From contig OZ241335.1 of NCBI GenBank assembly GCA_965200325.1, forward strand, positions 2,845,135 to 2,909,134: a DNA stretch of 64,000 nucleotides, in the 5' to 3' direction. Positions 1 to 64,000 of the stretch are shown here, piece after piece; position 1 is the first letter of the stretch, and the number at the start of each line of letters is the position of its first letter. This DNA is from Phototrophicaceae bacterium. GTDB lineage: Bacteria; Chloroflexota; Anaerolineae; Aggregatilineales; Phototrophicaceae. The position numbers and the translations under genes were made by a program. The notes under the pieces are model-generated. The model searched no databases. It worked only from the letters and a program-made list of their open reading frames with translations, and was not told the DNA's origin.

Positions 1-1
1 A

Positions 2-340
2 AGTGGAGATGCCCGCTTCGTTCAGCAGCGTTTGGAAGACGCCGCCGATGCCGCTGAGGCGCGTCAAGTCGTCGGGCGGGGCGCTGTCCCTTTCATATTG
101 GATGGCGACGCGCTCGGCCAAGTCTTCGGCTTGCTTGGCGGCGTCGGCGGCCGCTTCGGCCACATCGTTGTCTGGCGGCGGCTCGCGGTCCAAGCTGAGC
201 CAGAGCAACAGGGCCAGGCCTAGCAGAGCCAGAGCCCATGACAGCGGGCCTGGGCCGGCCGCGAACAGGAGTGGTCCGCCCAAGACCAGCAAAACGGCCA
301 GCCGTTCAAGCTTGCTTGTCCTGTGCCAGATCTGCTTCAT
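2..340 (-). CDS. Partial membrane-anchored protein with helix-hairpin-helix-like motif (3' end beyond window edge)
   Basis: Own reverse translation from ATG at 340: MKQIWHRTSKLERLAVLLVLGGPLLFAAGPGPLSWALALLGLALLLWLS (two hydrophobic helices), then an acidic linker and DDLTRLSGIGGVFQTLLNEAGI (HhH-type GIG motif). Open to the window edge, so absent from the ORF track. The + strand ORF 3..374 looks like its shadow. Confidence 0.5.
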   Translation of the reverse strand, partial: MKQIWHRTSKLERLAVLLVLGGPLLFAAGPGPLSWALALLGLALLLWLSLDREPPPDNDVAEAAADAAKQAEDLAERVAIQYERDSAPPDDLTRLSGIGGVFQTLLNEAGIST

Positions 341-429
341 CTTGCGCTTCTGCCAATTTAGAACTTGCATTTAGCCTCGATTATAGCATATTTAGCGATA
401 CCGGCGGAATCATAAATAGGCCGCTGAAG

Positions 430-764
430 CGCGAAAGTAAGCCCAAGTTTGTATTGCAACTAAGAGAAAAGAAATTTAGCCACAGAAGTAAGTCCAAGTT
501 AATTATGCAACAAAATGAGGCGTAGCCGCATTTTCAACCCCACCGTAAATCCCTCCCCGAAGCTTCGGGTCGCGTAGACACTGACCTACGGGAGGGACTT
601 TCCTCCAAGCGCATCCATAGTTTTCGGGAGTTTTTCTCCCCTCCCCAAATCTTTGGGGCGCGTAGACACTGTCCTACGGGAGGGGCCGGGGGTAGGGTTG
701 AATCGAAGGCAAAAACTTGCAAAATTTACTTTGTTCTACTTCTGTAACTCTGTGGCTAAATTTC
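430..764. repeat. MITE/REP-like nested-palindrome element, copy A (full length plus an extra half-end)
   Basis: 471-510 GAAATTTAGCCACAGAAGTAAGTCCAAGTTAATTATGCAA is the imperfect inverse of 717-764 TTGCAAAATTTACTTTGTTCTACTTCTGTAACTCTGTGGCTAAATTTC. Inner pair CAACCCCACC (535-544) / GGTAGGGTTGAA (691-702). CCTCCCCGAAGCTTCGGG hairpin. Two GCGTAGACACTGNCCTACGGGAGGG modules. Extra end-like segment at 434-460. Confidence 0.8.
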
Positions 765-798
765 TGCTGCCTTAGAAAGCATATAACCAGGAGGAAAA

Positions 799-2415
799 AT
801 GGACTTTACCTTTGGCAAGCTGATTAGCGATGAACTCAAGCTGAGCAATCACCGCGCCGACCGCGCTGGCCTCCAGCACCAGCATCGAATCAGCCCGCTA
901 GACCCGGCGCCCGGCGAAACTGTCACTGTGCATCTGCGCAGTACAAGCGCCCCGGCCATCGAGCGGGCAGCCCTGCATTTCACCACCGACGGCTCGGATC
1001 CGCGGCAAGAGAACGACAGTGCGCAGACCGTCGAATTCCGCCGCGTCCGCACCGAATGGGATACGTTGGTCTGGGATTACATCAGCCACTGGCAAGCCGA
1101 GCTGCCGGCGCAAGCCGATGGCACGCTGGTAACTTATTACATTCGCGGCTGGACGGACACTGGCGCCCTAATGTATGCCGATTACCCGCTGGCCGAAGAG
1201 CGCGTGCAGCACGCGACCATGCAATTTTTTGGCAGCATCGCAGCCGACGCCGTCTTCACACCCAGCCCGCCGCCCGCTAAGCCGCCGCTGTTCTGCTACC
1301 ATGTTGACCGTATCGTGCCGCCAGAATGGGCTAAAAGCGCCATCATCTATCATATCTTCCTCGACCGTTTTTACCCGGGCGATGGCGGCGCTTGGCAGCA
1401 AACTAGCGACCTGAAAGGCATCTGTGGTGGCACGCTCTGGGGAGTGCGCGACAAGCTGGATTATTTGGCGCAGCTCGGTATCAACTGTCTCTGGCTCAGC
1501 CCGACTTGGGCTAGCCCCAGCAATCATGGCTATGATGTCGCCGATTATGAGCGAGTGGAGCCGCGCTTGGGCGGCGCGGCGGCTCTGCGGGCGGTGGTCG
1601 AAGGCGCGCATACGCGCGGCATCCGCGTCTTGCTCGATTTGGTCGCCAACCACCTCTCCAACGAACACCCTATCTTCCTCGACGCGCTGCAAAACGAGGA
1701 CAGCCCCTACCGCGACTGGTTCACATTTGACGCGCGCTATCGCCACGGCTATCGCAGCTTTTTTAATGTGAAGACCATGCCAAAAATCAATCTCGAAACC
1801 CCCGTCGCCCGCGACTGGATGATTGGCAATGCTATCAAGAGCTTGCAAGACTTTGATGTCGATGGCTTTCGCTTGGATGTGGCGGCGGGCGCGGGCCCAA
1901 ATTTTTGGACGCAGGCCCGGCCGCGCCTGCGCGCCATCAAGTCCGATTGCTTGCTGCTAGGCGAAATCATCGATACCCCGACTTACCTGCGCATGTACAG
2001 CGGGCGGCTGGATGGCTGCCTCGATTTTTCGCTGAACGAAGCCCTGCGCCAGACCTTCGCTTGGCAAAGCTGGGACGAGCAGCGCATGCGGGCCTTCATC
2101 GCCAGCCACCGCCGCTATTTTGACGCGGACTTCCTGCTGCCCAGCTTTATTGACAACCACGATATGGATCGTTTTTCGCATATCGCCGAGAACGACAATG
2201 AGAAACTCAAGCGGGCGGTAGCGACGCAGATGCGCCTGTCCAACCCGCCTGTCATCTTGTATGGCACGGAGGTTGGCCTGCGCCAGCCAATCAGCACGCG
2301 CGGCAATACGCTCGATGCCTGCCGCGTGCCGATGGTCTGGGACGAGCGGCAAGATGCCGACTTGCTCGCATTTTACCAGCGCGAAATCCAGCGGCGCAAA
2401 AGCGAAATGCTATAA
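799..2415 (+). CDS. Alpha-amylase family glycoside hydrolase (GH13; neopullulanase/maltodextrin glucosidase-like)
   Basis: 538 aa ORF with an AGGAGG RBS upstream. GH13 conserved regions present: DLVANH, GFRLDVAAG, LLGEI, FIDNHDMDR. Confidence 0.85.
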   Translation: MDFTFGKLISDELKLSNHRADRAGLQHQHRISPLDPAPGETVTVHLRSTSAPAIERAALHFTTDGSDPRQENDSAQTVEFRRVRTEWDTLVWDYISHWQAELPAQADGTLVTYYIRGWTDTGALMYADYPLAEERVQHATMQFFGSIAADAVFTPSPPPAKPPLFCYHVDRIVPPEWAKSAIIYHIFLDRFYPGDGGAWQQTSDLKGICGGTLWGVRDKLDYLAQLGINCLWLSPTWASPSNHGYDVADYERVEPRLGGAAALRAVVEGAHTRGIRVLLDLVANHLSNEHPIFLDALQNEDSPYRDWFTFDARYRHGYRSFFNVKTMPKINLETPVARDWMIGNAIKSLQDFDVDGFRLDVAAGAGPNFWTQARPRLRAIKSDCLLLGEIIDTPTYLRMYSGRLDGCLDFSLNEALRQTFAWQSWDEQRMRAFIASHRRYFDADFLLPSFIDNHDMDRFSHIAENDNEKLKRAVATQMRLSNPPVILYGTEVGLRQPISTRGNTLDACRVPMVWDERQDADLLAFYQREIQRRKSEML

Positions 2416-2449
2416 TTGACTCAGTGTCAAAGGAAACAGAGCGTATAAA

Positions 2450-2959
2450 ATGAGGACAGGCGTCACTAGCGTCTTTGTCGACGACCAAGACAAAGCGCTG
2501 AAATTCTATACCGAAACGCTAGGCTTTCAACTCAAAAACAACTTCCCGCTGGGCGATGGCAATAGCTGGCTGACCGTCGTCTCGCCCGAACAGCCCGATG
2601 GCACGGAGTTATTGCTCGAACTCAACGGGAATCCGATCGCCAGCGCCTTTCAGCAAGCCTGTTTTGAGCAAGGCCTCCCCGCGATCATTTTTTATGTCGA
2701 CGATGCCCAGGCCGAGCACGAGCGGCTGGCCGGGCTGTGCGTCGAATTCACCCTGCCCCCCACCGATATTGGGCCGACGGTCATGGCGATATTTAATGAT
2801 ACCTGCGGCAATCTGCTTCAGATTATACAGCAAAAAAGCGGCTTGGCAATGCTATTAGGAGTTTGCAAGACTTTGATGTCGACGGCTTTCGCTCGGATGC
2901 GGCGGCGGGCGCGGGCCAAAATTTTTGGACGCAGGCCCGGCCGCGCCCGCGTGCCATGA
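2450..2959 (+). CDS. VOC/glyoxalase-bleomycin resistance family protein, copy 1 (native 3' end replaced by duplication junction)
   Basis: First 129 aa are nearly identical to the 131-aa copy at 3055..3450. After QQKSG the ORF reads on about 38 aa out of frame through a remnant of the GH13 gene. Confidence 0.7.
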   Translation: MRTGVTSVFVDDQDKALKFYTETLGFQLKNNFPLGDGNSWLTVVSPEQPDGTELLLELNGNPIASAFQQACFEQGLPAIIFYVDDAQAEHERLAGLCVEFTLPPTDIGPTVMAIFNDTCGNLLQIIQQKSGLAMLLGVCKTLMSTAFARMRRRARAKIFGRRPGRARVP

Positions 2960-3020
2960 TGCCGACTTGCTCGCATTTTACCAGCGCGAAATCCAGCGGC
3001 GCAAAAGCGAAATGCTATAA
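2843..3020 (+). pseudogene. Internally deleted remnant of the upstream GH13 gene (duplicated 3' part)
   Basis: 2843-2956 matches 1823-1935 (GNAIKSLQDFDVDGFRLDVAAGAGPNFWTQARPR). 2957-3020 matches 2353-2415 including the stop. About 417 bp of the parent are missing. The track ORF 2863..3051 is this fragment. Confidence 0.8.
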
Positions 3021-3054
3021 TAGACTCAGTCTAAAAGGAAACGGAGCGTAGAAA

Positions 3055-3450
3055 ATGAGAATAGGCGTCACCAGCGTCTTTGTCGATGACCAAGACAAAG
3101 CGCTGAAATTCTATACCGAAACGCTAGGCTTTCAACTCAAAAACAACTTCCCGCTGGGCGATGGCAATAGCTGGCTGACCGTCGTCTCGCCCGAACAGCC
3201 CGATGGCACGGAGTTATTGCTCGAACCCAACGGGACTCCGATCGCCAGCACCTTTCAGAAAGCCTGTTTTGAGCAAGGCCTCGCCGCGATCATTTTTTAT
3301 GTCGACGATGCCCAGGCCGAGCACGAGCGGCTGGCCGGGCTGGGCGTCGAATTCACCCTGCCCCCCACCGATATTGGGCCGGCGGTCATGGCGATATTTA
3401 ATGATACCTGCGGCAACCTGCTTCAGATTGTGCAGCAAAAAGGCGGCTAA
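3055..3450 (+). CDS. VOC/glyoxalase-bleomycin resistance family protein, copy 2 (intact)
   Basis: 131 aa. Same upstream leader (aaaggaaacGgagcgtaGaaaATG) as copy 1. Typical small VOC-fold size and sequence. Confidence 0.8.
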   Translation: MRIGVTSVFVDDQDKALKFYTETLGFQLKNNFPLGDGNSWLTVVSPEQPDGTELLLEPNGTPIASTFQKACFEQGLAAIIFYVDDAQAEHERLAGLGVEFTLPPTDIGPAVMAIFNDTCGNLLQIVQQKGG

Positions 3451-3460
3451 GTGAGCGTCC

Positions 3461-3627
3461 TAAGTAAGCCCAAGTTAATTATGCAAAAATGTGAGGTGCG
3501 GTTTTCAACCCCACGATGGCGCTCCCTCCCCGAAGCTTCGGGGCGCGTAGACACTGACCTACGGGAGGGGCCAGGGGTGGGGTTGAAACGAACACGTAAA
3601 ATTTGCAAAATTTAGCTTGTCCTACTT
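3461..3627. repeat. MITE/REP-like element, copy B
   Basis: TAAGTAAGCCCAAGTTAATTATGCAA ... TTTTCAACCCCAC ... CCCTCCCCGAAGCTTCGGGGCGCGTAGACACTGACCTACGGGAGGGGCCAGGGGTGGGGTTGAAA ... TTTGCAAAATTTAGCTTGTCCTACTTA. Sits between convergent genes. Its last bases overlap the stop codon of 3626..4804. Confidence 0.8.
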
Positions 3628-4804
3628 AGCCGCCGTGCTGCCGCAGCAAGCGCAGCGCGCTCTCGGCCATAACACCGACGCCGATGGGCAGGCAGCCCTC
3701 GTGAATATCGAAGATGGGACTGTGGTGCGGCCGATTCAACGAGTCAAGTTTAGCGCCTAGGCGCAGCATCGCGCCGGGCGCTTTTTGCGTCATATAAGCA
3801 AAATCCTCGCCCGCCATAATTGGCTCGCCCTCGCCCGCTTGCGCCGCGCCCAGAAAATCCCGCCCGACTTCGCGTATCAAGGCGGCAACCCCCGGGTCGT
3901 TATACAGCGCGGGATAACCGGTTGAGATGTTCAATTCATAATCGCCGCCAAAATGCCGCGTCAGGGCAAAAGCCTCTTCCACCAAGCGATGGATTTCTTC
4001 CCGCGCCTCTTGCTCAAAGGTGCGGATGGTGCCGGTCATAAGCACTTCGTTGGGGATGACATTAGGCGCGATACCCGCATGGATCGAGCCGATGGAGACC
4101 ACCGAGCGTTCGGTGGGATTGCGGCGGCGGCCGCGAATGGCTTGCAGGGCATTGACCACCTGCGCTTGCAGCCAAATCGGGTCCAAGCCAACATGCGGCG
4201 CGGCGCCATGCGTGCCTTCGCCGACGATTTTCGCTTCAAAAGAATCGGGCGCCGCCAGCGCAAAACCATCAGTTACATCTACCCGCCCCATCGGCGCGCC
4301 ACTGGTAACATGGCAGGCGATGACCGCGTCCAAGTCATCCAGCGCTTTCTGCTCCACCATCAGGCTGCCGCCGCTATGCCCATCTTCGGGCCGCCAGCGC
4401 TCTTCGCTGGGCTGGAACAGCAGGCGGATTTCGCCCGCTGGCCGCTCGGGCAGCTCATTGAGCAGCTGCGCCACGCCGAGCAGCATCGAAGTATGGGCGT
4501 CGTGGCCGCAGGCGTGCATGAGACCGGGCGTCTGCGACTTATATGGCACATCGTTGGCTTCTTGGATGGGCAGGGCATCCATATCGGCGCGGATGCCGAC
4601 GGCTGGCCGGCCTTCGCCGATACGGGCGACCACGCCCGTTTCCGCCACGCCGACTTCGACCTCGATACCCATCTGCCGCAGGGCTTCGGCGACCAGGCGC
4701 GAAGTGCGCTGCTCTTCGAAGCCTAGCTCTGGGTGCATGTGAATATCACGCCGCCAAGCGACTAATTGCGCCTGCATCTCCTGCGCTTTTTGCATAACCG
4801 TCAT
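3626..4804 (-). CDS. M20D family amidohydrolase (N-acyl-amino acid amidohydrolase/hippurate hydrolase-like)
   Basis: 392 aa with the HACGHDAH metal-binding motif and typical M20D length. Confidence 0.8.
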   Translation of the reverse strand: MTVMQKAQEMQAQLVAWRRDIHMHPELGFEEQRTSRLVAEALRQMGIEVEVGVAETGVVARIGEGRPAVGIRADMDALPIQEANDVPYKSQTPGLMHACGHDAHTSMLLGVAQLLNELPERPAGEIRLLFQPSEERWRPEDGHSGGSLMVEQKALDDLDAVIACHVTSGAPMGRVDVTDGFALAAPDSFEAKIVGEGTHGAAPHVGLDPIWLQAQVVNALQAIRGRRRNPTERSVVSIGSIHAGIAPNVIPNEVLMTGTIRTFEQEAREEIHRLVEEAFALTRHFGGDYELNISTGYPALYNDPGVAALIREVGRDFLGAAQAGEGEPIMAGEDFAYMTQKAPGAMLRLGAKLDSLNRPHHSPIFDIHEGCLPIGVGVMAESALRLLRQHGG

Positions 4805-4891
4805 CGTTCTATCCTCAGAATTCTCTTAGATTTGCCCGCTATTGTAGCGGATATAGCGCCCGCTTTCGAGTGAAGAATCGTCAAAGAGGCG

Positions 4892-5034
4892 CAGAAGTAA
4901 GCTCAAATTCGTATTGCGACTGGGAAACAGGATAATTGCCACAGAGACATAGACGTAGAACAAAGTAAATTTTGCAAGTTTTGCCTTCGATTCAACCCCA
5001 CATCAAATTTTGCATAATTAACTTGGACTCACTG
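4892..5034. repeat. MITE/REP-like element, copy C (core-less: ends only)
   Basis: CAGAAGTAAGCTCAAATTCGTATTGCGAC, then CCACAGAGA..GTAGAACAAAGTAAATTTTGCAAGTTTTGCCTTCGATTCAACCCCAC joined directly to ATCAAATTTTGCATAATTAACTTGGACTCACTG. Both end types are present, but no GC hairpin modules. Confidence 0.7.
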
Positions 5035-5055
5035 AGAAATGAGACTGCTTTTAAG

Positions 5056-5718
5056 TTAGCCGCCGGCGCTATTCTCTAGCGGGCAGCCCCGATTCGATGC
5101 CGGACCAGCCACCTGCGGGCAGTCGTCCTGCGCGCTATCCAGGCCATCGTCGTCAAAATCGCGGCAGCCGCGCGGGTTGTCGGGCGCATACTCATTCGGG
5201 CAAAAATCGGCGTCGCCGCGCCAGCCATCGCGGTCCGGGTCATCGGGATAAGGACAGCCAGCGTTATCGGCATAGCCAAATTCCGTCGGGCAATCGTCAG
5301 CCGCATCCGCCACAGTATCGCCATCGGCATCGGCAATGCTTGGGGTGGCGCTGGGCAATAGCGTCGGCGACGGGCTGATAGAAACCTGCGCCGTGTTTGT
5401 CGGCACGGGAATCGGCGTCGGCGGCACAAACTGCACCGGCGTGGCTGGCCGCGGCTGGCTCAGTGGCGTATGCGTCGGCAAGACGGGCGGCGCAGTCGTG
5501 GCTGTTGGCAGGTTGAGGTCAGCGCCGAGCGGCGTAAAAGTCGCAGCCTCAGTCGCCGTCTCGGTTGCCTGCGCCGCCGGCAAGTCCAGCGGGGCGCTGC
5601 CTATAATAAAGATGGCAAAAGCGTAACAGGGAAATGTGCCGAGGATTATCAGCAGCATCAGCAGGCGCAAGCTCTGATTGCGGTTGTTAGGACCTTGCAG
5701 GGCATCGAGCGTTCTCAT
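5056..5718 (-). CDS. Membrane-anchored Pro/Thr-rich protein with thrombospondin type-3-like calcium-binding repeats
   Basis: N-terminal TM (LLMLLIILGTFPCYAFAIFIIG), PT-rich linker, then three D-x-D-x-D-G-x-x-D-x-x-D-x-C-P units (DADGDTVADAADDCP, DPDRDGWRGDADFCP, DFDDDGLDSAQDDCP). Confidence 0.6.
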   Translation of the reverse strand: MRTLDALQGPNNRNQSLRLLMLLIILGTFPCYAFAIFIIGSAPLDLPAAQATETATEAATFTPLGADLNLPTATTAPPVLPTHTPLSQPRPATPVQFVPPTPIPVPTNTAQVSISPSPTLLPSATPSIADADGDTVADAADDCPTEFGYADNAGCPYPDDPDRDGWRGDADFCPNEYAPDNPRGCRDFDDDGLDSAQDDCPQVAGPASNRGCPLENSAGG

Positions 5719-5811
5719 CGCGGCTCTCGGGTAGCTGGACAGGGGCAGACAGCGCGGCCTGCGCGCAACAGTTAATTTTAGCGGAAGCGCCAGATTTTGC
5801 GCCGCCTGTGC

Positions 5812-7647
5812 TTAGAGATTGCGAATCTGATACAAGTCGCCATCGGCGAAGCCGCGTTTGCGGTAATAGGCGCGGGTGCCAATGGCGGAGATGACTGCCA
5901 GTCGCTGATAGCCGGCGGCGCTGGCCAGCCTAACGGCTTCTTCAATCAAGCGGCTGCCTAAGCCGGCGTGCTGGGCTCGCCCGGTCTGCGTCGCGCCCAA
6001 GCCCAAGGCTAAACCATAGACATGCACTTCGCGGATCATGGCGCAGCCGCGCAATTCTTCCAGCAGCGGCGCTGCGCCCAGGTCCGGCAGAGACAGGCGC
6101 AAGAAAGCGGCGATGTCGCGCTCGGCCGTAACATATTGCAGGAAAATTTCTTCGCCAATGCTGGAGCTATAGCGCAGAGAATCCAGCTGCAAGTCGGCGC
6201 TGGCGACGCGCTTCTTGCGAATTTCCCGCGCGCGGATGTCAACGCTGCGCTGGCCCTGGCGCTCCAGCTCCCGCTCGACCAACTGGCGGAAGTTCGTCAC
6301 CTTGTTGCCATCGACGATGTCGGTGCCAGGGATATCGCGGATGACCCGCGTCAAGCGGCAGTACTCTGGCGTCTGCTTGAAGCAGTGTACCAGCAATTCG
6401 AGCAGCTCAGCCTGCGTATAAGGCCGCCATTCGCCCGCCTGATACTGCTGCATGAGTTCGGCGCTTTCGATGAGCGAACAAGGATAAATCTTCAGCTCGT
6501 CCGGGCGAAACGCTGGGTCATCGAAGAGCAGCGCATAATCCGCTTGGTCGGCTTTGGGCGATGCGCCATAGAGGTTGGGCATCCAGTGGGCGTGGATTTT
6601 GAAACCCGCCTGGCGCAGCAGGCGCAGGGCGCGCCGCGTCGCCGCCACATCATGCCCGCGTTTGTTCAGCGCCAAGACGCGATCATTCAAACTTTGGATG
6701 CCGATTTGCACTTTTGTCGCGCCCAGCCGCCGAACGCGGATGACTTCAGCGGCGCTGATGTGGTCGGGGCGCGTCTCGATGACCAGGCCGACGGCGCGGC
6801 AGGCGGCATTTTCGTTTTGACGCTGCGCCGCTTCCAATTCGGCCCAGGTCGCGTATTCATCGACGGCGCTGCGCGGCTGCGCGCCGCTGGCAATCTCTTG
6901 GGCGACGGCCCGCGACCGTTGCATCTCCGCGGCATAGATGTTCTGCACCGTCTGATTGTAAGTTGCTGTCAGCGCCGCGCCCTGCAGCCGCACATTGCTG
7001 ATAGGCCCGCCATTGAATTGTGATTTTTCGCGCAAGGCGGCTCTAACTTGGGCGCGGCGGTCTCGGCCTTGCCCAAAATCGTGCAGCGCGTCAAAAATGC
7101 GCTTGACGAACCAAATTTGGTAGGTCTCGGGATAGAAAGACCAGGTGCCGCCAAGGATGATGATTTCGATTTTGGCAGTGGAATGCCCTAGGTTGTGATA
7201 GGTCTGCAAACGCATATAGGTCTGCAAATAGGGGTCGAAAGCGTTCTTTTCGGCGCGCTGGGCGCCGGGTTCATCGGCCAGATAGCTCTTGGGCATGCGC
7301 ACATCGCTAGGGCAGAAGATGCAGGTGCCTGGGCAAGGGAAAGGTTTGGTCAGCAGGGTCAAAGGCGTAACGCCCGACATAGTGCGCACGGGCTTGCGCC
7401 GCAGCTTGTATAGCAGGCTTTCGTCATAGTCTGGCAAGCCGTCTTGCCCGGCAAAAGCGCGCCAGCCATCCACCAGATTCGCCAGGCTATAGAAGCCCGC
7501 GCCATCCGGTTTGGGATGCCGTCGCATCAACTGTTGATGCTCACGCGGGCTGAGGCGGCGCGGCGCAGCCAAAATGACTTTGAGCAGCGGAATAAGCCGC
7601 TCGCGGTGCGCCTGCACATCAAAATCGTATTTGCGGTCTTTTAACAC
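5812..7647 (-). CDS. elp3: Elp3-like radical SAM + GNAT acetyltransferase (tRNA U34 modification enzyme homologue)
   Basis: 611 aa, GTG start. Cys cluster CPGTCIFCP in the N-terminal half. C-terminal GNAT motif QHAGLGSRLIEEA. Overall Elp3 length and architecture. Confidence 0.75.
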   Translation of the reverse strand: MLKDRKYDFDVQAHRERLIPLLKVILAAPRRLSPREHQQLMRRHPKPDGAGFYSLANLVDGWRAFAGQDGLPDYDESLLYKLRRKPVRTMSGVTPLTLLTKPFPCPGTCIFCPSDVRMPKSYLADEPGAQRAEKNAFDPYLQTYMRLQTYHNLGHSTAKIEIIILGGTWSFYPETYQIWFVKRIFDALHDFGQGRDRRAQVRAALREKSQFNGGPISNVRLQGAALTATYNQTVQNIYAAEMQRSRAVAQEIASGAQPRSAVDEYATWAELEAAQRQNENAACRAVGLVIETRPDHISAAEVIRVRRLGATKVQIGIQSLNDRVLALNKRGHDVAATRRALRLLRQAGFKIHAHWMPNLYGASPKADQADYALLFDDPAFRPDELKIYPCSLIESAELMQQYQAGEWRPYTQAELLELLVHCFKQTPEYCRLTRVIRDIPGTDIVDGNKVTNFRQLVERELERQGQRSVDIRAREIRKKRVASADLQLDSLRYSSSIGEEIFLQYVTAERDIAAFLRLSLPDLGAAPLLEELRGCAMIREVHVYGLALGLGATQTGRAQHAGLGSRLIEEAVRLASAAGYQRLAVISAIGTRAYYRKRGFADGDLYQIRNL

Positions 7648-7760
7648 GATTTGCGTTCCGCCCCTTTGCCTCAGTCTATTCTAGCGGCGAAGCGGCAAAA
7701 TATAAACGCGGACTTCTCCAGACCTGGCGCAGGCTAGTTTTTCTTGTGATTGGGGGATAG

Positions 7761-7976
7761 CCACAGAAGTAGGACAAACTAAATTTTGCAGGTTTTATGC
7801 CTTGTCTCAACCCCACCCCCGGCCCCTCCCCGAAGCTTCGGGGAGGGGAGTCTAAGCGACAAAAACTGGTCGCTAGACACTGGCCGCCGGTCGCATAAAC
7901 ACTGCTCTACGGGAGGGGCGGGGGTGGGGTTGAAAATGCGGCTAGCCTCATTTTTGCATAATTAACTTGGACTTAC
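7761..7976. repeat. MITE/REP-like element, copy D
   Basis: CCACAGAAGTAGGACAAACTAAATTTTGCAGG ... CTCAACCCCACCCCCGGCCCCTCCCCGAAGCTTCGGGGAGGGG ... CTACGGGAGGGGCGGGGGTGGGGTTGAAAA ... TTTTTGCATAATTAACTTGGACTTAC. Confidence 0.8.
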
Positions 7977-8060
7977 GTCGCTTGCATAATAGAGCGTTTT
8001 TTTGCTATGCTAGAAGAGAAATGTCTTGCCATCTGTTTAAGCAGAAAAAGAAGGCTTCAA

Positions 8061-8318
8061 ATGGATACTGTCCCCCGTATAGCAAAAAAGCGCCAAGCGG
8101 CTGAGATTGAAGAGCTAGCGCACCGAGAACCGACTAAAGAAGAGTTGCTAGCCGATATCGAACAGGCTTTTAGGGATATTTTCGCGGGCGACCCAGGCGA
8201 AGATGCTTTTGAATTTTTGGCCGAGCTTAAAGGCGAGTCTGCGCAAGAGTGCGAAGAGATAGACAGCAGGAAGCGAGCCACCCTGAAGGTATTGGATAAG
8301 ACTCGGCCCCGAAGCTGA
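8061..8318 (+). CDS. Putative antitoxin partner of the downstream RelE-like toxin
   Basis: 85 aa acidic protein, RBS aaagaagg before ATG 8061, ends 18 nt before the toxin gene. No recognisable DNA-binding motif by eye, so the role is inferred from position only. Confidence 0.4.
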   Translation: MDTVPRIAKKRQAAEIEELAHREPTKEELLADIEQAFRDIFAGDPGEDAFEFLAELKGESAQECEEIDSRKRATLKVLDKTRPRS

Positions 8319-8336
8319 GCTCAAACGCGAACACTG

Positions 8337-8669
8337 ATGCCGACATCTATTAGAATCCATGACTCATTTCGTAAGCAAGCCAAAACTCTCAAACGTAAGT
8401 ATCCATTAGTAGAATCTGAAATTGAGAAGCTACTGATTGAGTTGCGAAACGGGCAGCGACCTGGCAATATAATTACGGGAGTTGCTTATACTGTCTACAA
8501 GACGCGCCTGCCTAATCCTTCGGCACGGCGTGGTAAAAGTGGTGGTTTCCGTGTCATTTATTATATGAAACTGGCGGATGTCGTATATCTCATTGCTATT
8601 TATTCCAAAACAGAAACAATTGATATTAGCCGCGCAGAAATACGCCAGCTGATAGCTAAATTATTGTAA
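8337..8669 (+). CDS. RelE/ParE-superfamily (Gp49/HigB-like) toxin
   Basis: 110 aa with the hallmark RRGKSGGFRVIYY ... VYLIAIYSKTE motif of RelE-type mRNA interferases. Lies in a low-GC islet. Confidence 0.7.
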   Translation: MPTSIRIHDSFRKQAKTLKRKYPLVESEIEKLLIELRNGQRPGNIITGVAYTVYKTRLPNPSARRGKSGGFRVIYYMKLADVVYLIAIYSKTETIDISRAEIRQLIAKLL

Positions 8670-8876
8670 CTTGATGATAATGCTTGCTGCCTTCAAGCGA
8701 TTACATTCAGAGTAAACAGCGTAATATCTTCGGAGCAGCGCGTAAAATCAAGACCATCGCGCGTATTCACCGGCTTCACCACGACCTGCGCTTCGCATTT
8801 TTTAGCTTATCCCTACTATATTCTAGCGTGTTTTCCGTTACACTAGGATTGTTCCACTGGCTCTAACGAGGCGCTT

Positions 8877-9659
8877 ATGCCCCACTTATTACCGCCATTC
8901 CGCCACGCGCTGATGCGCCGGCCAGCGCCTAACTTCGCCGCTGGCATCACTAGCGCGGCGCATCTCGGCAAACCTGATTATGCCAAAGCCCGGCAGCAAT
9001 ACGAAAACTACATACAGGCATTGCGCGACTGCGGTTTGACGGTCACCGTCTTGCCAGCGGATGAGCGCTTTCCCGACGGGCATTTTGTCGAAGACCCTTT
9101 TGTGATTTTCCACGATATCGCTTTTCACTGCCGCTCGGGCGCTGAGGCGCGCCGCGGCGAAGGCGAATCGCTCAAGCCGCATTTGACGGACCTGCGCCTC
9201 GTCGAACCGCCGGCCGCCGCCCGCATCGATGGCGGGGATGTGCTATTTTGCGCCGACCGCGTTTTGGTCGGCATTTCCCAGCGCACAAATCGCGCCGGTT
9301 TTGCCGCGCTGCGGGCAGCCCTGCAAACCGCGCAAAGCGACATCCGCGTCGAGGCGGTGCCATTTAGCGGCGTCTTGCATCTCAAAAGCGGCTTGACGGA
9401 ATTAGCGCCCGGCGTCTTAATCCATGACCCGGTCTTGCAAACCGATTTTGACCTATCTTGGGCCCAGGTCATTAGCTTGCCGCCGGCGGAAGGTTTTGCG
9501 GCCGATGTCTTGCCCGTGAACGATACGGTCTTCGTGGCGGCGGGCTGCCCGACGGCCTATCAAGCGGCGCGGCAGCATTGCGAGCGCGTCATCGCCCTGG
9601 ATATGAGCGAGTTCGTCAAGATGGACGGGGGCTTGACATGCCTGTCGCTGCGCTATTGA
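8877..9659 (+). CDS. Dimethylarginine dimethylaminohydrolase / amidinotransferase-fold protein
   Basis: 260 aa with GGDVLF, HLKS and C-terminal GGLTCLSLR (catalytic Cys) motifs typical of DDAH-family enzymes. Confidence 0.7.
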   Translation: MPHLLPPFRHALMRRPAPNFAAGITSAAHLGKPDYAKARQQYENYIQALRDCGLTVTVLPADERFPDGHFVEDPFVIFHDIAFHCRSGAEARRGEGESLKPHLTDLRLVEPPAAARIDGGDVLFCADRVLVGISQRTNRAGFAALRAALQTAQSDIRVEAVPFSGVLHLKSGLTELAPGVLIHDPVLQTDFDLSWAQVISLPPAEGFAADVLPVNDTVFVAAGCPTAYQAARQHCERVIALDMSEFVKMDGGLTCLSLRY

Positions 9660-10927
9660 CGCTGCTCTTTTTATTGGCAGGCGCTGCGCTCAATAGCCAA
9701 GCCCAAGACCTGCCGCGCTGCAGCGCCCGCCCGACAGTCATCATTGGCGAATTATTCGCCGACAATCGGCGCTGGTGTCCGGAAGATGTCGTGCAGGTGC
9801 CGGAAATAGAACCGTATGCTTTTACCGCGCTGGCGGTCGCGCCAGATGGGGCGCTGTATGCGACGCGCCCGCTCAGCGGGCAGGTCATGGTCATCCGTGA
9901 TTCTGATGACGATGGTTTGCCCGATGCGTCTGGCCTGGAAGTTTTTGCCAGCGGCTTGACCCGGCCCAATGGTCTAGCCTATCACGTGGGATTTTTATAT
10001 GTGGCTGGCGAGCGCCATATCTATCGCATTGCGGCAAATGGCGCAGTCGAAACGCTGGTGGATGACCTGCCCAGCGGCACTGGTTTTTGGACGGGCGGCC
10101 TCGCCATCGGCGTGCTTGAAGCGGGCACGGAGCGGCTCTATGTCGCCATCGGCGCGCCTTGTGATAACTGTGTCGCCGAAGAGCCAGGCCGCGGCGCAAT
10201 CCTAAGCATGAACCTGGCTGGCGGCGATAGGCAGATTGTCGCCAGTGGCTTTCGCCAGCCGGCCGATCTGTCATTTTTTCGCGGGCAGCTCTGGACGCTG
10301 GATAGCGCGCCGCGCCAAGCACAGCGCAACGCGCTGGACGAGCTGAATCGGGTGCAGGCTGGGGGTTGGTATGGTTTTCCTTATTGTTTAGGTGCGGGGC
10401 AGCGCAATAGCGCCATCGAGCCAGCGGACAGCGTTGACTGCGAGCAGAGCGTCCCGCCTGTTATGCGCTTTGGCAGTGGCGCGACGCCCAGCAGCTTAGC
10501 CGCCTACCCGCATGACAGCCTGCCCGGCACCAAAGACACGCTCATCGTCGTGCTTAGCGGCGACCCCAGCCAAGTCGATTTTGTCGGCTATAAAGTGATT
10601 ATGCTCAACTTCGACGATGAAGATAAGCCGCTAGGCGCGACGATTTTAATGCCCTATCGCTATGCCAGTGGCCGGCAGGCTTACCTGCCGTATCAGGGCG
10701 AGGGCCTATTCTGGGAGCGCTACATACACATCAACGAGCAAGGCTGGGGCTTTTATCCGCAGCAGCCGTTAGCAGTAGCGGTGGGGCCGCCGGGCTGGAT
10801 TTATATCAGCATAACAGGCGGGCGCATCATCGCCTTGCGTCCGCGTTACGAAGCGCGCGAGAAGTGGGCGGAATATCCGCTCTGGACGCCGATGAATCCA
10901 AACTTCGACCCAGCGGCGGAAAAATAA
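9638..10927 (+). CDS. Secreted PQQ-dependent sugar (glucose/sorbosone) dehydrogenase-like beta-propeller protein
   Basis: Start moved to ATG 9638, giving the signal peptide MPVAALLTLLFLLAGAALNSQA. Motifs GLAYH.GFLYVA, GFRQPADL and GWYGFPYC. Overlaps the DDAH 3' end by 22 nt. Confidence 0.6.
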   Translation: MPVAALLTLLFLLAGAALNSQAQDLPRCSARPTVIIGELFADNRRWCPEDVVQVPEIEPYAFTALAVAPDGALYATRPLSGQVMVIRDSDDDGLPDASGLEVFASGLTRPNGLAYHVGFLYVAGERHIYRIAANGAVETLVDDLPSGTGFWTGGLAIGVLEAGTERLYVAIGAPCDNCVAEEPGRGAILSMNLAGGDRQIVASGFRQPADLSFFRGQLWTLDSAPRQAQRNALDELNRVQAGGWYGFPYCLGAGQRNSAIEPADSVDCEQSVPPVMRFGSGATPSSLAAYPHDSLPGTKDTLIVVLSGDPSQVDFVGYKVIMLNFDDEDKPLGATILMPYRYASGRQAYLPYQGEGLFWERYIHINEQGWGFYPQQPLAVAVGPPGWIYISITGGRIIALRPRYEAREKWAEYPLWTPMNPNFDPAAEK

Positions 10928-10980
10928 AAAGGCGCAGACGGGTTACGCCTACGCCAGAGCTTAAAAGTGGCTCGCGTATA

Positions 10981-11652
10981 TCAGCCGAATGCCTTAGGCA
11001 TGCGGCCGGGCCGCCGCCCAAACTTGCCGCGCCGCCGCCCAGCGTCGCTATAGCTGGCATTGAGCTTGTCTGTGATCGCCTCTTCTAGGCCGTCGATTTT
11101 GTCGCTGGCGAGGTCATTGATGGTAGCCGTCGCTTGTGCCAGCAAGTCAGCGCTGACAGTCTCCACATCGCCGCCATTAGCCTCGATGAGCTGCGCCACT
11201 GTCGAGCCAGCCTGCAGCGCCTCTTTTAAGGCAGCGGCATCCAAACCGGTCGCCTCTTGCAGCAGCGCGCCGCCGCCAAACCTAGCGAAGTGGCGGGGCT
11301 GGCGGCGAAAGAATGTCTTCTGCCAGCTGCGGTTGAGCTGCTCGGTAATGAGGCTCGGCAATTCGGCGAGGCTAGCCTCTTTCATTTCAGTGAGGCGGGC
11401 GCTAGCCTGCGCCACCAGCGCGGCGCTGACAGTCGCCACATCGCCGCCATTAGCCTCGATGAGCTGCGCCACCGTCGAGCCAGCCTGCAGTGCCTCTTTT
11501 AAGCCGGCGGCATCCAAGCCAGTCGCTTCTTGCATGATACTGTTGGCGGCAAAGCCCTTGCCGTAGCCACTATCGTGGGCGCTGACGGCAAATGCCGCCG
11601 ATACCAGCAGGCCGATGAGCAGCGCCACTGTGGTCAATGATTTACGGGACAT
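10981..11652 (-). CDS. Secreted protein of unknown function with an internal ~91-aa tandem duplication
   Basis: Signal peptide MSRKSLTTVALLIGLLVSAAFAVSA. QEATGLDAA.LKEALQAGSTVAQLIEANGGDV.TVSA.L.AQA occurs twice. The DNA is also near-identical (about 11150-11262 vs 11423-11534). Confidence 0.65.
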   Translation of the reverse strand: MSRKSLTTVALLIGLLVSAAFAVSAHDSGYGKGFAANSIMQEATGLDAAGLKEALQAGSTVAQLIEANGGDVATVSAALVAQASARLTEMKEASLAELPSLITEQLNRSWQKTFFRRQPRHFARFGGGALLQEATGLDAAALKEALQAGSTVAQLIEANGGDVETVSADLLAQATATINDLASDKIDGLEEAITDKLNASYSDAGRRRGKFGRRPGRMPKAFG

Positions 11653-11794
11653 TTTCTCTCTCCTTTGAGATATTTGCTAAGTGAACCCTGATTGGTTAAA
11701 AATCATTCTACGGGACGCGGCTAGAAAAATATTGCAAATCTTGTAAAAAGAGTGCTAAGCAAGTGTAAAATTGACAAGCGGAGGAAAAGCTGAA

Positions 11795-12418
11795 ATGGAT
11801 GTGCTTGAATTTTTGGGGCGGCATAAGCTGGTCGCAATCGTGCGGCTGGATGATTTGTCAATCGCGGCCGAGCTGACGCAGGCGCTGCTTGATGGCGGCA
11901 TCCGCATTATCGAGTTCACCTTGACCAACCCGGCCGCCGTCGCCACCATCGCCGAAATGCGGGTCCTGGCCGGTGAAAACACGCTTATCGGCGCTGGCTC
12001 GGTCATCAGCGCCGCGCAGGTGCAAGCCGTGGCCGCGGCGGGGGCGCAGTTTGTCGTCTCACCCGTCTGCAAGCGGGAAGTCATCGAAGCTTGCCTAGCC
12101 TCAGATCTGCCGGCCATGCCCGGCGCTTTCACGCCGACCGAGATTCAGCAGGCTTGGGACTGGGGGGCAAGCGTCGTCAAGGTCTTCCCGGCGAATCATC
12201 TGGGGCGGCGCTATATCAAAGATGTGCTGGCGCCGCTGCCACATCTGCGTTTGATGCCCACCGGCGGCATCAGCGTCGATAATATGCGCGAGTTATTAGA
12301 CTATGGCGCGTTTGCTTTGGGCGTCGGCTCGTCGCTGATTAACAATGCCGCTGTTGCCGACCGCGATTGGGCTAAGCTGCGAGATAATGCCCGCGGTTTT
12401 GTCGCTCAACTGGACTGA
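11795..12418 (+). CDS. eda: KDPG/KHG aldolase (2-dehydro-3-deoxyphosphogluconate / 4-hydroxy-2-oxoglutarate aldolase)
   Basis: Start set at ATG 11795 behind a GGAGGA RBS. Motifs KLVAIVR, GAGSV, VKVFPA (Schiff-base Lys) and PTGGI. Confidence 0.8.
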   Translation: MDVLEFLGRHKLVAIVRLDDLSIAAELTQALLDGGIRIIEFTLTNPAAVATIAEMRVLAGENTLIGAGSVISAAQVQAVAAAGAQFVVSPVCKREVIEACLASDLPAMPGAFTPTEIQQAWDWGASVVKVFPANHLGRRYIKDVLAPLPHLRLMPTGGISVDNMRELLDYGAFALGVGSSLINNAAVADRDWAKLRDNARGFVAQLD

Positions 12419-12966
12419 GCCTCAACTTCCGCCAGCAATTTCAAGAGGCGCTGGCAGGTATTCCAGTTGCGCGCCGTCGCGCTTAGACCGAGCGCACTTT
12501 CGATGCGCTTGTTATCCAATTTTGAGCGGGCCATGCCATCACGGTAGAAGATATACAACTCGCTGCCCGCCGAATGAATGACTTCGCGCCCGGGATTGTT
12601 CGCCCGCAGGTCGGCTAGCGCGTTTGGCTCGGACTGGCCAGAGAGAAACACGAGCGCGATTTTGCGCGTTTCCGCTAGCTGCGCCGTGTCAAAGGGCTGG
12701 CGCGCCAAAGCCGCTTTGAAGTCAGCCGCGCGCCTGAGTATGACCTGCGCCTCAAAACCGTAGCTTTGCCGAATGCCGGCCTCGAGCCGCTCTTTGAGGC
12801 GGGCGAGGTCAGTCTCTTGGGTTTGGAAGACGACATTGCCGCTCTGCAAGACGCTGCGTACAGCTTGCAAGCCCAAAGCGCTATAGAGCTGGCGCAGCTC
12901 CGCCATTTTGATACGCTTGTGGCCGCCGACATTGATGCCGCGCAGCAGAGAGATGACTGTGGGCAT
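12406..12966 (-). CDS. DUF1697 family protein
   Basis: Start trimmed to ATG 12966 (RBS AAAGGAGAG), giving MPTVISLLRGINVGGHKRIKMAELR, the typical DUF1697 N-terminus. The longer track ORF (to 13161) runs into repeat copy E. Confidence 0.75.
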   Translation of the reverse strand: MPTVISLLRGINVGGHKRIKMAELRQLYSALGLQAVRSVLQSGNVVFQTQETDLARLKERLEAGIRQSYGFEAQVILRRAADFKAALARQPFDTAQLAETRKIALVFLSGQSEPNALADLRANNPGREVIHSAGSELYIFYRDGMARSKLDNKRIESALGLSATARNWNTCQRLLKLLAEVEAQSS

Positions 12967-13077
12967 TGCTGCTCTCCTTTTTGCCGGCCCGCTTTCAGTT
13001 AGGCATACTATAATCGTTTTAGGCAAAGAAAGTAATGAGAATATGACACAGCCAGCCAACGGTGTAGCCACATTTCC

Positions 13078-13289
13078 AAGCCCTCCCCAAAGCTTTGGGG
13101 AGGGGAGAAAAACCCCAAAAACTATAGGGGCGCTTGCAGAAAAGTCCCTCCCATCGGGCAATGTCTACACGCCCACCAGGTTAGACTCCCCTCCCCGAAG
13201 CTTCGGGGAGGGGCCGGGGGTGGGGTTGAAAAAAGTCTCTCCGTTGCAAAATTTAGTTGGTTCTACTTCTGTGCCTCTGGGCTAATTTT
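13078..13289. repeat. MITE/REP-like element, copy E (one outer end missing)
   Basis: CCCTCCCCAAAGCTTTGGGGAGGGGAGAAAAACCCC ... AAAGTCCCTCCCATCGGGCAATGTCTACACGCC ... CCCCTCCCCGAAGCTTCGGGGAGGGGCCGGGGGTGGGGTTGAAAAA ... TTGCAAAATTTAGTTGGTTCTACTTCTGTGCCTCTGGGCTAATTTT. Confidence 0.8.
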
Positions 13290-13337
13290 TTCCCAGCCCA
13301 ATAAAAACTTGCGCTTACTAAGCTGAAAAGCCATACA

Positions 13338-14048
13338 ATGCTCGCAAATATACGCGCCGCCTTTTCATTTTTGACCATCTTGCCGCTGGGCAGCCCGCCA
13401 GAACGCCAGCCTGGTCAGTCTTTTGCCTGGTTTCCGCTGGTTGGCTTGTGCATTGGCGCGGCTTTAGCCGCTATCGCCAGGCATTCCCCCTTTGATTCTG
13501 GCTTGACTGCTTTTCTGGTTTTGCTGTTTTGGGTCGGCATAACTGGCGGTTTGCACTTGGACGGCTTCGGCGATAGCTGCGATGGTTTGCTAGCCAGCGG
13601 TGCGCCAAACGCGCGCCGGCGCATTATGCAAGACCCGCGGACCGGCGTATGGGCGGTTGTAGGCTTGGTTTTGCTGCTGCTGGGCAAGTGGATGGCTCTG
13701 CAAGCGGTGTCGTCGCACTGGCTGCCTTTGCCGCCGGTGCTAGGGCGCTGGGCGATGGTCTGGGCTGCTTATCATTTTCCCTATAGCGGCGACGCTGATA
13801 GCTTGGGCGCATACTTCCGCCAGGGACTAGGCTGGCGGCAGCTGCTCATCGCTTCTGCCACCGTTATCATCTTGCTGACAAAAGCGGAAATCACCGTGCT
13901 TTGGCTCTTTGTCTTTTGCTTCACGGTCTTTTTTGGACAGTGGGCGGCGCGCCGTCTCGGCGGCGGCCTGACGGGCGATGTCTATGGCGCGCTCTGCGAA
14001 GTCTGCGAGCTGCTCTGCTTGCTGGCGCTGGGGCTGATTTATGGCTAA
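13338..14048 (+). CDS. cobS: Adenosylcobinamide-GDP ribazoletransferase (cobalamin synthase)
   Basis: 236 aa polytopic membrane protein. N-terminal FSFLTILP and GDSCDGL motifs are characteristic of CobS. Confidence 0.85.
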   Translation: MLANIRAAFSFLTILPLGSPPERQPGQSFAWFPLVGLCIGAALAAIARHSPFDSGLTAFLVLLFWVGITGGLHLDGFGDSCDGLLASGAPNARRRIMQDPRTGVWAVVGLVLLLLGKWMALQAVSSHWLPLPPVLGRWAMVWAAYHFPYSGDADSLGAYFRQGLGWRQLLIASATVIILLTKAEITVLWLFVFCFTVFFGQWAARRLGGGLTGDVYGALCEVCELLCLLALGLIYG

Positions 14049-14584
14049 GCGGCTAATTTTTCTGCTGGGCGGTGCGCGCAGCGGCAAGAGCCGTTATGCC
14101 GAAAACTGGGCCCGCGAACGCGGCGGGCCCGTGCTTTTTGTCGCCACCGCGGAAGGCAAAGACGCGGATATGCAAGAGCGCATCGCCCAACACCGCGCCA
14201 GCCGGCCCGCTGCCTGGCAAACCCTGGAAGCGCCGCAGGCGACCGCCCAGCGCATCGCCGCTTGCGCCTTCGACTTATGATACGCTGCTGCTCGACTGCC
14301 TCACGCTATTGACGAGCAATATCCTGCTCGGGCTGCCCGCAGCGACCGGGCAGGCGGACGCGAACGCCGCCATCTTAGACGAGGTTGAGCGGCTGCTGGC
14401 TTTGCAAGCTAGCTCCAGCGCGACTTGGCTAATCATTAGCAACGAAGTGGGTATGGGGGTGGCGCCGCCGACGCGGCTGGGCAATGTCTATCGGGATATG
14501 CTGGGGCGGGCGAACCAGCGCATTGCGACGGCCGCCGATGAAGTGTTGCTGCTGGTGGCGGGTCTGGCCTGGCGCTTGAAGTGA
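14041..14584 (+). pseudogene. cobU: Adenosylcobinamide kinase/guanylyltransferase CobU, split by a +1 frame change
   Basis: Frame 1: MAKRLIFLLGGARSGKSRYAE (P-loop) ... HRASRPAAWQTLE, stopping at 14278-14280. Frame 2 continues YDTLLLDCLTLLTSN ... ISNEVGMGVAPPTRLGNVYRDMLGRANQ to 14584. Together they make one normal CobU. Confidence 0.75.
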
Positions 14585-14591
14585 CTGCGGC

Positions 14592-15497
14592 TTAGAGATT
14601 ATCGAAGAAATCGCGCTTGATGACGACGCGCTCGACGCGCAGGATTTCGCGGCCGAGGCCGATGCCTAGCTCTTTCAGGCGGCCGATGAGCAAATCGCCG
14701 TGCATGAGCTGGATGACGGGTGTGCGGCTGTTGTCAGCCTGTCGCTGCGCTTCTTGGGTGGCTTTGCCTAAAGTGATGAGCAAACCCCTGTCGGCGCGAT
14801 TCATCAGGACGGCGCGGCGCAAGTCATCCACAGCCGACGCCAAGATGGGATTGCCCGCGCGGTAAAAATGAAACCATATATTGGTGGCGATGAAACCGCC
14901 GCTTGTCATTTTGCCTTCGAGCATGACACCGTCATTGGAGATGATTTCGACGCGGTTATTGCTTTCCGCGCCTAAGACGATGCGCAAAAAACTTTCAAAT
15001 TTTTCCGGCGACAGTCGGTAGAGGATGTCTTGCAGTTCGTCTTTCCAGGGCTTGGCGCTTTCTACAAGCTCATCCAGGCTGATGAGTGTTTCCTGAGCCA
15101 GCGCGTTTTCCTGCGCTTGCGCTGAAGTCGCCGCTGATTTTTTGCGTCTTTTGCGCCGGCGGGCTGGCGGGCTTTCGATATGCACTTCTGTAGTGTTCCA
15201 GCCTTTTTCGGTCAATTCCCAGAAAGCGCGGCGCGGATTGTCGATGTAGCCCGCTTGCTTCAGCCGTGTCCTTGCCCAAAATAGCCGATACTTAATTTCA
15301 GTCCGGCTATCTTTGTCCGGGTTGTGCATGACTGCCTCTTGCTCAGGCGTCAAATTCAGGATTTCGACAACTTCAGAATAAATATCATCATTCGTTCCTG
15401 AACCACCCAAATTATGCAATGCCAACAGTGTTGGGGACATCATATATTCAATAGCTGGAAGCGATACCTCAGCCATCGCTAGACATCCCGAAACCAT
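14592..15497 (-). CDS. Mrr-like restriction-system protein (N-terminal Mrr_N winged helix + C-terminal Mrr_cat PD-(D/E)xK-fold domain)
   Basis: 301 aa. The wH part is MSPTLLALHNLGGSG...YRLFWARTRLKQAGYIDNPRRAFWELTEKGW. Basic linker RRRKRRKK. The Mrr_cat-like part is FESFLRIVLG...GLLITLGKATQEA. The start may be ATG 15476 (MAEVS). Overlaps the upstream ORF's stop. Confidence 0.7.
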   Translation of the reverse strand: MVSGCLAMAEVSLPAIEYMMSPTLLALHNLGGSGTNDDIYSEVVEILNLTPEQEAVMHNPDKDSRTEIKYRLFWARTRLKQAGYIDNPRRAFWELTEKGWNTTEVHIESPPARRRKRRKKSAATSAQAQENALAQETLISLDELVESAKPWKDELQDILYRLSPEKFESFLRIVLGAESNNRVEIISNDGVMLEGKMTSGGFIATNIWFHFYRAGNPILASAVDDLRRAVLMNRADRGLLITLGKATQEAQRQADNSRTPVIQLMHGDLLIGRLKELGIGLGREILRVERVVIKRDFFDNL

Positions 15498-16732
15498 TGC
15501 GTATCGATGACGACGCGCTCGACGCGCACGATTTCGCTGCGGATGCCGATGCCCAGCTCTTTGAGTTTGTCAATAAATTTTTTCTTGTCGTAGAGTTCCA
15601 CTTCTGGCGCATATTCGCGCGTCGCGTCCCGCAGCGCTTCGCTGGTGAAATTGCCGGTCGTAATCAATAAACCTTTGTGCGCCCGGCTCGCTCGGATTGA
15701 GCGGCGGAAGTCGTCCACTTCACGCGCGCTAATGAGTTTGTCGCCGCGAATAAACTTGAAGGCGATGCGGAAAGTCAAGAAGCCGCTGCTGGACATCATG
15801 CCTTCAATCTCGTCCGCGCCGCTGGTATTGATGACTTCAACTTTGTCAATGCCTTCGGAACGGAAGAGGCGGGCGAAAAAACGTTCAAAGGCATCGGGCG
15901 GCCACTGGTAAAATATGTCTTGCAGTTCGTTTTCCCATTGGGCGGCGCTTTCTAAAAGTTCGTCCAGGCTGATCAGTTTTTCCTGAGCCAGCGCGTTTTC
16001 CTGCGCTTGCACTGATTTTTTGCGTCTTTTGCGCCGGCGCGCTGGCAGGCTTTCGATATGCACTTCTGTAGTGTTCCAGCCTTTCTCGGTGAGTTGCCAA
16101 TATCCAACTTGCGGCTGTGTTATGAGGCCTTCGCGTACCAGGTACACCCTTACGCTGTTCAATCTGCTTTCATACACACGCGCACCGCCGCTATAACGCA
16201 GTTAAACCTGTTCATCCGCCAGTTGCATTTTGTTTGCGACAATAGGGCCAATGTCGGCTTTTTTGCACACATCACCTAATTCACGCAAGGCTTCCAGCGT
16301 AGGGTTTATCATTGCTTGAAACGGTGGCAAAAAATCTGTTTTCATATTTTCACCTCTGGATTCTACAAGTTGGCTCTTGCTCTTCGTTGCGAATTCGTTT
16401 CTCGCCGTAGTTAAATCTAAAGCATTTGTATTCCAGCCTTTCTCGGTCAATTCCCAGAAAGCGCGACGCGGATTGTCGATGTAGCCTGCTTGCTTTAACC
16501 GTGTTCTTGCCCACAATAGTCGATACTTAATTTCAGTCATGGGGGATTTCGCCGAAATGTGCATGACTGCCTCTTGCTCAGGCGTCAAATTCAGGATTTC
16601 GACAACTTCAGAATAAATATCATCGTTTGTTCCTGAACCACCCAAATTATGCAATGCCAACAGTGTTGGGGACATCATATATTCAATAGCTGGAATTGAT
16701 ACCTCAGCCATCGCTAGACATCCCGAAACCAC
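15479..16732 (-). pseudogene. Mrr-like protein (wH + wH + Mrr_cat) interrupted by a single in-frame TAA at 16202-16204
   Basis: Track ORFs 16202..16732 and 15479..16177 are in the same frame. Reading through gives ...MQLADEQV*LRYSGGARVYESRLNSVRVYLVREGLITQPQVGYWQLTEKGW, a complete second Mrr_N-type winged helix. This is followed by an RRRKRRKK linker and Mrr_cat (GLLITTGNFTSEA). Confidence 0.7.
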
Positions 16733-17268
16733 TGCGCGTCGATGAGGACGCGCTCGACCACGACGCGCTCCACCCGCAAGCCCAGCTGCAATTCTTTCAG
16801 CTTGTCTATCAGCGCCGCGCCATCAATCAGCCGAATCTCGGGCGCGCGGTCGCTAGCCGCTTTAAGCGCCGCTTCTTGCGTGAATTTGCCGGTTGTAATC
16901 AGCAAACCTTTGTCCGAACGCCCCAGCACCACGCCACGCCGAAAATCTTCGACCTCGGCCGAGCTAATGCGCCCGCCACCACGGATGCAGCGGAAAGCCA
17001 CCCGAAAGGACAAAAAGCCGCCGCCGCCAAAGACGCCGATGCCCTCAATCGTATCCTTGCTATTGCTCACATCAATTTGGCTGACGCCGTCTTTGGCTAA
17101 GACGCGCAGAATCAGCCGCTGGAAAGCGTCGGCGGGCAGCTGCTCGAGCGTGTCGGTCGCTTCATCGCGCCAGCGCAGCAGACTGTCGATAAGCTCTTTG
17201 GTATCCACCGGCGCGGCATCGCCGCTCGCCTCTTGCTCTTCCATTTGCATTGCCTCTTCTTGGCTCAT
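16714..17268 (-). CDS. Mrr_cat-domain-only protein with acidic N-terminus (first gene of the Mrr-like array)
   Basis: 184 aa: FQRLILRVLAKDG...TIEGIG...FRVAFRCIRG...EVEDFRRGV...GLLITTGKFTQEA...LIDGAALIDKL. RBS AAGGAGA before ATG 17268. The 3' end overlaps the next ORF by 19 nt. Confidence 0.7.
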   Translation of the reverse strand: MSQEEAMQMEEQEASGDAAPVDTKELIDSLLRWRDEATDTLEQLPADAFQRLILRVLAKDGVSQIDVSNSKDTIEGIGVFGGGGFLSFRVAFRCIRGGGRISSAEVEDFRRGVVLGRSDKGLLITTGKFTQEAALKAASDRAPEIRLIDGAALIDKLKELQLGLRVERVVVERVLIDAQWFRDV

Positions 17269-17330
17269 TGCCCGTCTCCTTCTTTAGATAAATAGCCCGT
17301 TTTTTTATTGTGTCTAGGAAAATAAAATTG

Positions 17331-17593
17331 CCACAGGCGTAAGCCCAAGTTAATTTTGCACCATTTCAACCCCACTCCCCGCCCCTCCCGTAAGTCAGTG
17401 TCTACGCGACCCAAAGCTTTGGGGGAGGGGAGAAAAACCCTGAAAACTGTGCCAGTTTGCAGGAAAGTCCCTGCCATCGAGCAATGTCTACACGCCGCCC
17501 AGGTTAGACTCCCCTCCCCGAAGCTTCGGGGAGGGGCCGGGGGTAGGGTTGAAACCAACGCTAAAACTTGCAAAATTCAGTTTGTCCTACTCC
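17331..17593. repeat. MITE/REP-like element, copy F
   Basis: CCACAGGCGTAAGCCCAAGTTAATTTTGCACCATTTCAACCCCAC ... CCTCCCGTAAGTCAGTGTCTACGCG ... CCAAAGCTTTGGGGGAGGGGAGAAAAACCC ... CCCCTCCCCGAAGCTTCGGGGAGGGGCCGGGGGTAGGGTTGAAA ... CTTGCAAAATTCAGTTTGTCCTACTCC. Confidence 0.8.
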
Positions 17594-17615
17594 TATCATC
17601 GCGCCCAGCGCGCTT

Positions 17616-18614
17616 TCAGTCGCGGGCTAGGTTCGTCACCAGCAAGTCCAAGACCAGGCGCGGCGCAATGCGCCCTGTTTTCATCTCTTGGTCATAGCGC
17701 TGCAAGCGCTTGAGTATCACGGTCAATTCTTCGCTGCTGAAGCGCCATGCTTGCACCGCCAGCTTGCGCGCCGCGAAAGGCCGCGCGCCCACCGCTTGGG
17801 CGATCGCATCGGGGCTGGCGCCGCCGCCTCGATCGAGGTGGTCGCGCGTCATCAGTAGCAGGCGGAATTGCCGCACAATCAGCGCATATAAGCGGAAGCC
17901 CGGGTCGCGCGGGTCATTGCGCAGGGACTGCTGCATCAACTCCAAAGCCCGCGCGCCATTGCCAGTCGCCAGCGCATCCACCAGCTCAAAGACATTCGCC
18001 TCTGGCACATAGGGCGTCAAAGCGGCGACATCCTGCTCGTCGATGGGGCGCTGGCCATCCACATAAGCGACCAGCTTGTACAGCTCGTTATCGGCGCGCA
18101 GCAAATCATCGCCGGCGACGGCGGCAATCGCGTCAGCCGCTTGAGGGCTGATTTCGGCGGCATATTCATTTTTTGCCCGCGTCGTCAGCCAGCGGCTCAG
18201 GTTTCTGGGTTTGGGGAAGACGCGAACATAGCCGTTCGGCATTTTTTGGGCGGCTTTGAGCAGGCGGTTGCCGGCGGGCAGCGTCTCATTTTCCACCAGC
18301 GCCAGCCGCGCATAAGCGGGCAGGCGCGGCAATTCGTCCAGCAAGCGGTCGGTGGCGGTTTTGCCGGCTTGTCCCGCCCCTCTGCGCGTGATATGCCGAA
18401 TCAGTCCGGTAACGATGACCAGCCGCTTATCCGCCAGAAAAGGATAAGATTTCACCGCCGCTAATACTTCTGGCACCGGCGTCTGCGTGCCGTCAAATTC
18501 GGAACGGTTGAGGTCGCCATTATCGCCCATCTGCGCCCGCATGCGGGCTAGAGCCTGCCGGCGGCTGAGCAGGTCTTCGCCATGAAAAATGTAGAATGTC
18601 GGCGGCGCGCTCAT
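17616..18614 (-). CDS. holA: DNA polymerase III subunit delta
   Basis: 332 aa with the typical HolA N-terminus (FYIFHGEDLL) and overall similarity pattern. Assignment by recall of the family. Confidence 0.7.
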   Translation of the reverse strand: MSAPPTFYIFHGEDLLSRRQALARMRAQMGDNGDLNRSEFDGTQTPVPEVLAAVKSYPFLADKRLVIVTGLIRHITRRGAGQAGKTATDRLLDELPRLPAYARLALVENETLPAGNRLLKAAQKMPNGYVRVFPKPRNLSRWLTTRAKNEYAAEISPQAADAIAAVAGDDLLRADNELYKLVAYVDGQRPIDEQDVAALTPYVPEANVFELVDALATGNGARALELMQQSLRNDPRDPGFRLYALIVRQFRLLLMTRDHLDRGGGASPDAIAQAVGARPFAARKLAVQAWRFSSEELTVILKRLQRYDQEMKTGRIAPRLVLDLLVTNLARD

Positions 18615-18620
18615 AAGCGG

Positions 18621-19169
18621 CTAGTCCTGCCGCGTCCGCACGCGGTGCAGCGTGATTTTTCTTTGGCTAAAAGGCAGCGTCAGCGTCCCGCGGCTGACGC
18701 TCACCAGCTCCAGTTCGCCCAAATCGCCTTCGGTGGTGAAGTGGCGCTGCAAGCTCAGCCCCAGCGGCGTCGAGAGAAAGACAACCGCCATCATCAGGTT
18801 GACCATCGTCGGAAAGCGCTTCCAGCTTTTGCGCCAGCCGCGTCCGGCAAAACCCAAAAAGGCTAAAGCCGTCGCCAAAAAGCTAGTTGTTACCAGATTC
18901 GTGCCGCAGTTGGGATGAATAGCCAGGCTGTGTTCGCCGGCTTTCATGCGCTGCAGGGCGGCCCGTACCGCGCTCTCGACCTGCTCGGTCGGCGCTTCGC
19001 CATAAAGCGTGAAACCGCTGCTATTGCTGCGCCCAGAAAGATAGTAGCGCTGCTGGCTCAAGATATGGATAGTGGCATGTTCCAAGCCGTGGTTGCGGCG
19101 GACGCGCAGGATATACGGTTGACGCGTTACCGGCGCGGCATACTGCGCCAGTTGCGCGATGATGCTCAT
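18621..19169 (-). CDS. Conserved hypothetical membrane protein (HGLEHAT / HPNCGTN motifs)
   Basis: Start trimmed to ATG 19169 behind an AAGGAAGG RBS. Putative metal-ligand-like motifs RNHGLEHATIH and AIHPNCGTN, followed by two TM helices. Confidence 0.55.
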   Translation of the reverse strand: MSIIAQLAQYAAPVTRQPYILRVRRNHGLEHATIHILSQQRYYLSGRSNSSGFTLYGEAPTEQVESAVRAALQRMKAGEHSLAIHPNCGTNLVTTSFLATALAFLGFAGRGWRKSWKRFPTMVNLMMAVVFLSTPLGLSLQRHFTTEGDLGELELVSVSRGTLTLPFSQRKITLHRVRTRQD

Positions 19170-19248
19170 TGGCTCTTCCTTCCTTATGGCTAAACTAAAT
19201 TTCATTTTACCACAATAGGGGCGGCTTTGGCTGTGCTACAATGCGGGC

Positions 19249-19809
19249 ATGCACCGCCAGCCAACCAGCCAGCTTATCCGTATGCGCAGCCTGCTGCGCA
19301 CCGGACCGCGTCCCATCGCCCTGCGTTTTATCGACCAGCTTTATCGCCGGCTGACGGGCGGGCCGCTGTGGCGGCTGAGCGCGGTCAGTCCGCAGCTGCT
19401 CTTGGGCGGGCAGCATTATCCGCGCGGCTACGCGGCCATGCGCGCCTACGGCATCAGCGCCATCGTTAATCTGCGCGAGGCGCATCATAACGATGTGGCG
19501 CGGGGTATCGGCGGTCCGCAGCATCTGCACCTGCCAACAATCGACAATACCGCGCCGACGCTGCTTGATTTGCAGCGCGGCGTCGCCTTTGTGCGGGCGG
19601 AAATCGAAAGCGGCGGCAAGGTGTATATTCATTGCGGCGTCGGGGTGGGGCGCGCGCCGACCTTGACAGCCGCCTATCTGATATCGACGGGCTTATCGCC
19701 GGCGGCGGCTCTGCGCCAGATCAAAGCGGCGCGGCCTTTTGTGCATCTGACGGCGGGGCAGCGCCGCGCCCTCGCTGAATTCGCTGAGCAATGGCCGGAA
19801 AAAGCGTGA
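19249..19809 (+). CDS. Dual-specificity (Cys-based) protein phosphatase
   Basis: 186 aa containing the CX5R active-site signature HCGVGVGRAPT. Confidence 0.75.
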   Translation: MHRQPTSQLIRMRSLLRTGPRPIALRFIDQLYRRLTGGPLWRLSAVSPQLLLGGQHYPRGYAAMRAYGISAIVNLREAHHNDVARGIGGPQHLHLPTIDNTAPTLLDLQRGVAFVRAEIESGGKVYIHCGVGVGRAPTLTAAYLISTGLSPAAALRQIKAARPFVHLTAGQRRALAEFAEQWPEKA

Positions 19810-19841
19810 TACTTGGGCTAAGCTGTTGAGGGAAAAGAACA

Positions 19842-20074
19842 ATGACGCTGGAAGAAGTTTAGGCTAAGGCCAGCGCGCTTAGTCCAGAAGAGCGTAAGCG
19901 ATTGCTGTTGATGCTTATCCAACTGCTGGCCGCCACCGCAGCGGAGCTTAACCGAATTGCACGGCTGCGGTAGCCATCGATATGGGCTGCGATGCCCTGC
20001 TCACAAATGACAAGGACATGAAGCGCGTGCGCGAAGTTAAAATCCTCTTGCTGGACGAGCTTGAGCTAGTTTAA
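19842..20074 (+). pseudogene. Decayed toxin-antitoxin remnant (addiction-module antitoxin N-terminus with in-frame TAG, fused to the C-terminal ~40 aa of a PIN/VapC toxin)
   Basis: ATG 19842 gives MTLEEV*AKASALSPEERKRLLLMLIQLL (TAG at 19860-19862). A different frame from 19952 gives ...TAAVAIDMGCDALLTNDKDMKRVREVKILLLDELELV*, a typical PIN C-terminus lacking its first ~90 aa. Confidence 0.55.
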
Positions 20075-20097
20075 GCCCCGACACTTTAGCCTGCTGA

Positions 20098-20126
20098 TTG
20101 ACAGCGCCACCGCCAACCATTACAAT
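20098..20126 (+). promoter_or_regulatory. Sigma-70-type promoter upstream of mutS2
   Basis: TTGACA (20098-20103), 17 nt spacer, TACAAT (20121-20126), 45 nt before the mutS2 ATG. Confidence 0.5.
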
Positions 20127-20170
20127 GACCGCCCGCCTAAGCAAAGACAAGCAGGCAGCCGCCAAAAACC

Positions 20171-22564
20171 ATGATTAGCGAAAAAACCATCGTAACCCTC
20201 GAATTGCATAAAATTCTGCAAGAGCTAGCTGGGCATACCACCTTTGGCGCTGGCGCGGAATTCGCCAGCGAGCTTTACCCCTCCACCGAGTTGGAAGAGG
20301 TGCAGCTCTGGCAGCGCGAGACCGCCGAAGCGGTCGTCTTGCTCGAAGAGCATTCTAACATTACGCTGCGCGGCGCCCGCGATGTGCGCGAGCCAGTCAT
20401 ACGGGCGCAGCGCGGCGTCATCATCGAGCCGAGCGTACTGCTCGATATTCGCTATACCTTGCGGCGCGGCTCCACCCTGAAGCGCAGTCTGGGGCGCATG
20501 ACCGCTTCTTTTCCGCTGCTGGCGGAATTGGCGAACGAACTGGAAGAATGCGCCGCGCTGCAACACAGCATCGAGTGGACTGTCGACGACAACGGCGAAA
20601 TCAAAGACACCGCCAGCGCGCGCCTGGCTATCATCCGCCGCGACCTTAAGCTCGCCTTCGAACGCTTACAGAGCAAGCTCAATCGCATCGTCAGCAGCAA
20701 AGCCAATCAAGATAAATTGCAAGAAGCCATCGTAACAATGCGCCACGGGCGCTATGTCGTGCCGCTCAAGGCGGAGCATAAAGGCAAGCTGAAAGGCATC
20801 ATGCACGATTCTTCCGCCAGTGGCGCGACTATTTTTATTGAGCCGCTAGAAACGGTCGAGCTCAATAACAAATGGCGCGAGCTGCAAATCGAAGAAGAAA
20901 AAGAGATTCGCCGCATTCTGGCGGATTTGACGGCCGAAGTCGCCAGCCAAAGCGAGCGCATCCTGCGCGCGGTGCAGCTGCTCGGCTATCTGGATTTGAC
21001 CTTCGCCAAAGCGCGCTATGCCATTAAAAACAACTGCGCTCAGCCGCAGATGCGCGCCATTCAGCCGAGCGCGCCGCACCCAGGCACGACAGTCTACCTC
21101 AAAGCGGCGCGGCATCCGCTGCTCAAGGGCCATGTTGTGCCGCTGGACATCAGCTTTGATGATGACACCTGGGTCTTGGTCGTCACGGGACCAAATACGG
21201 GTGGCAAGACCGTCGCCCTCAAAACCGCCGGCTTGATGGTTTTGATGGCGCAATGCGGCTTGCATATCCCGGCCGAAGCGGCGCAGCTTTCGGTATTTCG
21301 CGGCATCTATGCCGATATCGGCGACGAGCAGAGCATCGAGCAGTCGCTATCCACATTTTCGGGCCACATGACAAATATCATTGACATCCTGGCGCGGGCC
21401 GACCAGCGCTCGCTGGTGATTTTGGATGAAGTCGGCGCTGGCACCGACCCAGCCGAAGGCTCGGCTTTAGCGCGGGCCTTGCTTAATCGCCTCAAGAATC
21501 GCGGCGTTACCACGCTGGTAACAACCCACCATCCCGAATTAAAAGTCTATGGCGTGGAGACGCCGGGCGTGCGCAATGCCAGCGTCGAATTTGACCTAGA
21601 AACGCTGCAGCCGACTTATCGCCTGATCCTGGGCTTGCCCGGCCGCTCGAATGCGCTGGCGATTGCCGAGCGCTTGGGGCTGGAGCCAGCGATTATCAGC
21701 GACGCCCGCGGCATGGTAGCCACAGCGGAATTGGAAGCCGACGACCTGCTCGATGAGATTCAACGGACTCGCGCCGAAATCCGCGGGCAACAGAGCGAGA
21801 TTGACCGCTTACACGAGCAGCTTGTAACAGAGCGCGACGCATTGCAAGCCCGTCTCGACCAAATCGAAGACGAACGCCGCGATGTCATCCGCGCCGCCCG
21901 CCGCCATGCCGAAGCGGACCTGGCGGATTTTAACAAGCAACTGCGCAAGATGCGCAATGAACTGCGCTCGGCTGGCATGTCGGCTGAGGCAATAAACGCG
22001 CTGAAAGCGGCGGCTGACAAGATGGCAAGCTGGACACAGGCGCCGCTGGATGAGGCTGAAGAGGTGCAGTTCCTCGACGATGTCGATTGGCAGCCGCGCA
22101 TCGGCGATACGGTCTTCCTCGATACGCTGAATGCTGAGGGGGTCATCGTCGAGCTGACGGAAAAAGCGGCGCAGGTGCAGGTCGGCGCATTGCGGGTGCG
22201 GGCGAAATATGGCGACATGCGCAAGCGCAAGCGCAGCGAAATCCGCGCCGCCGAACGCGGTCATGTGCGGCAATACGAACCTGTCGATATTCCGCCGCCG
22301 CCCGCCGCCTCGCCGGGCATGGAAATCGATATCCGCGGCAAGCGGGTCCAAGAGGCTCTGGAAATCCTCGACGGCTATGTCAACGCCGCCTATAATGCTG
22401 GTCTGCCTTTTGGCAAGATTGTGCATGGCAAAGGCACTGGGCGGCTGCGCCAGGCGGTGCGCCTTTACCTCAATGAACATGTCCTGGTCAGCAAGGTAAC
22501 CCAGGGCTTGCAAAAAGAAGGCGGCGCCGGCGTCACCGTCATCCACATGGTGCCAATTACATGA
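20171..22564 (+). CDS. mutS2: Endonuclease MutS2 (MutS-family ATPase with C-terminal Smr domain)
   Basis: 797 aa. Walker A GPNTGGKT, DEVGAGTDP, and a C-terminal Smr domain (IDIRGKRVQEA...IVHGKGTGRLR). Confidence 0.9.
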   Translation: MISEKTIVTLELHKILQELAGHTTFGAGAEFASELYPSTELEEVQLWQRETAEAVVLLEEHSNITLRGARDVREPVIRAQRGVIIEPSVLLDIRYTLRRGSTLKRSLGRMTASFPLLAELANELEECAALQHSIEWTVDDNGEIKDTASARLAIIRRDLKLAFERLQSKLNRIVSSKANQDKLQEAIVTMRHGRYVVPLKAEHKGKLKGIMHDSSASGATIFIEPLETVELNNKWRELQIEEEKEIRRILADLTAEVASQSERILRAVQLLGYLDLTFAKARYAIKNNCAQPQMRAIQPSAPHPGTTVYLKAARHPLLKGHVVPLDISFDDDTWVLVVTGPNTGGKTVALKTAGLMVLMAQCGLHIPAEAAQLSVFRGIYADIGDEQSIEQSLSTFSGHMTNIIDILARADQRSLVILDEVGAGTDPAEGSALARALLNRLKNRGVTTLVTTHHPELKVYGVETPGVRNASVEFDLETLQPTYRLILGLPGRSNALAIAERLGLEPAIISDARGMVATAELEADDLLDEIQRTRAEIRGQQSEIDRLHEQLVTERDALQARLDQIEDERRDVIRAARRHAEADLADFNKQLRKMRNELRSAGMSAEAINALKAAADKMASWTQAPLDEAEEVQFLDDVDWQPRIGDTVFLDTLNAEGVIVELTEKAAQVQVGALRVRAKYGDMRKRKRSEIRAAERGHVRQYEPVDIPPPPAASPGMEIDIRGKRVQEALEILDGYVNAAYNAGLPFGKIVHGKGTGRLRQAVRLYLNEHVLVSKVTQGLQKEGGAGVTVIHMVPIT

Positions 22565-23163
22565 GCGAAAATATGCCAGCCGACCGCCACCAGCTGTTCA
22601 GCGCGCGCTATGCCAGCGGCGACATGCCTTGGGATAGCGGCATCACGCCGCCAGAAATCTGCGAGATTCTGGCTGAAGCGCCAGCGGGCCGGGCTTTAGA
22701 TTTGGGCTGTGGCACCGGCACAGTCCTGCGCGACTTGCTGCAAGCGGGCTGGCAAGCGGATGGCGTCGACTTCGTGCCGCGAGCCATCGAGCTGGCGCAG
22801 GCGAAACTAGCGGCTTTTCCGCCCGCGTCATATCGGCTTTTTTGCGGCGACGCGACGCGGCTGGAGGTGCTGCCGGGTCTGCGCCCGCCTTATGACCTCA
22901 TCATCGACATCGGCTGCGGGCATAGCATCGATAAAACGGCGAACGCGGCTTATGCCCGTGGCATCGCCGAGCGCTTGAAAGCGGGCGGGCTGTTTATGCT
23001 CTACGCCAGCCATCCGCGGCCAGAATCGACAGTGGGCTGGACGGGGCGGCAGGTGGCGCGGCTCTTTGCCGGGTTGCTGGAGTTGCATTGGCAGCAGCAG
23101 GGGGACGATGTGGCGATGGGCGGCATACCGGCGAGCTGGTATCGTCTGCGGAAGCTGGGGTAA
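22561..23163 (+). CDS. Class I SAM-dependent methyltransferase
   Basis: 200 aa with SAM-binding motif ALDLGCGTG. The ATGA overlap with the mutS2 stop suggests co-transcription. Confidence 0.7.
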   Translation: MSENMPADRHQLFSARYASGDMPWDSGITPPEICEILAEAPAGRALDLGCGTGTVLRDLLQAGWQADGVDFVPRAIELAQAKLAAFPPASYRLFCGDATRLEVLPGLRPPYDLIIDIGCGHSIDKTANAAYARGIAERLKAGGLFMLYASHPRPESTVGWTGRQVARLFAGLLELHWQQQGDDVAMGGIPASWYRLRKLG

Positions 23164-23250
23164 GGGTAAGTGGAGTATAGGGGTTTGTGTCGCCAGCTAC
23201 AAATGCTCTTTATGTGTATTTTCATCTCAAAATCAGCGCTTCTACAATAT

Positions 23251-23280
23251 AAAAAGCCTTCGCCAGTTGGCGAAGGCTTT
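23251..23280 (-). terminator. Rho-independent terminator downstream of 23294..23683
   Basis: Perfect 12-bp stem AAAGCCTTCGCC / GGCGAAGGCTTT with a 4-nt loop. On the minus strand it is followed by TTTTTATATT. Confidence 0.65.
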
Positions 23281-23293
23281 CTGCTTTCGCTGA

Positions 23294-23683
23294 CTATGTT
23301 ATTCTCACAGCATAAGCAAAGCCTACCGGATTTTCAAAGCCACAAGAGTTTTGCACTACGATGCCGCCGGCCTTGCGCAAAATTTGCAGCGCGATTCGAC
23401 GGCCGCCAGCGCTGACAAACCAGTGTGATCTATAACCTGAGGCCAGCTGTCCAGCAGCCCACCAAATACGATCAATTGCGCCCCCAGGCAGCGAAGTTTG
23501 ATAATAGAGCGTATAGTCGCCCTGGTGGTCCGCGAAAACGGAACACCCATATCTGATTGCGCCTGGCGCGCCGGGAGACAAAGAACTCGCAGCGCTGCTA
23601 TCTTCTCTTGCCGTCAGACTCTGCCCCCGTGCCGCGCCCACCAGCAGCATCAGCGCCAGAACCAAAAAAATCATGCCTTTCAT
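23294..23683 (-). CDS. Small secreted protein of unknown function
   Basis: Start trimmed to ATG 23683 behind an AGGAGGA RBS, giving the signal peptide MKGMIFLVLALMLLVGAARG. 129 aa. Confidence 0.55.
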   Translation of the reverse strand: MKGMIFLVLALMLLVGAARGQSLTAREDSSAASSLSPGAPGAIRYGCSVFADHQGDYTLYYQTSLPGGAIDRIWWAAGQLASGYRSHWFVSAGGRRIALQILRKAGGIVVQNSCGFENPVGFAYAVRIT

Positions 23684-24009
23684 AGAAATTTCCTCCTGTA
23701 GCGACCTAGAAGTAAATGGACAAATTGAGGAACTGCGCTGGCTTGAAATCCGCTCAAATAGTCTCCTTCTTTTCGCCTTAGTTTCAGTAAAACAGGAAAG
23801 AAATTGACTTGTCAAGGCATTGGGATATATTATGTGCAATTATTTATTCTTTTGATTGTATAAAGTATAAAAATACGCAAATATACTAAAGTCTCAGTCC
23901 GCTGGGTTGCGGCTTGGGGCTGGGTGTTTTTTCCAATGCGCTTGCCTCGCCCAAGACCAGAAATGCGCTATAATGGAGAATTGGATTCGCCCAGCAACAG
24001 CAGGTCTTC

Positions 24010-26181
24010 GTGCGCCAATTTAGCTTGTTCTGCCTCATCGCTACGCTCATATTCAGCGGCTGCCAAGCCCAGCAAGCCGCCGCGCCAGCCCTCACCAGCG
24101 CGCCCACTGCCAGCGCCGCGGCCGATTTGGAAGCCGCCAGCGCCATCGCCCGCCAATTCCTCGATGCCTGGGTCGCCGGCGATTTTGCCGCCATGCACGG
24201 CCTGCTCAGCTTCCGCAACCGCGAGCTTAGCCCGCTCGATGAATTCCAGGCCCTCTACGAAAATGCCCAACGCAGGATGACGCTGGAGCGCCTGGAATAT
24301 CAGCCGCAAGCCATCAGCGGCGATGGGACCGTGCTTGCCTTCCAATACAGCATGACCTTTCATACGCGCAGCCTCGGCGAGTTCAACGACCCGCGCCGCC
24401 TGCTGCATCTGGTCTTCGATAGCGGCCTGGGCGAGTGGCGCGTCGCCTGGTCGCCAGCCAATATCTTCGCCGAGATGGGCCAAGGCGCCGGTCTCGTATT
24501 CGAGGCGCAGGTGCCTAGCCGCGCCAATATCTACGATCGCAATGGCTTAGCGCTGGCCGACCAAAATGGCCGGGTGGTGCGCGTGCTGGTGGATAACCGG
24601 CACATCCCCGAGCGGGCCGCCTGCTATCGCAGCCTGGCCGAGACGCTAGACCGGCCGCTAGCCGACATTGTCGATCTCTTTGAAGTGCGCTCGGGGCCCG
24701 ATTGGATCGTCGATGTCGGCATCTTGGAGCCAGAGCCATTCATCAAATATAACGACCGCATCAAAGCTGTCTGCGCCGCCGATTTCCGCCAGCAGCCGAC
24801 GCGCCACTATGCCCAAGGCAAGCTCATGCCCCATGTTATCGGGCATGTCGGCTACCCAGATAGCGAGCAGATTCCAGCATTGGAAGCGGTCGGTTTTAAT
24901 GCCGAGACCATCATCGGCAAGGGCGGCATCGAAGCGAGCCTGAACGACATTTTAGGCGGCCGCCCCGGCGGGCGGCTGTCGCTAGTCGGCGCGGATGGCG
25001 CGCGCATTCGCGTCCTCAGCGAAGTCAGTTCACAAATCCCCGAGAGCATCTGGCTGACAATCGATGCCGACTTGCAGGCGGCCATCATCCGCCGGCTGGA
25101 AAGCGCTTATGCCGCTGCGCCCTGGGCCGAAGAGTCGCCAGGCGCGGCGGTCGCTATTATGGATGTCAACAATGGGGAAATCCTAGCGCTGGTCAGCTAT
25201 CCCACTTATGACAACAATATGCTCACGCCCTTCCCCACCATCGGACGCGAGGCTGCGCTGGCCGGGCTAGAGGTCCTGGTCGAAGACGAGCGGCTACCCC
25301 TGCTCAATCGAGTGACTCAAGGCGTTTATGTAACTGGCTCAGTGATGAAAGGGCTGACGGCTCTGGCCGGACTGGAAAGCGGCGTCTATGACGAGGCTAC
25401 CCGTTACAACTGCACCGGCAGCTGGGCTTATGGCAATGACATACGTTACGACTGGCTGCGCAGCGGGCATGGCCTGATGTCGGTGCAGAGCGGTATCACG
25501 CATAGCTGCAATCCTTTCTTTTATGAGCTAGGTTTTCGCCTCAACGCGCGGGATCCTTGGCTGCTGCCCACATTTGCCCGCGAGGTAATGGGCTTGGGCC
25601 AGTTGACCGGCATCGATGTCATACCCGAAGTTGCCGGCAATATCCCCAATCCAGAGAACATCACTGCTTATACGGGCTTGCCCTGGTCTTACGCGCATGC
25701 GGTCAACCTATCGATTGGGCAAGGCGAGGTGCAGGTCTCGCCGCTGCAAATGCTGCGCATGTACGCCGCTATCGCCAATGGCGGTTATTTGCTGCGCCCA
25801 CAGCTGGCGCGCGAGCGGGGCATCCTCGACCAACGCAGCCAAATCGCCCAGCGCGATGTCATGCGCGATACGCAGATAGACTCGGCGAATCTCGCCATCG
25901 TGCAGCGCGGTATGTGCGATGTGGTCGGGTCTTATGGCGGCACGGCAACGGGACAATTCTATGGCTCGCCCTTGTTGGATGTGGGGGTCTGCGCGAAGAC
26001 TGGCACGGCGCAGGTGCCAGGCGAAGACAATGCGCCGCATAGCTGGTTCATCGCTTATGCGCCGGCCAAGACGCCGCAGATTGCGATTGTGACGCTGGTG
26101 GAGAATGCGGGCGAAGGCTCAGCCGTCGCCGCGCCCCTGACGCGCGATATATTGGAGTATTATTTCTTCCGCCCGGACTAA
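24010..26181 (+). CDS. mrdA: Penicillin-binding protein 2-type D,D-transpeptidase with an N-terminal NTF2-like domain
   Basis: 723 aa, GTG start. Transpeptidase motifs SVMK (SxxK), HSCN (SxN) and KTGTA (KTG). The N-terminus MRQFSLFCLIATLIFSGC looks like a lipobox. Confidence 0.8.
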   Translation: MRQFSLFCLIATLIFSGCQAQQAAAPALTSAPTASAAADLEAASAIARQFLDAWVAGDFAAMHGLLSFRNRELSPLDEFQALYENAQRRMTLERLEYQPQAISGDGTVLAFQYSMTFHTRSLGEFNDPRRLLHLVFDSGLGEWRVAWSPANIFAEMGQGAGLVFEAQVPSRANIYDRNGLALADQNGRVVRVLVDNRHIPERAACYRSLAETLDRPLADIVDLFEVRSGPDWIVDVGILEPEPFIKYNDRIKAVCAADFRQQPTRHYAQGKLMPHVIGHVGYPDSEQIPALEAVGFNAETIIGKGGIEASLNDILGGRPGGRLSLVGADGARIRVLSEVSSQIPESIWLTIDADLQAAIIRRLESAYAAAPWAEESPGAAVAIMDVNNGEILALVSYPTYDNNMLTPFPTIGREAALAGLEVLVEDERLPLLNRVTQGVYVTGSVMKGLTALAGLESGVYDEATRYNCTGSWAYGNDIRYDWLRSGHGLMSVQSGITHSCNPFFYELGFRLNARDPWLLPTFAREVMGLGQLTGIDVIPEVAGNIPNPENITAYTGLPWSYAHAVNLSIGQGEVQVSPLQMLRMYAAIANGGYLLRPQLARERGILDQRSQIAQRDVMRDTQIDSANLAIVQRGMCDVVGSYGGTATGQFYGSPLLDVGVCAKTGTAQVPGEDNAPHSWFIAYAPAKTPQIAIVTLVENAGEGSAVAAPLTRDILEYYFFRPD

Positions 26182-26188
26182 AGCATAT

Positions 26189-27019
26189 TCAAAAATCGAA
26201 GGCCAAAGCGTCTATGATGTATTTTCGTTTGGCCCGGCCGACATATTGATAAATCTTGAGCAGCTCTTCATAAGCAGTAGGGCCGCCAACTATATTCCAA
26301 AATTCTTCGCCAATTAGCACAGCATCATCAAATGGCATATAATTCCGCGTGATAGACCATTTATAGTCTGCCCTTGTGTTGCCGTAAGGGTTGTATGCTA
26401 GCGCGAAGTAACTTCTGATATTGGGGCGCGGAAGATTGCGCAAAACATGTGTTAGCAAGATGCGCCGCGTCATTTGAAAACATTGATCTTTGTTCGGCTT
26501 AGGCGATTTCATTTCAAAGTAATACTCAACTCCATCGTTTCCTAATATGTACAAATCAGCAATGATGTCCCGCAGCTCAAATTCGCCGTTCTCGTTAGCC
26601 AGCAACACTCTGGCAAGCATTTCAGAAAAACTAGGCGGCGCTTTAGCGGAGTGTTCAAATTGGGCAATTTGTCTTTCGATCTCCGCCAGCGCAGCTGAGC
26701 TAACCGCTGCACGCAGGCTATAGCCGCGCTGCGCGTCAAGATGATGCTCTAATGCGATTAATCTAGCGCATTCTTCAAGGCTGGTTCCTAAACTGGTTAC
26801 TAAGCCACGCTCAAAAGCGCTTATGCGCAAGACTTCAGCAGATACGATGGCGGCATGAAAAGGCTTTAAGTCGCCAGCTTTATCTGCCAGCGCCAGATAT
26901 TGCGCTGGACTATTCATAGTTTCAATGGCGCGGTCGCGATTGCGCTCGACAAGATTCTCAATAAAAACTTCGAGCGTTGCAATGATTTTTGAACGAGTTA
27001 TATCCGAAATAGCCGGCAC
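26189..27019 (-). CDS. Putative type II restriction endonuclease (PD-(D/E)xK; tentatively TdeIII-like)
   Basis: 276 aa, 25 nt downstream of the methyltransferase gene. Candidate catalytic IADLY...(13)...YFEMKSPKPNK (D...ExK). The KPFH / FERG..TSLGTSLEECA segment resembles my recollection of the TdeIII family. AT-richer than its surroundings. Confidence 0.5.
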   Translation of the reverse strand: MPAISDITRSKIIATLEVFIENLVERNRDRAIETMNSPAQYLALADKAGDLKPFHAAIVSAEVLRISAFERGLVTSLGTSLEECARLIALEHHLDAQRGYSLRAAVSSAALAEIERQIAQFEHSAKAPPSFSEMLARVLLANENGEFELRDIIADLYILGNDGVEYYFEMKSPKPNKDQCFQMTRRILLTHVLRNLPRPNIRSYFALAYNPYGNTRADYKWSITRNYMPFDDAVLIGEEFWNIVGGPTAYEELLKIYQYVGRAKRKYIIDALAFDF

Positions 27020-27044
27020 TTTTTCTTCCCTATAGTAAAGACAT

Positions 27045-28646
27045 TCACAAGGCTTTTAGGTGAAAAATTGTTTCAAAATAAGCCGAGCGATCGAACTCGG
27101 AGCGCCTGAGAACAGGTCTTTCAAATCTATTGACGATGCGCATATTTGCCCGCTCGGCAATTTCGCCGTAAAGACCAAATTTGTCATTCGCCACCAAAAA
27201 TACATGGAAGTCGTCACGCAAGAAGGGACGGCAATGCCGCAGCGCAGCCGCGATGCCTGCTACATAAGAAGCGCGCGCTTTTTTGCTCTTGCCCCTAAAC
27301 AGCGGGCCTATTTCCGCCTCGTCCCGCCTCTCAATGCCCAATAACTCATAAGCATAAGCGTGCTGCTCGTGATAATCGATCATGCCGACATAAGGCGGAC
27401 TGCTGAATATGCCGCTGATTTTTTGCGCGCGCAGCAAATCGGCAAAATCGGGCTGAGCCGCTTCTAAAGTTTCGGCAAGCGCTAGAGAGCGCGCATCGCC
27501 AGCTAGAGCCACTTGAAAGCCGCCCTGGCGCAGCTTGTCAAATTCAGCGAAGCGGCGCACCGCATCGTCTGTATAGCGCCGCCACCAACCACTCAAGGTA
27601 AAAAGCGGCTTGCAGATTTTCAGATGCTTGCGGCAATAATATGTCGTTTTGACTGGTTCTTTCAAGGTCGCTAAATCCAGATGCTTAGTCGCTCTGGCCG
27701 AGCGAATCGTGCGGGACAAAATTACCAAGAGCGTATTGCGCATCTCGACATCGTCTATCCCCCTCAGCAAAACCGCTAGATATTCAACTTCGGCGCGGAT
27801 AGACGGCACATACCATTTGTCGAGAAAAGATGCGCCAGCGTTGCCGAGATTGACGGCGTATTTCTCGGCCAGCGCTTGAAAGACGGACAGGAAGAGGCTG
27901 GCTTTTTCTTCCCCGTAGGCAGTCGCATTGAAGTCCTTTTGGCGCGCGCGCCGCTTAAAATCGGGCGAGGGGAAGTGCATCGCATTGAATTCAGCCAGAG
28001 CCTGCGATAATTCTGTATCAAATTCCCGCAGGCCATTTTCATCAGTAAAGCGCAGCAGCTTGCTGGTTAAGCGGCGAGCCTGCTGCACCAGCGCCAGCAA
28101 GTCCTGGCGGCGCAGTTTTGTATTGGAAATCAGCGTATTAAAGGCTGAGACATCAATGCCGATGGCGTGCAAACCCAATTCCGCCGCCTGCACCAGCGTT
28201 GTGCCGCTGCCGCAGAAGGGGTCAAGCACAATGTCGCCGGGTTGGAAATAAGCGGCGGTTTTGAAGGCATCAGTGTTCGCATCCAAAAAATACTCCACCA
28301 GTTGGGGGATGAATTTGCCTTTGTAGGGGTGCAGGCGGTGTACATGCTTGGTGCGTTCTTTTTCACTGTATTCATCAAAAGCTAGGCGGTGATTGACAGC
28401 TCGCTCGAGCTGCGAAAGCGAGTCCTTTTGCCGCGCCATTTCCTCATCGTAATAAGTTTTAAGCTCGTCCCGGTCGACCAGGATGCCACCATTGCGGCTG
28501 ACACTGCGAATCCGCCCATAAGTAATGAGGTAAGAGATGTTTGATTTGCTAATAGCGCGCTCGTAACGCGCCGATGCCCAACGGCTCGCTTCCGCAAGCG
28601 AGATGAACTTTTGCCTGCCTTCTATCATTAGAAACCGCTCGTCCAA
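27045..28646 (-). CDS. N6-adenine or N4-cytosine DNA methyltransferase (motif I before motif IV, long intervening TRD)
   Basis: 533 aa. LDPFCGSGTT (SAM motif I) near residue 143 and SSPPYVGMIDY (motif IV) near residue 416. TTG start at 28646, with an alternative ATG at 28628. Confidence 0.75.
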   Translation of the reverse strand: MDERFLMIEGRQKFISLAEASRWASARYERAISKSNISYLITYGRIRSVSRNGGILVDRDELKTYYDEEMARQKDSLSQLERAVNHRLAFDEYSEKERTKHVHRLHPYKGKFIPQLVEYFLDANTDAFKTAAYFQPGDIVLDPFCGSGTTLVQAAELGLHAIGIDVSAFNTLISNTKLRRQDLLALVQQARRLTSKLLRFTDENGLREFDTELSQALAEFNAMHFPSPDFKRRARQKDFNATAYGEEKASLFLSVFQALAEKYAVNLGNAGASFLDKWYVPSIRAEVEYLAVLLRGIDDVEMRNTLLVILSRTIRSARATKHLDLATLKEPVKTTYYCRKHLKICKPLFTLSGWWRRYTDDAVRRFAEFDKLRQGGFQVALAGDARSLALAETLEAAQPDFADLLRAQKISGIFSSPPYVGMIDYHEQHAYAYELLGIERRDEAEIGPLFRGKSKKARASYVAGIAAALRHCRPFLRDDFHVFLVANDKFGLYGEIAERANMRIVNRFERPVLRRSEFDRSAYFETIFHLKAL

Positions 28647-29018
28647 CTACCCAGCCACCAACACACTCAAGCCAATGATACAGACCTCCACCACCAAAAT
28701 GCGCAGGAAGAGGCGGCGTGCGCGCCGGCGCCGCCAATGCTTAAAAATATAATCTAGGCAAAAGATGATAAAACCGACCATAAAAGCGCCAGCCCCCAGC
28801 AGCCAAAAATTCCGCAGCGTTATTAGTGTATAATTGCCCCGCACTGAGTCATCCACCGCATGCAAAATGGCGTAAGCGCCGAGGGTCAGCAAAATTTCTT
28901 GCAGCGCAAAGAATGACCACATTGCTAGAACAAGCGCCAAGCCAAAAAGCGAGATGTTAAAAACGAGGTCAAATAAAGCCGTATATGCCTGGTCTTTTTC
29001 ACTGCCGGCCAACTTCAT
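28647..29018 (-). CDS. Small 4-TM membrane protein, first gene of the R-M operon
   Basis: 123 aa, four hydrophobic helices, basic RRRRARR loop. Its stop codon directly abuts the methyltransferase start (TAG-TTG). Confidence 0.5.
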   Translation of the reverse strand: MKLAGSEKDQAYTALFDLVFNISLFGLALVLAMWSFFALQEILLTLGAYAILHAVDDSVRGNYTLITLRNFWLLGAGAFMVGFIIFCLDYIFKHWRRRRARRLFLRILVVEVCIIGLSVLVAG

Positions 29019-29160
29019 GGCGCGCTCCGCAATCCGCCATTTACAGCGCTAGCAATCATAATACCGCAAATGGCGGCGGCGGCTCAAGCGAAAACAGCCC
29101 AGTCAAGCGATAATGACGCTAATTCGCCACAAGTTTCTGCGCTCCCGCGCTGAACTTGTC

Positions 29161-29189
29161 TTGAAATCATTTCCGCTTTTCGCTAGAAT
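29161..29189 (+). promoter_or_regulatory. Sigma-70-type promoter of the cytochrome oxidase operon
   Basis: TTGAAA (29161-29166), 17 nt spacer, TAGAAT (29184-29189), about 120 nt before the coxII ATG. Confidence 0.45.
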
Positions 29190-29311
29190 TGTGATAAATT
29201 GTACAAGCAAGGTTTTAGTGGCGCGGTAACAGGCGCTTGCCAGTGTCGAGGCGGGGGATTTGGCGCGAGCAAATCCTATTTCGCCGCCGTGAATCTAGGT
29301 GGACATCTGCT

Positions 29312-30640
29312 ATGGAAAATAATCGCTCCAACATCCCATCGATAAGCCCAGCCGCAGTGGTAGTGGCGGCGGTCTTCTTGATGGTCAGCGTGCTCGGCAT
29401 CAGTTGGTTCACGACCTTTGTGCCGCGCATCTTGCCGGCCCAGGCCTCGGCGGAATCCAAGAGCGTCGACGAACTCTTCTATATCCTGGTGATTATCGGC
29501 GGCGTCGTTTTTTTCCTCATTCAAGGCATGCTGCTGATTTCGGTGATTTTCTTCCGCGCTCGCCCTGGCGACCGCTCGGATGGGCCTACCTATCATGGCA
29601 ACCCGCTGCTCGAGATCGTTTGGACGATTATTCCCGCCTTAGTCGTCGTCTACCTGGCTGTCATAAGTTTTAATGTCTGGAACCAGAATTCAGCGCCCAA
29701 AGCGGCCGTCAATATGGTTAATGGCGCGGAAATCGCCATTAAAGTGAACGGCGCGCGCTATGCCTGGACGCATACTTACGAGACCGACCGGCTCGATGCC
29801 AATGGCGCGCCTATCGTCATCAACAGCGGCGATACGCTGCATACCTATCTGGGGCAGAATATCGAGCTGGAATTGCGCACGCAGGATGTCATCCACTCGT
29901 ATTGGGTGCCAGCCATGCGTGTCAAGCAAGATTTGCTGCCCGGCAACCCGGCCACCGGCGGCCGCCCCACCGAGCTGCGCTTCACGCCCGTACTGGTCGA
30001 AGGCGCTAGTTACCCGGCCGAATATCCCATCGTCTGCGCCGAGCTTTGTGGCGATGGCCACGGGCGTATGCGCGGCACTGTCGTCGTCTATGAAGACGAA
30101 AGCCAATTCCTCGAGCAATTTTATGAACCTGCCATCCACGCCATTCTCAACCCGCCGGCCGACCCCGTCTTGCGCGGCGAAATCATCATCCAGCAATACA
30201 TCTGCAATAGCTGCCATACGCTGGACAGCCTAGACTGGACCAGCAGCACGGGCCCGTCTATGAACGGCATCGCCGACCGCGCTGGCGAGCGCGTGGCTGG
30301 GCAATCGGCCGAAGAATACATCGCCACTTCCGTCTGGAACGCGCAGGCTTTCGTCGTGCCTGGCTATACCGAGCAGATGGCCGTCTTTGGGCCCGACCAA
30401 ACGGACGCCAATAAAATGAGCGCGGAAGAGCTATATGCCATCGTCGCCTTCCTCTGCACGCAGGGCGAGCAAAGCGATTGCGACAATGAAAATCAAACCA
30501 CCGCCATCCCCGAGGCGATTAAGACGGTCTATGGGCTGGATGTGGATATTAACTTCGGGCAAGGCGATGACGCGGCCGCGAACGGTGAAGAAAACCAAGA
30601 AAATGAAGAAAACAATGAAGAAAGCGATGAATCCGCGTAA
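29312..30640 (+). CDS. ctaC: Cytochrome c oxidase subunit II with fused C-terminal cytochrome c domain (caa3-type)
   Basis: Start taken at ATG 29312. CuA motif CAELCGDGHGRM. Heme-c motif CNSCH. Acidic low-complexity tail NGEENQENEENNEESDESA. Confidence 0.85.
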   Translation: MENNRSNIPSISPAAVVVAAVFLMVSVLGISWFTTFVPRILPAQASAESKSVDELFYILVIIGGVVFFLIQGMLLISVIFFRARPGDRSDGPTYHGNPLLEIVWTIIPALVVVYLAVISFNVWNQNSAPKAAVNMVNGAEIAIKVNGARYAWTHTYETDRLDANGAPIVINSGDTLHTYLGQNIELELRTQDVIHSYWVPAMRVKQDLLPGNPATGGRPTELRFTPVLVEGASYPAEYPIVCAELCGDGHGRMRGTVVVYEDESQFLEQFYEPAIHAILNPPADPVLRGEIIIQQYICNSCHTLDSLDWTSSTGPSMNGIADRAGERVAGQSAEEYIATSVWNAQAFVVPGYTEQMAVFGPDQTDANKMSAEELYAIVAFLCTQGEQSDCDNENQTTAIPEAIKTVYGLDVDINFGQGDDAAANGEENQENEENNEESDESA

Positions 30641-30704
30641 AGCGCGGGCGAGCGTTAGATACGTTTGTCATACTGTAATCAGATAACTGGGAGAAGGCGC
30701 AACA

Positions 30705-32396
30705 ATGGCAACAATCGCTGTCCCTTTGGGGGGGCAAGGTCAAAGTCAAGAAATTGAAGCGGTACGCCGCCCGGCATTGAGCGAGTACCTGCGCTGGAGC
30801 GTCGATCATAAAATCATCGGCGTGCAATATGGCTTGGCGGCATTCCTCTTTTTCATCGTCGGCGGCGCCATGGCCATGGGCATCCGCCTCGAGCTGCTGA
30901 CGCCAGAACTGGACCTGATGGTCTCAGGCTCGGCTTACAACAGCCTCTTCACCATGCACGGCACGGTGATGATTTTCCTCTTCATCATCCCGATGTGGGC
31001 GGCCTTTGGCAATTATGTCGTGCCGCTGCAACTCGGCGCTAAAGATATGGCTTTCCCCTGGCTGAATGCCTTTGCCTTTTGGCTCATCCCGCCGGCGGCG
31101 ATCGTTATGCTGCTCGGTTATTTTGTCAATCCAGCCGAAGCCGGCTGGACGGCTTATCCGCCGTTGTCCACACTTTTCAGCGGCGATGGGCAGACGCTCT
31201 GGGCCCTAGGCGCGCATCTGCTCGGCATTTCTTCTATTCTCGGATCCATCAATTTCATCGTAACAATACTCAATATGCGGCCGCCAGAGATGACGCTCTG
31301 GCGCATGCCGCTGCTCTGCTGGGCGGTCTTAGCCACCAGCATCATCGCCGTGATGGCAACGCCCTTCCTGGCTGGTGCTTTGACCCTGCTGCTGCTGGAC
31401 CGGGTGGCCGGCACGACCTTCTTTGACGCCTCAGGCGGCGGCGATGTGCTGCTCTGGCAGAATATCTTCTGGTTCTACAGCCACCCAGCTGTCTATATCA
31501 TGGTGCTGCCCGGTATGGGCGTGCTGTCGGAAGTGCTGTCCATTCACAGCCGCAAGCCTGTCTTTGGCTATCGCATGGTCGGTTTGTCGAGCATGGGCAT
31601 CGCTTTTGTCGGCTTTACCGTATGGGCGCACCACATGTTCACCAGCTTGCAGCCCGAGCTGCGCATTCCTTTTATGATTACGACGATGATTATCGCCGTG
31701 CCGACGGGCATCAAGATGTTCAGTTGGCTAGGCACAATTTGGGGTGGCAAGATTCGCTTCACCAGCGCCATGCTCTTCGCGCTCGGCTTTTTGTCGCTTT
31801 TCGTCATCGGCGGCATCACGGGCGTTATGCTAGCCGCCCTGCCCTTCGATATTCATGTGCACGATACCTATTTCGTCGTCAGCCATTTCCACTTTGTTCT
31901 ATTTGGCGGCAGCGTCTTCGCTATCTACGCCGCGCTCTATCACTGGTTCCCCAAGATTACGGGACGGATGATGAACGAGCGACTGGGGCAGATCCACTTT
32001 GTATTCACCTATTTTGGTTTTCTCTTCACTTTCTTCCCGATGCACATTGTTGGCATGCTGGGCATGCCGCGGCGTGTCGCGGTCTATGACCCGAGCTTCA
32101 CCGCTTGGAATCAACTTATCGGCATTTCAGCCTTTGTCTTGGGCTTTTCTACTTTCATCGTGATTTACAATGCCATCCGTTCTTACAATCATGGCCCGGT
32201 TGCCGGCGCCAATCCCTGGCGCGCTTTGACTTTGGAATGGGCGACCACATCGCCGCCGCCGCCGACCAATTTCGCCGATGACCCGATTCCTTTTGAAGAC
32301 CCTTATGGTTATGGCACAGAGGCGGCCGCCGCTTATGTTGCGGCGGTGGACACAGCATTCAACAGTAGGGACGCGGCCGGGCGCGACAGCCATTAG
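30705..32396 (+). CDS. ctaD: Cytochrome c oxidase subunit I
   Basis: 563 aa, 12+ TM, with WFYSHPAVY and WAHHMF heme/CuB ligand motifs. Confidence 0.9.
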   Translation: MATIAVPLGGQGQSQEIEAVRRPALSEYLRWSVDHKIIGVQYGLAAFLFFIVGGAMAMGIRLELLTPELDLMVSGSAYNSLFTMHGTVMIFLFIIPMWAAFGNYVVPLQLGAKDMAFPWLNAFAFWLIPPAAIVMLLGYFVNPAEAGWTAYPPLSTLFSGDGQTLWALGAHLLGISSILGSINFIVTILNMRPPEMTLWRMPLLCWAVLATSIIAVMATPFLAGALTLLLLDRVAGTTFFDASGGGDVLLWQNIFWFYSHPAVYIMVLPGMGVLSEVLSIHSRKPVFGYRMVGLSSMGIAFVGFTVWAHHMFTSLQPELRIPFMITTMIIAVPTGIKMFSWLGTIWGGKIRFTSAMLFALGFLSLFVIGGITGVMLAALPFDIHVHDTYFVVSHFHFVLFGGSVFAIYAALYHWFPKITGRMMNERLGQIHFVFTYFGFLFTFFPMHIVGMLGMPRRVAVYDPSFTAWNQLIGISAFVLGFSTFIVIYNAIRSYNHGPVAGANPWRALTLEWATTSPPPPTNFADDPIPFEDPYGYGTEAAAAYVAAVDTAFNSRDAAGRDSH

Positions 32397-32432
32397 GCCG
32401 CCAGCCAGAGAGAAGAATGTAGCAGGCTAATC

Positions 32433-33035
32433 ATGAGCAGCTATGTTGACCGCAAAGCCAAACTCAGCGCGCGCGACGCGGAGATGCGCCTGAAGAATAA
32501 TCGTCTCGGCATGACGATTTTCCAGGCCAGCTGGATTATGGCTTTCTTGGCGCTGGTCGTGGTCAACTGGCAGCTGCGTTTCAGCTATGCGCAGTGGCCG
32601 CCGGCCGGCGTCGCGCCCTTCGACCCGCTTTTGCCGAGCGCCGCGACCCTGGCTTTATTGCTCAGCGCTTTGCTCCTGCGGCGGGCTTGGCAAGCGCTGC
32701 AAGAGGGCAAGACCGCCACCTTTCTAGGGCAATGGCGGCTGGCGCTGGTTTTGGGTTTGCTTTTTATGGCGCTTATCGCCTATGAATTTGTCACAGTTTC
32801 AGCCGCGGCGCTGGCGACGCAATATGGCATTACCCTGCGCTTGATGACAGGCTTTCATTTCATCCACGCGCTGGCGATTTTGGCGGTGATGCTGCGCGTC
32901 TATCGCCAGGGCGCAGCCGGGCTGTATAGCGGCAGCGCGCAGGATTCTTGGGCGGTGGAAGGCACGTCGAAGCTTTGGTATTTTGTCACTGTGGCTTGGC
33001 TGCTGTTTTATGTCGTGCTGTATTGGATTCGCTAA
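32433..33035 (+). CDS. Heme-copper oxidase subunit III-like protein (first of two)
   Basis: 200 aa, about 5 TM, subunit III-like C-terminal helices (FHFIHALAILAV ... LWYFVTVAWLLFYVVLY). Confidence 0.6.
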   Translation: MSSYVDRKAKLSARDAEMRLKNNRLGMTIFQASWIMAFLALVVVNWQLRFSYAQWPPAGVAPFDPLLPSAATLALLLSALLLRRAWQALQEGKTATFLGQWRLALVLGLLFMALIAYEFVTVSAAALATQYGITLRLMTGFHFIHALAILAVMLRVYRQGAAGLYSGSAQDSWAVEGTSKLWYFVTVAWLLFYVVLYWIR

Positions 33036-33061
33036 TTAGGGCTAGGGAGTAGCGAGACACA

Positions 33062-34075
33062 ATGGATAAACCAGGACTCTCACGGGCAATACCGGCGATG
33101 ATTGTAGGTTTCATCGCCTCGCTGGCGCTTGTCTACGGCTTGCGTGTTGTGCAGGACATGGAGCCTGTTTGGATGAATGCCGAGACCAGCGAAGGCGCGC
33201 AGGTCGGCTTGATTCTAGCCGCCTTTGTCTCGATGGGCACATTTATGTGGGGCGTCGGCGCTTTTGACCCAAAAATGAGCGAACACGGCGACCACCACGC
33301 CGACGAACATGAAGAGGCAGCGCCAGAAAGCGAATTTGCCTTACGCACTTCTGGGCCCGTCTTCCGCGCCGGCAAGCGGCTCTGGGATTTGGCTTGGCAG
33401 CTCATCAGCGATAGTCCAAAACCGTGGGCTTTCCCCTATTTGACCGTGAGCTTCTTTTTGGTCAACTGGGTCGTGAATGTCGTATGGTTTTTGATTTGGC
33501 TGCCGCTGCTCTTTCTGGGCTGGCGCATCCTGCTCATCACAGTCGCTGGCATCCCAGGCACGCTGGGCGCTTTGCTGATGTCCGTGTCTTGTCTGTGGCA
33601 GATGATGGCATTTTACGCCGGCCAGCTTTTCTTCGTGCTGACAATCGCTGTGGTTACGACCATTGTGCTTTTCACGGGCGCGCTGCTGCCGCATGGCTTC
33701 CGCTTGCAGACCGCCACCGAAGCCAACGCCGATGTGGCGGCTAATGGTTTTGGCGATTTTGTCATCCCGATACAGGATATACTGGGGCTGGTCTTGCCGC
33801 CCGATCATTTCGCCAACCAGACGATCGAAGGCACGAGTCAATTAACCGTGCTGCTGGGTTTTATCTTGGTGCTTTTTGTCTCTTTGGCGCTGGCGACCGG
33901 GGTCATCGCTGTCTTCTTCTATCTGGCGCATCGCGGGGTGCGTGAAGTTACAGCAAGCGAGCCAACCGATGGCCAACGGACGCAGATTGTGCCTATCCGC
34001 GAGGCGGGCAAAATTGCCGGCGGCGTCGCCAATGTCATCCGCGCTATCCCGCGGGCTATCGGTTATCAGAAATAG
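33062..34075 (+). CDS. Polytopic membrane protein of unknown function embedded in the cox operon
   Basis: 337 aa with multiple TM helices and a His/Glu-rich loop (SEHGDHHADEHEE). No family recognised. Confidence 0.5.
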   Translation: MDKPGLSRAIPAMIVGFIASLALVYGLRVVQDMEPVWMNAETSEGAQVGLILAAFVSMGTFMWGVGAFDPKMSEHGDHHADEHEEAAPESEFALRTSGPVFRAGKRLWDLAWQLISDSPKPWAFPYLTVSFFLVNWVVNVVWFLIWLPLLFLGWRILLITVAGIPGTLGALLMSVSCLWQMMAFYAGQLFFVLTIAVVTTIVLFTGALLPHGFRLQTATEANADVAANGFGDFVIPIQDILGLVLPPDHFANQTIEGTSQLTVLLGFILVLFVSLALATGVIAVFFYLAHRGVREVTASEPTDGQRTQIVPIREAGKIAGGVANVIRAIPRAIGYQK

Positions 34076-34090
34076 AGTGAGAGAGCGAGC

Positions 34091-34723
34091 ATGGCAGAAT
34101 TGACCGCGAATCAGCTAGCGACAGTCGCCGACGAGCACAGCCACATCAGCGAAGAAGAGCATAACAACAATATGAAGCTCGGCGTCTGGTTGTACCTGGC
34201 TTCCGAGATTGTGATTTTTTCGATAATGATTGTCGGCTATGTGCTTTTGCGCATCAACGAGCCGGCGGTGGTGGCGCAGGCGCACGACCAGCTCGGCGTC
34301 GGGCTGGTTACCGCTAACACTTTTGTGCTGCTGGCCAGCAGCTATTTTATGGTGATGGGCTTGCGCGCGATGCAGCAAGGCAATCGCCAGGGCATGCTGC
34401 GCTGGATTGGGGCGACGGCCTTGGGCGGCACGGTCTTCCTCATCGGGCAGTACATTGAATATAGCGAGCTGGCGCATCTGGGCATCGTGCTGGGCTTCGA
34501 CACGGCTTCGGAATGGAGTACGCTAGGCATGCGCTTTTATGCCCCGACTTTCTTCCATGGCGCCCATGTTTTTGTCGGCGTGATTTGGGCGTTGGAAGTG
34601 CTGCGGCGCGGCGCCAAAGGCCGCTACGACCATAACCCCATCGGCATCGAGATGTTTGGTTTATATTGGCATTTTGTCGATGTCGTCTGGATTATGCTGT
34701 TCACTTTGATTTACCTCGTTTAG
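34091..34723 (+). CDS. ctaE: Cytochrome c oxidase subunit III
   Basis: 210 aa. FFHGAHVFVGVIW and YWHFVDVVWIMLF motifs are typical of subunit III. Confidence 0.8.
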   Translation: MAELTANQLATVADEHSHISEEEHNNNMKLGVWLYLASEIVIFSIMIVGYVLLRINEPAVVAQAHDQLGVGLVTANTFVLLASSYFMVMGLRAMQQGNRQGMLRWIGATALGGTVFLIGQYIEYSELAHLGIVLGFDTASEWSTLGMRFYAPTFFHGAHVFVGVIWALEVLRRGAKGRYDHNPIGIEMFGLYWHFVDVVWIMLFTLIYLV

Positions 34724-34732
34724 GAGGGCAAA

Positions 34733-35113
34733 ATGGCTGAAACAAGCTCGCATGACAACGGGCATCATAGCAATACGGTGCGCCTGCGCGGGCGCGAAAT
34801 CACCGTCGAAGGCGGCATCTACACCGTGGTCTTCATCGGCTTGGCGGTGCTGACCGTGATTGAGGTGCTGAGCGCGGAAGGGCTCAAAGCTGCGATTCAC
34901 GATCTGCCCAGCGCCGCCGCCGGCCTGCAAGCCATCAAAGCCTTTGTGCTGCTCGTCATCGCAATTATCAAATCCAGCTTGGTCATCTGGTTTTATATGC
35001 ACCTGCGCGATGAAAAGCCCATCCTGGCGGTGGTGCTTTTGCTGCCGCTCCTAATCGCCAGCTTGTCGATTCTCTATCTGCTGGCAATCCCGCCCAGCGG
35101 TTACGGTCTATAG
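34733..35113 (+). CDS. ctaF: Cytochrome c oxidase subunit IV (bacterial caa3-type small subunit)
   Basis: 126 aa, 3 TM, last gene of the cox cluster. Assignment by position and size. Confidence 0.55.
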   Translation: MAETSSHDNGHHSNTVRLRGREITVEGGIYTVVFIGLAVLTVIEVLSAEGLKAAIHDLPSAAAGLQAIKAFVLLVIAIIKSSLVIWFYMHLRDEKPILAVVLLLPLLIASLSILYLLAIPPSGYGL

Positions 35114-35124
35114 AGGAGGCGATT

Positions 35125-35550
35125 ATGCCCGTCAAGATTAGCCTAGGGGCCGGCTTTCAGACGACTGTGACAGTGCGGCAACATGAATGGCATGGGGATG
35201 AACCGCTGGAAGATGGCGGCACGGACAACGCGCCGACGCCGGGCGAAATGATGCTCGGCGCGCTCGGCTCTTGCATGGCGATTACCTGCAAGATGTACGC
35301 CGAACGCAAAGGCTGGGACCTACAAAGCGTCGAAGTCCTGCTGGATTATGAGCGCTTCCGCGGCGCGGCTTACCCGGCGCATGCCGGCGACTCGCTCTAT
35401 GTGCATGAGGTGCGGGAGGCGCTGGTCTTCGAGGGCAATCTCGATGACAAGCAAAGGCGGCGGCTGCGCGATATCGCCAGCAAATGCCCTATCCATCGCT
35501 TGCTGGCCACGCCGACTTATTTTGTCGATTTGGCGCTGGCGGAAGAATAA
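35125..35550 (+). CDS. OsmC/Ohr family peroxiredoxin-like protein
   Basis: 141 aa with GGTDNAPTPGEMMLGALGSCMAIT and CPIHRLL (the two conserved Cys). Confidence 0.75.
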   Translation: MPVKISLGAGFQTTVTVRQHEWHGDEPLEDGGTDNAPTPGEMMLGALGSCMAITCKMYAERKGWDLQSVEVLLDYERFRGAAYPAHAGDSLYVHEVREALVFEGNLDDKQRRRLRDIASKCPIHRLLATPTYFVDLALAEE

Positions 35551-35555
35551 CGCGC

Positions 35556-36086
35556 TCAGCGGCGGTGGGCGCGGATCCAGCCGTTGCGGATGAATTCCGA
35601 ATGCTCCACCGTCACAAAAACATCTTCTTTAATGCCATGCACAATGCGCAGCACATCGGTTAGGTCGCGGCGGTGGGTGATGATGTGCAATTCTTCCACT
35701 TCGCCATGCGCGCCCTCACCTATAATCTCGGTTACGCCATGCCCCGCCGCCCGCAAAGCCAAAGCCATTGCATGCGAAATTTCGCGGGAAGCGATAACCG
35801 TCACGCTTTCGTAGGCTCTGACAAAGCGATTCTCCACTTGCATGCCAACAAAGCCGCCGACGGCGAAACCTAAGACATAAGCCGCCAGCTTAGGCAGGTT
35901 CTCTAAATCGGTGATGACCTGCCCGGCGGTGTAGGCGAAGAGCAGCGACTCCAAAGCGGCTAAAGCAAAGCCCCAAGCCCGCCGCCCGCGAGAGACCAGA
36001 ATCAAGCGCAAGGTGCCGATGACATTGTTGCTCACGCGCAGCACAAAAATCAAAATAGGAATGTATTGGGGTTCGAGCAATATCAT
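35556..36086 (-). CDS. UPF0316 / DUF2179-containing membrane protein
   Basis: 176 aa. Three N-terminal TM helices plus a C-terminal DUF2179-like soluble domain. Resembles the Bacillus YebE-type UPF0316 family. Confidence 0.6.
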   Translation of the reverse strand: MILLEPQYIPILIFVLRVSNNVIGTLRLILVSRGRRAWGFALAALESLLFAYTAGQVITDLENLPKLAAYVLGFAVGGFVGMQVENRFVRAYESVTVIASREISHAMALALRAAGHGVTEIIGEGAHGEVEELHIITHRRDLTDVLRIVHGIKEDVFVTVEHSEFIRNGWIRAHRR

Positions 36087-36300
36087 AGCCAGCCTCGTAA
36101 TCGTTATCCCTGCGCTTCGATTCTAGCAGAAATGTATGGTCTTTATGAACCACAAAGAACACAAAGCCGCCTCATTTCTTTTAGTTCTAATACACACTTG
36201 GACTTTTACTCAGTTAGCCAAGACAGAGACGCTTACCCTACTCAAAAGCGGGCTGATGTGGTCAACTGGCTCCATAAAATAATCGCTCAAAGGTAGGAAG

Positions 36301-37146
36301 ATGCCGCTCAGCCCTAAGGCGCTGCTCGATAGTTACAATGTGCTGCCCAAAAAGAGCTTGGGGCAGAACTTCATGCACGACCCTCAAGCGCTGGGCAAAA
36401 TTGTCGCTGCCGCCGAGTTGACTGGCGCTGAGACAGTCGTAGAAGTCGGCAGCGGCACCGGCGCGCTCACAGACTTGCTGGCGGCAAGCGCCGGGCAAGT
36501 CTATTCGATTGAACTTGATCAGCGTTTACAGCCCCTGCTCGAAGAGCGCTTTGAAGAAAGCGCCAATGTCTACCTCGTCTTCAGTGATATTCTCAAGACG
36601 GACATCGACAGCCTGCTGGGCCGGCAGGAGTATGTCGTGGTGGCAAACGCGCCCTATTATATCAGCAGCGCGATACTCTGGCATTTTTTTGAAGCGCGCC
36701 AGCCGCCGCAGCGCCTGGTATTGACGATGCAATACGAAGTGGCAGAGCGCATCATCGGCAAGACAGGCGCGCTGAACCTGCTGGCGGTGGCGGCGCAATT
36801 TTATGGCATCCCGCGCATCATCAGCAAGTTCAGCCCAGCCGTCTTTTGGCCCCGCCCGAAGATTCACAGTGCCGTCTTGCGCATCGACCGGCATACCGCG
36901 CGGCCAGTCGCTGTGCCATCGACCGAATTGTTCTTCCGCGTGGCGCGGGCGGGCTTTAGCATGAAGCGCAAGCAGCTCAAGAATGCGCTGGCCGGGGGCT
37001 TGCGCATCAAAGCGGCGGCGGCTAGAAACCTGCTCGAAGCCGCCGCCATCGACCCGCAGCGCCGCGCCGAGACCTTGACGCTGGCAGAATGGGCGCGTTT
37101 GACCGACATTTTCGCCGCTAGCCAGCCGGGCGAGCCTGAATTCTAA
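36301..37146 (+). CDS. rsmA: 16S rRNA (adenine1518/1519-N6)-dimethyltransferase
   Basis: 281 aa with LGQNFM and EVGSGTGALT motifs. Confidence 0.9.
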   Translation: MPLSPKALLDSYNVLPKKSLGQNFMHDPQALGKIVAAAELTGAETVVEVGSGTGALTDLLAASAGQVYSIELDQRLQPLLEERFEESANVYLVFSDILKTDIDSLLGRQEYVVVANAPYYISSAILWHFFEARQPPQRLVLTMQYEVAERIIGKTGALNLLAVAAQFYGIPRIISKFSPAVFWPRPKIHSAVLRIDRHTARPVAVPSTELFFRVARAGFSMKRKQLKNALAGGLRIKAAAARNLLEAAAIDPQRRAETLTLAEWARLTDIFAASQPGEPEF

Positions 37147-37233
37147 CGCACGCTTTATACCCCCGTAAAACATCGGCAAGATTTAGCCAGCATACTTAAA
37201 AGCAAGAGCAGGCAATAGTAAAAAGGAAAAATC

Positions 37234-37770
37234 ATGAGCCAAGAAATCGCAACTTTAGGCGGCGGCTGCTTTTGGTGCGTTGAGGCGGTCTACAACCAGT
37301 TAAGCGGCGTGCAATCGGCAATCTCGGGCTATATGGGCGGGCATATCGCTAACCCGACCTATGAGCAAGTCTGTAGCAAGAGGACCGGGCATGCCGAAGT
37401 GGTCAATGTTAGTTTTGACAACACAGTCATCAGCTATGAAGATATTCTGAATATCTTCTTCACGATTCACGACCCGACGACATTGAATCGGCAGGGCAAT
37501 GACCGCGGTCCGCAGTATCGTTCGGGCATTTGGCATCACACTGACGAGCAGAAGCGCATCGCCGAAGCGACCATCAAGCGGCTGGAAGCGGCCGGTTTAT
37601 ACCGCAATAAATTCGTGACGGAGGTAAGCCAAGCCAGCACCTTTTGGGTGGCTGAGGATTATCACCAGAATTATTTTGTCAACAATCCCTACGCGGGTTA
37701 TTGCGCTTATGTCATCGCGCCCAAGGTCGCCAAGTTCCGCAAGCAGTATTTTGAGCGGCTGAAGCGCTAG
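37234..37770 (+). CDS. msrA: Peptide-methionine (S)-S-oxide reductase
   Basis: 178 aa with GGGCFWC active-site motif. Confidence 0.9.
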   Translation: MSQEIATLGGGCFWCVEAVYNQLSGVQSAISGYMGGHIANPTYEQVCSKRTGHAEVVNVSFDNTVISYEDILNIFFTIHDPTTLNRQGNDRGPQYRSGIWHHTDEQKRIAEATIKRLEAAGLYRNKFVTEVSQASTFWVAEDYHQNYFVNNPYAGYCAYVIAPKVAKFRKQYFERLKR

Positions 37771-38453
37771 TTGATGCTATCGACGCGCACGCCAGGCCCC
37801 ATCGTCGAGGTCAAAGTAACGCGGCGGATGTAAGGGCCTTTTTGCGCGTCGGGTTTGACGTTGCGTACCGCAGCCAGCACCACTTCCAGATTGCCTAGCA
37901 ACTGCTCTTGCGAGAAGCTGGCTTTGCCGACGGGCAGATGCAGATTGCCGGTGCGGTCATTGCGGAATTCGACGCGCCCGGCTTTCAATTCGCCGATGAC
38001 GCGCGGAATATCGTCAGGCTGCACGACTGTGCCAGCTTTGGGGTTTGGCATCAAACCGCGCGGGCCCAGGATGCGAGCAATCTGCCCCACCTTGCGCATC
38101 ATTGGCGGTATGGCGATGGTCGCGTCAAATTCTAGCCAGCCTTCGTTGCGAATCTTGCCGATGACCTCATCCGTGCCGATGATGTCGGCGCCGGCGGCCA
38201 GGGTCGCTTCTTCATGCTGCGCATCGACAAAGGCTAAAATGCGCACCGAGCGCCCGGTGCCATGGGGCAGCATGACCGTCGTGCGCACCTGCTGATCGCT
38301 ATGGCGCGGGTCGATGCCGAGGCGGAAATGTATTTCTATCGTCTCGTCAAACTTCGCGGTGGCATTGTTCTTGACGATAGTTAAGGCTTCTTCCAGCGGA
38401 TAATTCTTCTGCTTGTCGTAGCTTTGCCGCGCGTTTTTATATCGCTTTCCCAT
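37767..38453 (-). CDS. rplA: 50S ribosomal protein L1
   Basis: Start trimmed to ATG 38453 (MGKRYKNARQSYD). Typical L1 sequence. Its 3' end overlaps the msrA stop by 4 nt (convergent). Confidence 0.9.
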   Translation of the reverse strand: MGKRYKNARQSYDKQKNYPLEEALTIVKNNATAKFDETIEIHFRLGIDPRHSDQQVRTTVMLPHGTGRSVRILAFVDAQHEEATLAAGADIIGTDEVIGKIRNEGWLEFDATIAIPPMMRKVGQIARILGPRGLMPNPKAGTVVQPDDIPRVIGELKAGRVEFRNDRTGNLHLPVGKASFSQEQLLGNLEVVLAAVRNVKPDAQKGPYIRRVTLTSTMGPGVRVDSIN

Positions 38454-38503
38454 TTTCTCTCCTCGTGGTGAACGGGCGCAGGGCCCTCCCACAATTTCTA
38501 GCG

Positions 38504-38929
38504 TTAATCAGTGATTTTGACGCCCATCTGGCGGGCGGTGCCTTCGACTTGGCGCATCGCGCCTTCAATATCGATGGCGTTCATGTCTTTCATTTTGACT
38601 TGGGCGATTTCCCGCACTTGGTCGCGCTTTAAGACGGCGGCCGTTTCGGTGGCTGGGTTAGAGGCGGCTTTGGCGATGCCGGCCGCTTTTTTGATTAAGA
38701 AAGCAGTCGGCGGGCTTTTCAAGATAAATTTGAAAGAGCCATCGCTGAAGACGGTGATTTCCGCCGGCACAATCTCGCCCATGCGGCTGGAAGTGCGGCC
38801 ATTGTATTCTTTGCAGAACTGCATCAGGTTGATGCCGTGCTGGGCTAAAGCCGGCCCAATCGGCGGCGCCGGGTTTGCCTTGCCCGCCGGGATTTGCAAT
38901 TTGACCATTGCCTTAATTTTCTTTGCCAT
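38504..38929 (-). CDS. rplK: 50S ribosomal protein L11
   Basis: 141 aa: [34 protein letters not shown], a canonical L11 N-terminus. Confidence 0.95.
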
Positions 38930-38966
38930 TTCTGTCCTCGCTCAATATCAAGCTCATACGAGCGCG

Positions 38967-39623
38967 CTACATGCGCTCCACTTCCATAAAGCTGAGCACG
39001 ACGGCGGTTTCGCGCCCGAAGAAATCCACCATCACGCGCACTTTTTCCCGCCCAGAATCGAGGGAAGCGACGGTGCCGGGAAAATCGTTGAAAGGGCCGC
39101 CGACGATGCGCACGCGCTCGCCAATCTTGTAATCGACCTTGACCACCTTGTCTTCAGAATCCATGCGGTCCATGATGCGCTTGACTTCTTCTGAGCGCAG
39201 GGGCGTGGGGTCGTTGCCGCTGCCGACGAAGCCGGTAACGCCGGGCGTATTGCGCACGACATACCAAGAATCTTCGTCCAGCTTCATTTGTATCATCACA
39301 TAGCCGGGGAAGACGCGCCTTTCGACGGTGCGACGCTTGCCGTCTTTGACTTCGATTTCGTCTTCGGTGGGGATGATGACATCATAGATTTTATCTTGCA
39401 TGCTCATAGTTTCGATGCGCTGGCGCAGGGCATACTCGACTTTCTTTTCATAACCCGAGTAGCAGTGGACGAAGTACCAGAGCCGTTCTGGGTCTTCAAT
39501 TTCGGCTTCAGCCTCGTCGAGAGAGATATTCAAGCCAGCGACATCGTCCTCCGCCTCATCGAGGTAGACAGGCGCCGGGTCATAATCGGTGAATTGCTGT
39601 TGGGTCTTCGCTTGTTCGCTCAT
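38967..39623 (-). CDS. nusG: Transcription termination/antitermination factor NusG (with ~45-aa acidic N-terminal extension)
   Basis: 218 aa. NGN domain (WYFVHCYSGYEKKV) and KOW motif (GERVRIVGGPFNDFPGTV). Confidence 0.9.
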   Translation of the reverse strand: MSEQAKTQQQFTDYDPAPVYLDEAEDDVAGLNISLDEAEAEIEDPERLWYFVHCYSGYEKKVEYALRQRIETMSMQDKIYDVIIPTEDEIEVKDGKRRTVERRVFPGYVMIQMKLDEDSWYVVRNTPGVTGFVGSGNDPTPLRSEEVKRIMDRMDSEDKVVKVDYKIGERVRIVGGPFNDFPGTVASLDSGREKVRVMVDFFGRETAVVLSFMEVERM

Positions 39624-39643
39624 CAGAATTTTCGTCTAACTGG

Positions 39644-40048
39644 CTAAATAGAGCCGCGGCGGATCATATAAAAAGCGCCAGCCAGCATAGCCGCGATGAC
39701 CGCCAGCAGCATCCAGGCATTGCCCGGATTTAAGCCGAGACGCATAAATTCCGACCAAACCACCGCCAGCAGCCCCAAAAAAATAGCCGAAGCAATCGTT
39801 ACATTGATGCAAAGGATGGTCAAGCGGCGGGTATCTTCGCGGCTGGGCCAAGCGACTTTGTTCATTTCCGAGCGCACATTGACGAAGTAATCGACCGTCC
39901 TATAGAGCGGGCGCGTCACGGCATTGCCTTGCGGCTCGCTCTGGCTGGTTTTGACTTTGCGGCGGGCGCGCCTGCCTGGCGTCGCCTTGCCTTTTTTTTG
40001 CGTTACCGCGCCTTGACCCTGCTGTTCCCGTGCTTCTTCTGCCGCCAT
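39644..40048 (-). CDS. secE: Preprotein translocase subunit SecE (long basic N-terminal extension)
   Basis: 134 aa. Core FVNVRSEMNKVAWPSREDT followed by TM helices. Conserved position between tRNA-Trp and nusG. Confidence 0.8.
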   Translation of the reverse strand: MAAEEAREQQGQGAVTQKKGKATPGRRARRKVKTSQSEPQGNAVTRPLYRTVDYFVNVRSEMNKVAWPSREDTRRLTILCINVTIASAIFLGLLAVVWSEFMRLGLNPGNAWMLLAVIAAMLAGAFYMIRRGSI

Positions 40049-40135
40049 TGCAAATGCTCCTCATCTTCATTGCGGCTCGGCCGCCGAGCCTGATAGATAA
40101 ACACCGCCACAGAGGACGGTGTTCATCGGCTTATA

Positions 40136-40208
40136 CAGGGGCAGAAAGACTCGAACTCTCGACCTACGGTTTTGGAGACCGTCGCTCTACCAACTGAGCT
40201 ATACCCCT
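40136..40208 (-). tRNA. tRNA-Trp (anticodon CCA)
   Basis: Minus strand AGGGGTATAGCTCAGTTGGTAGAGCGACGGTCTCCAAAACCGTAGGTCGAGAGTTCGAGTCTTTCTGCCCCTG folds as a cloverleaf. Anticodon loop CU-CCA-AA. 73 nt, no encoded CCA. Confidence 0.9.
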
Positions 40209-40259
40209 ATGCTATCCGCGCGTCCTGCCAGCTATTATACACCAATACGCGGTGTAAAT

Positions 40260-40421
40260 CTACTTGGTTTCGCGGTAGATGACATGTCGGCGCAAATAAG
40301 GATCAAACTTGCGCAGTTCGAGGCGGCCTTGGGTATTGCGGCGGTTCTTTTCGGTGATGTACATGTGTCCGCTTTCCGTGCTGCGCATTCTGACGACGAT
40401 GCGCTGTCCTCTTTTTGCCAT
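40260..40421 (-). CDS. rpmG: 50S ribosomal protein L33
   Basis: Own translation (53 aa, below the track cutoff): [65 protein letters not shown]. Confidence 0.9.
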
Positions 40422-40456
40422 TTTCCTTCACCTCTCGCCCTTCCCAGTCGGACGAT

Positions 40457-40579
40457 TTAAATTTTGCAAGTTCTATGCCTTCGTTTCAACCCCACCCTAA
40501 GTCCGCAAACGCGCCCATAGTTTTGGCGATTTTATCCCCTGCCCAAAGCTTTGGGGAGAGGCGGGGGTGGGGTTGAAAA
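40457..40579. repeat. MITE/REP-like element, copy G (short; lies between tRNA-Thr and rpmG)
   Basis: TTAAATTTTGCAAGTTCTATGCCTTCGTTTCAACCCCACC ... CCCCTGCCCAAAGCTTTGGGGAGAGGCGGGGGTGGGGTTGAAAA. Confidence 0.75.
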
Positions 40580-40593
40580 CCGCGCCTGACAAG

Positions 40594-40665
40594 AGCCTCC
40601 GATGAGATTTGAACTCATGACCTCGCCCTTACCAAGGGAGCGCTCTACCCCTGAGCTACGGAGGC
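40594..40665 (-). tRNA. tRNA-Thr (anticodon GGU)
   Basis: Minus strand GCCTCCGTAGCTCAGGGGTAGAGCGCTCCCTTGGTAAGGGCGAGGTCATGAGTTCAAATCTCATCGGAGGCT. Anticodon loop UU-GGU-AA. One U:C mismatch in the anticodon stem. Confidence 0.85.
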
Positions 40666-40673
40666 AATAAAAG

Positions 40674-40756
40674 TGGGCCGGACTGGATTCGAACCAGTGT
40701 AGGCTCTCGCCAGCGAATTTACAGTCCGCCCCCTTTAGCCACTCGGGCACCGACCC
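40674..40756 (-). tRNA. tRNA-Tyr (anticodon GUA), long variable arm
   Basis: Minus strand GGGTCGGTGCCCGAGTGGCTAAAGGGGGCGGACTGTAAATTCGCTGGCGAGAGCCTACACTGGTTCGAATCCAGTCCGGCCCA. Anticodon loop CU-GUA-AA. Ends accurate to about +/-1 nt. Confidence 0.85.
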
Positions 40757-40779
40757 CTCTTATTTGGCTGTTAAGCCAG

Positions 40780-40852
40780 AGCCACCACTGGGACTCGAAC
40801 CCAGAACAACCTGTTTACAAAACAGGTGCTCTGCCAATTGAGCTATGGTGGC
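40780..40852 (-). tRNA. tRNA-Thr (anticodon UGU)
   Basis: Minus strand GCCACCATAGCTCAATTGGCAGAGCACCTGTTTTGTAAACAGGTTGTTCTGGGTTCGAGTCCCAGTGGTGGCT. Anticodon loop UU-UGU-AA. Confidence 0.9.
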
Positions 40853-40925
40853 GGTAGGCAGAGCATAATACTATAGGCGGGCAGCGCCCGCAAGGTTCGT
40901 TTTCCCGCGATTAGCAACGGGCGCC

Positions 40926-40954
40926 ATTGTAGTACAGCGGAAAAGCGCTGTCAA
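40926..40954 (-). promoter_or_regulatory. Sigma-70-type promoter of the tRNA-Thr/Tyr/Thr (-rpmG-secE-nusG) transcription unit
   Basis: On the minus strand, TTGACA (40954-40949), 17 nt spacer, TACAAT (40931-40926), about 70 nt upstream of tRNA-Thr(UGU). Confidence 0.55.
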
Positions 40955-40983
40955 GATAGCGTATCAGGAAAATCTGCGGATTT

Positions 40984-41727
40984 CTAGCCAATCTGATGCG
41001 GCTGGATGATGCCGTCGGGCTTGCCTTTGCGGATAGCCAGCTTGACCTCGCCAATCGCTTTGGTAACTTCGATGTCCCGCGGGCAAGCGGGCGTGCAGTT
41101 AAAAATCGTGCGGCAGCGCCAAACTCCATTTGGTTCGCCGAGACTGGCCAGCCGCTCTTGGCTAGCTTGGTCGCGGGTGTCAAAGACAAAGCGATGCGCC
41201 TGCACGATGGCGGCCGGACCAACATACTGCTCATTCGCCCAAAAGCTGGGGCAAGCGGTCGTGCAGCAGGCGCAGAGGATGCACTTCGTGCTGTCGTCAA
41301 AAAGCTCGCGGTCAGCTTGAGTCTGCAAGCGTTCGCGGCCATCGGCCGGCAGCGGACTGTCATTGACGAAGTAGGGCATGACCTGTTTGTAATGGTCGAA
41401 AAAAGGCTCCATATCGACGATGAGGTCTTTGATGACCGGCAAGCCCAAAATCGGCTCCACTTGAATGCGCTCGCCGACATCGCGCACGAGAATCTTGCAA
41501 GCCAGGCGGTTGAGACCATTGATGCGCATGGCATCCGAGCCGCAGACGCCATGCGCGCAAGAGCGGCGCAAAGACAGCGAGCCATCCTGCTCCCACTTGA
41601 TGCGGTGCAGCATCTCTAGCACGCGGTCGGTCGGGTCCACATTTTCTAGGGTGAACTCCTGCCAATAGGGTTTTTCTTTGCCCGGCAGCTCTGGGTTCTG
41701 CCGTCTGATTCTAAAAGTTACTTCCAT
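40984..41727 (-). CDS. sdhB: Succinate dehydrogenase/fumarate reductase iron-sulfur subunit
   Basis: Start taken at ATG 41727 (MEVTFRIRRQNPE; RBS GAGGCAAGG). Cys clusters CAHGVCGSDAM, CILCACCTTACP and CTPACP. Confidence 0.9.
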   Translation of the reverse strand: MEVTFRIRRQNPELPGKEKPYWQEFTLENVDPTDRVLEMLHRIKWEQDGSLSLRRSCAHGVCGSDAMRINGLNRLACKILVRDVGERIQVEPILGLPVIKDLIVDMEPFFDHYKQVMPYFVNDSPLPADGRERLQTQADRELFDDSTKCILCACCTTACPSFWANEQYVGPAAIVQAHRFVFDTRDQASQERLASLGEPNGVWRCRTIFNCTPACPRDIEVTKAIGEVKLAIRKGKPDGIIQPHQIG

Positions 41728-41766
41728 GATACCTTGCCTCAATCCAAGTGGTTCAAGTGGCGCTGC

Positions 41767-43611
41767 TTAATAGACCCGTTCTTTCGGGCGGAATTTCTGT
41801 TGCTCTTCTGGCACGCCGTCCGCAATCTCCGCCTGCCACAGCGAAAGATCGACTTCTTTATCAAAATTGATGCTGAAAGTCGGCTGCCGCCAGTCGTCGG
41901 TCTGGTGGACGAGGGAATGCGCCAGCCAGTTCTCATCGTCGCGTTTTTGATAATCTTCGCGGCTATGCGCGCCGCGGCTTTCTTTGCGTTCGCTGGCGGC
42001 GCGGGCGGTTACATCCGCCAGGTCGAGCAGGCAGCCAAGTTCCCAGGCTTCCATCAAATCGGTATTAAAAACGCGCGATTTATCGTCTATATGCAGGTCG
42101 GCATAAAAGCGTTCGCGCAATTCAGCCAGGTCGTCGATGCCTTGCTGCAAGGTCTCTTGGGTGCGGAAGACGCCCACATTGTCCATCATTGTCTGCTGCA
42201 TTTTGGCGCGCAGCGCACCCGGGCGCGATTTGCCGCTGCCGTTGCGGATGCGCTCGAACTCGGCTTCGATTTCCGCGCCTGCGTCTTTGGGCAGTGGCGC
42301 CCAGTCCGCGCCGCGGGCGTATTCCGCGACCCGCATACCGCCGCGTCGCCCAAAAACGACCAAATCGACTAGGGAATTGGTGCCGAGTCGATTCGCGCCA
42401 TGCACGCTGACGCAAGCGGTCTCGCCAGCGGCGAACAAGCCGGGCAGCACTGTGCCAGCGGCATCGATGACGACTTCGGCATCAACATTGGTCGGGATGC
42501 CGCCCATAGCATAATGCGCTGTCGGCTGCACCGGCATCGGTTCTTTGACCGGGTCGACGCCCAGGTAGGTGCGGCAAAAATCAAGAATATCGGGCAGTTT
42601 GCGCTCGATATAGCCATGGTCGATAAAGTCTTCTTTCTTGCGCCCTTCTTCAGCGAAATAACGGTTGACCGTCTGCGGCCGCACATCGAGATGCACATAA
42701 CCGCGATTCTTGATGCTGCGGCCGGCGCGGGTCTCGAGGTAGATGGCGCGGCTGACGACATCGCGGCTGGCGAGGTCTTTGGCGCTGGGCGCGTAGCGTT
42801 CCATAAAGCGCTCGCCCTGGCTATTTATCAGCACGCCGCCTTCGCCGCGCACGCCTTCGGTGATGAGAATGCCCATACGGTAGATGCCGGTGGGGTGAAA
42901 TTGGAAGAACTCCATATCTTGCAGCGGCAGGCCGCGGCGCAGGGCAATCGCCGCGCCATCGCCCGTCAGCGCATGGGCATTGCTGGTAACCGACCAGCAG
43001 CGGCCCCAACCGCCTGTAGCAAAAAAGCTGGCTTTGCCGTGAAAGATATGAAATTCGCCGCTGCCTAGCTCGATGGCGACGACGCCGGCCACCGCGCCAT
43101 CGGCGACGATGAGGTCGACGACCTGGAATTCGTCGAAAAAATTGACTTCGTTTTTGATGCACTGCTGATAGAGGGTTTGCAAGATCATGTGGCCCGTGCG
43201 GTCGGCGGCGTGGCAGGCGCGGCGCACCAGTTCTTCGCCGAAGTTGCGCGTATGCCCGCCAAAACGCCGTTGGCTGATGCGCTTGGCCGAAGTGCGGTCA
43301 AAGGGCAGCCCCATGTGTTCCAGTTCGATAACGGCTTCGACGGCGTTCTCGGCGAGGATTTTAGCGGCGGCTTGGTCGGTCAAATAGTCGCCGCCCTTGA
43401 TGGTATCGTAGGTATGGTAGATGGGTTGGTCTTCGTCGAGGTTGCCGAGGGCGGCGCCAATGCCGCCTTGCGCCGCGCCGGTGTGGCTGCGCGTCGGATA
43501 GAGCTTGCTGACCACCGCGACATCGGCGGCGCCTTTGCTGGCATAGAGCGCCGCCATCAAGCCAGCGCCGCCCGCGCCTATAATAATCGCATCGTGTTTA
43601 TGAATTTGCAT
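41767..43611 (-). CDS. sdhA: Succinate dehydrogenase flavoprotein subunit
   Basis: 614 aa. FAD-binding [12 protein letters not shown], the covalent-FAD histidine context [10 protein letters not shown], and HGANRLG. Confidence 0.95.
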
Positions 43612-43666
43612 CTATTGCCTGCTCCTGAGTAGGACAAATTAAATTTAGCGGCTGTTGCGGCGCTGC

Positions 43667-44749
43667 TTAGTTATTTTCGAGAAAAGCCGCCAGCGGTTCT
43701 GGCACTTCTTCCCCGCGCAGCTCATAGACCTCGGCCGTAGCGTGCATGGCTTCTTCGATGATTTTTGCATCCAGCGGCACAAAGAGGGCCGCCGCGCCCA
43801 CCGCCAGCAAGACCGCCGCCGTCACCGTGCAGAAAGCGACCGATGTGCGCCGGGCGAAAGAATTGCTGCTGGTATAATCGGTCAAGACATAGCGCAGGCC
43901 ATTGAAGCCGTGCAGAACCACCAGCACTAGCAAGAACAAATCATAGACGCGCCAGACAAAGACGCCGCCGGCGGCATAAGACCAGCGATGAAAGACAAAC
44001 TCGACCGCGCTTGGCACGACGCCGATAGTGCCATTGCTTTGCAGCGTGCCGACGACTCCCTGCGCGGCGGTGATGTCAAAGACGCCTTGCACCACATGCA
44101 TCAAGGCTAAATGCCCGAAGACCAGCGGCAGGATGAGCAAGCCGCTCACCCGCATGAAAGCCCACCAGAAGCGCTCGACTGGGCTGGCCTGCGGCGCTCG
44201 GCCGGCCGCTTCGCTGCCGCGGATGACGCTATAGAGCGCCGCCAGCACAATCGCCGCCGCCAAGACGCCAACAAAACCAGCGATAAAGGGCAACTGCTCT
44301 AAAATCGAGAAGACGATGACATCCATAAATTTGTCGCCGGCGATAGCATTTTCAGCCACATAAAAATCGACCACATGGCCCAGCATGCCGACGAAGACCG
44401 GCGCCAGCAGCGCGACAGTGAGAATTAGCACGGCAACCGCCGCCCGCGCCTGATAGCGCCATAAAGCCGGCTTATAATCAAAGATGATGATGCGCAAGCC
44501 ATTAAAAGCGTGGTAGACCACCGCGAAGACCAAGCCAAATTCGCCGATAGTAAAAATCGGCGATTGATAGGCGGCAATCGCCTTGACATAGCGATCAGGA
44601 TAAAACACCGCCCAAGAAGTATCGACGACATGCAGCGCCAGGAAAAGCACGACGCCAACGCCGGTCAAGCGATGCAAGACCCAGCTCCACTGCCCGATGG
44701 CGCCGCGATAGCGCAAAGTTTCTCTCACAGTCAAAACAAGAGAAGTCAC
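43667..44749 (-). CDS. sdhC: Succinate dehydrogenase membrane anchor, apparent fused SdhC-SdhD-type cytochrome b
   Basis: 360 aa, GTG start. The N-terminal half carries HRLTGVGV...YHAFNGLRIIIFDY. The C-terminal half repeats the pattern (FGHLALMH...LHGFNGLRYVLTDY). Confidence 0.65.
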   Translation of the reverse strand: MTSLVLTVRETLRYRGAIGQWSWVLHRLTGVGVVLFLALHVVDTSWAVFYPDRYVKAIAAYQSPIFTIGEFGLVFAVVYHAFNGLRIIIFDYKPALWRYQARAAVAVLILTVALLAPVFVGMLGHVVDFYVAENAIAGDKFMDVIVFSILEQLPFIAGFVGVLAAAIVLAALYSVIRGSEAAGRAPQASPVERFWWAFMRVSGLLILPLVFGHLALMHVVQGVFDITAAQGVVGTLQSNGTIGVVPSAVEFVFHRWSYAAGGVFVWRVYDLFLLVLVVLHGFNGLRYVLTDYTSSNSFARRTSVAFCTVTAAVLLAVGAAALFVPLDAKIIEEAMHATAEVYELRGEEVPEPLAAFLENN

Positions 44750-44784
44750 TGAATAGCCTTTCTCCCTAGCAAGCCAGCGCGCAT

Positions 44785-44813
44785 ATTATAGCATAAGCGC
44801 TATAGAGCGCAAA
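44785..44813 (-). promoter_or_regulatory. Candidate extended -10 promoter for the sdh operon
   Basis: On the minus strand, TGCTATAAT (extended -10; TATAAT = 44790-44785) with a weak -35 TTTGCG/TTGCGC 16-17 nt upstream. About 36 nt before the sdhC GTG. Confidence 0.4.
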
Positions 44814-44896
44814 GACGGGCTTGCGCTGTGCAATGTGTCTTGACCGTCTTCGCAATATCTCGTAATCTTGGAAACGGAAAAAATTAGGAGAGTCCG

Positions 44897-46567
44897 ATGG
44901 ATGTTCTAGCGTTTTTGGCTAATTTAGACGGTCTGAGTGTAGTGCTGGGCGTGGCTTTAGGCTTGCTGGGCGGTTATGTCATTGCCCGCCGGAACCAGAC
45001 CAATATGCAGACTATACGCACCAAGATGCAGCAGCAGAGCAGCGACTTGGACAACAAAAAAGAGCTTATCGACCAGCAATTGCAGCAAATAAACGCGACC
45101 TTAAAAGAAGTGCCAAACCAGCTAGAAAACAATCAAGGCAGGGTCTCGGAAGTTTTGCAGCAATCGGCGCAGAGCCTGCGGCAGTCCAATCAAGATTTTC
45201 TCAATCAGCTGAATGAAAAATCGGAAGCGCAGACGAAGGCGCATATCGCCGAACTCGAAGCGAAGAAAAAGCTCATCGACCAGCAGCTGCAGCAGATGGC
45301 GGAGACATTGAAGACCGTGCCAAGCGAGCTGGACAAGAACCAGCAAAATGTGAGCCAGATTATTGAGAAATCGACTAAGAGCCTCGAAAAAGCGAACATA
45401 GCGCACCTGACGCAGTTGCAAGAGCGCTCTGACAATCAGACGAAGGCGCATATCGCCGAACTCGAAGCGAAGAAAAAGCTCATCGACCAGCAGCTGCAAC
45501 AGATGGCGGAGGTATTGAAGACCGTGCCAGCCGAGCTGGACAAGAACCAAAACAAAGTCAACCAAGCGCTAGACAAATCCACCGAAAATTTGCGCGTATC
45601 CAACCAAAACTTTTTGAATCAACTGACGGAAAAAGCTGAGGCTCAGACGAAAGAACACAGCCAGGAACTGGAAGGCAAAAAAGAACTCATCGACCAGCGG
45701 CTAAATACTTTGGATGTGAAACTGGGCAAGGTGGAGCAGTTGGTGCAAGAATTGCAAACTGACCGCAAGGCGCAGTACGGCGCGCTGGGACAACAGCTGC
45801 AAAGTTTAACGCAAACCACTTCTGCGCTGCAAAAAGCCTTAGCTGATAACCAGGCGCGCGGCCAGTGGGGCGAGCGGATTGTGGAAGCGATTCTTGGTCA
45901 CCTCGGCTTCACCGAAGGCATCAATTTTCATAGGCAGTTGACCACAGAAGACAATTCGCGCCCCGATTATACCTTTGCCCTGCCAAATCGGATGACGCTC
46001 AACATGGATGTCAAATTTCCGCTGGATAATTATTTGCGCTATACAGAAGCGCAAAACGAAACGGAGCGGCGCAGCTTTAGCGACAAATTTTTGCGCGATG
46101 TGAATTCGCGTGTTGCAGAGATTCAAAAGCGCGGCTATATCAGCGCGGAAACGATTAACTGTGTGCTGATATTCATTCCAAACGAACAGGTTTACCGCTT
46201 CATCCACGAACAAGACCACAGCATTATCGATACGGCTTTGCAACAGAAAGTCATCTTATGCTCGCCCTTGACCCTGTATGTCGTGCTGGCGGTCATTTGG
46301 CAGGCTTCGCAAAACTTCAACATTGAAATTCGCTCGCGTGAGATTGTCAAAGAGGTCAATGACATCCGCCGCGAATGGGATAAGTACACCGGGCAAATGG
46401 ACAAGCTCGGTCGCGCCATCGAATCATCGCAAAAGGCTTACACGGTACTGACAACAACCCGAGAACGGGTAATGGGGCGCAAGTTTGCCAAGGTAGAGGG
46501 ACTGCTAGAAAGCAGCGACTCTAACGGGGACTTTCAGTTACCGCAGCTTGCAGAAAAAAATCCTTAG
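44897..46567 (+). CDS. rmuC: DNA recombination protein RmuC with expanded repetitive coiled-coil N-terminal region
   Basis: 556 aa. N-terminal TM, about 300 aa of 69-aa coiled-coil repeats, and a C-terminal RmuC nuclease-like core (RPDYTFALPNRMTLNMDVKFPLDNY). Confidence 0.85.
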   Translation: MDVLAFLANLDGLSVVLGVALGLLGGYVIARRNQTNMQTIRTKMQQQSSDLDNKKELIDQQLQQINATLKEVPNQLENNQGRVSEVLQQSAQSLRQSNQDFLNQLNEKSEAQTKAHIAELEAKKKLIDQQLQQMAETLKTVPSELDKNQQNVSQIIEKSTKSLEKANIAHLTQLQERSDNQTKAHIAELEAKKKLIDQQLQQMAEVLKTVPAELDKNQNKVNQALDKSTENLRVSNQNFLNQLTEKAEAQTKEHSQELEGKKELIDQRLNTLDVKLGKVEQLVQELQTDRKAQYGALGQQLQSLTQTTSALQKALADNQARGQWGERIVEAILGHLGFTEGINFHRQLTTEDNSRPDYTFALPNRMTLNMDVKFPLDNYLRYTEAQNETERRSFSDKFLRDVNSRVAEIQKRGYISAETINCVLIFIPNEQVYRFIHEQDHSIIDTALQQKVILCSPLTLYVVLAVIWQASQNFNIEIRSREIVKEVNDIRREWDKYTGQMDKLGRAIESSQKAYTVLTTTRERVMGRKFAKVEGLLESSDSNGDFQLPQLAEKNP

Positions 46568-47577
46568 ATTTTCGTTTCAGCCAGCAAGTCCAAGAGCGTC
46601 GCCGCAATCAAATCGGGGTTGTGGCGGATGGTATCTTGCTTTTGCCAGAGAGCCCGCTTGCCCGACTGCGTATCAGCCACATCCGCCAGCACGGGCTTGA
46701 CATTCATAGTCTTGATTTTGTGGATTTCCTGCGGCGTCGGCAGCAGCACATTCACCCGCTCACGGGCATACAGCTCTAGCAGGTCCGCGCTGGGCGGCGA
46801 CGCGTTCAGCACGACATAATCCAAGATGCCAAGACCCAAGTAGGAAACGACCTGCTGCACATGGTCGGACAGCGAATAATCATCGGTTTGACCCGGCTGC
46901 GTCGTCGTATTGCAGACATAGACCTTGAGCGCCTTAGAATCGCGGATGGCTTGGGAAATCTCTTTGAAAGCGAGGCAGGCGATGACAGTCGTGAAGAGGC
47001 TGCCGGGCCCGATGGTGATGAGGTCGGCTTCACGCAGGGCGTCGATGCAAGGGGCATAAACATTCGCTTCAGGATTTTGCACAAAGATGCGCTTAATCGC
47101 CGCTTTGTCTAATTGCCGCACATTCAATTCTTGCTCGACAATCGTGCCATCCATCAGCTCGGCGCAGATATGCGTATTCTCTTCCGTGACCGGGTAGATA
47201 TTCGCCTGCACATCCAAGAAGTCGCTTATCTGCTCGATGGCTAAAACGAAGCTGTCCGACATCTGGGTCAGGGCGGCGATGAAGAGATTGCCAAAAGCCA
47301 TGCCATCGAGCTTAGGATCGCCGGGCGCAACGATGCGATGCTGCATCACCCGCGTCAAGAGCGAATCTTCGCTGAGCGCGAGGGTGGCTAGGGCATTGCG
47401 AATATCGCCAGGCGCTGGGATTTGGGCAAATTCACGCACGATGCCGGTGCTGCGGCCCGTATCAGTTACGGCGATGATGCCAGTTAAATGCTGCGTGTGG
47501 CGCTGCAAGCCGCGCATGACCTGCACTGCGCCCAAACCACCGCCGATAGATACGACTTTGAAGCCATTTTTGCCCAT
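46564..47577 (-). CDS. yvcK: YvcK/CofD-family gluconeogenesis factor
   Basis: 337 aa. N-terminal VVSIGGGLGAVQVMRGL and overall CofD/YvcK pattern. Confidence 0.75.
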   Translation of the reverse strand: MGKNGFKVVSIGGGLGAVQVMRGLQRHTQHLTGIIAVTDTGRSTGIVREFAQIPAPGDIRNALATLALSEDSLLTRVMQHRIVAPGDPKLDGMAFGNLFIAALTQMSDSFVLAIEQISDFLDVQANIYPVTEENTHICAELMDGTIVEQELNVRQLDKAAIKRIFVQNPEANVYAPCIDALREADLITIGPGSLFTTVIACLAFKEISQAIRDSKALKVYVCNTTTQPGQTDDYSLSDHVQQVVSYLGLGILDYVVLNASPPSADLLELYARERVNVLLPTPQEIHKIKTMNVKPVLADVADTQSGKRALWQKQDTIRHNPDLIAATLLDLLAETKI

Positions 47578-47711
47578 AGCTGCCTCGAAATGCGCTGCAA
47601 GATTGATTTAGTATAGCGCAGAATTGCGGCGGCGCTGGGCGCTAGCGCTGGCAAATTGTGCATTTTATGCCATCATAAGCGGTATCAAGAAATCGTCAGC
47701 CGAGCCGCGCT

Positions 47712-49034
47712 ATGCCCGCTTCCGCTAGGGAAAAGCTATTTTTCTGCGCCATCTTGCTTGCTTATTTGCTAGTCGGCGCGCTCTTCGCTATATACACCCC
47801 GGCTTGGCAAGCGCCTGATGAGCCGGCGCATTACAACTATATTCGGCAGGTGGCGGAGACTGGCTGCTGCCCGCGTATAGAAACCGGCGATTGGGACAGC
47901 GCTTACCTGGCGCAGCTGACAACACACAAGTTTGCCGCAGACTATCTCGCTAATATCGAAACGATTCAATACGAAGACCATCACCCGCCGCTGTATTATT
48001 TGCTGGCGGCGCTCGTTTATAAGCTCCAGCCCGAAAACTTGACCGCGCTGCGGCTCTTCTCCGTCTTGCTGGGGGCTGGTGGTGTCGCACTAAGCTATGC
48101 CATCGGCCGCCGCCTTGCGCCGGCGCAGCCCCAGATTGCGCTGGGGCTCATGGCTTTGGTCGCTTTTTTGCCCCAGCATATCAGCATGCTCAGCGCAGTC
48201 AACAACGACGCGCTGGCGGAATTGCTGGTGGCACTGGCTCTGCTCTGGCTGCTGCGCTATTACCAGACGGGCGCTGGGCGGCTCTGGCAGCTGGGGCTGA
48301 TTGTCGGGCTGGCGCTGCTGACCAAGCTCACCATCTATTTTTTGGCGCCCTTAGCCCTGCTGACAATTTGGCTGCGGTGGCGGGCTGACGGCGGCGCGGG
48401 CGAGGATTTGGCGCGGGCATTTAGCGTTTTCCTGCTAGTCGCGCTGCTTATCGGCGGCTTGTGGTGGCTGCGCAATATAAGCGTCTACGGCGGCGTCGAT
48501 TTTTTCGGTCTAGGCGCGCATGACCGGGTCGTTGCCGACCAGCCGCGCAGCGCCGATTACATCGCCCAAGAGGGCGGGATGGCATATTTGAGCGGGCTGC
48601 TGCAAAGGACCTTCAAGAGTTTTTGGGGGCAGTTTGGCTGGATGGCTCTGCCGCTGGATGGTGTACTAGGCGGCTGGCTCTATCGCGGCTTCGCTTTATT
48701 CACGCTGGCCGGGCTGGCCGGCGCCTGGCTCGCTAGCCGCCGATCTTCACTTCCATCAGCGGTTTGGCTGCTGCTCTTGACGGTGCCGCTGCTGGTTCTC
48801 TTGCAATTTGCCTATTACAACCTGGAATTTGTGCAGTGGCAGGGGCGCTATCTTTTCCCGGCTCTGATTCCGATCACTTTCCTGCTGGTTTATGGCAGCG
48901 ATTATTGGCGGGAGATTCTCTTGGGCCGCTGGCGCGGCGCGCGCTGGCTGACGGCGCTGACGCCGCTCAGCCTGGCGGCGCTGGATGTCTATCTGCTGTT
49001 TTGGGTTATCGTGCCAGGACTGTCGCCCGATTAA
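47712..49034 (+). CDS. GT39/ArnT-like membrane glycosyltransferase
   Basis: 440 aa polytopic protein. First-loop motif WQAPDEPAHYNYI is typical of GT-C (family 39/83) enzymes. Confidence 0.65.
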   Translation: MPASAREKLFFCAILLAYLLVGALFAIYTPAWQAPDEPAHYNYIRQVAETGCCPRIETGDWDSAYLAQLTTHKFAADYLANIETIQYEDHHPPLYYLLAALVYKLQPENLTALRLFSVLLGAGGVALSYAIGRRLAPAQPQIALGLMALVAFLPQHISMLSAVNNDALAELLVALALLWLLRYYQTGAGRLWQLGLIVGLALLTKLTIYFLAPLALLTIWLRWRADGGAGEDLARAFSVFLLVALLIGGLWWLRNISVYGGVDFFGLGAHDRVVADQPRSADYIAQEGGMAYLSGLLQRTFKSFWGQFGWMALPLDGVLGGWLYRGFALFTLAGLAGAWLASRRSSLPSAVWLLLLTVPLLVLLQFAYYNLEFVQWQGRYLFPALIPITFLLVYGSDYWREILLGRWRGARWLTALTPLSLAALDVYLLFWVIVPGLSPD

Positions 49035-49036
49035 GC

Positions 49037-49600
49037 CTATTTGCTGACACGGGTTACATAAGCCCTTTCTTCGATATTGACTTTGACCACATCGCCGACA
49101 TTGATGAACATAGGCGCGCTGACTTCAAAGCCGCTTTCCAGCTTGATTTTCTTGGTCGGGCTATTTGCCGTGTCACCAGCGATGGCCGCTTCCACTTCAA
49201 TCACTTTGTATTCCATCGTCTTGGGCAGCTCATAATCGATAATCTCGCCCGCATAGCTCAGCAGTTTGATTTCCATGCTGTCTTTGATGTATTTGAGGTC
49301 GTCGCCGAAGATGGCGCGGTTGAGCTGGGGCTGCTCGTAGGTTTCGGTGTTCATAAAGGTGACGAAGTCTTCATCGGCATACAGATATTCGACCTTGTTC
49401 GCCTCGACACGGATGTCTTCAACGCGCTCGCCTGAGTTGAAGGTCATCTCGAAGGTGGCGCCGCTGCGCAGGTCGCGCACGGTGACGCGGATGGTGGCTT
49501 TGCCGCGGCCGGGTTTATGATGGCGGTATTCCAGCACGCGGTAGAGGTTGCTATTTTGCGTAAAGGTTGTGCCTTTGCGCAGTTGATTGACATCAATCAT
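49037..49600 (-). CDS. efp: Translation elongation factor P
   Basis: 187 aa with the typical N-terminus and HHKPGRGKA loop. Confidence 0.9.
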   Translation of the reverse strand: MIDVNQLRKGTTFTQNSNLYRVLEYRHHKPGRGKATIRVTVRDLRSGATFEMTFNSGERVEDIRVEANKVEYLYADEDFVTFMNTETYEQPQLNRAIFGDDLKYIKDSMEIKLLSYAGEIIDYELPKTMEYKVIEVEAAIAGDTANSPTKKIKLESGFEVSAPMFINVGDVVKVNIEERAYVTRVSK

Positions 49601-49677
49601 CTTGCTTCTTGCCTCAAATTTCTCTAGGTTTTCGCTCGCGGCTTGCAGTGTAACAGAAAGCGCGGGCGCTGCGTAGC

Positions 49678-50064
49678 TTAGGCTGGCAGCAACGCCACCG
49701 CTTCAATCTCGACCAGAGCGCCGACGGGCAAGCCGCCCGCCTGGACTGTCGAGCGGGCCGGCGGATTTTGCGGGAAAAATTCGCTATAGACGGCGTTGAA
49801 TTCGGCGAAGTCATTGATGTCGGCTAAAAAGACGGTGGTCTTGACAACCTGGTCGAGGCTGCTGCCAGCTGCTTCTAAGATAGCTTTGATATTTTGCAGC
49901 GATTGCCGCGTCTGCGCTTGCACGCCGCCTTCGCGCAGGGTCTTTGTGCCGGGGATGAGCGGAATCTGCCCGGCGGTGAAGATAAAACCGTTGGCGATGA
50001 TGCCTTGCGAGTAAGCGCCGACGGCGGCCGGCGCCTCTTGGGTTGAGATGACTTGTTTAGACAT
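49678..50064 (-). CDS. ridA: RidA/YjgF family reactive-intermediate deaminase
   Basis: Start trimmed to ATG 50064 (MSKQVISTQEAPAAVGAYSQGI). 128 aa, typical RidA. Confidence 0.85.
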   Translation of the reverse strand: MSKQVISTQEAPAAVGAYSQGIIANGFIFTAGQIPLIPGTKTLREGGVQAQTRQSLQNIKAILEAAGSSLDQVVKTTVFLADINDFAEFNAVYSEFFPQNPPARSTVQAGGLPVGALVEIEAVALLPA

Positions 50065-50092
50065 TCTGCTTTTCCTATATATTGCGCTTGCC

Positions 50093-50259
50093 GAGTAGAG
50101 CAAACTAAATTCTGCAAGTTTTATGTCTTCGTTTCAAGCCCACGATTGGCGCTCTCTCTCCGAAGCTTTGGGGCGCGTAGACACTGCCCTACGGGAGGGG
50201 CGGGGGTGAGGTTGAAAAATTGCGCCGCCCTTTTTTGCATAATTAAATTTGAATTACTC
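50093..50259. repeat. MITE/REP-like element, copy H
   Basis: GAGTAGAGCAAACTAAATTCTGCAAGTTTTATGTCTTCGTTTCAAGCCCAC ... CTCCGAAGCTTTGGGGCGCGTAGACACTGCCCTACGGGAGGGGCGGGGGTGAGGTTGAAAAA ... TTTTTTGCATAATTAAATTTGAATTACTC. Confidence 0.8.
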
Positions 50260-50299
50260 GGCTTTCATTCTACTAGCAATTTTGACGCCGGCATAGAGC

Positions 50300-51595
50300 C
50301 TAAGCGCGGCGGCCATGGCAGCGCTTGAATTTCTTGCCGCTGCCGCAGGGGCAAGGGTCATTGCGCCCGGCCCGAGCAAAAGCCCGTTCCAATTCAGCAT
50401 CATAGCGCGCCATTTGCAGCATCACATTGGCTGGCGGACGCCGCCCGGCCAGCTCCTGCGCCATAAATTGCATGGTCGGCCGCACATGGTTAAAGAAAGC
50501 ACGATAGCCAGCGCAAAGATAATTCAAGCCCGCTTCGCCGGTCGGCGTTTTGATAAAGCGATTCTTGGGGCAGCCGCCGTTGCAGACAAAGCGCACCTCG
50601 CAATCCAAGCAATATTGCGGCAGCGTATCGCGCTTAGCCTGGCCAAAGGCCCGCTGCTTGTCCAGCACCACGATTTCGCTCAGCGGAATATCCTTGATAT
50701 TGCCGAGCCTATAAGCAGGCTCGACATAATGATCGCAGGAATAGACATCGCCATTGTGTTCCATAGCCATAGCCAGGCCGCAGGTCTCATCAAAGACGCA
50801 GAGGCCAGGCGGCGCGCCCGTCCAAGCGGCCAGCGCAATATCAAATATCTGCACGAAGACGCGCCCGACATCCTGCCGCACCCATTCTTCATACATATCG
50901 ATGAGAAACTGCCCATAGCCGACGGCGCTGATGGAGCGCTCGGTAACTTTGTCGCCTTCTTGATAGCCGGTGTCATTATCGCGCTCGACGATGGGGATGA
51001 ATTGCATGAATTGCGTGCCGATTTCGTCGCGCAGGAATTGGTAGACGCGCTTGCCCTGCCCTTCGTTGGCGGCATGCACTGTCGTCAAAATGTTGAACTC
51101 GGCCTTATGCTTTTGCAGCAGGCGCAAGCCCTTCATCACGCGCTGGAAGGTGGGCTGGCCGCCTTTGTCGACGCGGTAGAAGTCGTGTACATCCTGGGGC
51201 CCGTCCAGGCTGAGGCCAATGAGAAAATCGTTGCGGGCGAAGAACTGGCACCAGTCATCATCGAGGGTAACGCCATTGGTTTGCAGGGCGTTGGTGATGC
51301 GCATGCCGGGGCGCTTGTGCTTCTGTTGATAGCGCACCGCTTGGCGGAAAAAATCTAAGCCCATCAAGGTCGGCTCGCCACCTTGCCAGGCGAAATTTAT
51401 CTCGCTCACCTGCTGCGCCTCGATGTATTGGCGGGTGTATTCTTCGAGCAAAGTCTCGGACATGCGGAACTTGCTATTGGGATAGAGCTTCTCTTTGGAG
51501 AGGAAATAGCAGTATTTGCAATCGAGGTTGCAGATGGCGCCGCGAGGCTTGGTCATCAGGTGAAAGGCGGTGGGACGGTCGGCAGTAATTTGCAT
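50300..51595 (-). CDS. Anaerobic sulfatase-maturating enzyme (radical SAM/SPASM) with C-terminal SEC-C motif
   Basis: 431 aa. CNLDCKYC radical-SAM cluster, SPASM Cys motifs (CLDCEVRFVCNGGCPKNR), and a C-terminal DPCPCGSGKKFKRCHG SEC-C zinc motif. Confidence 0.8.
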   Translation of the reverse strand: MQITADRPTAFHLMTKPRGAICNLDCKYCYFLSKEKLYPNSKFRMSETLLEEYTRQYIEAQQVSEINFAWQGGEPTLMGLDFFRQAVRYQQKHKRPGMRITNALQTNGVTLDDDWCQFFARNDFLIGLSLDGPQDVHDFYRVDKGGQPTFQRVMKGLRLLQKHKAEFNILTTVHAANEGQGKRVYQFLRDEIGTQFMQFIPIVERDNDTGYQEGDKVTERSISAVGYGQFLIDMYEEWVRQDVGRVFVQIFDIALAAWTGAPPGLCVFDETCGLAMAMEHNGDVYSCDHYVEPAYRLGNIKDIPLSEIVVLDKQRAFGQAKRDTLPQYCLDCEVRFVCNGGCPKNRFIKTPTGEAGLNYLCAGYRAFFNHVRPTMQFMAQELAGRRPPANVMLQMARYDAELERAFARAGRNDPCPCGSGKKFKRCHGRRA

Positions 51596-51689
51596 GGCAG
51601 TGAGTATAGCATATTTAGGGTGTTTTGGTGGGATTTAATTTTGTGTTAAACTTCGGCGCATATTGGCGTCTATTGGCAGGAAAAATGTC

Positions 51690-52746
51690 ATGAATCTGTT
51701 TGATGCTTTGAGCAAAATTTCCGATGACATAGATATGCAGCGGCATCTGATGACATCGGAAGCGGCGACCAAGATGGTCTCGGTGCGGCCATTTATCCGC
51801 GCCCTCGGCTATGATACGACCAACCTGGAAGAAGTGGAACCTGAGTATGGGGCGGACGCGAACATAAGCGGGCATGAGAAAGTGGATTATGCGATTAAGC
51901 GCGCTGGCAAACCTAATCATCTTGATTGAGGTCAAGTCAGCCGAAATCGCCTTGAATGATAAACACTGGAAGCAGCTGCATAATTATTTTGTCGCGCTGG
52001 ATGTCGAATTTGGCATTTTGACCAATGGCCTCGAATATCGCTTTTATACGGATATGTCTAAGAACCACATTATGGACAAAGAGCCTTTTCTCAGCCTGGA
52101 TATGCGCAAGCTCAATATGGCGACGGTGCAATTGCTGGGCGGCTTTACGCAAGCCCGCTATGACCCAGAGCGCACTGTGCGCAATATCAAAATTAGCAAG
52201 CGCTTGGAAGCAGAGCTAAACCAGCCCTCAGATGATTTTGTCAGGCATTTTGCCAAGCAGGTCCATGCGGGGTCGGTCTTTCAAAAGGTGATTCAAGAAT
52301 ACCGGCCCATCGTCAAGCGGGCTTGGAATGATTTGGTGGACCGCGAGATTGCGCGGCGCTTGGCGCGGCACGAGCAGGAGACTGTGCCAAGTCAAGAAAA
52401 AGAGCCTGAACCTGAACCAGAAATTGTCGAACCGCCAGCGCGCCTCTTTGAACTTGATGCGGCTAAGGGAATCCCCATATTTGCCAATTATAAGGGAAAT
52501 CCCCTGCAAGCCACGCTGCTGCTAAACGCGGAGACGCCAAAAAAATCAAAAATTCGATTTCGTGGGGAGGTATCGAGTATCTCTCCAGCCGCGTTACGCG
52601 CAATCAACACCGTAAACCCGCGTCTAAAAAATGCTCCAAATGGCTGGAGCTTCTGGAAATTGCGCGACCCTCAGGATGGCGAAGAGCGCAAAATTTCTGA
52701 TCTGCGGACGGACGCGGCGCTGGTTCTGCGCTTGCTTGAGGGATAA
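51690..52746 (+). pseudogene. HsdR_N-type PD-(D/E)xK nuclease-domain / DUF4357-like protein, paralogue 1 (frameshifted near 51909-51916)
   Basis: Frame 0: MNLFDALSKISDD...VDYAIKRAGKP, then a stop at 51927-51929. Frame +1 resumes (L)IILIEVKSAEIALNDKHWKQLHNYF...FGILTNGLEYRFY. Colinear with paralogue 2 throughout. Ends with a Pro/Glu linker and a SISPAALRAIN...NGWSFWKL domain. Confidence 0.7.
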
Positions 52747-52795
52747 GGCTGTTGTATTCTGGCGCATATTCGCTTCTAGTGGATGGAAAAACAGG

Positions 52796-53845
52796 ATGAC
52801 TTTGTTTGATGCTTTGCACAGCATTTCCGAGCAAATAAACGCGCGGCGAGATTTGTTAACAAACGAAGAAACGACCAAGCAGGTCTCCATTCTTCGATTT
52901 ATTCGGGCGCTGGGCTACGACACGAGCGACCCAACAGAAGTTCGTTTGGAATATGTCGCTGACCCGCGGGACAGCGGCGGTGAAAGCGTCGACTTTGCCA
53001 TTATGCGCAGCGGCGAGCCTATCCTGCTTATCGAAGCGAAGGCAGCGAACCGCCGCTTAAATGATAATTACTGGCGGCAACTGCATGATTATTTTGGCGC
53101 GACCGATGTGCGATTTGGCCTGCTGACAAATGGCATCTAATATCGCTTTTATACGGATATGCAAAAGAAAAACATCATGGATAAAAAGCCCTTTCTTACT
53201 ATTGACATGCTCAGTCTTGATAAGAAGTTAGTCGAAAACTTGCAGGGATTCACAAAAGACAGCTTTGACCCTGAGCGAATTGTGGCAACAGCGCAGAAAG
53301 CGGAGATTTTGCGGCTTTTGCAAGAGGAATTGCAGGGGCCATCCAAAAACTTTGTCAAGCACTTCGCCAGTCAAGTATATTCAGGGTCGCTGTATGATGC
53401 GCAGATACAACACTTTACCAAGCTCACCAAAGAAGCCTGGGGCGATTTAGTCCAGCAAGAAATTGCTAGCCACTTGCCCGAAGTTGAACCAGCGCCCAAA
53501 AAAGATGAAGTTGAGCTAAATAAAGAGACCCCGCCACCGCCGCCTGTCCCACCGTTGCCTGAACTGCCAGTTTTTGCTGAATACAAGGGACAGCGCTTTG
53601 AAGGCACGCTCTTATTGCGCGAGAAGTTGAGCGATCTTAACCGTATAAACTTTCGCTTTGAAAGCGAAGAAACAAATCATGCAAAGGCGGCGGACAAGGC
53701 CAGGAAATCGATTAACCCAGACGCTCGCCAGTCTATCGGCTGGCTTTTCTGGATATTCATCCACCCAGATACCAAAGAAGAATTGCCCATCAGAGAGGTA
53801 TTCAAAAACAGCGAATTACTTGCTCGCTTGCGCGCAAAGGGCTAA
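52796..53845 (+). pseudogene. HsdR_N-type PD-(D/E)xK nuclease-domain / DUF4357-like protein, paralogue 2 (single in-frame TAA at 53138-53140)
   Basis: MTLFDALHSISEQ...VDFAIMRSGEPILLIEAKAANRRL...FGLLTNGI*YRFYTDMQKKNIMDKKPFLTIDM. The TAA aligns with GAA (Glu) of paralogue 1 (LEYRFY). Track ORFs 52631..53140 and 53159..53845 share one frame. Confidence 0.7.
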
Positions 53846-53877
53846 ATCCCTATAAACTCATCGCGCTCCAGCCAAGT

Positions 53878-54804
53878 TCACATTCTTAACTTCGCCAGCA
53901 AATCGCGCAAGCCCACCGGCAACTCCGCCACAAAATGCAGCCGCTCGCCCGTCGTCGGATGGGCAAAAGCCAATTCCTGCGCATGCAAAAACTGCCGCTT
54001 GAGCTTGATGCGCTGCTTGCGCCAGCCATAAACCGTATCGCCCACCACTGGGCAGCCGATAAAAGCCATGTGGACGCGAATTTGATGCGTGCGCCCCGTC
54101 AAGAGCTTGAGCCGCACCAAAGCGCGGTCGCCTTGAAAATCATCATCGAGCAGCGTGAACTCGGTCTGGGCGCTTTTGCCGGCCCGTTGCACCCACATCC
54201 GTTGGCGCTGGCGCGGGTCGCGGGCGATAGGCGCGTCCACCACGCCGACATTGGAATGCGGCCGCTTCTCCAAGAGCGCCAGATACCACTTGTCGACGCG
54301 GCGCTCTTGAAATTGCTGCATTAGCGCCAGCAGGCTCGGCTTGTTGCGCGCGGCGACCAGCAGGCCACTGGTGCCGCGGTCCAGCCGATGTGCCAGGCCG
54401 AGGCGCTGGCCCATCTCTGGGTCATCCAGCATCGCCGCCATATCGGGGTAGCGAGCGAGCAGAGCATTGACCAGCGTGCCGCTTTTATTGCCCAGCCCGG
54501 GCTGCACGACCATGCCCGCCGCTTTGTTCAGCACCACCAGGTCGGCATCTTCATAGATAATAGCCAGCGGAATATCTTCTGGCTCGATGACAGCGGCGGG
54601 GCGCGGCGGGATGCGGACAAAAACATCTTCGCCGCCTTTGCACTTGTAACCCGTCTTTTGCGGCGCGCCATCCACCAGCACATGCCCGCCGCGAATGAGA
54701 GCCTGCACTTGCGTCCGCGAAAAATCGGGCAAATGCCTCAGCAAGAACTTGTCCAGCCGCTCGTTCGGCGCATCAACAATCAAGCTAATTTCTTCGCCGT
54801 TCAT
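53878..54804 (-). CDS. rluD: RluA-family 23S rRNA pseudouridine synthase (RluD-like)
   Basis: 308 aa. N-terminal S4 domain and catalytic HRLDRGTSGLLV motif. Confidence 0.85.
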   Translation of the reverse strand: MNGEEISLIVDAPNERLDKFLLRHLPDFSRTQVQALIRGGHVLVDGAPQKTGYKCKGGEDVFVRIPPRPAAVIEPEDIPLAIIYEDADLVVLNKAAGMVVQPGLGNKSGTLVNALLARYPDMAAMLDDPEMGQRLGLAHRLDRGTSGLLVAARNKPSLLALMQQFQERRVDKWYLALLEKRPHSNVGVVDAPIARDPRQRQRMWVQRAGKSAQTEFTLLDDDFQGDRALVRLKLLTGRTHQIRVHMAFIGCPVVGDTVYGWRKQRIKLKRQFLHAQELAFAHPTTGERLHFVAELPVGLRDLLAKLRM

Positions 54805-54957
54805 TTATAATGTCCCCAAAGCGGAACTCAAAAAGGCGGCGATGACGCCAGCGATTATGATGGCTAGCAGCAGAATCAGAGCCATGCGCAGCAGCTTGCG
54901 CAGCGCCGTTCGCTCCGCCTCTGTCCATTCGCGCTGGTTCTGGCCTTCGTCCGTCAT
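54805..54957 (-). CDS. Possible 50-aa single-TM protein directly upstream of rluD
   Basis: Own translation: MTDEGQNQREWTEAERTALRKLLRMALILLLAIIIAGVIAAFLSSALGTL. Its TAA is immediately followed by the rluD ATG. Weak RBS. Below the track size cutoff. Confidence 0.3.
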   Translation of the reverse strand: MTDEGQNQREWTEAERTALRKLLRMALILLLAIIIAGVIAAFLSSALGTL

Positions 54958-55033
54958 CGTTTGCCCGTTTCAATTTATCTGTGATTAAACCACAGGTATA
55001 TGCCCGCCACAATATAGGCTTGCGCGCGCCTCT

Positions 55034-55061
55034 TTGACCGCTGCCGCTGACAAGCTATAAT
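55034..55061 (+). promoter_or_regulatory. Sigma-70-type promoter upstream of galE
   Basis: TTGACC (55034-55039), 16 nt spacer, TATAAT (55056-55061), followed by RBS GGAAAGGAG and ATG 55084. Confidence 0.5.
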
Positions 55062-55083
55062 CGGCAAGCGGAAAGGAGCGCGT

Positions 55084-56070
55084 ATGAAGGTCTTGGTGAC
55101 GGGCGGCGCCGGCTATATCGGCAGCCATGTCGTGCAGCTGCTGATTGACCGCCGCTATCAGGTGGTGGTCTATGACAACCTGAGCAAGGGGCATCGGGCG
55201 GCGGTACACCCCGACGCGGCGCTGGTCGTCGGCGATTTGCATGACCGCGCGGCTCTAGCCGCCCTGTTTGAGGCGCATCAGTTTGATGGCATTATGCACT
55301 TCGCGTCCCAGATTCTAGTCGGCGAGAGCATGCGCCAGCCTTTTATGTACCTGCGCGACAACTTCTACACTATCATCAACTTGCTCGAGCAAGCCAGCCA
55401 GCGCGGCGTCAGCCGTTTCATCCTGTCTTCCACCGCCAATCTCTTTGGCAAACCGGCGCGCATTCCCATCGACGAACACGAAGCGCTGCTGCCCGGCAGC
55501 GTCTATGGCGAAACAAAATATATGGCGGAGCGCTTGCTAGCTTGGATGGATGAACTCTATGGCATCAAATACTGCTGCCTGCGCTATTTTAATGCCTGCG
55601 GCGCGCATCCAGACGGGCATATCGGCGAGGCTCACGAGCCAGAATCGCACCTGATACCGCTGGTGCTGCAAGTCGCTTTGGGGCAGCGCGAAGCGATTCA
55701 GATTTATGGCGCGGATTATGCGACGCCCGATGGCACCTGCATCCGCGATTATGTGCATGTGCTGGATTTGGCGCGGGCGCATATCTTGGCGCTGGAAGCG
55801 CTAGCCGATGGCGAAAGCCGCGTCTATAACCTGGGCAGCGGCAGCGGCTATTCCGTGCTGGAAGTGATTGAGGCGGCGCGCAAAGTTACCGGGCATGCCA
55901 TCCCAACGCTTGAGGCACCGCGCCGCGCCGGCGACCTGCCCATCTTAGTCGCGGATAGCGACAAAATCGGGCGCGAGCTGGGCTGGGAAACGGTCTATAA
56001 TGACCTGGAGACCATCATCCGCAGCGCCTGGAACTGGCATCGCCGCCATCCGAATGGCTATGCGAGCTGA
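55084..56070 (+). CDS. galE: UDP-glucose 4-epimerase
   Basis: 328 aa with [13 protein letters not shown] Rossmann motif and the YGETK catalytic motif. Confidence 0.9.
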
Positions 56071-56087
56071 GCGAAAGGAAAAGCGCA

Positions 56088-56360
56088 ATGTGCCGCAATA
56101 TCAAACCGCTCTTCAATTATGACCCGCCGAGCCGCCCCGCCGACATCGAAGCGGCCGCTTTGCAATATGTGCGCAAGGTCAGTGGCTATCGCAAGCCTTC
56201 CGCCAACAACGAAGCCGCCTTCCAGCAAGCCGTCGCCGACATCGCGCAAGCGACAGCGGCTCTGCTCGATGCGCTGCAAACAAGCGCCCCGCCTCGCAAT
56301 CGCGCGGCCGAAATCGCCAAAGCCCGCGCCCGCAACGCCAAGCGCTTCGGCAAAGCATAG
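56088..56360 (+). CDS. DUF2277 family protein
   Basis: 90 aa beginning MCRNIKPLFNYDPPS...AAALQYVRKVSG, the characteristic DUF2277 N-terminus. Confidence 0.7.
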   Translation: MCRNIKPLFNYDPPSRPADIEAAALQYVRKVSGYRKPSANNEAAFQQAVADIAQATAALLDALQTSAPPRNRAAEIAKARARNAKRFGKA

Positions 56361-56450
56361 CCGTTTACAGCCAATAAGGCTTGCGCTAGACTTGCAGGCA
56401 AGAATGGCGCTCGGAGCGCAGAAGTAGGTCCCAAAAAACGAGAGAGATTT

Positions 56451-57503
56451 ATGGCAGGCACCAGCGGGAACATGCGCGCTGTCATCATAGAAAATATCGG
56501 CAAGCCGCGCGCCCTCAAACATATACAAAAGCCGCGCCCGCAAATCGGCGCGGACGCCGCACTGATTAGGATTCATGCCACATCGGTCAACCCAGGCGAT
56601 TTGCTCTTGCGCAGCGGCCGCCTCATCATCCGCAAGCCGCTGCCGCATATCCTAGGCGCAGACCTGGCTGGCGAAATCGTAGAAATCGGCGCTGACGCGG
56701 CTGCGGCTGGCTGGCAAATCGGCGAGCGGGTCTATGCCTGTTTCGAGCCGCTGGGCTGTGCCATCGATGGCGGCTATGCCGAATATTGCGCCGTGCCAGC
56801 CGAGAAGCTCATCCGCCTGCCAGCCCAGCTCGATTATCAAGCGGCGGTGGCGGCAGGCGCGTCTTTCGCCAGCGCTTTTTTAGCTTTGGTCGAAAAGGGC
56901 AAGCTACAAAAAGCGGAGGCGGTGGTCATCCGCGGCGCGGCGGGCAGCGTGGGCGCGGCGGCCGTGCAGATTGCCAGCGCCCGCGGCGCCAAAGTCATCG
57001 CTATTGGCGCGGCGCAATTCGCCGCCGATTTTCAGAAAATCGGCGCGCATGTGGTGCTGGAAGACGCCAGCGATGACCTGGTGCGCCAAGTCCAAGTGGC
57101 GACGGAAGAAAGCGGCGCTGACCTCGTTTTGCATTGCAGCAACCAGCTCGACCTGGAGCAGTCGCTCGATATGCTGGCTTATGGCGGGCGGCTAGTCATC
57201 GCCAGCGCCGCGCGCCGGCCACAGGTCAAGCTGGATGCGCTAGCGCTTTATCTCAAGAACCTCAGCATCAGCGGCGCTTATGGCAGCCTCCCGCCCCAGG
57301 CCGTGGCGGCGCTATTACAAGCCTTAGCCGAAGGCAAATATCAAACCTTGATTGACGAAGTGCTGCCTTTGAGCCAAGCCAGACAGGCGCATCGCAAGCT
57401 GGAGCGTAAGCCGCGCTTCGGCAAAATCATATTGGTGCCAGATGCCGTCTTAGCCGAACTGGAAGCGGCAAAAAAGCCCTCGAACTGGATTCCCATCGAG
57501 TAA
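56451..57503 (+). CDS. Zinc-type/MDR-superfamily NAD(P)H:quinone oxidoreductase-like alcohol dehydrogenase
   Basis: 350 aa with the GroES-like N-terminus and Rossmann GAAGSVGAAAVQIA. An alternative start is ATG 56472. Confidence 0.7.
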   Translation: MAGTSGNMRAVIIENIGKPRALKHIQKPRPQIGADAALIRIHATSVNPGDLLLRSGRLIIRKPLPHILGADLAGEIVEIGADAAAAGWQIGERVYACFEPLGCAIDGGYAEYCAVPAEKLIRLPAQLDYQAAVAAGASFASAFLALVEKGKLQKAEAVVIRGAAGSVGAAAVQIASARGAKVIAIGAAQFAADFQKIGAHVVLEDASDDLVRQVQVATEESGADLVLHCSNQLDLEQSLDMLAYGGRLVIASAARRPQVKLDALALYLKNLSISGAYGSLPPQAVAALLQALAEGKYQTLIDEVLPLSQARQAHRKLERKPRFGKIILVPDAVLAELEAAKKPSNWIPIE

Positions 57504-57514
57504 GCGATTCAGGT

Positions 57515-58561
57515 TTATAAAAGCGGATAGTCGAGGAAGAGCGCATCCAAGAGCAGGCGCGTATTAGCATTGGTATCCAGGGCGCGCATTGCTTGGCTGG
57601 TCGCTTGCAGAGCGACACGGGCTTGCGCCGGGTCCAGGCGCCCGGCTAAAGCACGGATTTCTTCGTGGCGGTCGATATTGCACGGTTTGACCGGGCTGGC
57701 ATAACATTGCAGCAGCAGGTCGCGCCAATAGCTCTGCCAGCATTCCAAGATAGCGCGCAGCATGGCTTTGTCTTTGGCGGCGCGCTGGCTCACTTCAGCG
57801 GCCGCTTTCAGGCGCAGCAGCCGCGTCCCCTTCACCACATCGCGCAAGCGGTCGAGCATCTGCGCCCGAAATTCCAGCGGACTCTCATCTTCCAGAGCGG
57901 CCAGAGCCCAGCCGACGCGGCCGCCGCTCAAGCGGGCGATGAGGTCGGCTTGGTTTTCGGCGCAGCCGCGGGCGAGCAACTGCGCTTTGATACGCTGCTG
58001 CGGCGCTGGGCGCAGCTGCAAGGTCTGCGCTCGACTGCGGATGGTCGGCAAGACGCGCTCCAGCGCGCTAGCCAGCAAAATCAAAACGGCGTAGGAAACA
58101 GGTTCTTCCAGCGTCTTCAAGAGCGCGTCCTGAGCCGGCGGCGCTATCCTGTCAGATTGCTTATAACCGGCATCGAAGTTATCAAAAATGGCAATGCGAT
58201 AGCGGGCGGCATACGGTTTGAGGGCTAGCAGGCGGCTGACTTCCCGCACCGCGCCGATTTTCAGCGGCGCGCCGGCGGGCTGCTGCACTAGAATCAAATC
58301 CGGGTCTTGGCCGCGGCTAATGGCCTGACAGGCGCGGCATTGGCGGCAGGGCCGCCGCGCCACCTGCGCATCTTCACAGTTGAGAGCCATAGCGAAGGTC
58401 TGCGCTAGCGTCATCTTGCCTAGAGATGCGCTGCCAACGAATAAATAGGCATGCCGTTGACGCCCATAAATCAGACTGCGTCGCAAGAAATCTACCGCCC
58501 ATTCATGGCCGATGATGCCCCAGTTGTCTGCCGCGCCGCTGTTTCTTTTGGTCTCGTGCAT
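57515..58561 (-). CDS. holB: DNA polymerase III subunit delta-prime
   Basis: 348 aa. AAA+-like HAYLFVGSASLGKMTLA, zinc-module Cys (CEDAQVARRPCRQCRAC) and the SRAQ sensor motif. Confidence 0.8.
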   Translation of the reverse strand: MHETKRNSGAADNWGIIGHEWAVDFLRRSLIYGRQRHAYLFVGSASLGKMTLAQTFAMALNCEDAQVARRPCRQCRACQAISRGQDPDLILVQQPAGAPLKIGAVREVSRLLALKPYAARYRIAIFDNFDAGYKQSDRIAPPAQDALLKTLEEPVSYAVLILLASALERVLPTIRSRAQTLQLRPAPQQRIKAQLLARGCAENQADLIARLSGGRVGWALAALEDESPLEFRAQMLDRLRDVVKGTRLLRLKAAAEVSQRAAKDKAMLRAILECWQSYWRDLLLQCYASPVKPCNIDRHEEIRALAGRLDPAQARVALQATSQAMRALDTNANTRLLLDALFLDYPLL

Positions 58562-58699
58562 ACCGTTTATTATAGCGTCTGCGGCAAAAAGAATAAGCCT
58601 GGCTTGGCGCGAAATGCGCTTTGCAGCAGAGTCGTCTAGAATAATGCCAGCGTCGCTATATTTAGCTACAATACATCTATGCTAGAAAAGGGAAAATAT

Positions 58700-60973
58700 A
58701 TGCAGTTTCGGATTGTCGCGCTGCTCTGCTTGAGCCTGCTGCTCGGCGCGCTTGCCCTACCCGCTTTGGCGCAAGCCGCGCCGACTGTGAGTATCAGCCC
58801 GCCCGCCGGCGAAGTAGAAAAAGCGATATTTAGTATCGAGATTAGCGGCTTAGCGGCGCGGGCTAACTACACAGTTGAGATTGTCTTCGCCGGCGAAGTC
58901 GTCTTCCAAAGTGATGAAACAAGCGATGCCGCAGGCCACATCGCCTACCCAATTAGCAGCACCGCCGGCGATGCGCCGGGCATTTATACCGTGCAAGTGC
59001 GGCAGGGCGGCGCGGTCATCGCCAGCGCCAATTTTGAGCTGACCGCCGCGGCAATGCACGCCAGTGCCGAGGCCAGCCAGCCCCAAGTGACCGTCAGCCC
59101 GGCAACAGCGCCATTTGGCAGCGTGCAGACTGTGCGCATTGCCGCGCTGCTGCCAGAGGCGGATTACACAGTAGAAATCACGGCCAGCGAGACGGCGCAA
59201 ACCGTCTATCGCCGCCAGCACAACAGCGGCAGCGCCGGCCGCATCGAGATTGAGATTTTTGCCGTCGAAGGCGCGACGCCGGGGCCGCATAGCATAACTG
59301 TCTATGACAGCGCCGGCGCGCTAGCCGCCGACGGCGCCTTCACCATCGAAGCGCCGGCAGCGCGGGCTGTAAGGGCGCAAGTTCAGCCCAACTCCATAGA
59401 AGCGGGCGCGAGCGCCCTCATTGCGGTCAGCGGCTTAAACGGTTTCGCTGGCGTAACCGCCCAAATCACAAACGCCGCTGCCGTGCTGATTGACACTGTT
59501 TCGGCGCGGGCTAGCAGCGATGGCAGCGCGACGCTCAGTTTTGCCAGCCCGCCGAATTTGGCTGACGGTCTCTACACGGTCGATATTTTTGTCGATGGCG
59601 AGAAACGGGCTAGCGCCGACCTGAGCATCGGCGATAGCCTGGCGCCGGCGACCGCGCAAGTTGCAGTGGAACCACCGAGCGCGCCCAGCGGCAGCGAGTA
59701 TGTGATTAGTATAAGCGGCTTGGCGGCGGAGCAAGCCTTTCGGCTGATTCTACTCGACCCGGCCGGCGCTCAAGAATATAGCCGCCAGCGCCTGGCGGAT
59801 GCCGCCGGCCGTTTTAACTTGACGATTTCCAGCACGGCTGAAGACGCGGTCGGCCGCTATCGGGCCGAAATCTACAGCGCTGATGGCGCCGATTTGCTGG
59901 CGGCTACGGACTTTGAAGTCACGGCGGCCGCCGCGGCCGTGCGCGCAAGCGTAACTGACAGCCCCAGCCCGGCCAGCGACCAGCCGACAGTCGCGCTAGG
60001 CAGCGTCGCAGAAGCCAGCGCCAGCGCCAGCGCGCCGGGCGCTGTTGAGGTCTTTGAAGGCAGGCTGCAAGCCGGGCGCGCCCAAATCGCCTTCCAAGGC
60101 CGCGCCGGGCAGTACGCGCTCATCCGCGTCTCGTCGACGGACTTTGACCCGGCCGCCTCGCTCAAGGACAGCGCCGGGCAAGAACTCGCCTTCAATGACG
60201 ACAGCCGCGGCCAAAAAGACGCGCTCATTGGCCCGCTGCTCTTGCCTGACAGCGGCACCTACCAGCTCGAAGTGCGGGGAGCGCCGCTGATGATGGCGCA
60301 GGGCGCGGAGACGGGCGAGTTTCGGGCGACAATTGAAAGCCCGCGCATCAACGATATCGCCTTTGACCAGCCGGTGAATTTCAGCCTCGCTGCCAGCGCG
60401 CCAGCGCTCTACTTCGCCCTGCCAGTGGCGGCCGGCGATAGCTTGACCGTTACGCTGGACAGCGGGCTGGATACGCTGCTGCAAGTCGTTGCGCCAAATG
60501 GCAGCGAATACGCCTTTGATGATGACGGCGGCGCTGGTTTCGCCGCCGAGCTAAAAAACCTGGCTTTCGCCGAAGCGGGAACTTATATCTTGGCGCTGGC
60601 CGCCTTTGATGAAAATGCCAGCGGTACCGGCCGCCTCACCGTCGCCCGCAATCCCGCCCGTTTGCTGGCTGAGGACGAGCTTATCGTAACGCTCAACGAC
60701 AAAACAATCCGCGAGCTGGTCGTCTTTGACGCCGTAGCGGACGAGCTGCTGATTCTCAATCTGCATAAGCGCTATGGGGATGTGGCGGACCTCTTTGTTA
60801 CAGCGACCGTCGATGGCATGGAAGTGATGTCCTATAGCACGATGGGCGTGCCAGAGCATTTGCCGCTGGCCTTTGTCATGCCGATGGGCGGGCGCGTGCT
60901 AGTCGAGCTGGAGAAATACGGTTTTGACGATGGCATCGCGCTGGCTGTTGCTTTAGAGCGGCCACAGCCCTAA
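58700..60973 (+). CDS. Large secreted protein: four Ig-like ~95-aa modules followed by two pre-peptidase C-terminal (PPC)-like domains
   Basis: Start at ATG 58700 gives the signal peptide MQFRIVALLCLSLLLGALALPALAQA. Modules repeat the pattern V.P......I...GL.....YTV.I......AG......S......G.Y.V. The two PPC-like units have FNDDS/FDDDG and GTY..E/L motifs. Confidence 0.6.
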   Translation: MQFRIVALLCLSLLLGALALPALAQAAPTVSISPPAGEVEKAIFSIEISGLAARANYTVEIVFAGEVVFQSDETSDAAGHIAYPISSTAGDAPGIYTVQVRQGGAVIASANFELTAAAMHASAEASQPQVTVSPATAPFGSVQTVRIAALLPEADYTVEITASETAQTVYRRQHNSGSAGRIEIEIFAVEGATPGPHSITVYDSAGALAADGAFTIEAPAARAVRAQVQPNSIEAGASALIAVSGLNGFAGVTAQITNAAAVLIDTVSARASSDGSATLSFASPPNLADGLYTVDIFVDGEKRASADLSIGDSLAPATAQVAVEPPSAPSGSEYVISISGLAAEQAFRLILLDPAGAQEYSRQRLADAAGRFNLTISSTAEDAVGRYRAEIYSADGADLLAATDFEVTAAAAAVRASVTDSPSPASDQPTVALGSVAEASASASAPGAVEVFEGRLQAGRAQIAFQGRAGQYALIRVSSTDFDPAASLKDSAGQELAFNDDSRGQKDALIGPLLLPDSGTYQLEVRGAPLMMAQGAETGEFRATIESPRINDIAFDQPVNFSLAASAPALYFALPVAAGDSLTVTLDSGLDTLLQVVAPNGSEYAFDDDGGAGFAAELKNLAFAEAGTYILALAAFDENASGTGRLTVARNPARLLAEDELIVTLNDKTIRELVVFDAVADELLILNLHKRYGDVADLFVTATVDGMEVMSYSTMGVPEHLPLAFVMPMGGRVLVELEKYGFDDGIALAVALERPQP

Positions 60974-62370
60974 TAGACTTGCAGGCCGCGGGCTTCGCGC
61001 CGGCCATCGCGCCAGGCTTCGTTGCCATCGTTGTGCAAGGGCAAGGCTTTCACCCGCCAGCCCGATAGCTCAGCCACAGTATGCTCGGCATAAAAAGCGT
61101 CCAGCCGCGCTTTGTATTGCGCGGCGATTCTTGGATATTGCGCATAGACATCGCGCCGCTCGCCTGGATCCGCCCGCAAATCAAAGAGTTCATGCGGTCC
61201 CTCGGGGTAACGCCAGACCAGCTTCCAGCGCTCGTCGCGTATCATGCGCAGGTCGCCATATTCGCCATAGCGCGTATTGTCCCAGACTGAGCCAGACGGC
61301 GCGGCACCGCCCAGAAGATGCGTGTATGAAGCGCCAGCATAGGTCTCATCGGCGGGCAATTCGATATCGGCTAAAGCGCAGATGGTATGAAAAGTATCGT
61401 AATGGTCAACATATTCCGCCCGCGTCTGGGGCGCAATGCCGGCACCGGCAATGATGAGTGGCACTTGCAAAGAAATATCGTACATATTGAGCGGACGCGT
61501 GCTGTTGCCCTTGCCAAAGAAACCCTGATGCCCGATGGCGCAGCCATGATCCGAGGTATAAATGAGTATCGTATCTTGCCACAGGCTCCGCGCTTCTAAA
61601 TCGGCCACCAGGCGGGCAATGTTCTCATCAATCTCTGTAACAGCGGCATAATAGCCGATGTAGCGGTCCCGCAGCTGCTGCGCGCCGAGCGCGTTGGGAC
61701 CGCCTTCGTTCTTGACCCAAGCATGCGGCTGATAGGCTGGAATCTCGTCAAAGGCGCAATCTTGATAGCGGGCGGTCTGCTGCGGGTCATGGGTGCCTTG
61801 CTCATAAGGCGAATGCGTGGCGATGTAGCCGATGTTCAAAAAGAAAGGCTTATCGGCTGGCACAGTATCAAGAAAGTCAAGCGCGTGGTCGGTGATGTGG
61901 CGCGATTTGTTGCCGGCCAGCCTGATGCGCTCGCCATTGCGCACATACGTATAAGGCGTATTATGCGCGCCCTGCCAGCCAGGCAGGCCAAAATGATACT
62001 GTGCGCCGGCCGGCGGCAAGTGTGATTGCCCCAAATGCCATTTGCCGCTCAGACCGCAGTGATAACCGGCCGCCGTCATATAAGAAAAAAGCGTCTGCGT
62101 ATCGCCCAGCCAATCACGCTCGCCGACATCGGGCAGAGCCTCTTGCAGCCAGTCGTGGATGCCCACCTGCGACGCCGTCTGGCCGGTCAAGAGGCAGGCG
62201 CGGGCTGGCGAGCAAACAGGCGTCGGCGTCCAAGCCTGGCGGAAGCGCGTGCCGCTAGCCGCCAGCGCATCGAGCGTCGGCGTCTGCACTTCCTTATTGC
62301 CATAAGAGCCATTCGCCCAAGCGCCATGGTCATCGGTGAGCAGTAAAACGATATTCGGCCTTTTGCGCAT
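60970..62370 (-). CDS. Cys-type sulfatase (arylsulfatase family)
   Basis: Start at ATG 62370 (RBS AAAGGAG). NIVLLLTDDHG and CSPARACLLTG (C-x-P-x-R formylglycine motif). Confidence 0.85.
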   Translation of the reverse strand: MRKRPNIVLLLTDDHGAWANGSYGNKEVQTPTLDALAASGTRFRQAWTPTPVCSPARACLLTGQTASQVGIHDWLQEALPDVGERDWLGDTQTLFSYMTAAGYHCGLSGKWHLGQSHLPPAGAQYHFGLPGWQGAHNTPYTYVRNGERIRLAGNKSRHITDHALDFLDTVPADKPFFLNIGYIATHSPYEQGTHDPQQTARYQDCAFDEIPAYQPHAWVKNEGGPNALGAQQLRDRYIGYYAAVTEIDENIARLVADLEARSLWQDTILIYTSDHGCAIGHQGFFGKGNSTRPLNMYDISLQVPLIIAGAGIAPQTRAEYVDHYDTFHTICALADIELPADETYAGASYTHLLGGAAPSGSVWDNTRYGEYGDLRMIRDERWKLVWRYPEGPHELFDLRADPGERRDVYAQYPRIAAQYKARLDAFYAEHTVAELSGWRVKALPLHNDGNEAWRDGRREARGLQVY

Positions 62371-62525
62371 TACGCTACTCCTTTGCCGCAATCGGTGTAC
62401 AATTCCATTTTAGCGCAGTTGCCCGCGAATAACGGCAGTGATTTTGCCGCGCCAGCGCCGCAGGCAATGTACATAAACAGGCAGCCGCGTATAATAAACC
62501 AAAATTTAAAGGAGGAGCGAACAAT

Positions 62526-63293
62526 ATGTCAGTGGTAACCGCCGAGCAGGCCAAACAATATCAGCGCGAGGGTTATTTCATTTTAGAAGCCGTCATCCCG
62601 CCGCAGGTACTCGCCGCGCTGCGCGCCGAGTGCATGCGCCATATCGCTGACTATGACCGCGAGATGGAGGCGAAAGGCATCAAAACGCAAGGCATCACGC
62701 ATTATAAAAAGCGCTACTTCATCAGCAACCGCAGCGCCAGCAGCCCGATTATGACCGAATTTCTCTTTAGCGACTTGATGGCGGAGATTTGCCGCGCCAC
62801 CCTCGGCGATGAGGCTTACCTCTTCAATGAACAGTATGTGGTCAAAGCGGCCGACACCGATTCTAAGTTCGCCTGGCACCAGGATTCGGGTTATGTCGGG
62901 CATTATCATCGCGCCTATCTGTCTTGCTGGTGCGCCTTGGATGATATGAGCATTGAGAATGGCACGGTCTACATCCTGCCCTACCAGCGCGATGGCCGCA
63001 ATTCGACCGACGAGATTATTGACCATACCGTCGAAGCTCGGACGAATGACAAGGTCGGCTATCATGGGACGGATCCAGGCGAGCCGGCGATTGTGCCAGC
63101 CGGCAGCATCGTCGTCTTCAGCAGCCGCACCTTCCACCGCAGCGGCGCTAATACGACCGACACTTATCGGCGCAGCTATCTGGCGCAGTATTCGCCCGAG
63201 CCAATTATGTCCAAAGACGGCAGCCATTTGTGGAATCGCGCCGAGCCAGTTCTGCGGGCTGGGCAGCCGGCCGGCGCGCCTGCGGCTGGCTAG
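62526..63293 (+). CDS. Phytanoyl-CoA dioxygenase (PhyH) family Fe(II)/2-oxoglutarate oxygenase
   Basis: 255 aa. WHQDSGY (H-x-D) and distal FHRSGAN histidine. RBS AAAGGAGGAG. Confidence 0.75.
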   Translation: MSVVTAEQAKQYQREGYFILEAVIPPQVLAALRAECMRHIADYDREMEAKGIKTQGITHYKKRYFISNRSASSPIMTEFLFSDLMAEICRATLGDEAYLFNEQYVVKAADTDSKFAWHQDSGYVGHYHRAYLSCWCALDDMSIENGTVYILPYQRDGRNSTDEIIDHTVEARTNDKVGYHGTDPGEPAIVPAGSIVVFSSRTFHRSGANTTDTYRRSYLAQYSPEPIMSKDGSHLWNRAEPVLRAGQPAGAPAAG

Positions 63294-63304
63294 GCGCCCA
63301 TTCT

Positions 63305-64000
63305 ATGACCTTCACCATTCAGGCCACGCCGCTCAGGCGCTTGAGCCGCGACATCCTCGCCGCATTGGGGACGCCCGCCGACATCGCCAGCGCCGTCGCC
63401 GAATCGCTGGTGCTGACCAATCTTTTAGGTCACGACTCGCATGGCGTCTTGCGGGTGAAGCAATATGCCACGATGATTCGGACGGATATGATCCAGCCGG
63501 CGGCGCGCCCGCGCCTCAAAAAGCGCTTTGGCGCTACGGCGATGGTAAGGGGCGCTTATGGTTTTGGGCAGATTGGCGCGCGCTATGCGGCAAAAGTCGC
63601 CATCGAATTGGGCGAGCAATTTGGCATCGGCGCTGTCTCGCTCGGGCAGACGACGCATATCGGGCGACTCGGCGAATATACGCAGCTGATTGCCGCCGCC
63701 GGTCTCATCGGCATCGGCTTCACCAGCGGCACAATGTACCGCGGCTGGGTCGCGCCTTATGGCGGGCGCGAGCGCGTCTTTGGCACAAATCCGATGTCCT
63801 TCGCCGTGCCAAGCGCCAATGGCAGCGCGCTGCTGCTGGATTTTGCCACGGCTGGCTTGGCGCATGGCAAGGTGGTCTTGGCACAGGCTAAAGGCGAACC
63901 GACGCCGCCGGGCTTGCTGCTAGACAAGCATGGCCACCCGACAACCGATGCCAGCCTCTTAGACGACGGCGCGGTCTTGCTGGCTATGGGCGCGCATAAA
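63305..64000 (+). CDS. Ldh_2 family malate/L-lactate/ureidoglycolate-type dehydrogenase (partial, 3' end off window)
   Basis: Own translation from ATG 63305: MTFTIQATPL...LLGHDSHGVLRVKQY...FGTNPMSFAVP. Open to the window end. The out-of-frame track ORF 62953..63891 is not the gene. Confidence 0.75.
   Translation, partial: MTFTIQATPLRRLSRDILAALGTPADIASAVAESLVLTNLLGHDSHGVLRVKQYATMIRTDMIQPAARPRLKKRFGATAMVRGAYGFGQIGARYAAKVAIELGEQFGIGAVSLGQTTHIGRLGEYTQLIAAAGLIGIGFTSGTMYRGWVAPYGGRERVFGTNPMSFAVPSANGSALLLDFATAGLAHGKVVLAQAKGEPTPPGLLLDKHGHPTTDASLLDDGAVLLAMGAHK

Follow-up and report, generated by a model that had tools for sequence, protein, structure and literature searches.

We found that the window, the whole 64-kb stretch of DNA analysed here, carries a real and uncatalogued family of small hairpin-forming repeats located between genes, and that the family has multiplied within the Anaerolineae-type (Chloroflexota) species hosting it. 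We consider it probable, at roughly 70%, that the repeats are non-autonomous hairpin-forming mobile DNA of the MITE, REPIN and Rickettsia palindromic element (RPE) kind, whose movement relies on an enzyme supplied in trans from another locus. An earlier note on this DNA had described eight intergenic segments, A to H, built from common modules. An HMM made from their alignment (A1) and scanned over the window with nhmmer recovered exactly those eight loci and no others, as one repeat family with E values from 1e-58 to 1e-18. All eight lie no more than a few tens of bases from the positions first proposed, but A is better delimited as 470-765 with a separate solo terminus at 433-459, and C as approximately 4893-5049. 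The elements and smaller pieces are listed below, with the nhmmer E values in parentheses.

433..459, + strand: solo terminus of the T1 variant (T1v), GAAAGTAAGCCCAAGTTTGTATTGCAA, ~10 nt upstream of A; T1v likewise stands before X1 of C
470..765, + strand: element A, long form, 296 bp (1.1e-51), ordered X1-T1-sp1-I-[H+M4]-M5'-[Hv+M4]-I'-sp2'-T2'-X1'
3461..3628, + strand: element B, short form, 167 bp (9.2e-45), ordered T1-sp1-I-hairpin with M4 side hairpin-I'-sp2'-T2'
3580..3625, + strand: conserved segment I'-sp2'-T2', here the example in B, from the invariant columns of alignment A1 and pattern matches
4893..5049, - strand: element C, core-less derivative (3.7e-18), ordered on the + strand T1v, X1, T2-sp2-I, directly T1', then an outer end of X2 type
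7757..7981, - strand: element D, ~220 bp (1.7e-58), ordered on the + strand X1-T2-sp2-I-26-nt hairpin-extra palindromic insert-M4-like-I'-sp1'-T1'; the hairpin, CCCCTCCCCGAAGCTTCGGGGAGGGG at 7823-7848, is perfect over its 26 nt
13060..13293, + strand: element E, long form without the T1 end (1.1e-39), containing two AAGCTT hairpins (13081-13105 and 13188-13213), the M5 spacer and I'-T2'-X1'
17324..17596, + strand: element F, complete long form (3.1e-35), ordered X1-T1-I-M4'-Hv-M5-M4v'-H-I'-sp2'-T2'; 94% identical to E across 98 nt
40447..40592, - strand: element G (1.5e-27), between tRNA-Thr(GGU) and rpmG, containing a sp1-like stretch, I, a variant hairpin, I', sp2' and T2', without T1
43628..43650, + strand: probable solo fragment of the T2 end between sdhC and sdhA, immediately before the sdhA ribosome-binding site
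50091..50261, - strand: element H, short form (4.5e-48), with the same core as B and the T1/T2 ends swapped relative to it

The similarity among the copies takes in both the GC hairpin and the AT-rich ends and is thus more than that of a generic GC hairpin. The two-module pattern GGGTTGAA-N11-16-TTGCAAAATTYA had six matches in the window, compared with 0.00 expected from 100 shuffles. The repeat also continues outside the window: two further full copies were found in a separate 21.7-kb region of the same genome (~3.4 Mb), and contig L032, from the same genome, terminates in a partial copy. The elements are non-coding and 104-296 bp in size; eight copies lie in the window and three or more elsewhere in the genome. 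The density is ~11 copies in ~95 kb, or approximately one per 9 kb, and any genome-wide copy number is an extrapolation from those ~95 kb. The earlier note had not recognised the element, and neither did the catalogues. At the gathering threshold Rfam gave only four tRNAs and no match to the repeat copies, and with E up to 5 over positions 1-18000 it gave chance-level matches only; plasmid and phage sequence searches had no match to the family, and literature searches found no catalogued repeat corresponding to it. None of the three findings that the earlier note would have taken as refutation was obtained.

As claimed earlier, the copies avoid genes: 10 of 10 copies of this genome lie outside real coding sequence, save that B, which fills the gap between two convergent genes, overlaps with its final bases the stop codon of gene 3626-4804. 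Stops at the element ends break all reading frames. The open reading frames that enter E and H have over-extended starts, their Pfam domains starting at residues 66 and 22, and the peptides LPPAPP and PSPKLWGG, correctly dismissed in the earlier note as spurious, are the repeat sequence translated.

Each element consists of two layers, an AT-rich outer shell and a G-rich palindromic core. The shell ends, T1 (GTAAGYCCAAGTTAATTATGCA, with spacer sp1) and T2 (GTAGRACAAASTAAATTTTGCA, with spacer sp2), are imperfect inverted repeats with ~16 of 22 bases identical, and they stay distinct from each other in all copies. Outside them there is often an extension, CCACAGAA / AAATTTAGCCACAG; the outer boundaries are ragged, the outer extension being of either the X1 or the X2 type. 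Inside the shell, the core is bounded by TTTCAACCCCAC and its complement and contains CCCCTCCCC-loop-GGGGAGGGG hairpins, of which the window has ten, all intergenic, and a CGTAGACAC...CTACG side hairpin. The number of core units is one in elements of ~165 bp and two in those of ~260-295 bp. Relative to the shell, the core may point either way: when the long-form cores are aligned, T1 and T2 of A lie at the ends opposite to those of F, I, E and J, so that the core of A is flipped relative to these, and the ends of B are likewise opposite to those of H and D. The best-conserved segment is I'-sp2'-T2', which holds all 24 invariant columns of alignment A1. Alignments of the copies thus bear out the dense, nested-palindromic and modular build described earlier, with modules in both orientations and variable number, and the shared modules were found at all loci, except that C is without the G-rich core and E and G are without the T1 end.

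Copy G is an insertion, as shown by empty orthologous sites. In comparison with the relatives, it is a ~150-bp insertion after ...CTCTTGTC, and the site is empty in four of them (L035, L036, L037 and L102), whereas L101 has a small, different but related hairpin there; this filled-versus-empty evidence comes from one clean site. The site is occupied also in L001, a 97%-identical strain contig, and this sole strain-level comparison revealed no presence/absence polymorphism of copies. Relatives with 88-90% identical SdhA had no shell-type copy in ~100 kb and no interspersed palindromes of their own; shell-less, core-like hairpins are nevertheless present in L101 and L102. The comparison of orthologous loci proposed in the earlier note gave the absence of G in relatives but no target-site duplication: none was seen at G between filled and empty sites, and no direct repeat was found flanking the copy ends examined. 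As the boundaries are ragged, very short target duplications may have been missed.

The earlier label of "MITE/REP-like" stands as a resemblance, with no target-site duplication found. The Correia/NEMIS elements of Neisseria and the Nezha elements of cyanobacteria are similarly intergenic MITEs of 100-300 bp with terminal inverted repeats, hairpin folds and lineage-specific expansion, and may give outward promoter activity. A classical MITE would be a deletion derivative of a DDE insertion sequence (IS), with T1 and T2 as the terminal inverted repeats, moved by the transposase of that IS. The size of 165-295 bp, the imperfect inverted-repeat ends of ~22-35 nt, the dispersal of the copies between genes and the retention of both ends by the core-less C agree with this. 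We nevertheless consider it unlikely: no target-site duplication was found, in contrast to Correia elements, which make TA, the family is without a known parent IS, the outer boundaries are ragged with alternative extensions, and the nested, invertible core palindrome is common to distant hosts. No transposase was found in the 64-kb window, in agreement with the earlier note; neither L032-L034 nor the window carries a transposase or parent IS, and no IS bearing T1/T2-type ends was seen. The R-end pattern had 0 matches in JGI metagenomes and only chance matches in representative genomes.

Similarly improbable, in our view, is that the G-rich hairpins are REPs and their inverted doublets REPINs, with a single-copy RAYT (Y1 HUH transposase) elsewhere moving the single-stranded hairpins. 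The REP/BIME/REPIN sequences of Enterobacteria and Pseudomonas, moved by RAYTs, resemble the window family in many respects: GC-rich hairpins occur singly or as inverted pairs forming a larger hairpin, they are combined with other short motifs in BIME-like mosaics, and they are extragenic and dense, with no target duplication and no gene of their own. Also in favour of this explanation, CGTAGA/CTACG motifs adjoin the hairpins, and changes in the arms are mirrored within a copy. On the other hand, the window sequences are unrelated to those of the known REPs, the elements are 3-6 times longer and add an AT-rich shell with two distinct ends, and core copies from other hosts mostly lie in frame within genes, which is atypical of REPs. 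A screen for RAYT-like open reading frames (HUH plus Y motifs) gave none in the window, in a further 40 kb of this genome or in 466 kb of arm-seeded metagenome loci, although such a regular-expression motif search, which covered ~0.8 Mb in all, is a weak test.

The non-autonomous mobile DNA that we favour shares features with both systems. Its history may have started from an independently mobile core palindrome that came to lie inside an AT-rich inverted-repeat element, by nesting or by recombination, and the composite would then have been copied around this genome. The element would fold to a long hairpin or cruciform, and an enzyme from another locus of the genome would recognise the hairpins and the ends and act in trans, moving the element without target duplication. 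The lack of such duplication fits a single-strand hairpin route (REPIN/RAYT- or IS200/IS605-like) or an endonuclease-plus-repair route better than DDE cut-and-paste. A mobilising enzyme was not found in ~105 kb of this genome, and tblastn with DUF559 also returned nothing. The family does not match an IS200/IS605-derived PATE, which has equally oriented subterminal hairpins at its two ends, lacks terminal inverted repeats and is associated with tnpA or tnpB: the ends here are inverted repeats and the window has no tnpA or tnpB gene.

The core has a much wider distribution than the shell. In a search with an arm 24-mer, the core arms GGGAGGGGCCGGGGGTGGGGTTGA recurred without the shell in 63 metagenome contigs, and 56 of the 63 loci matched only model positions ~50-150, corresponding to the core. 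The arm hairpins of 24 out of 35 metagenome copies are exact reverse complements of one another, while the loop varies, with at least 10 variants. The G-rich window core is homologous to this shell-less palindrome family of many other bacteria and is part of a much wider group whose copies elsewhere are mostly intragenic: 23 of 32 metagenome copies are in frame within real genes (MetH, urocanase, PolX, helicases). These shell-less palindromes are ~90-135 bp long and lie in frame, with one preferred reading frame, in unrelated housekeeping genes, in which they resemble the RPEs; the comparison is one of placement, size and frame, not of sequence similarity. Unlike RPEs, 0 of 10 copies of the window genome are in coding sequence, the in-frame trait being confined to the shell-less relatives, and the G-rich arms encode peptides rich in Pro and Gly. 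The hosts of the shell-less core are unrelated free-living sludge bacteria, again in contrast to RPEs.

At three metagenome loci, a DUF559 PD-(D/E)XK endonuclease domain lies in frame between core palindromes and forms, in translation, an internal segment of MetH, IleRS or a helicase. This resembles homing endonuclease genes and inteins. However, the domain is bracketed by palindromes encoding linker-like peptides, the palindromes occupy many different sites rather than one homing site, and no such arrangement was seen in the window's genome.

Most copies fold into whole-length hairpins with z from -4 to -14 (the RNA fold of A has -111.8 kcal/mol and z -8.3; z is -7.3 for D and -7.4 for F). 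The folds are weaker in G and H (z about -1 to -3.3), and the core-less C has no significant fold (z 0.4). The strong predicted structure, and the covariation of the apex pair among the hairpins (GAAGCTTC or AAAGCTTT), would be expected of a structured non-coding RNA gene family, but we regard this as highly improbable. In most copies the two strands give folds of similar strength, as a DNA palindrome should, with B, H, I and J differing by up to ~7 z units; the copies may run with or against their neighbouring genes, the modules are shuffled and inverted, and Rfam had no match even at relaxed E values.

The conserved I'-sp2'-T2' segment contains an outward sigma-70-like match, TTGAAA-N16/17-CAAAAT, with promoter-like sites at 3583-3611, 7810-7783 and 17549-17576; the match in B has the N17 spacing. 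In every copy except B (9 of 10), a gene start follows at least one of the ends at a distance of 20-110 nt, and in eight of these copies the T2 end is so placed; T2 faces the 5' end of the downstream gene in 4 of 5 co-directional cases, a bias that is not significant. The promoter-like spacing and the facing of T2 leave room for selection on function, and B, located between convergent genes, is where a terminator would be expected. That the copies are host-selected cis-regulatory cassettes, kept as promoters, terminators or RNA-stabilising hairpins and not for mobility, is still very unlikely: the promoter match is weak (9/12), no T-tract follows the hairpins, orthologous genes of the relatives manage without the element and the copy structure is highly variable. 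As mobile DNA, the element itself would be selfish, its likely side effects being strong transcript hairpins and, from the conserved I'-sp2-T2 end, weak outward promoter activity.

Two possible solo end fragments had been proposed earlier. The one at 36196-36222 is weak and unsupported, but that at 43628-43650 is plausible, matching the T2 end at ~18 of 19 bases (83%, family D11). It is missing from the sdhC-sdhA spacer of relatives L035 and L036, and the corresponding spacer of L101 contains an M4 module in its place.

We confirmed that the window carries a new, uncatalogued family of palindromic mobile DNA elements that are non-autonomous, unusual in being built in two layers, and without a match in Rfam, where four tRNAs alone reached the gathering score and chance-level matches appeared at E values up to 5, or in plasmid and phage collections, which showed no similarity. 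Reading all eight intergenic elements of the window (A to H) bore out the claim of an earlier note that they share common modules. By repeat detection within the window, the 25-nt hairpin CCCTCCCC(G/A)AAGCTT(C/T)GGGGAGGGG occurred 10 times, GGAGGGGC(C)GGGGGTGGGGTTGAAA 7 times and the GCGTAGACACTG.CCTACGGGAGGG module 5 times, and inverted matches between elements reached 91 nt (89%). The MAFFT alignment of the eight elements (A1) had 24 invariant columns, all within the GGGGTTGAA...TTGCAAAATTTAG...CTAC segment, and the two-module pattern GGGTTGAA-N11-16-TTGCAAAATTYA gave 6 matches in the window against 0.00 expected. An HMM built from A1 recovered exactly eight loci in the window and no others (E values from 1.7e-58 to 3.7e-18), the family making up ~3% of the sequence. 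The boundaries first proposed for the elements were broadly right, except that A spans 470–765 with a separate solo terminus at 433–459 and C covers ~4893–5049; of two suggested solo end fragments, the one at 43628–43650 is credible and the one at 36196–36222 is not.

The elements consist of an AT-rich shell around a G-rich core. Every terminus, read from the outside in, falls into one of two types: T1, which is GTAAGYCCAAGTTAATTATGCA followed by the spacer sp1 (AAAATGAGGCKRGCCGCATTT), and T2, which is GTAGRACAAASTAAATTTTGCA followed by the spacer sp2 (AGTTTTATGCCTTCGTT). The two types are imperfect inverted repeats of each other, agreeing at ~16 of 22 bases, and the differences between them are conserved. 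One T1 and one T2 were present in each copy typed at both ends (A, B, C, D, F, H and copy I from L034, another region of the window's genome); E and G, each with one end missing, and J, the second L034 copy, retain T2 only. Many copies extend outward as (AAATTTAG)CCACAG(AGNNACAG)AA, and two copies have the alternative outer stretch GCWGTCTYATTTCTCA. The core, which is absent from C, is bracketed by TTTCAACCCCAC(C) and its complement (modules I and I'). In the short forms (B and H, 167 bp), it is a single hairpin, CCCTCCCCGAAGCTTCGGGG...GGAGGGG, with a side hairpin, CGCGTAGACACTG.CCTACG, set into one arm; in the long forms (A, E, F, I and J, ~260–295 bp), two hairpin units surround a AGAAAAACCC...GAAAGTCCCT spacer, and the long-form alignment has a mean column identity of ~71%. 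With the cores aligned, T2 lies on the same side in F, E and both L034 copies and T1 lies there in A, and the core of B is flipped in comparison with H and D; the core thus occurs either way round with respect to the shell.

Most elements were predicted to fold into whole-length hairpins with minimum free energies of -51 to -137 kcal/mol, and z scores for most copies were between -4 and -14; folding was weaker for G and H, and C did not fold. An oriented RNA would be one explanation for such structures, but the two strands were about equally foldable in most copies (the exceptions being B, H, I and J, with differences of up to ~7 z units), and a DNA palindrome therefore fits better. The HindIII site AAGCTT was found 12 times in the window versus 25.7 ± 4.9 expected, 9 of the sites being apices of the repeat hairpin and only 3 lying elsewhere; it is strongly avoided in the remaining window DNA, yet borne by the elements. 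The shell-less core relatives of other bacteria have loops different from AAGCTT.

Element G sits in the tRNA-Thr/Tyr/Thr – rpmG – tRNA-Trp – secE – nusG region, where both the window and a strain contig of 97% identity contain it; it was missing from the 35–50-nt spacer of four related genomes (L035, L036, L037 and L102), the break point falling after ...GGAGGCTCTTGTC. At the same site, the related genome L101 has a different 60-nt G-rich hairpin, CAACCCCCCTTCCC-TCTTGAT-GGGGGAAGGGTTGGGGATGGGGGTT. Neither shell-type copies nor other interspersed palindromes were present in ~100 kb of DNA from relatives, the only family pieces there being two short core-like hairpins and one M4 module, the side hairpin of the core. 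As the short core-like hairpins of L101 and L102 were missed by nhmmer and found by eye and with a regular expression, absence from the relatives holds for shell-type copies only. The M4 module (TCGCGTAGACACAGACCTACG) lies beside CCACAGAG in the sdhC–sdhA spacer (L101:9689–10001), and a shell-less two-hairpin core was seen in a nusG–rplK spacer (L102:9385–9535); nhmmer reported neither of them. No target-site duplication was visible at G or at any terminus. Three genes abutting B and C end in GGCGGCTAA (Gly-Gly-stop):

3442–3450, forward strand
3626–3634, reverse strand
5056–5064, reverse strand

Such 9-mers occur 5 times in the window versus 1.25 expected, and CTAAG/CTTAG also flank A; these flanks could reflect a preferred target, an additional layer on the outside of the element, or chance.

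The window has a G+C content of ~57%. Its SdhA shares 88–90% identity with sequences from numerous uncultured "Chloroflexi bacterium" genomes and 77% with the Phototrophicus methaneseepsis protein, which places the host in the Chloroflexota as an Anaerolineae-like bacterium. Chloroflexota/Anaerolineae are abundant in wastewater sludge. Copies were also found outside the window: the 21.7-kb region L034 of the same organism holds the two complete long-form copies I and J, and L032, a contig of the same genome, reaches 6.8 kb past the window and ends inside a copy, an example of how the family breaks short-read assemblies. The high density described earlier stood, with the estimate of about one copy per 8 kb replaced by an observed ~11 copies in ~95 kb, or ~1 per 9 kb; by extrapolation, there would be a few hundred copies per genome. 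The family also yields spurious ORFs and false gene starts: the concatenated six-frame translation of F, used as a protein query, matched only P0001, an ORF of the same genome that is over-extended, and other ORFs run into E and H.

No transposase, RAYT, integrase or reverse transcriptase was seen in the gene tables and Pfam matches of the window, and a RAYT motif screen, by its nature a weak test, gave no match. None of the 27 matches listed for the R-end pattern in representative genomes carried the element by nhmmer. A longer form of the pattern had 0 matches in JGI metagenomes, and the shell is thus apparently confined to the window's lineage or absent from that collection; the arm pattern had 0 matches in viral contigs. 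A profile search with the element-encoded peptide recovered 6 small ORFs and, separately, 43 of 1.84 billion representatives, but it is too insensitive to describe the distribution, as the inserts lie concealed within clusters and their sequence is of low complexity. Knowledge of small palindromic repeats comes mainly from Proteobacteria, Rickettsia, Neisseria and cyanobacteria. We found no described family of this kind for Chloroflexota/Anaerolineae; a 2024 review of prokaryotic MITEs had no Chloroflexi entry, and full-text literature searches for the arm sequence, the encoded peptides and DUF559 gave nothing relevant. In behavior, the elements are closest to REPIN/BIME and MITE elements, although the target duplication expected of a MITE was not seen, and their core links them to a family of RPE-like palindromes that other bacteria carry in frame.

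This wider family was seen in 63 metagenome stretches containing the arm 24-mer GGGAGGGGCCGGGGGTRGGGTTGA, many of which come from the Aalborg West membrane-bioreactor sludge assembly CXWJ01 (PMC6365651). By nhmmer, 56 of the 63 stretches matched, and only at model positions ~50–150, that is, the core without T1 or T2. The shell-less copies are near-perfect palindromes of 90–135 nt with the form CAACCCCACCCCCGGCCCCTCCCC-loop-GGGAGGGG-AGACGTAGAG...CTCTACGTCT-CCCCTCCC-loop'-GGGGAGGGGCCGGGGGTGGGGTTG; in 24 of 35 copies, one arm hairpin is the exact reverse complement of the other, and at least 10 loop forms occur across copies. Long ORFs enclose 23 of the 32 evaluable copies, the reading being almost always NPTPGPSPTGRGD...STSPLPVGEGPGVGL, and according to Pfam, the hosts are real genes:

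MetH (methionine synthase): copy between the homocysteine-binding and pterin-binding domains
Urocanase: copy between the Rossmann-like and C-terminal domains
PolX: copy ahead of the PHP domain, two different organisms sharing the site
SNF2 and AAA_11/12 helicases: also hosts of copies

This in-frame placement inside genes is RPE-like, in contrast to the copies of the window's genome, of which 0 of 10 lie inside coding sequence. With the core shared with distant bacteria, the two-layer build is a concrete case of mosaic-repeat origin. The two PolX copies (L084:1659–1867 and L041:24–143) sit just before the PHP-domain motif DLRGILHVHTTWSDG, and their shared position means that the insertion was either old or site-specific. 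The G+C content of contigs with two-arm copies is 50–61%, and four matches in contigs of 65–74% G+C, without nhmmer support, may be due to chance. At L079:640–890, the arm lies within a ~114-nt tandem array inside an ORF, and at L081:14500–14701, the palindrome continues for >45 nt past the element where the contig ends, resembling a fold-back artefact of assembly.

A DUF559 domain (PF04480; E values from 1e-32 to 1e-35) was present in 3 of the 63 loci, the nearest solved structure being 3HRL, an "endonuclease-like protein" (E value 1e-20):

L077:263–700: DUF559 in the frame of isoleucyl-tRNA synthetase (IleRS), within one matched arm pair
L071:3264–3617: DUF559 in a helicase frame, between two complete G-rich palindromes
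L057:4826–5200: DUF559 in the activation domain of MetH, between two direct copies of a different C7/G7 palindrome

In L071 and L057, the domain is in the host frame and its own start codon is absent; in L077, the domain is closely preceded by an in-frame ATG. By tblastn, DUF559 was absent from the window and from the DNA examined of its genome and relatives. The G-rich arms (CAACCCCACCCCCGGCCCCTCCCC... / ...GGGGAGGGGCCGGGGGTGGGGTTG) could form the termini of mobile elements of an unrecognised class, whose autonomous form has a DUF559 (Vsr-like PD-(D/E)XK) endonuclease, a tentative reading that we consider rather unlikely. The autonomous form may then insert in frame into housekeeping genes, where the Pro-/Gly-rich linkers encoded by the arms (NPTPGPSP... 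and ...PLPVGEGPGVGL) may allow the host protein to tolerate the insertion, and may represent a type of selfish element that inserts as a domain and has no intein; the short palindromes may be its non-autonomous derivatives and the window elements a derivative that gained an AT-rich shell and moved to life between genes. The endonuclease would either mobilise the palindromes or home into them, and we infer that DUF559 could have a role for the window elements. In other bacteria, the in-frame copies and the DUF559 domains within genes for MetH, IleRS and helicases suggest a candidate mobilising enzyme that can be tested, and may be an undescribed kind of protein-embedded selfish element.

The conserved I'-sp2-T2 segment contains an outward match to TTGAAA-N16/17-CAAAAT (9 of 12 positions), and T2 faces the downstream gene start in four of five co-directional gene pairs, which is not significant; no T-tract follows the hairpins. 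Effects on transcription are likely by-products and not the reason for the elements' existence.

The following loci were noted in the window and in L101:

14592–17268, reverse strand: four tandem Mrr-type restriction endonuclease paralogues (Mrr_N and/or Mrr_cat), adjoining element F, with 300-nt stretches 92% identical
26189–28646, reverse strand: TdeIII-type restriction endonuclease gene adjoining an N6/N4 DNA methylase gene
44897–46567: RmuC gene with 207-nt (69-codon) tandem repeats at 45023–45702, encoding 556 aa versus 458–465 aa in L035 and L101
L101:19755–20702: rve-type (IS3/IS481-like) transposase gene inserted between rplA and msrA, with none there in the window
2343–3247: two neighbouring glyoxalase-family genes with a common 300-nt stretch, whose 95% identity indicates a recent tandem duplication
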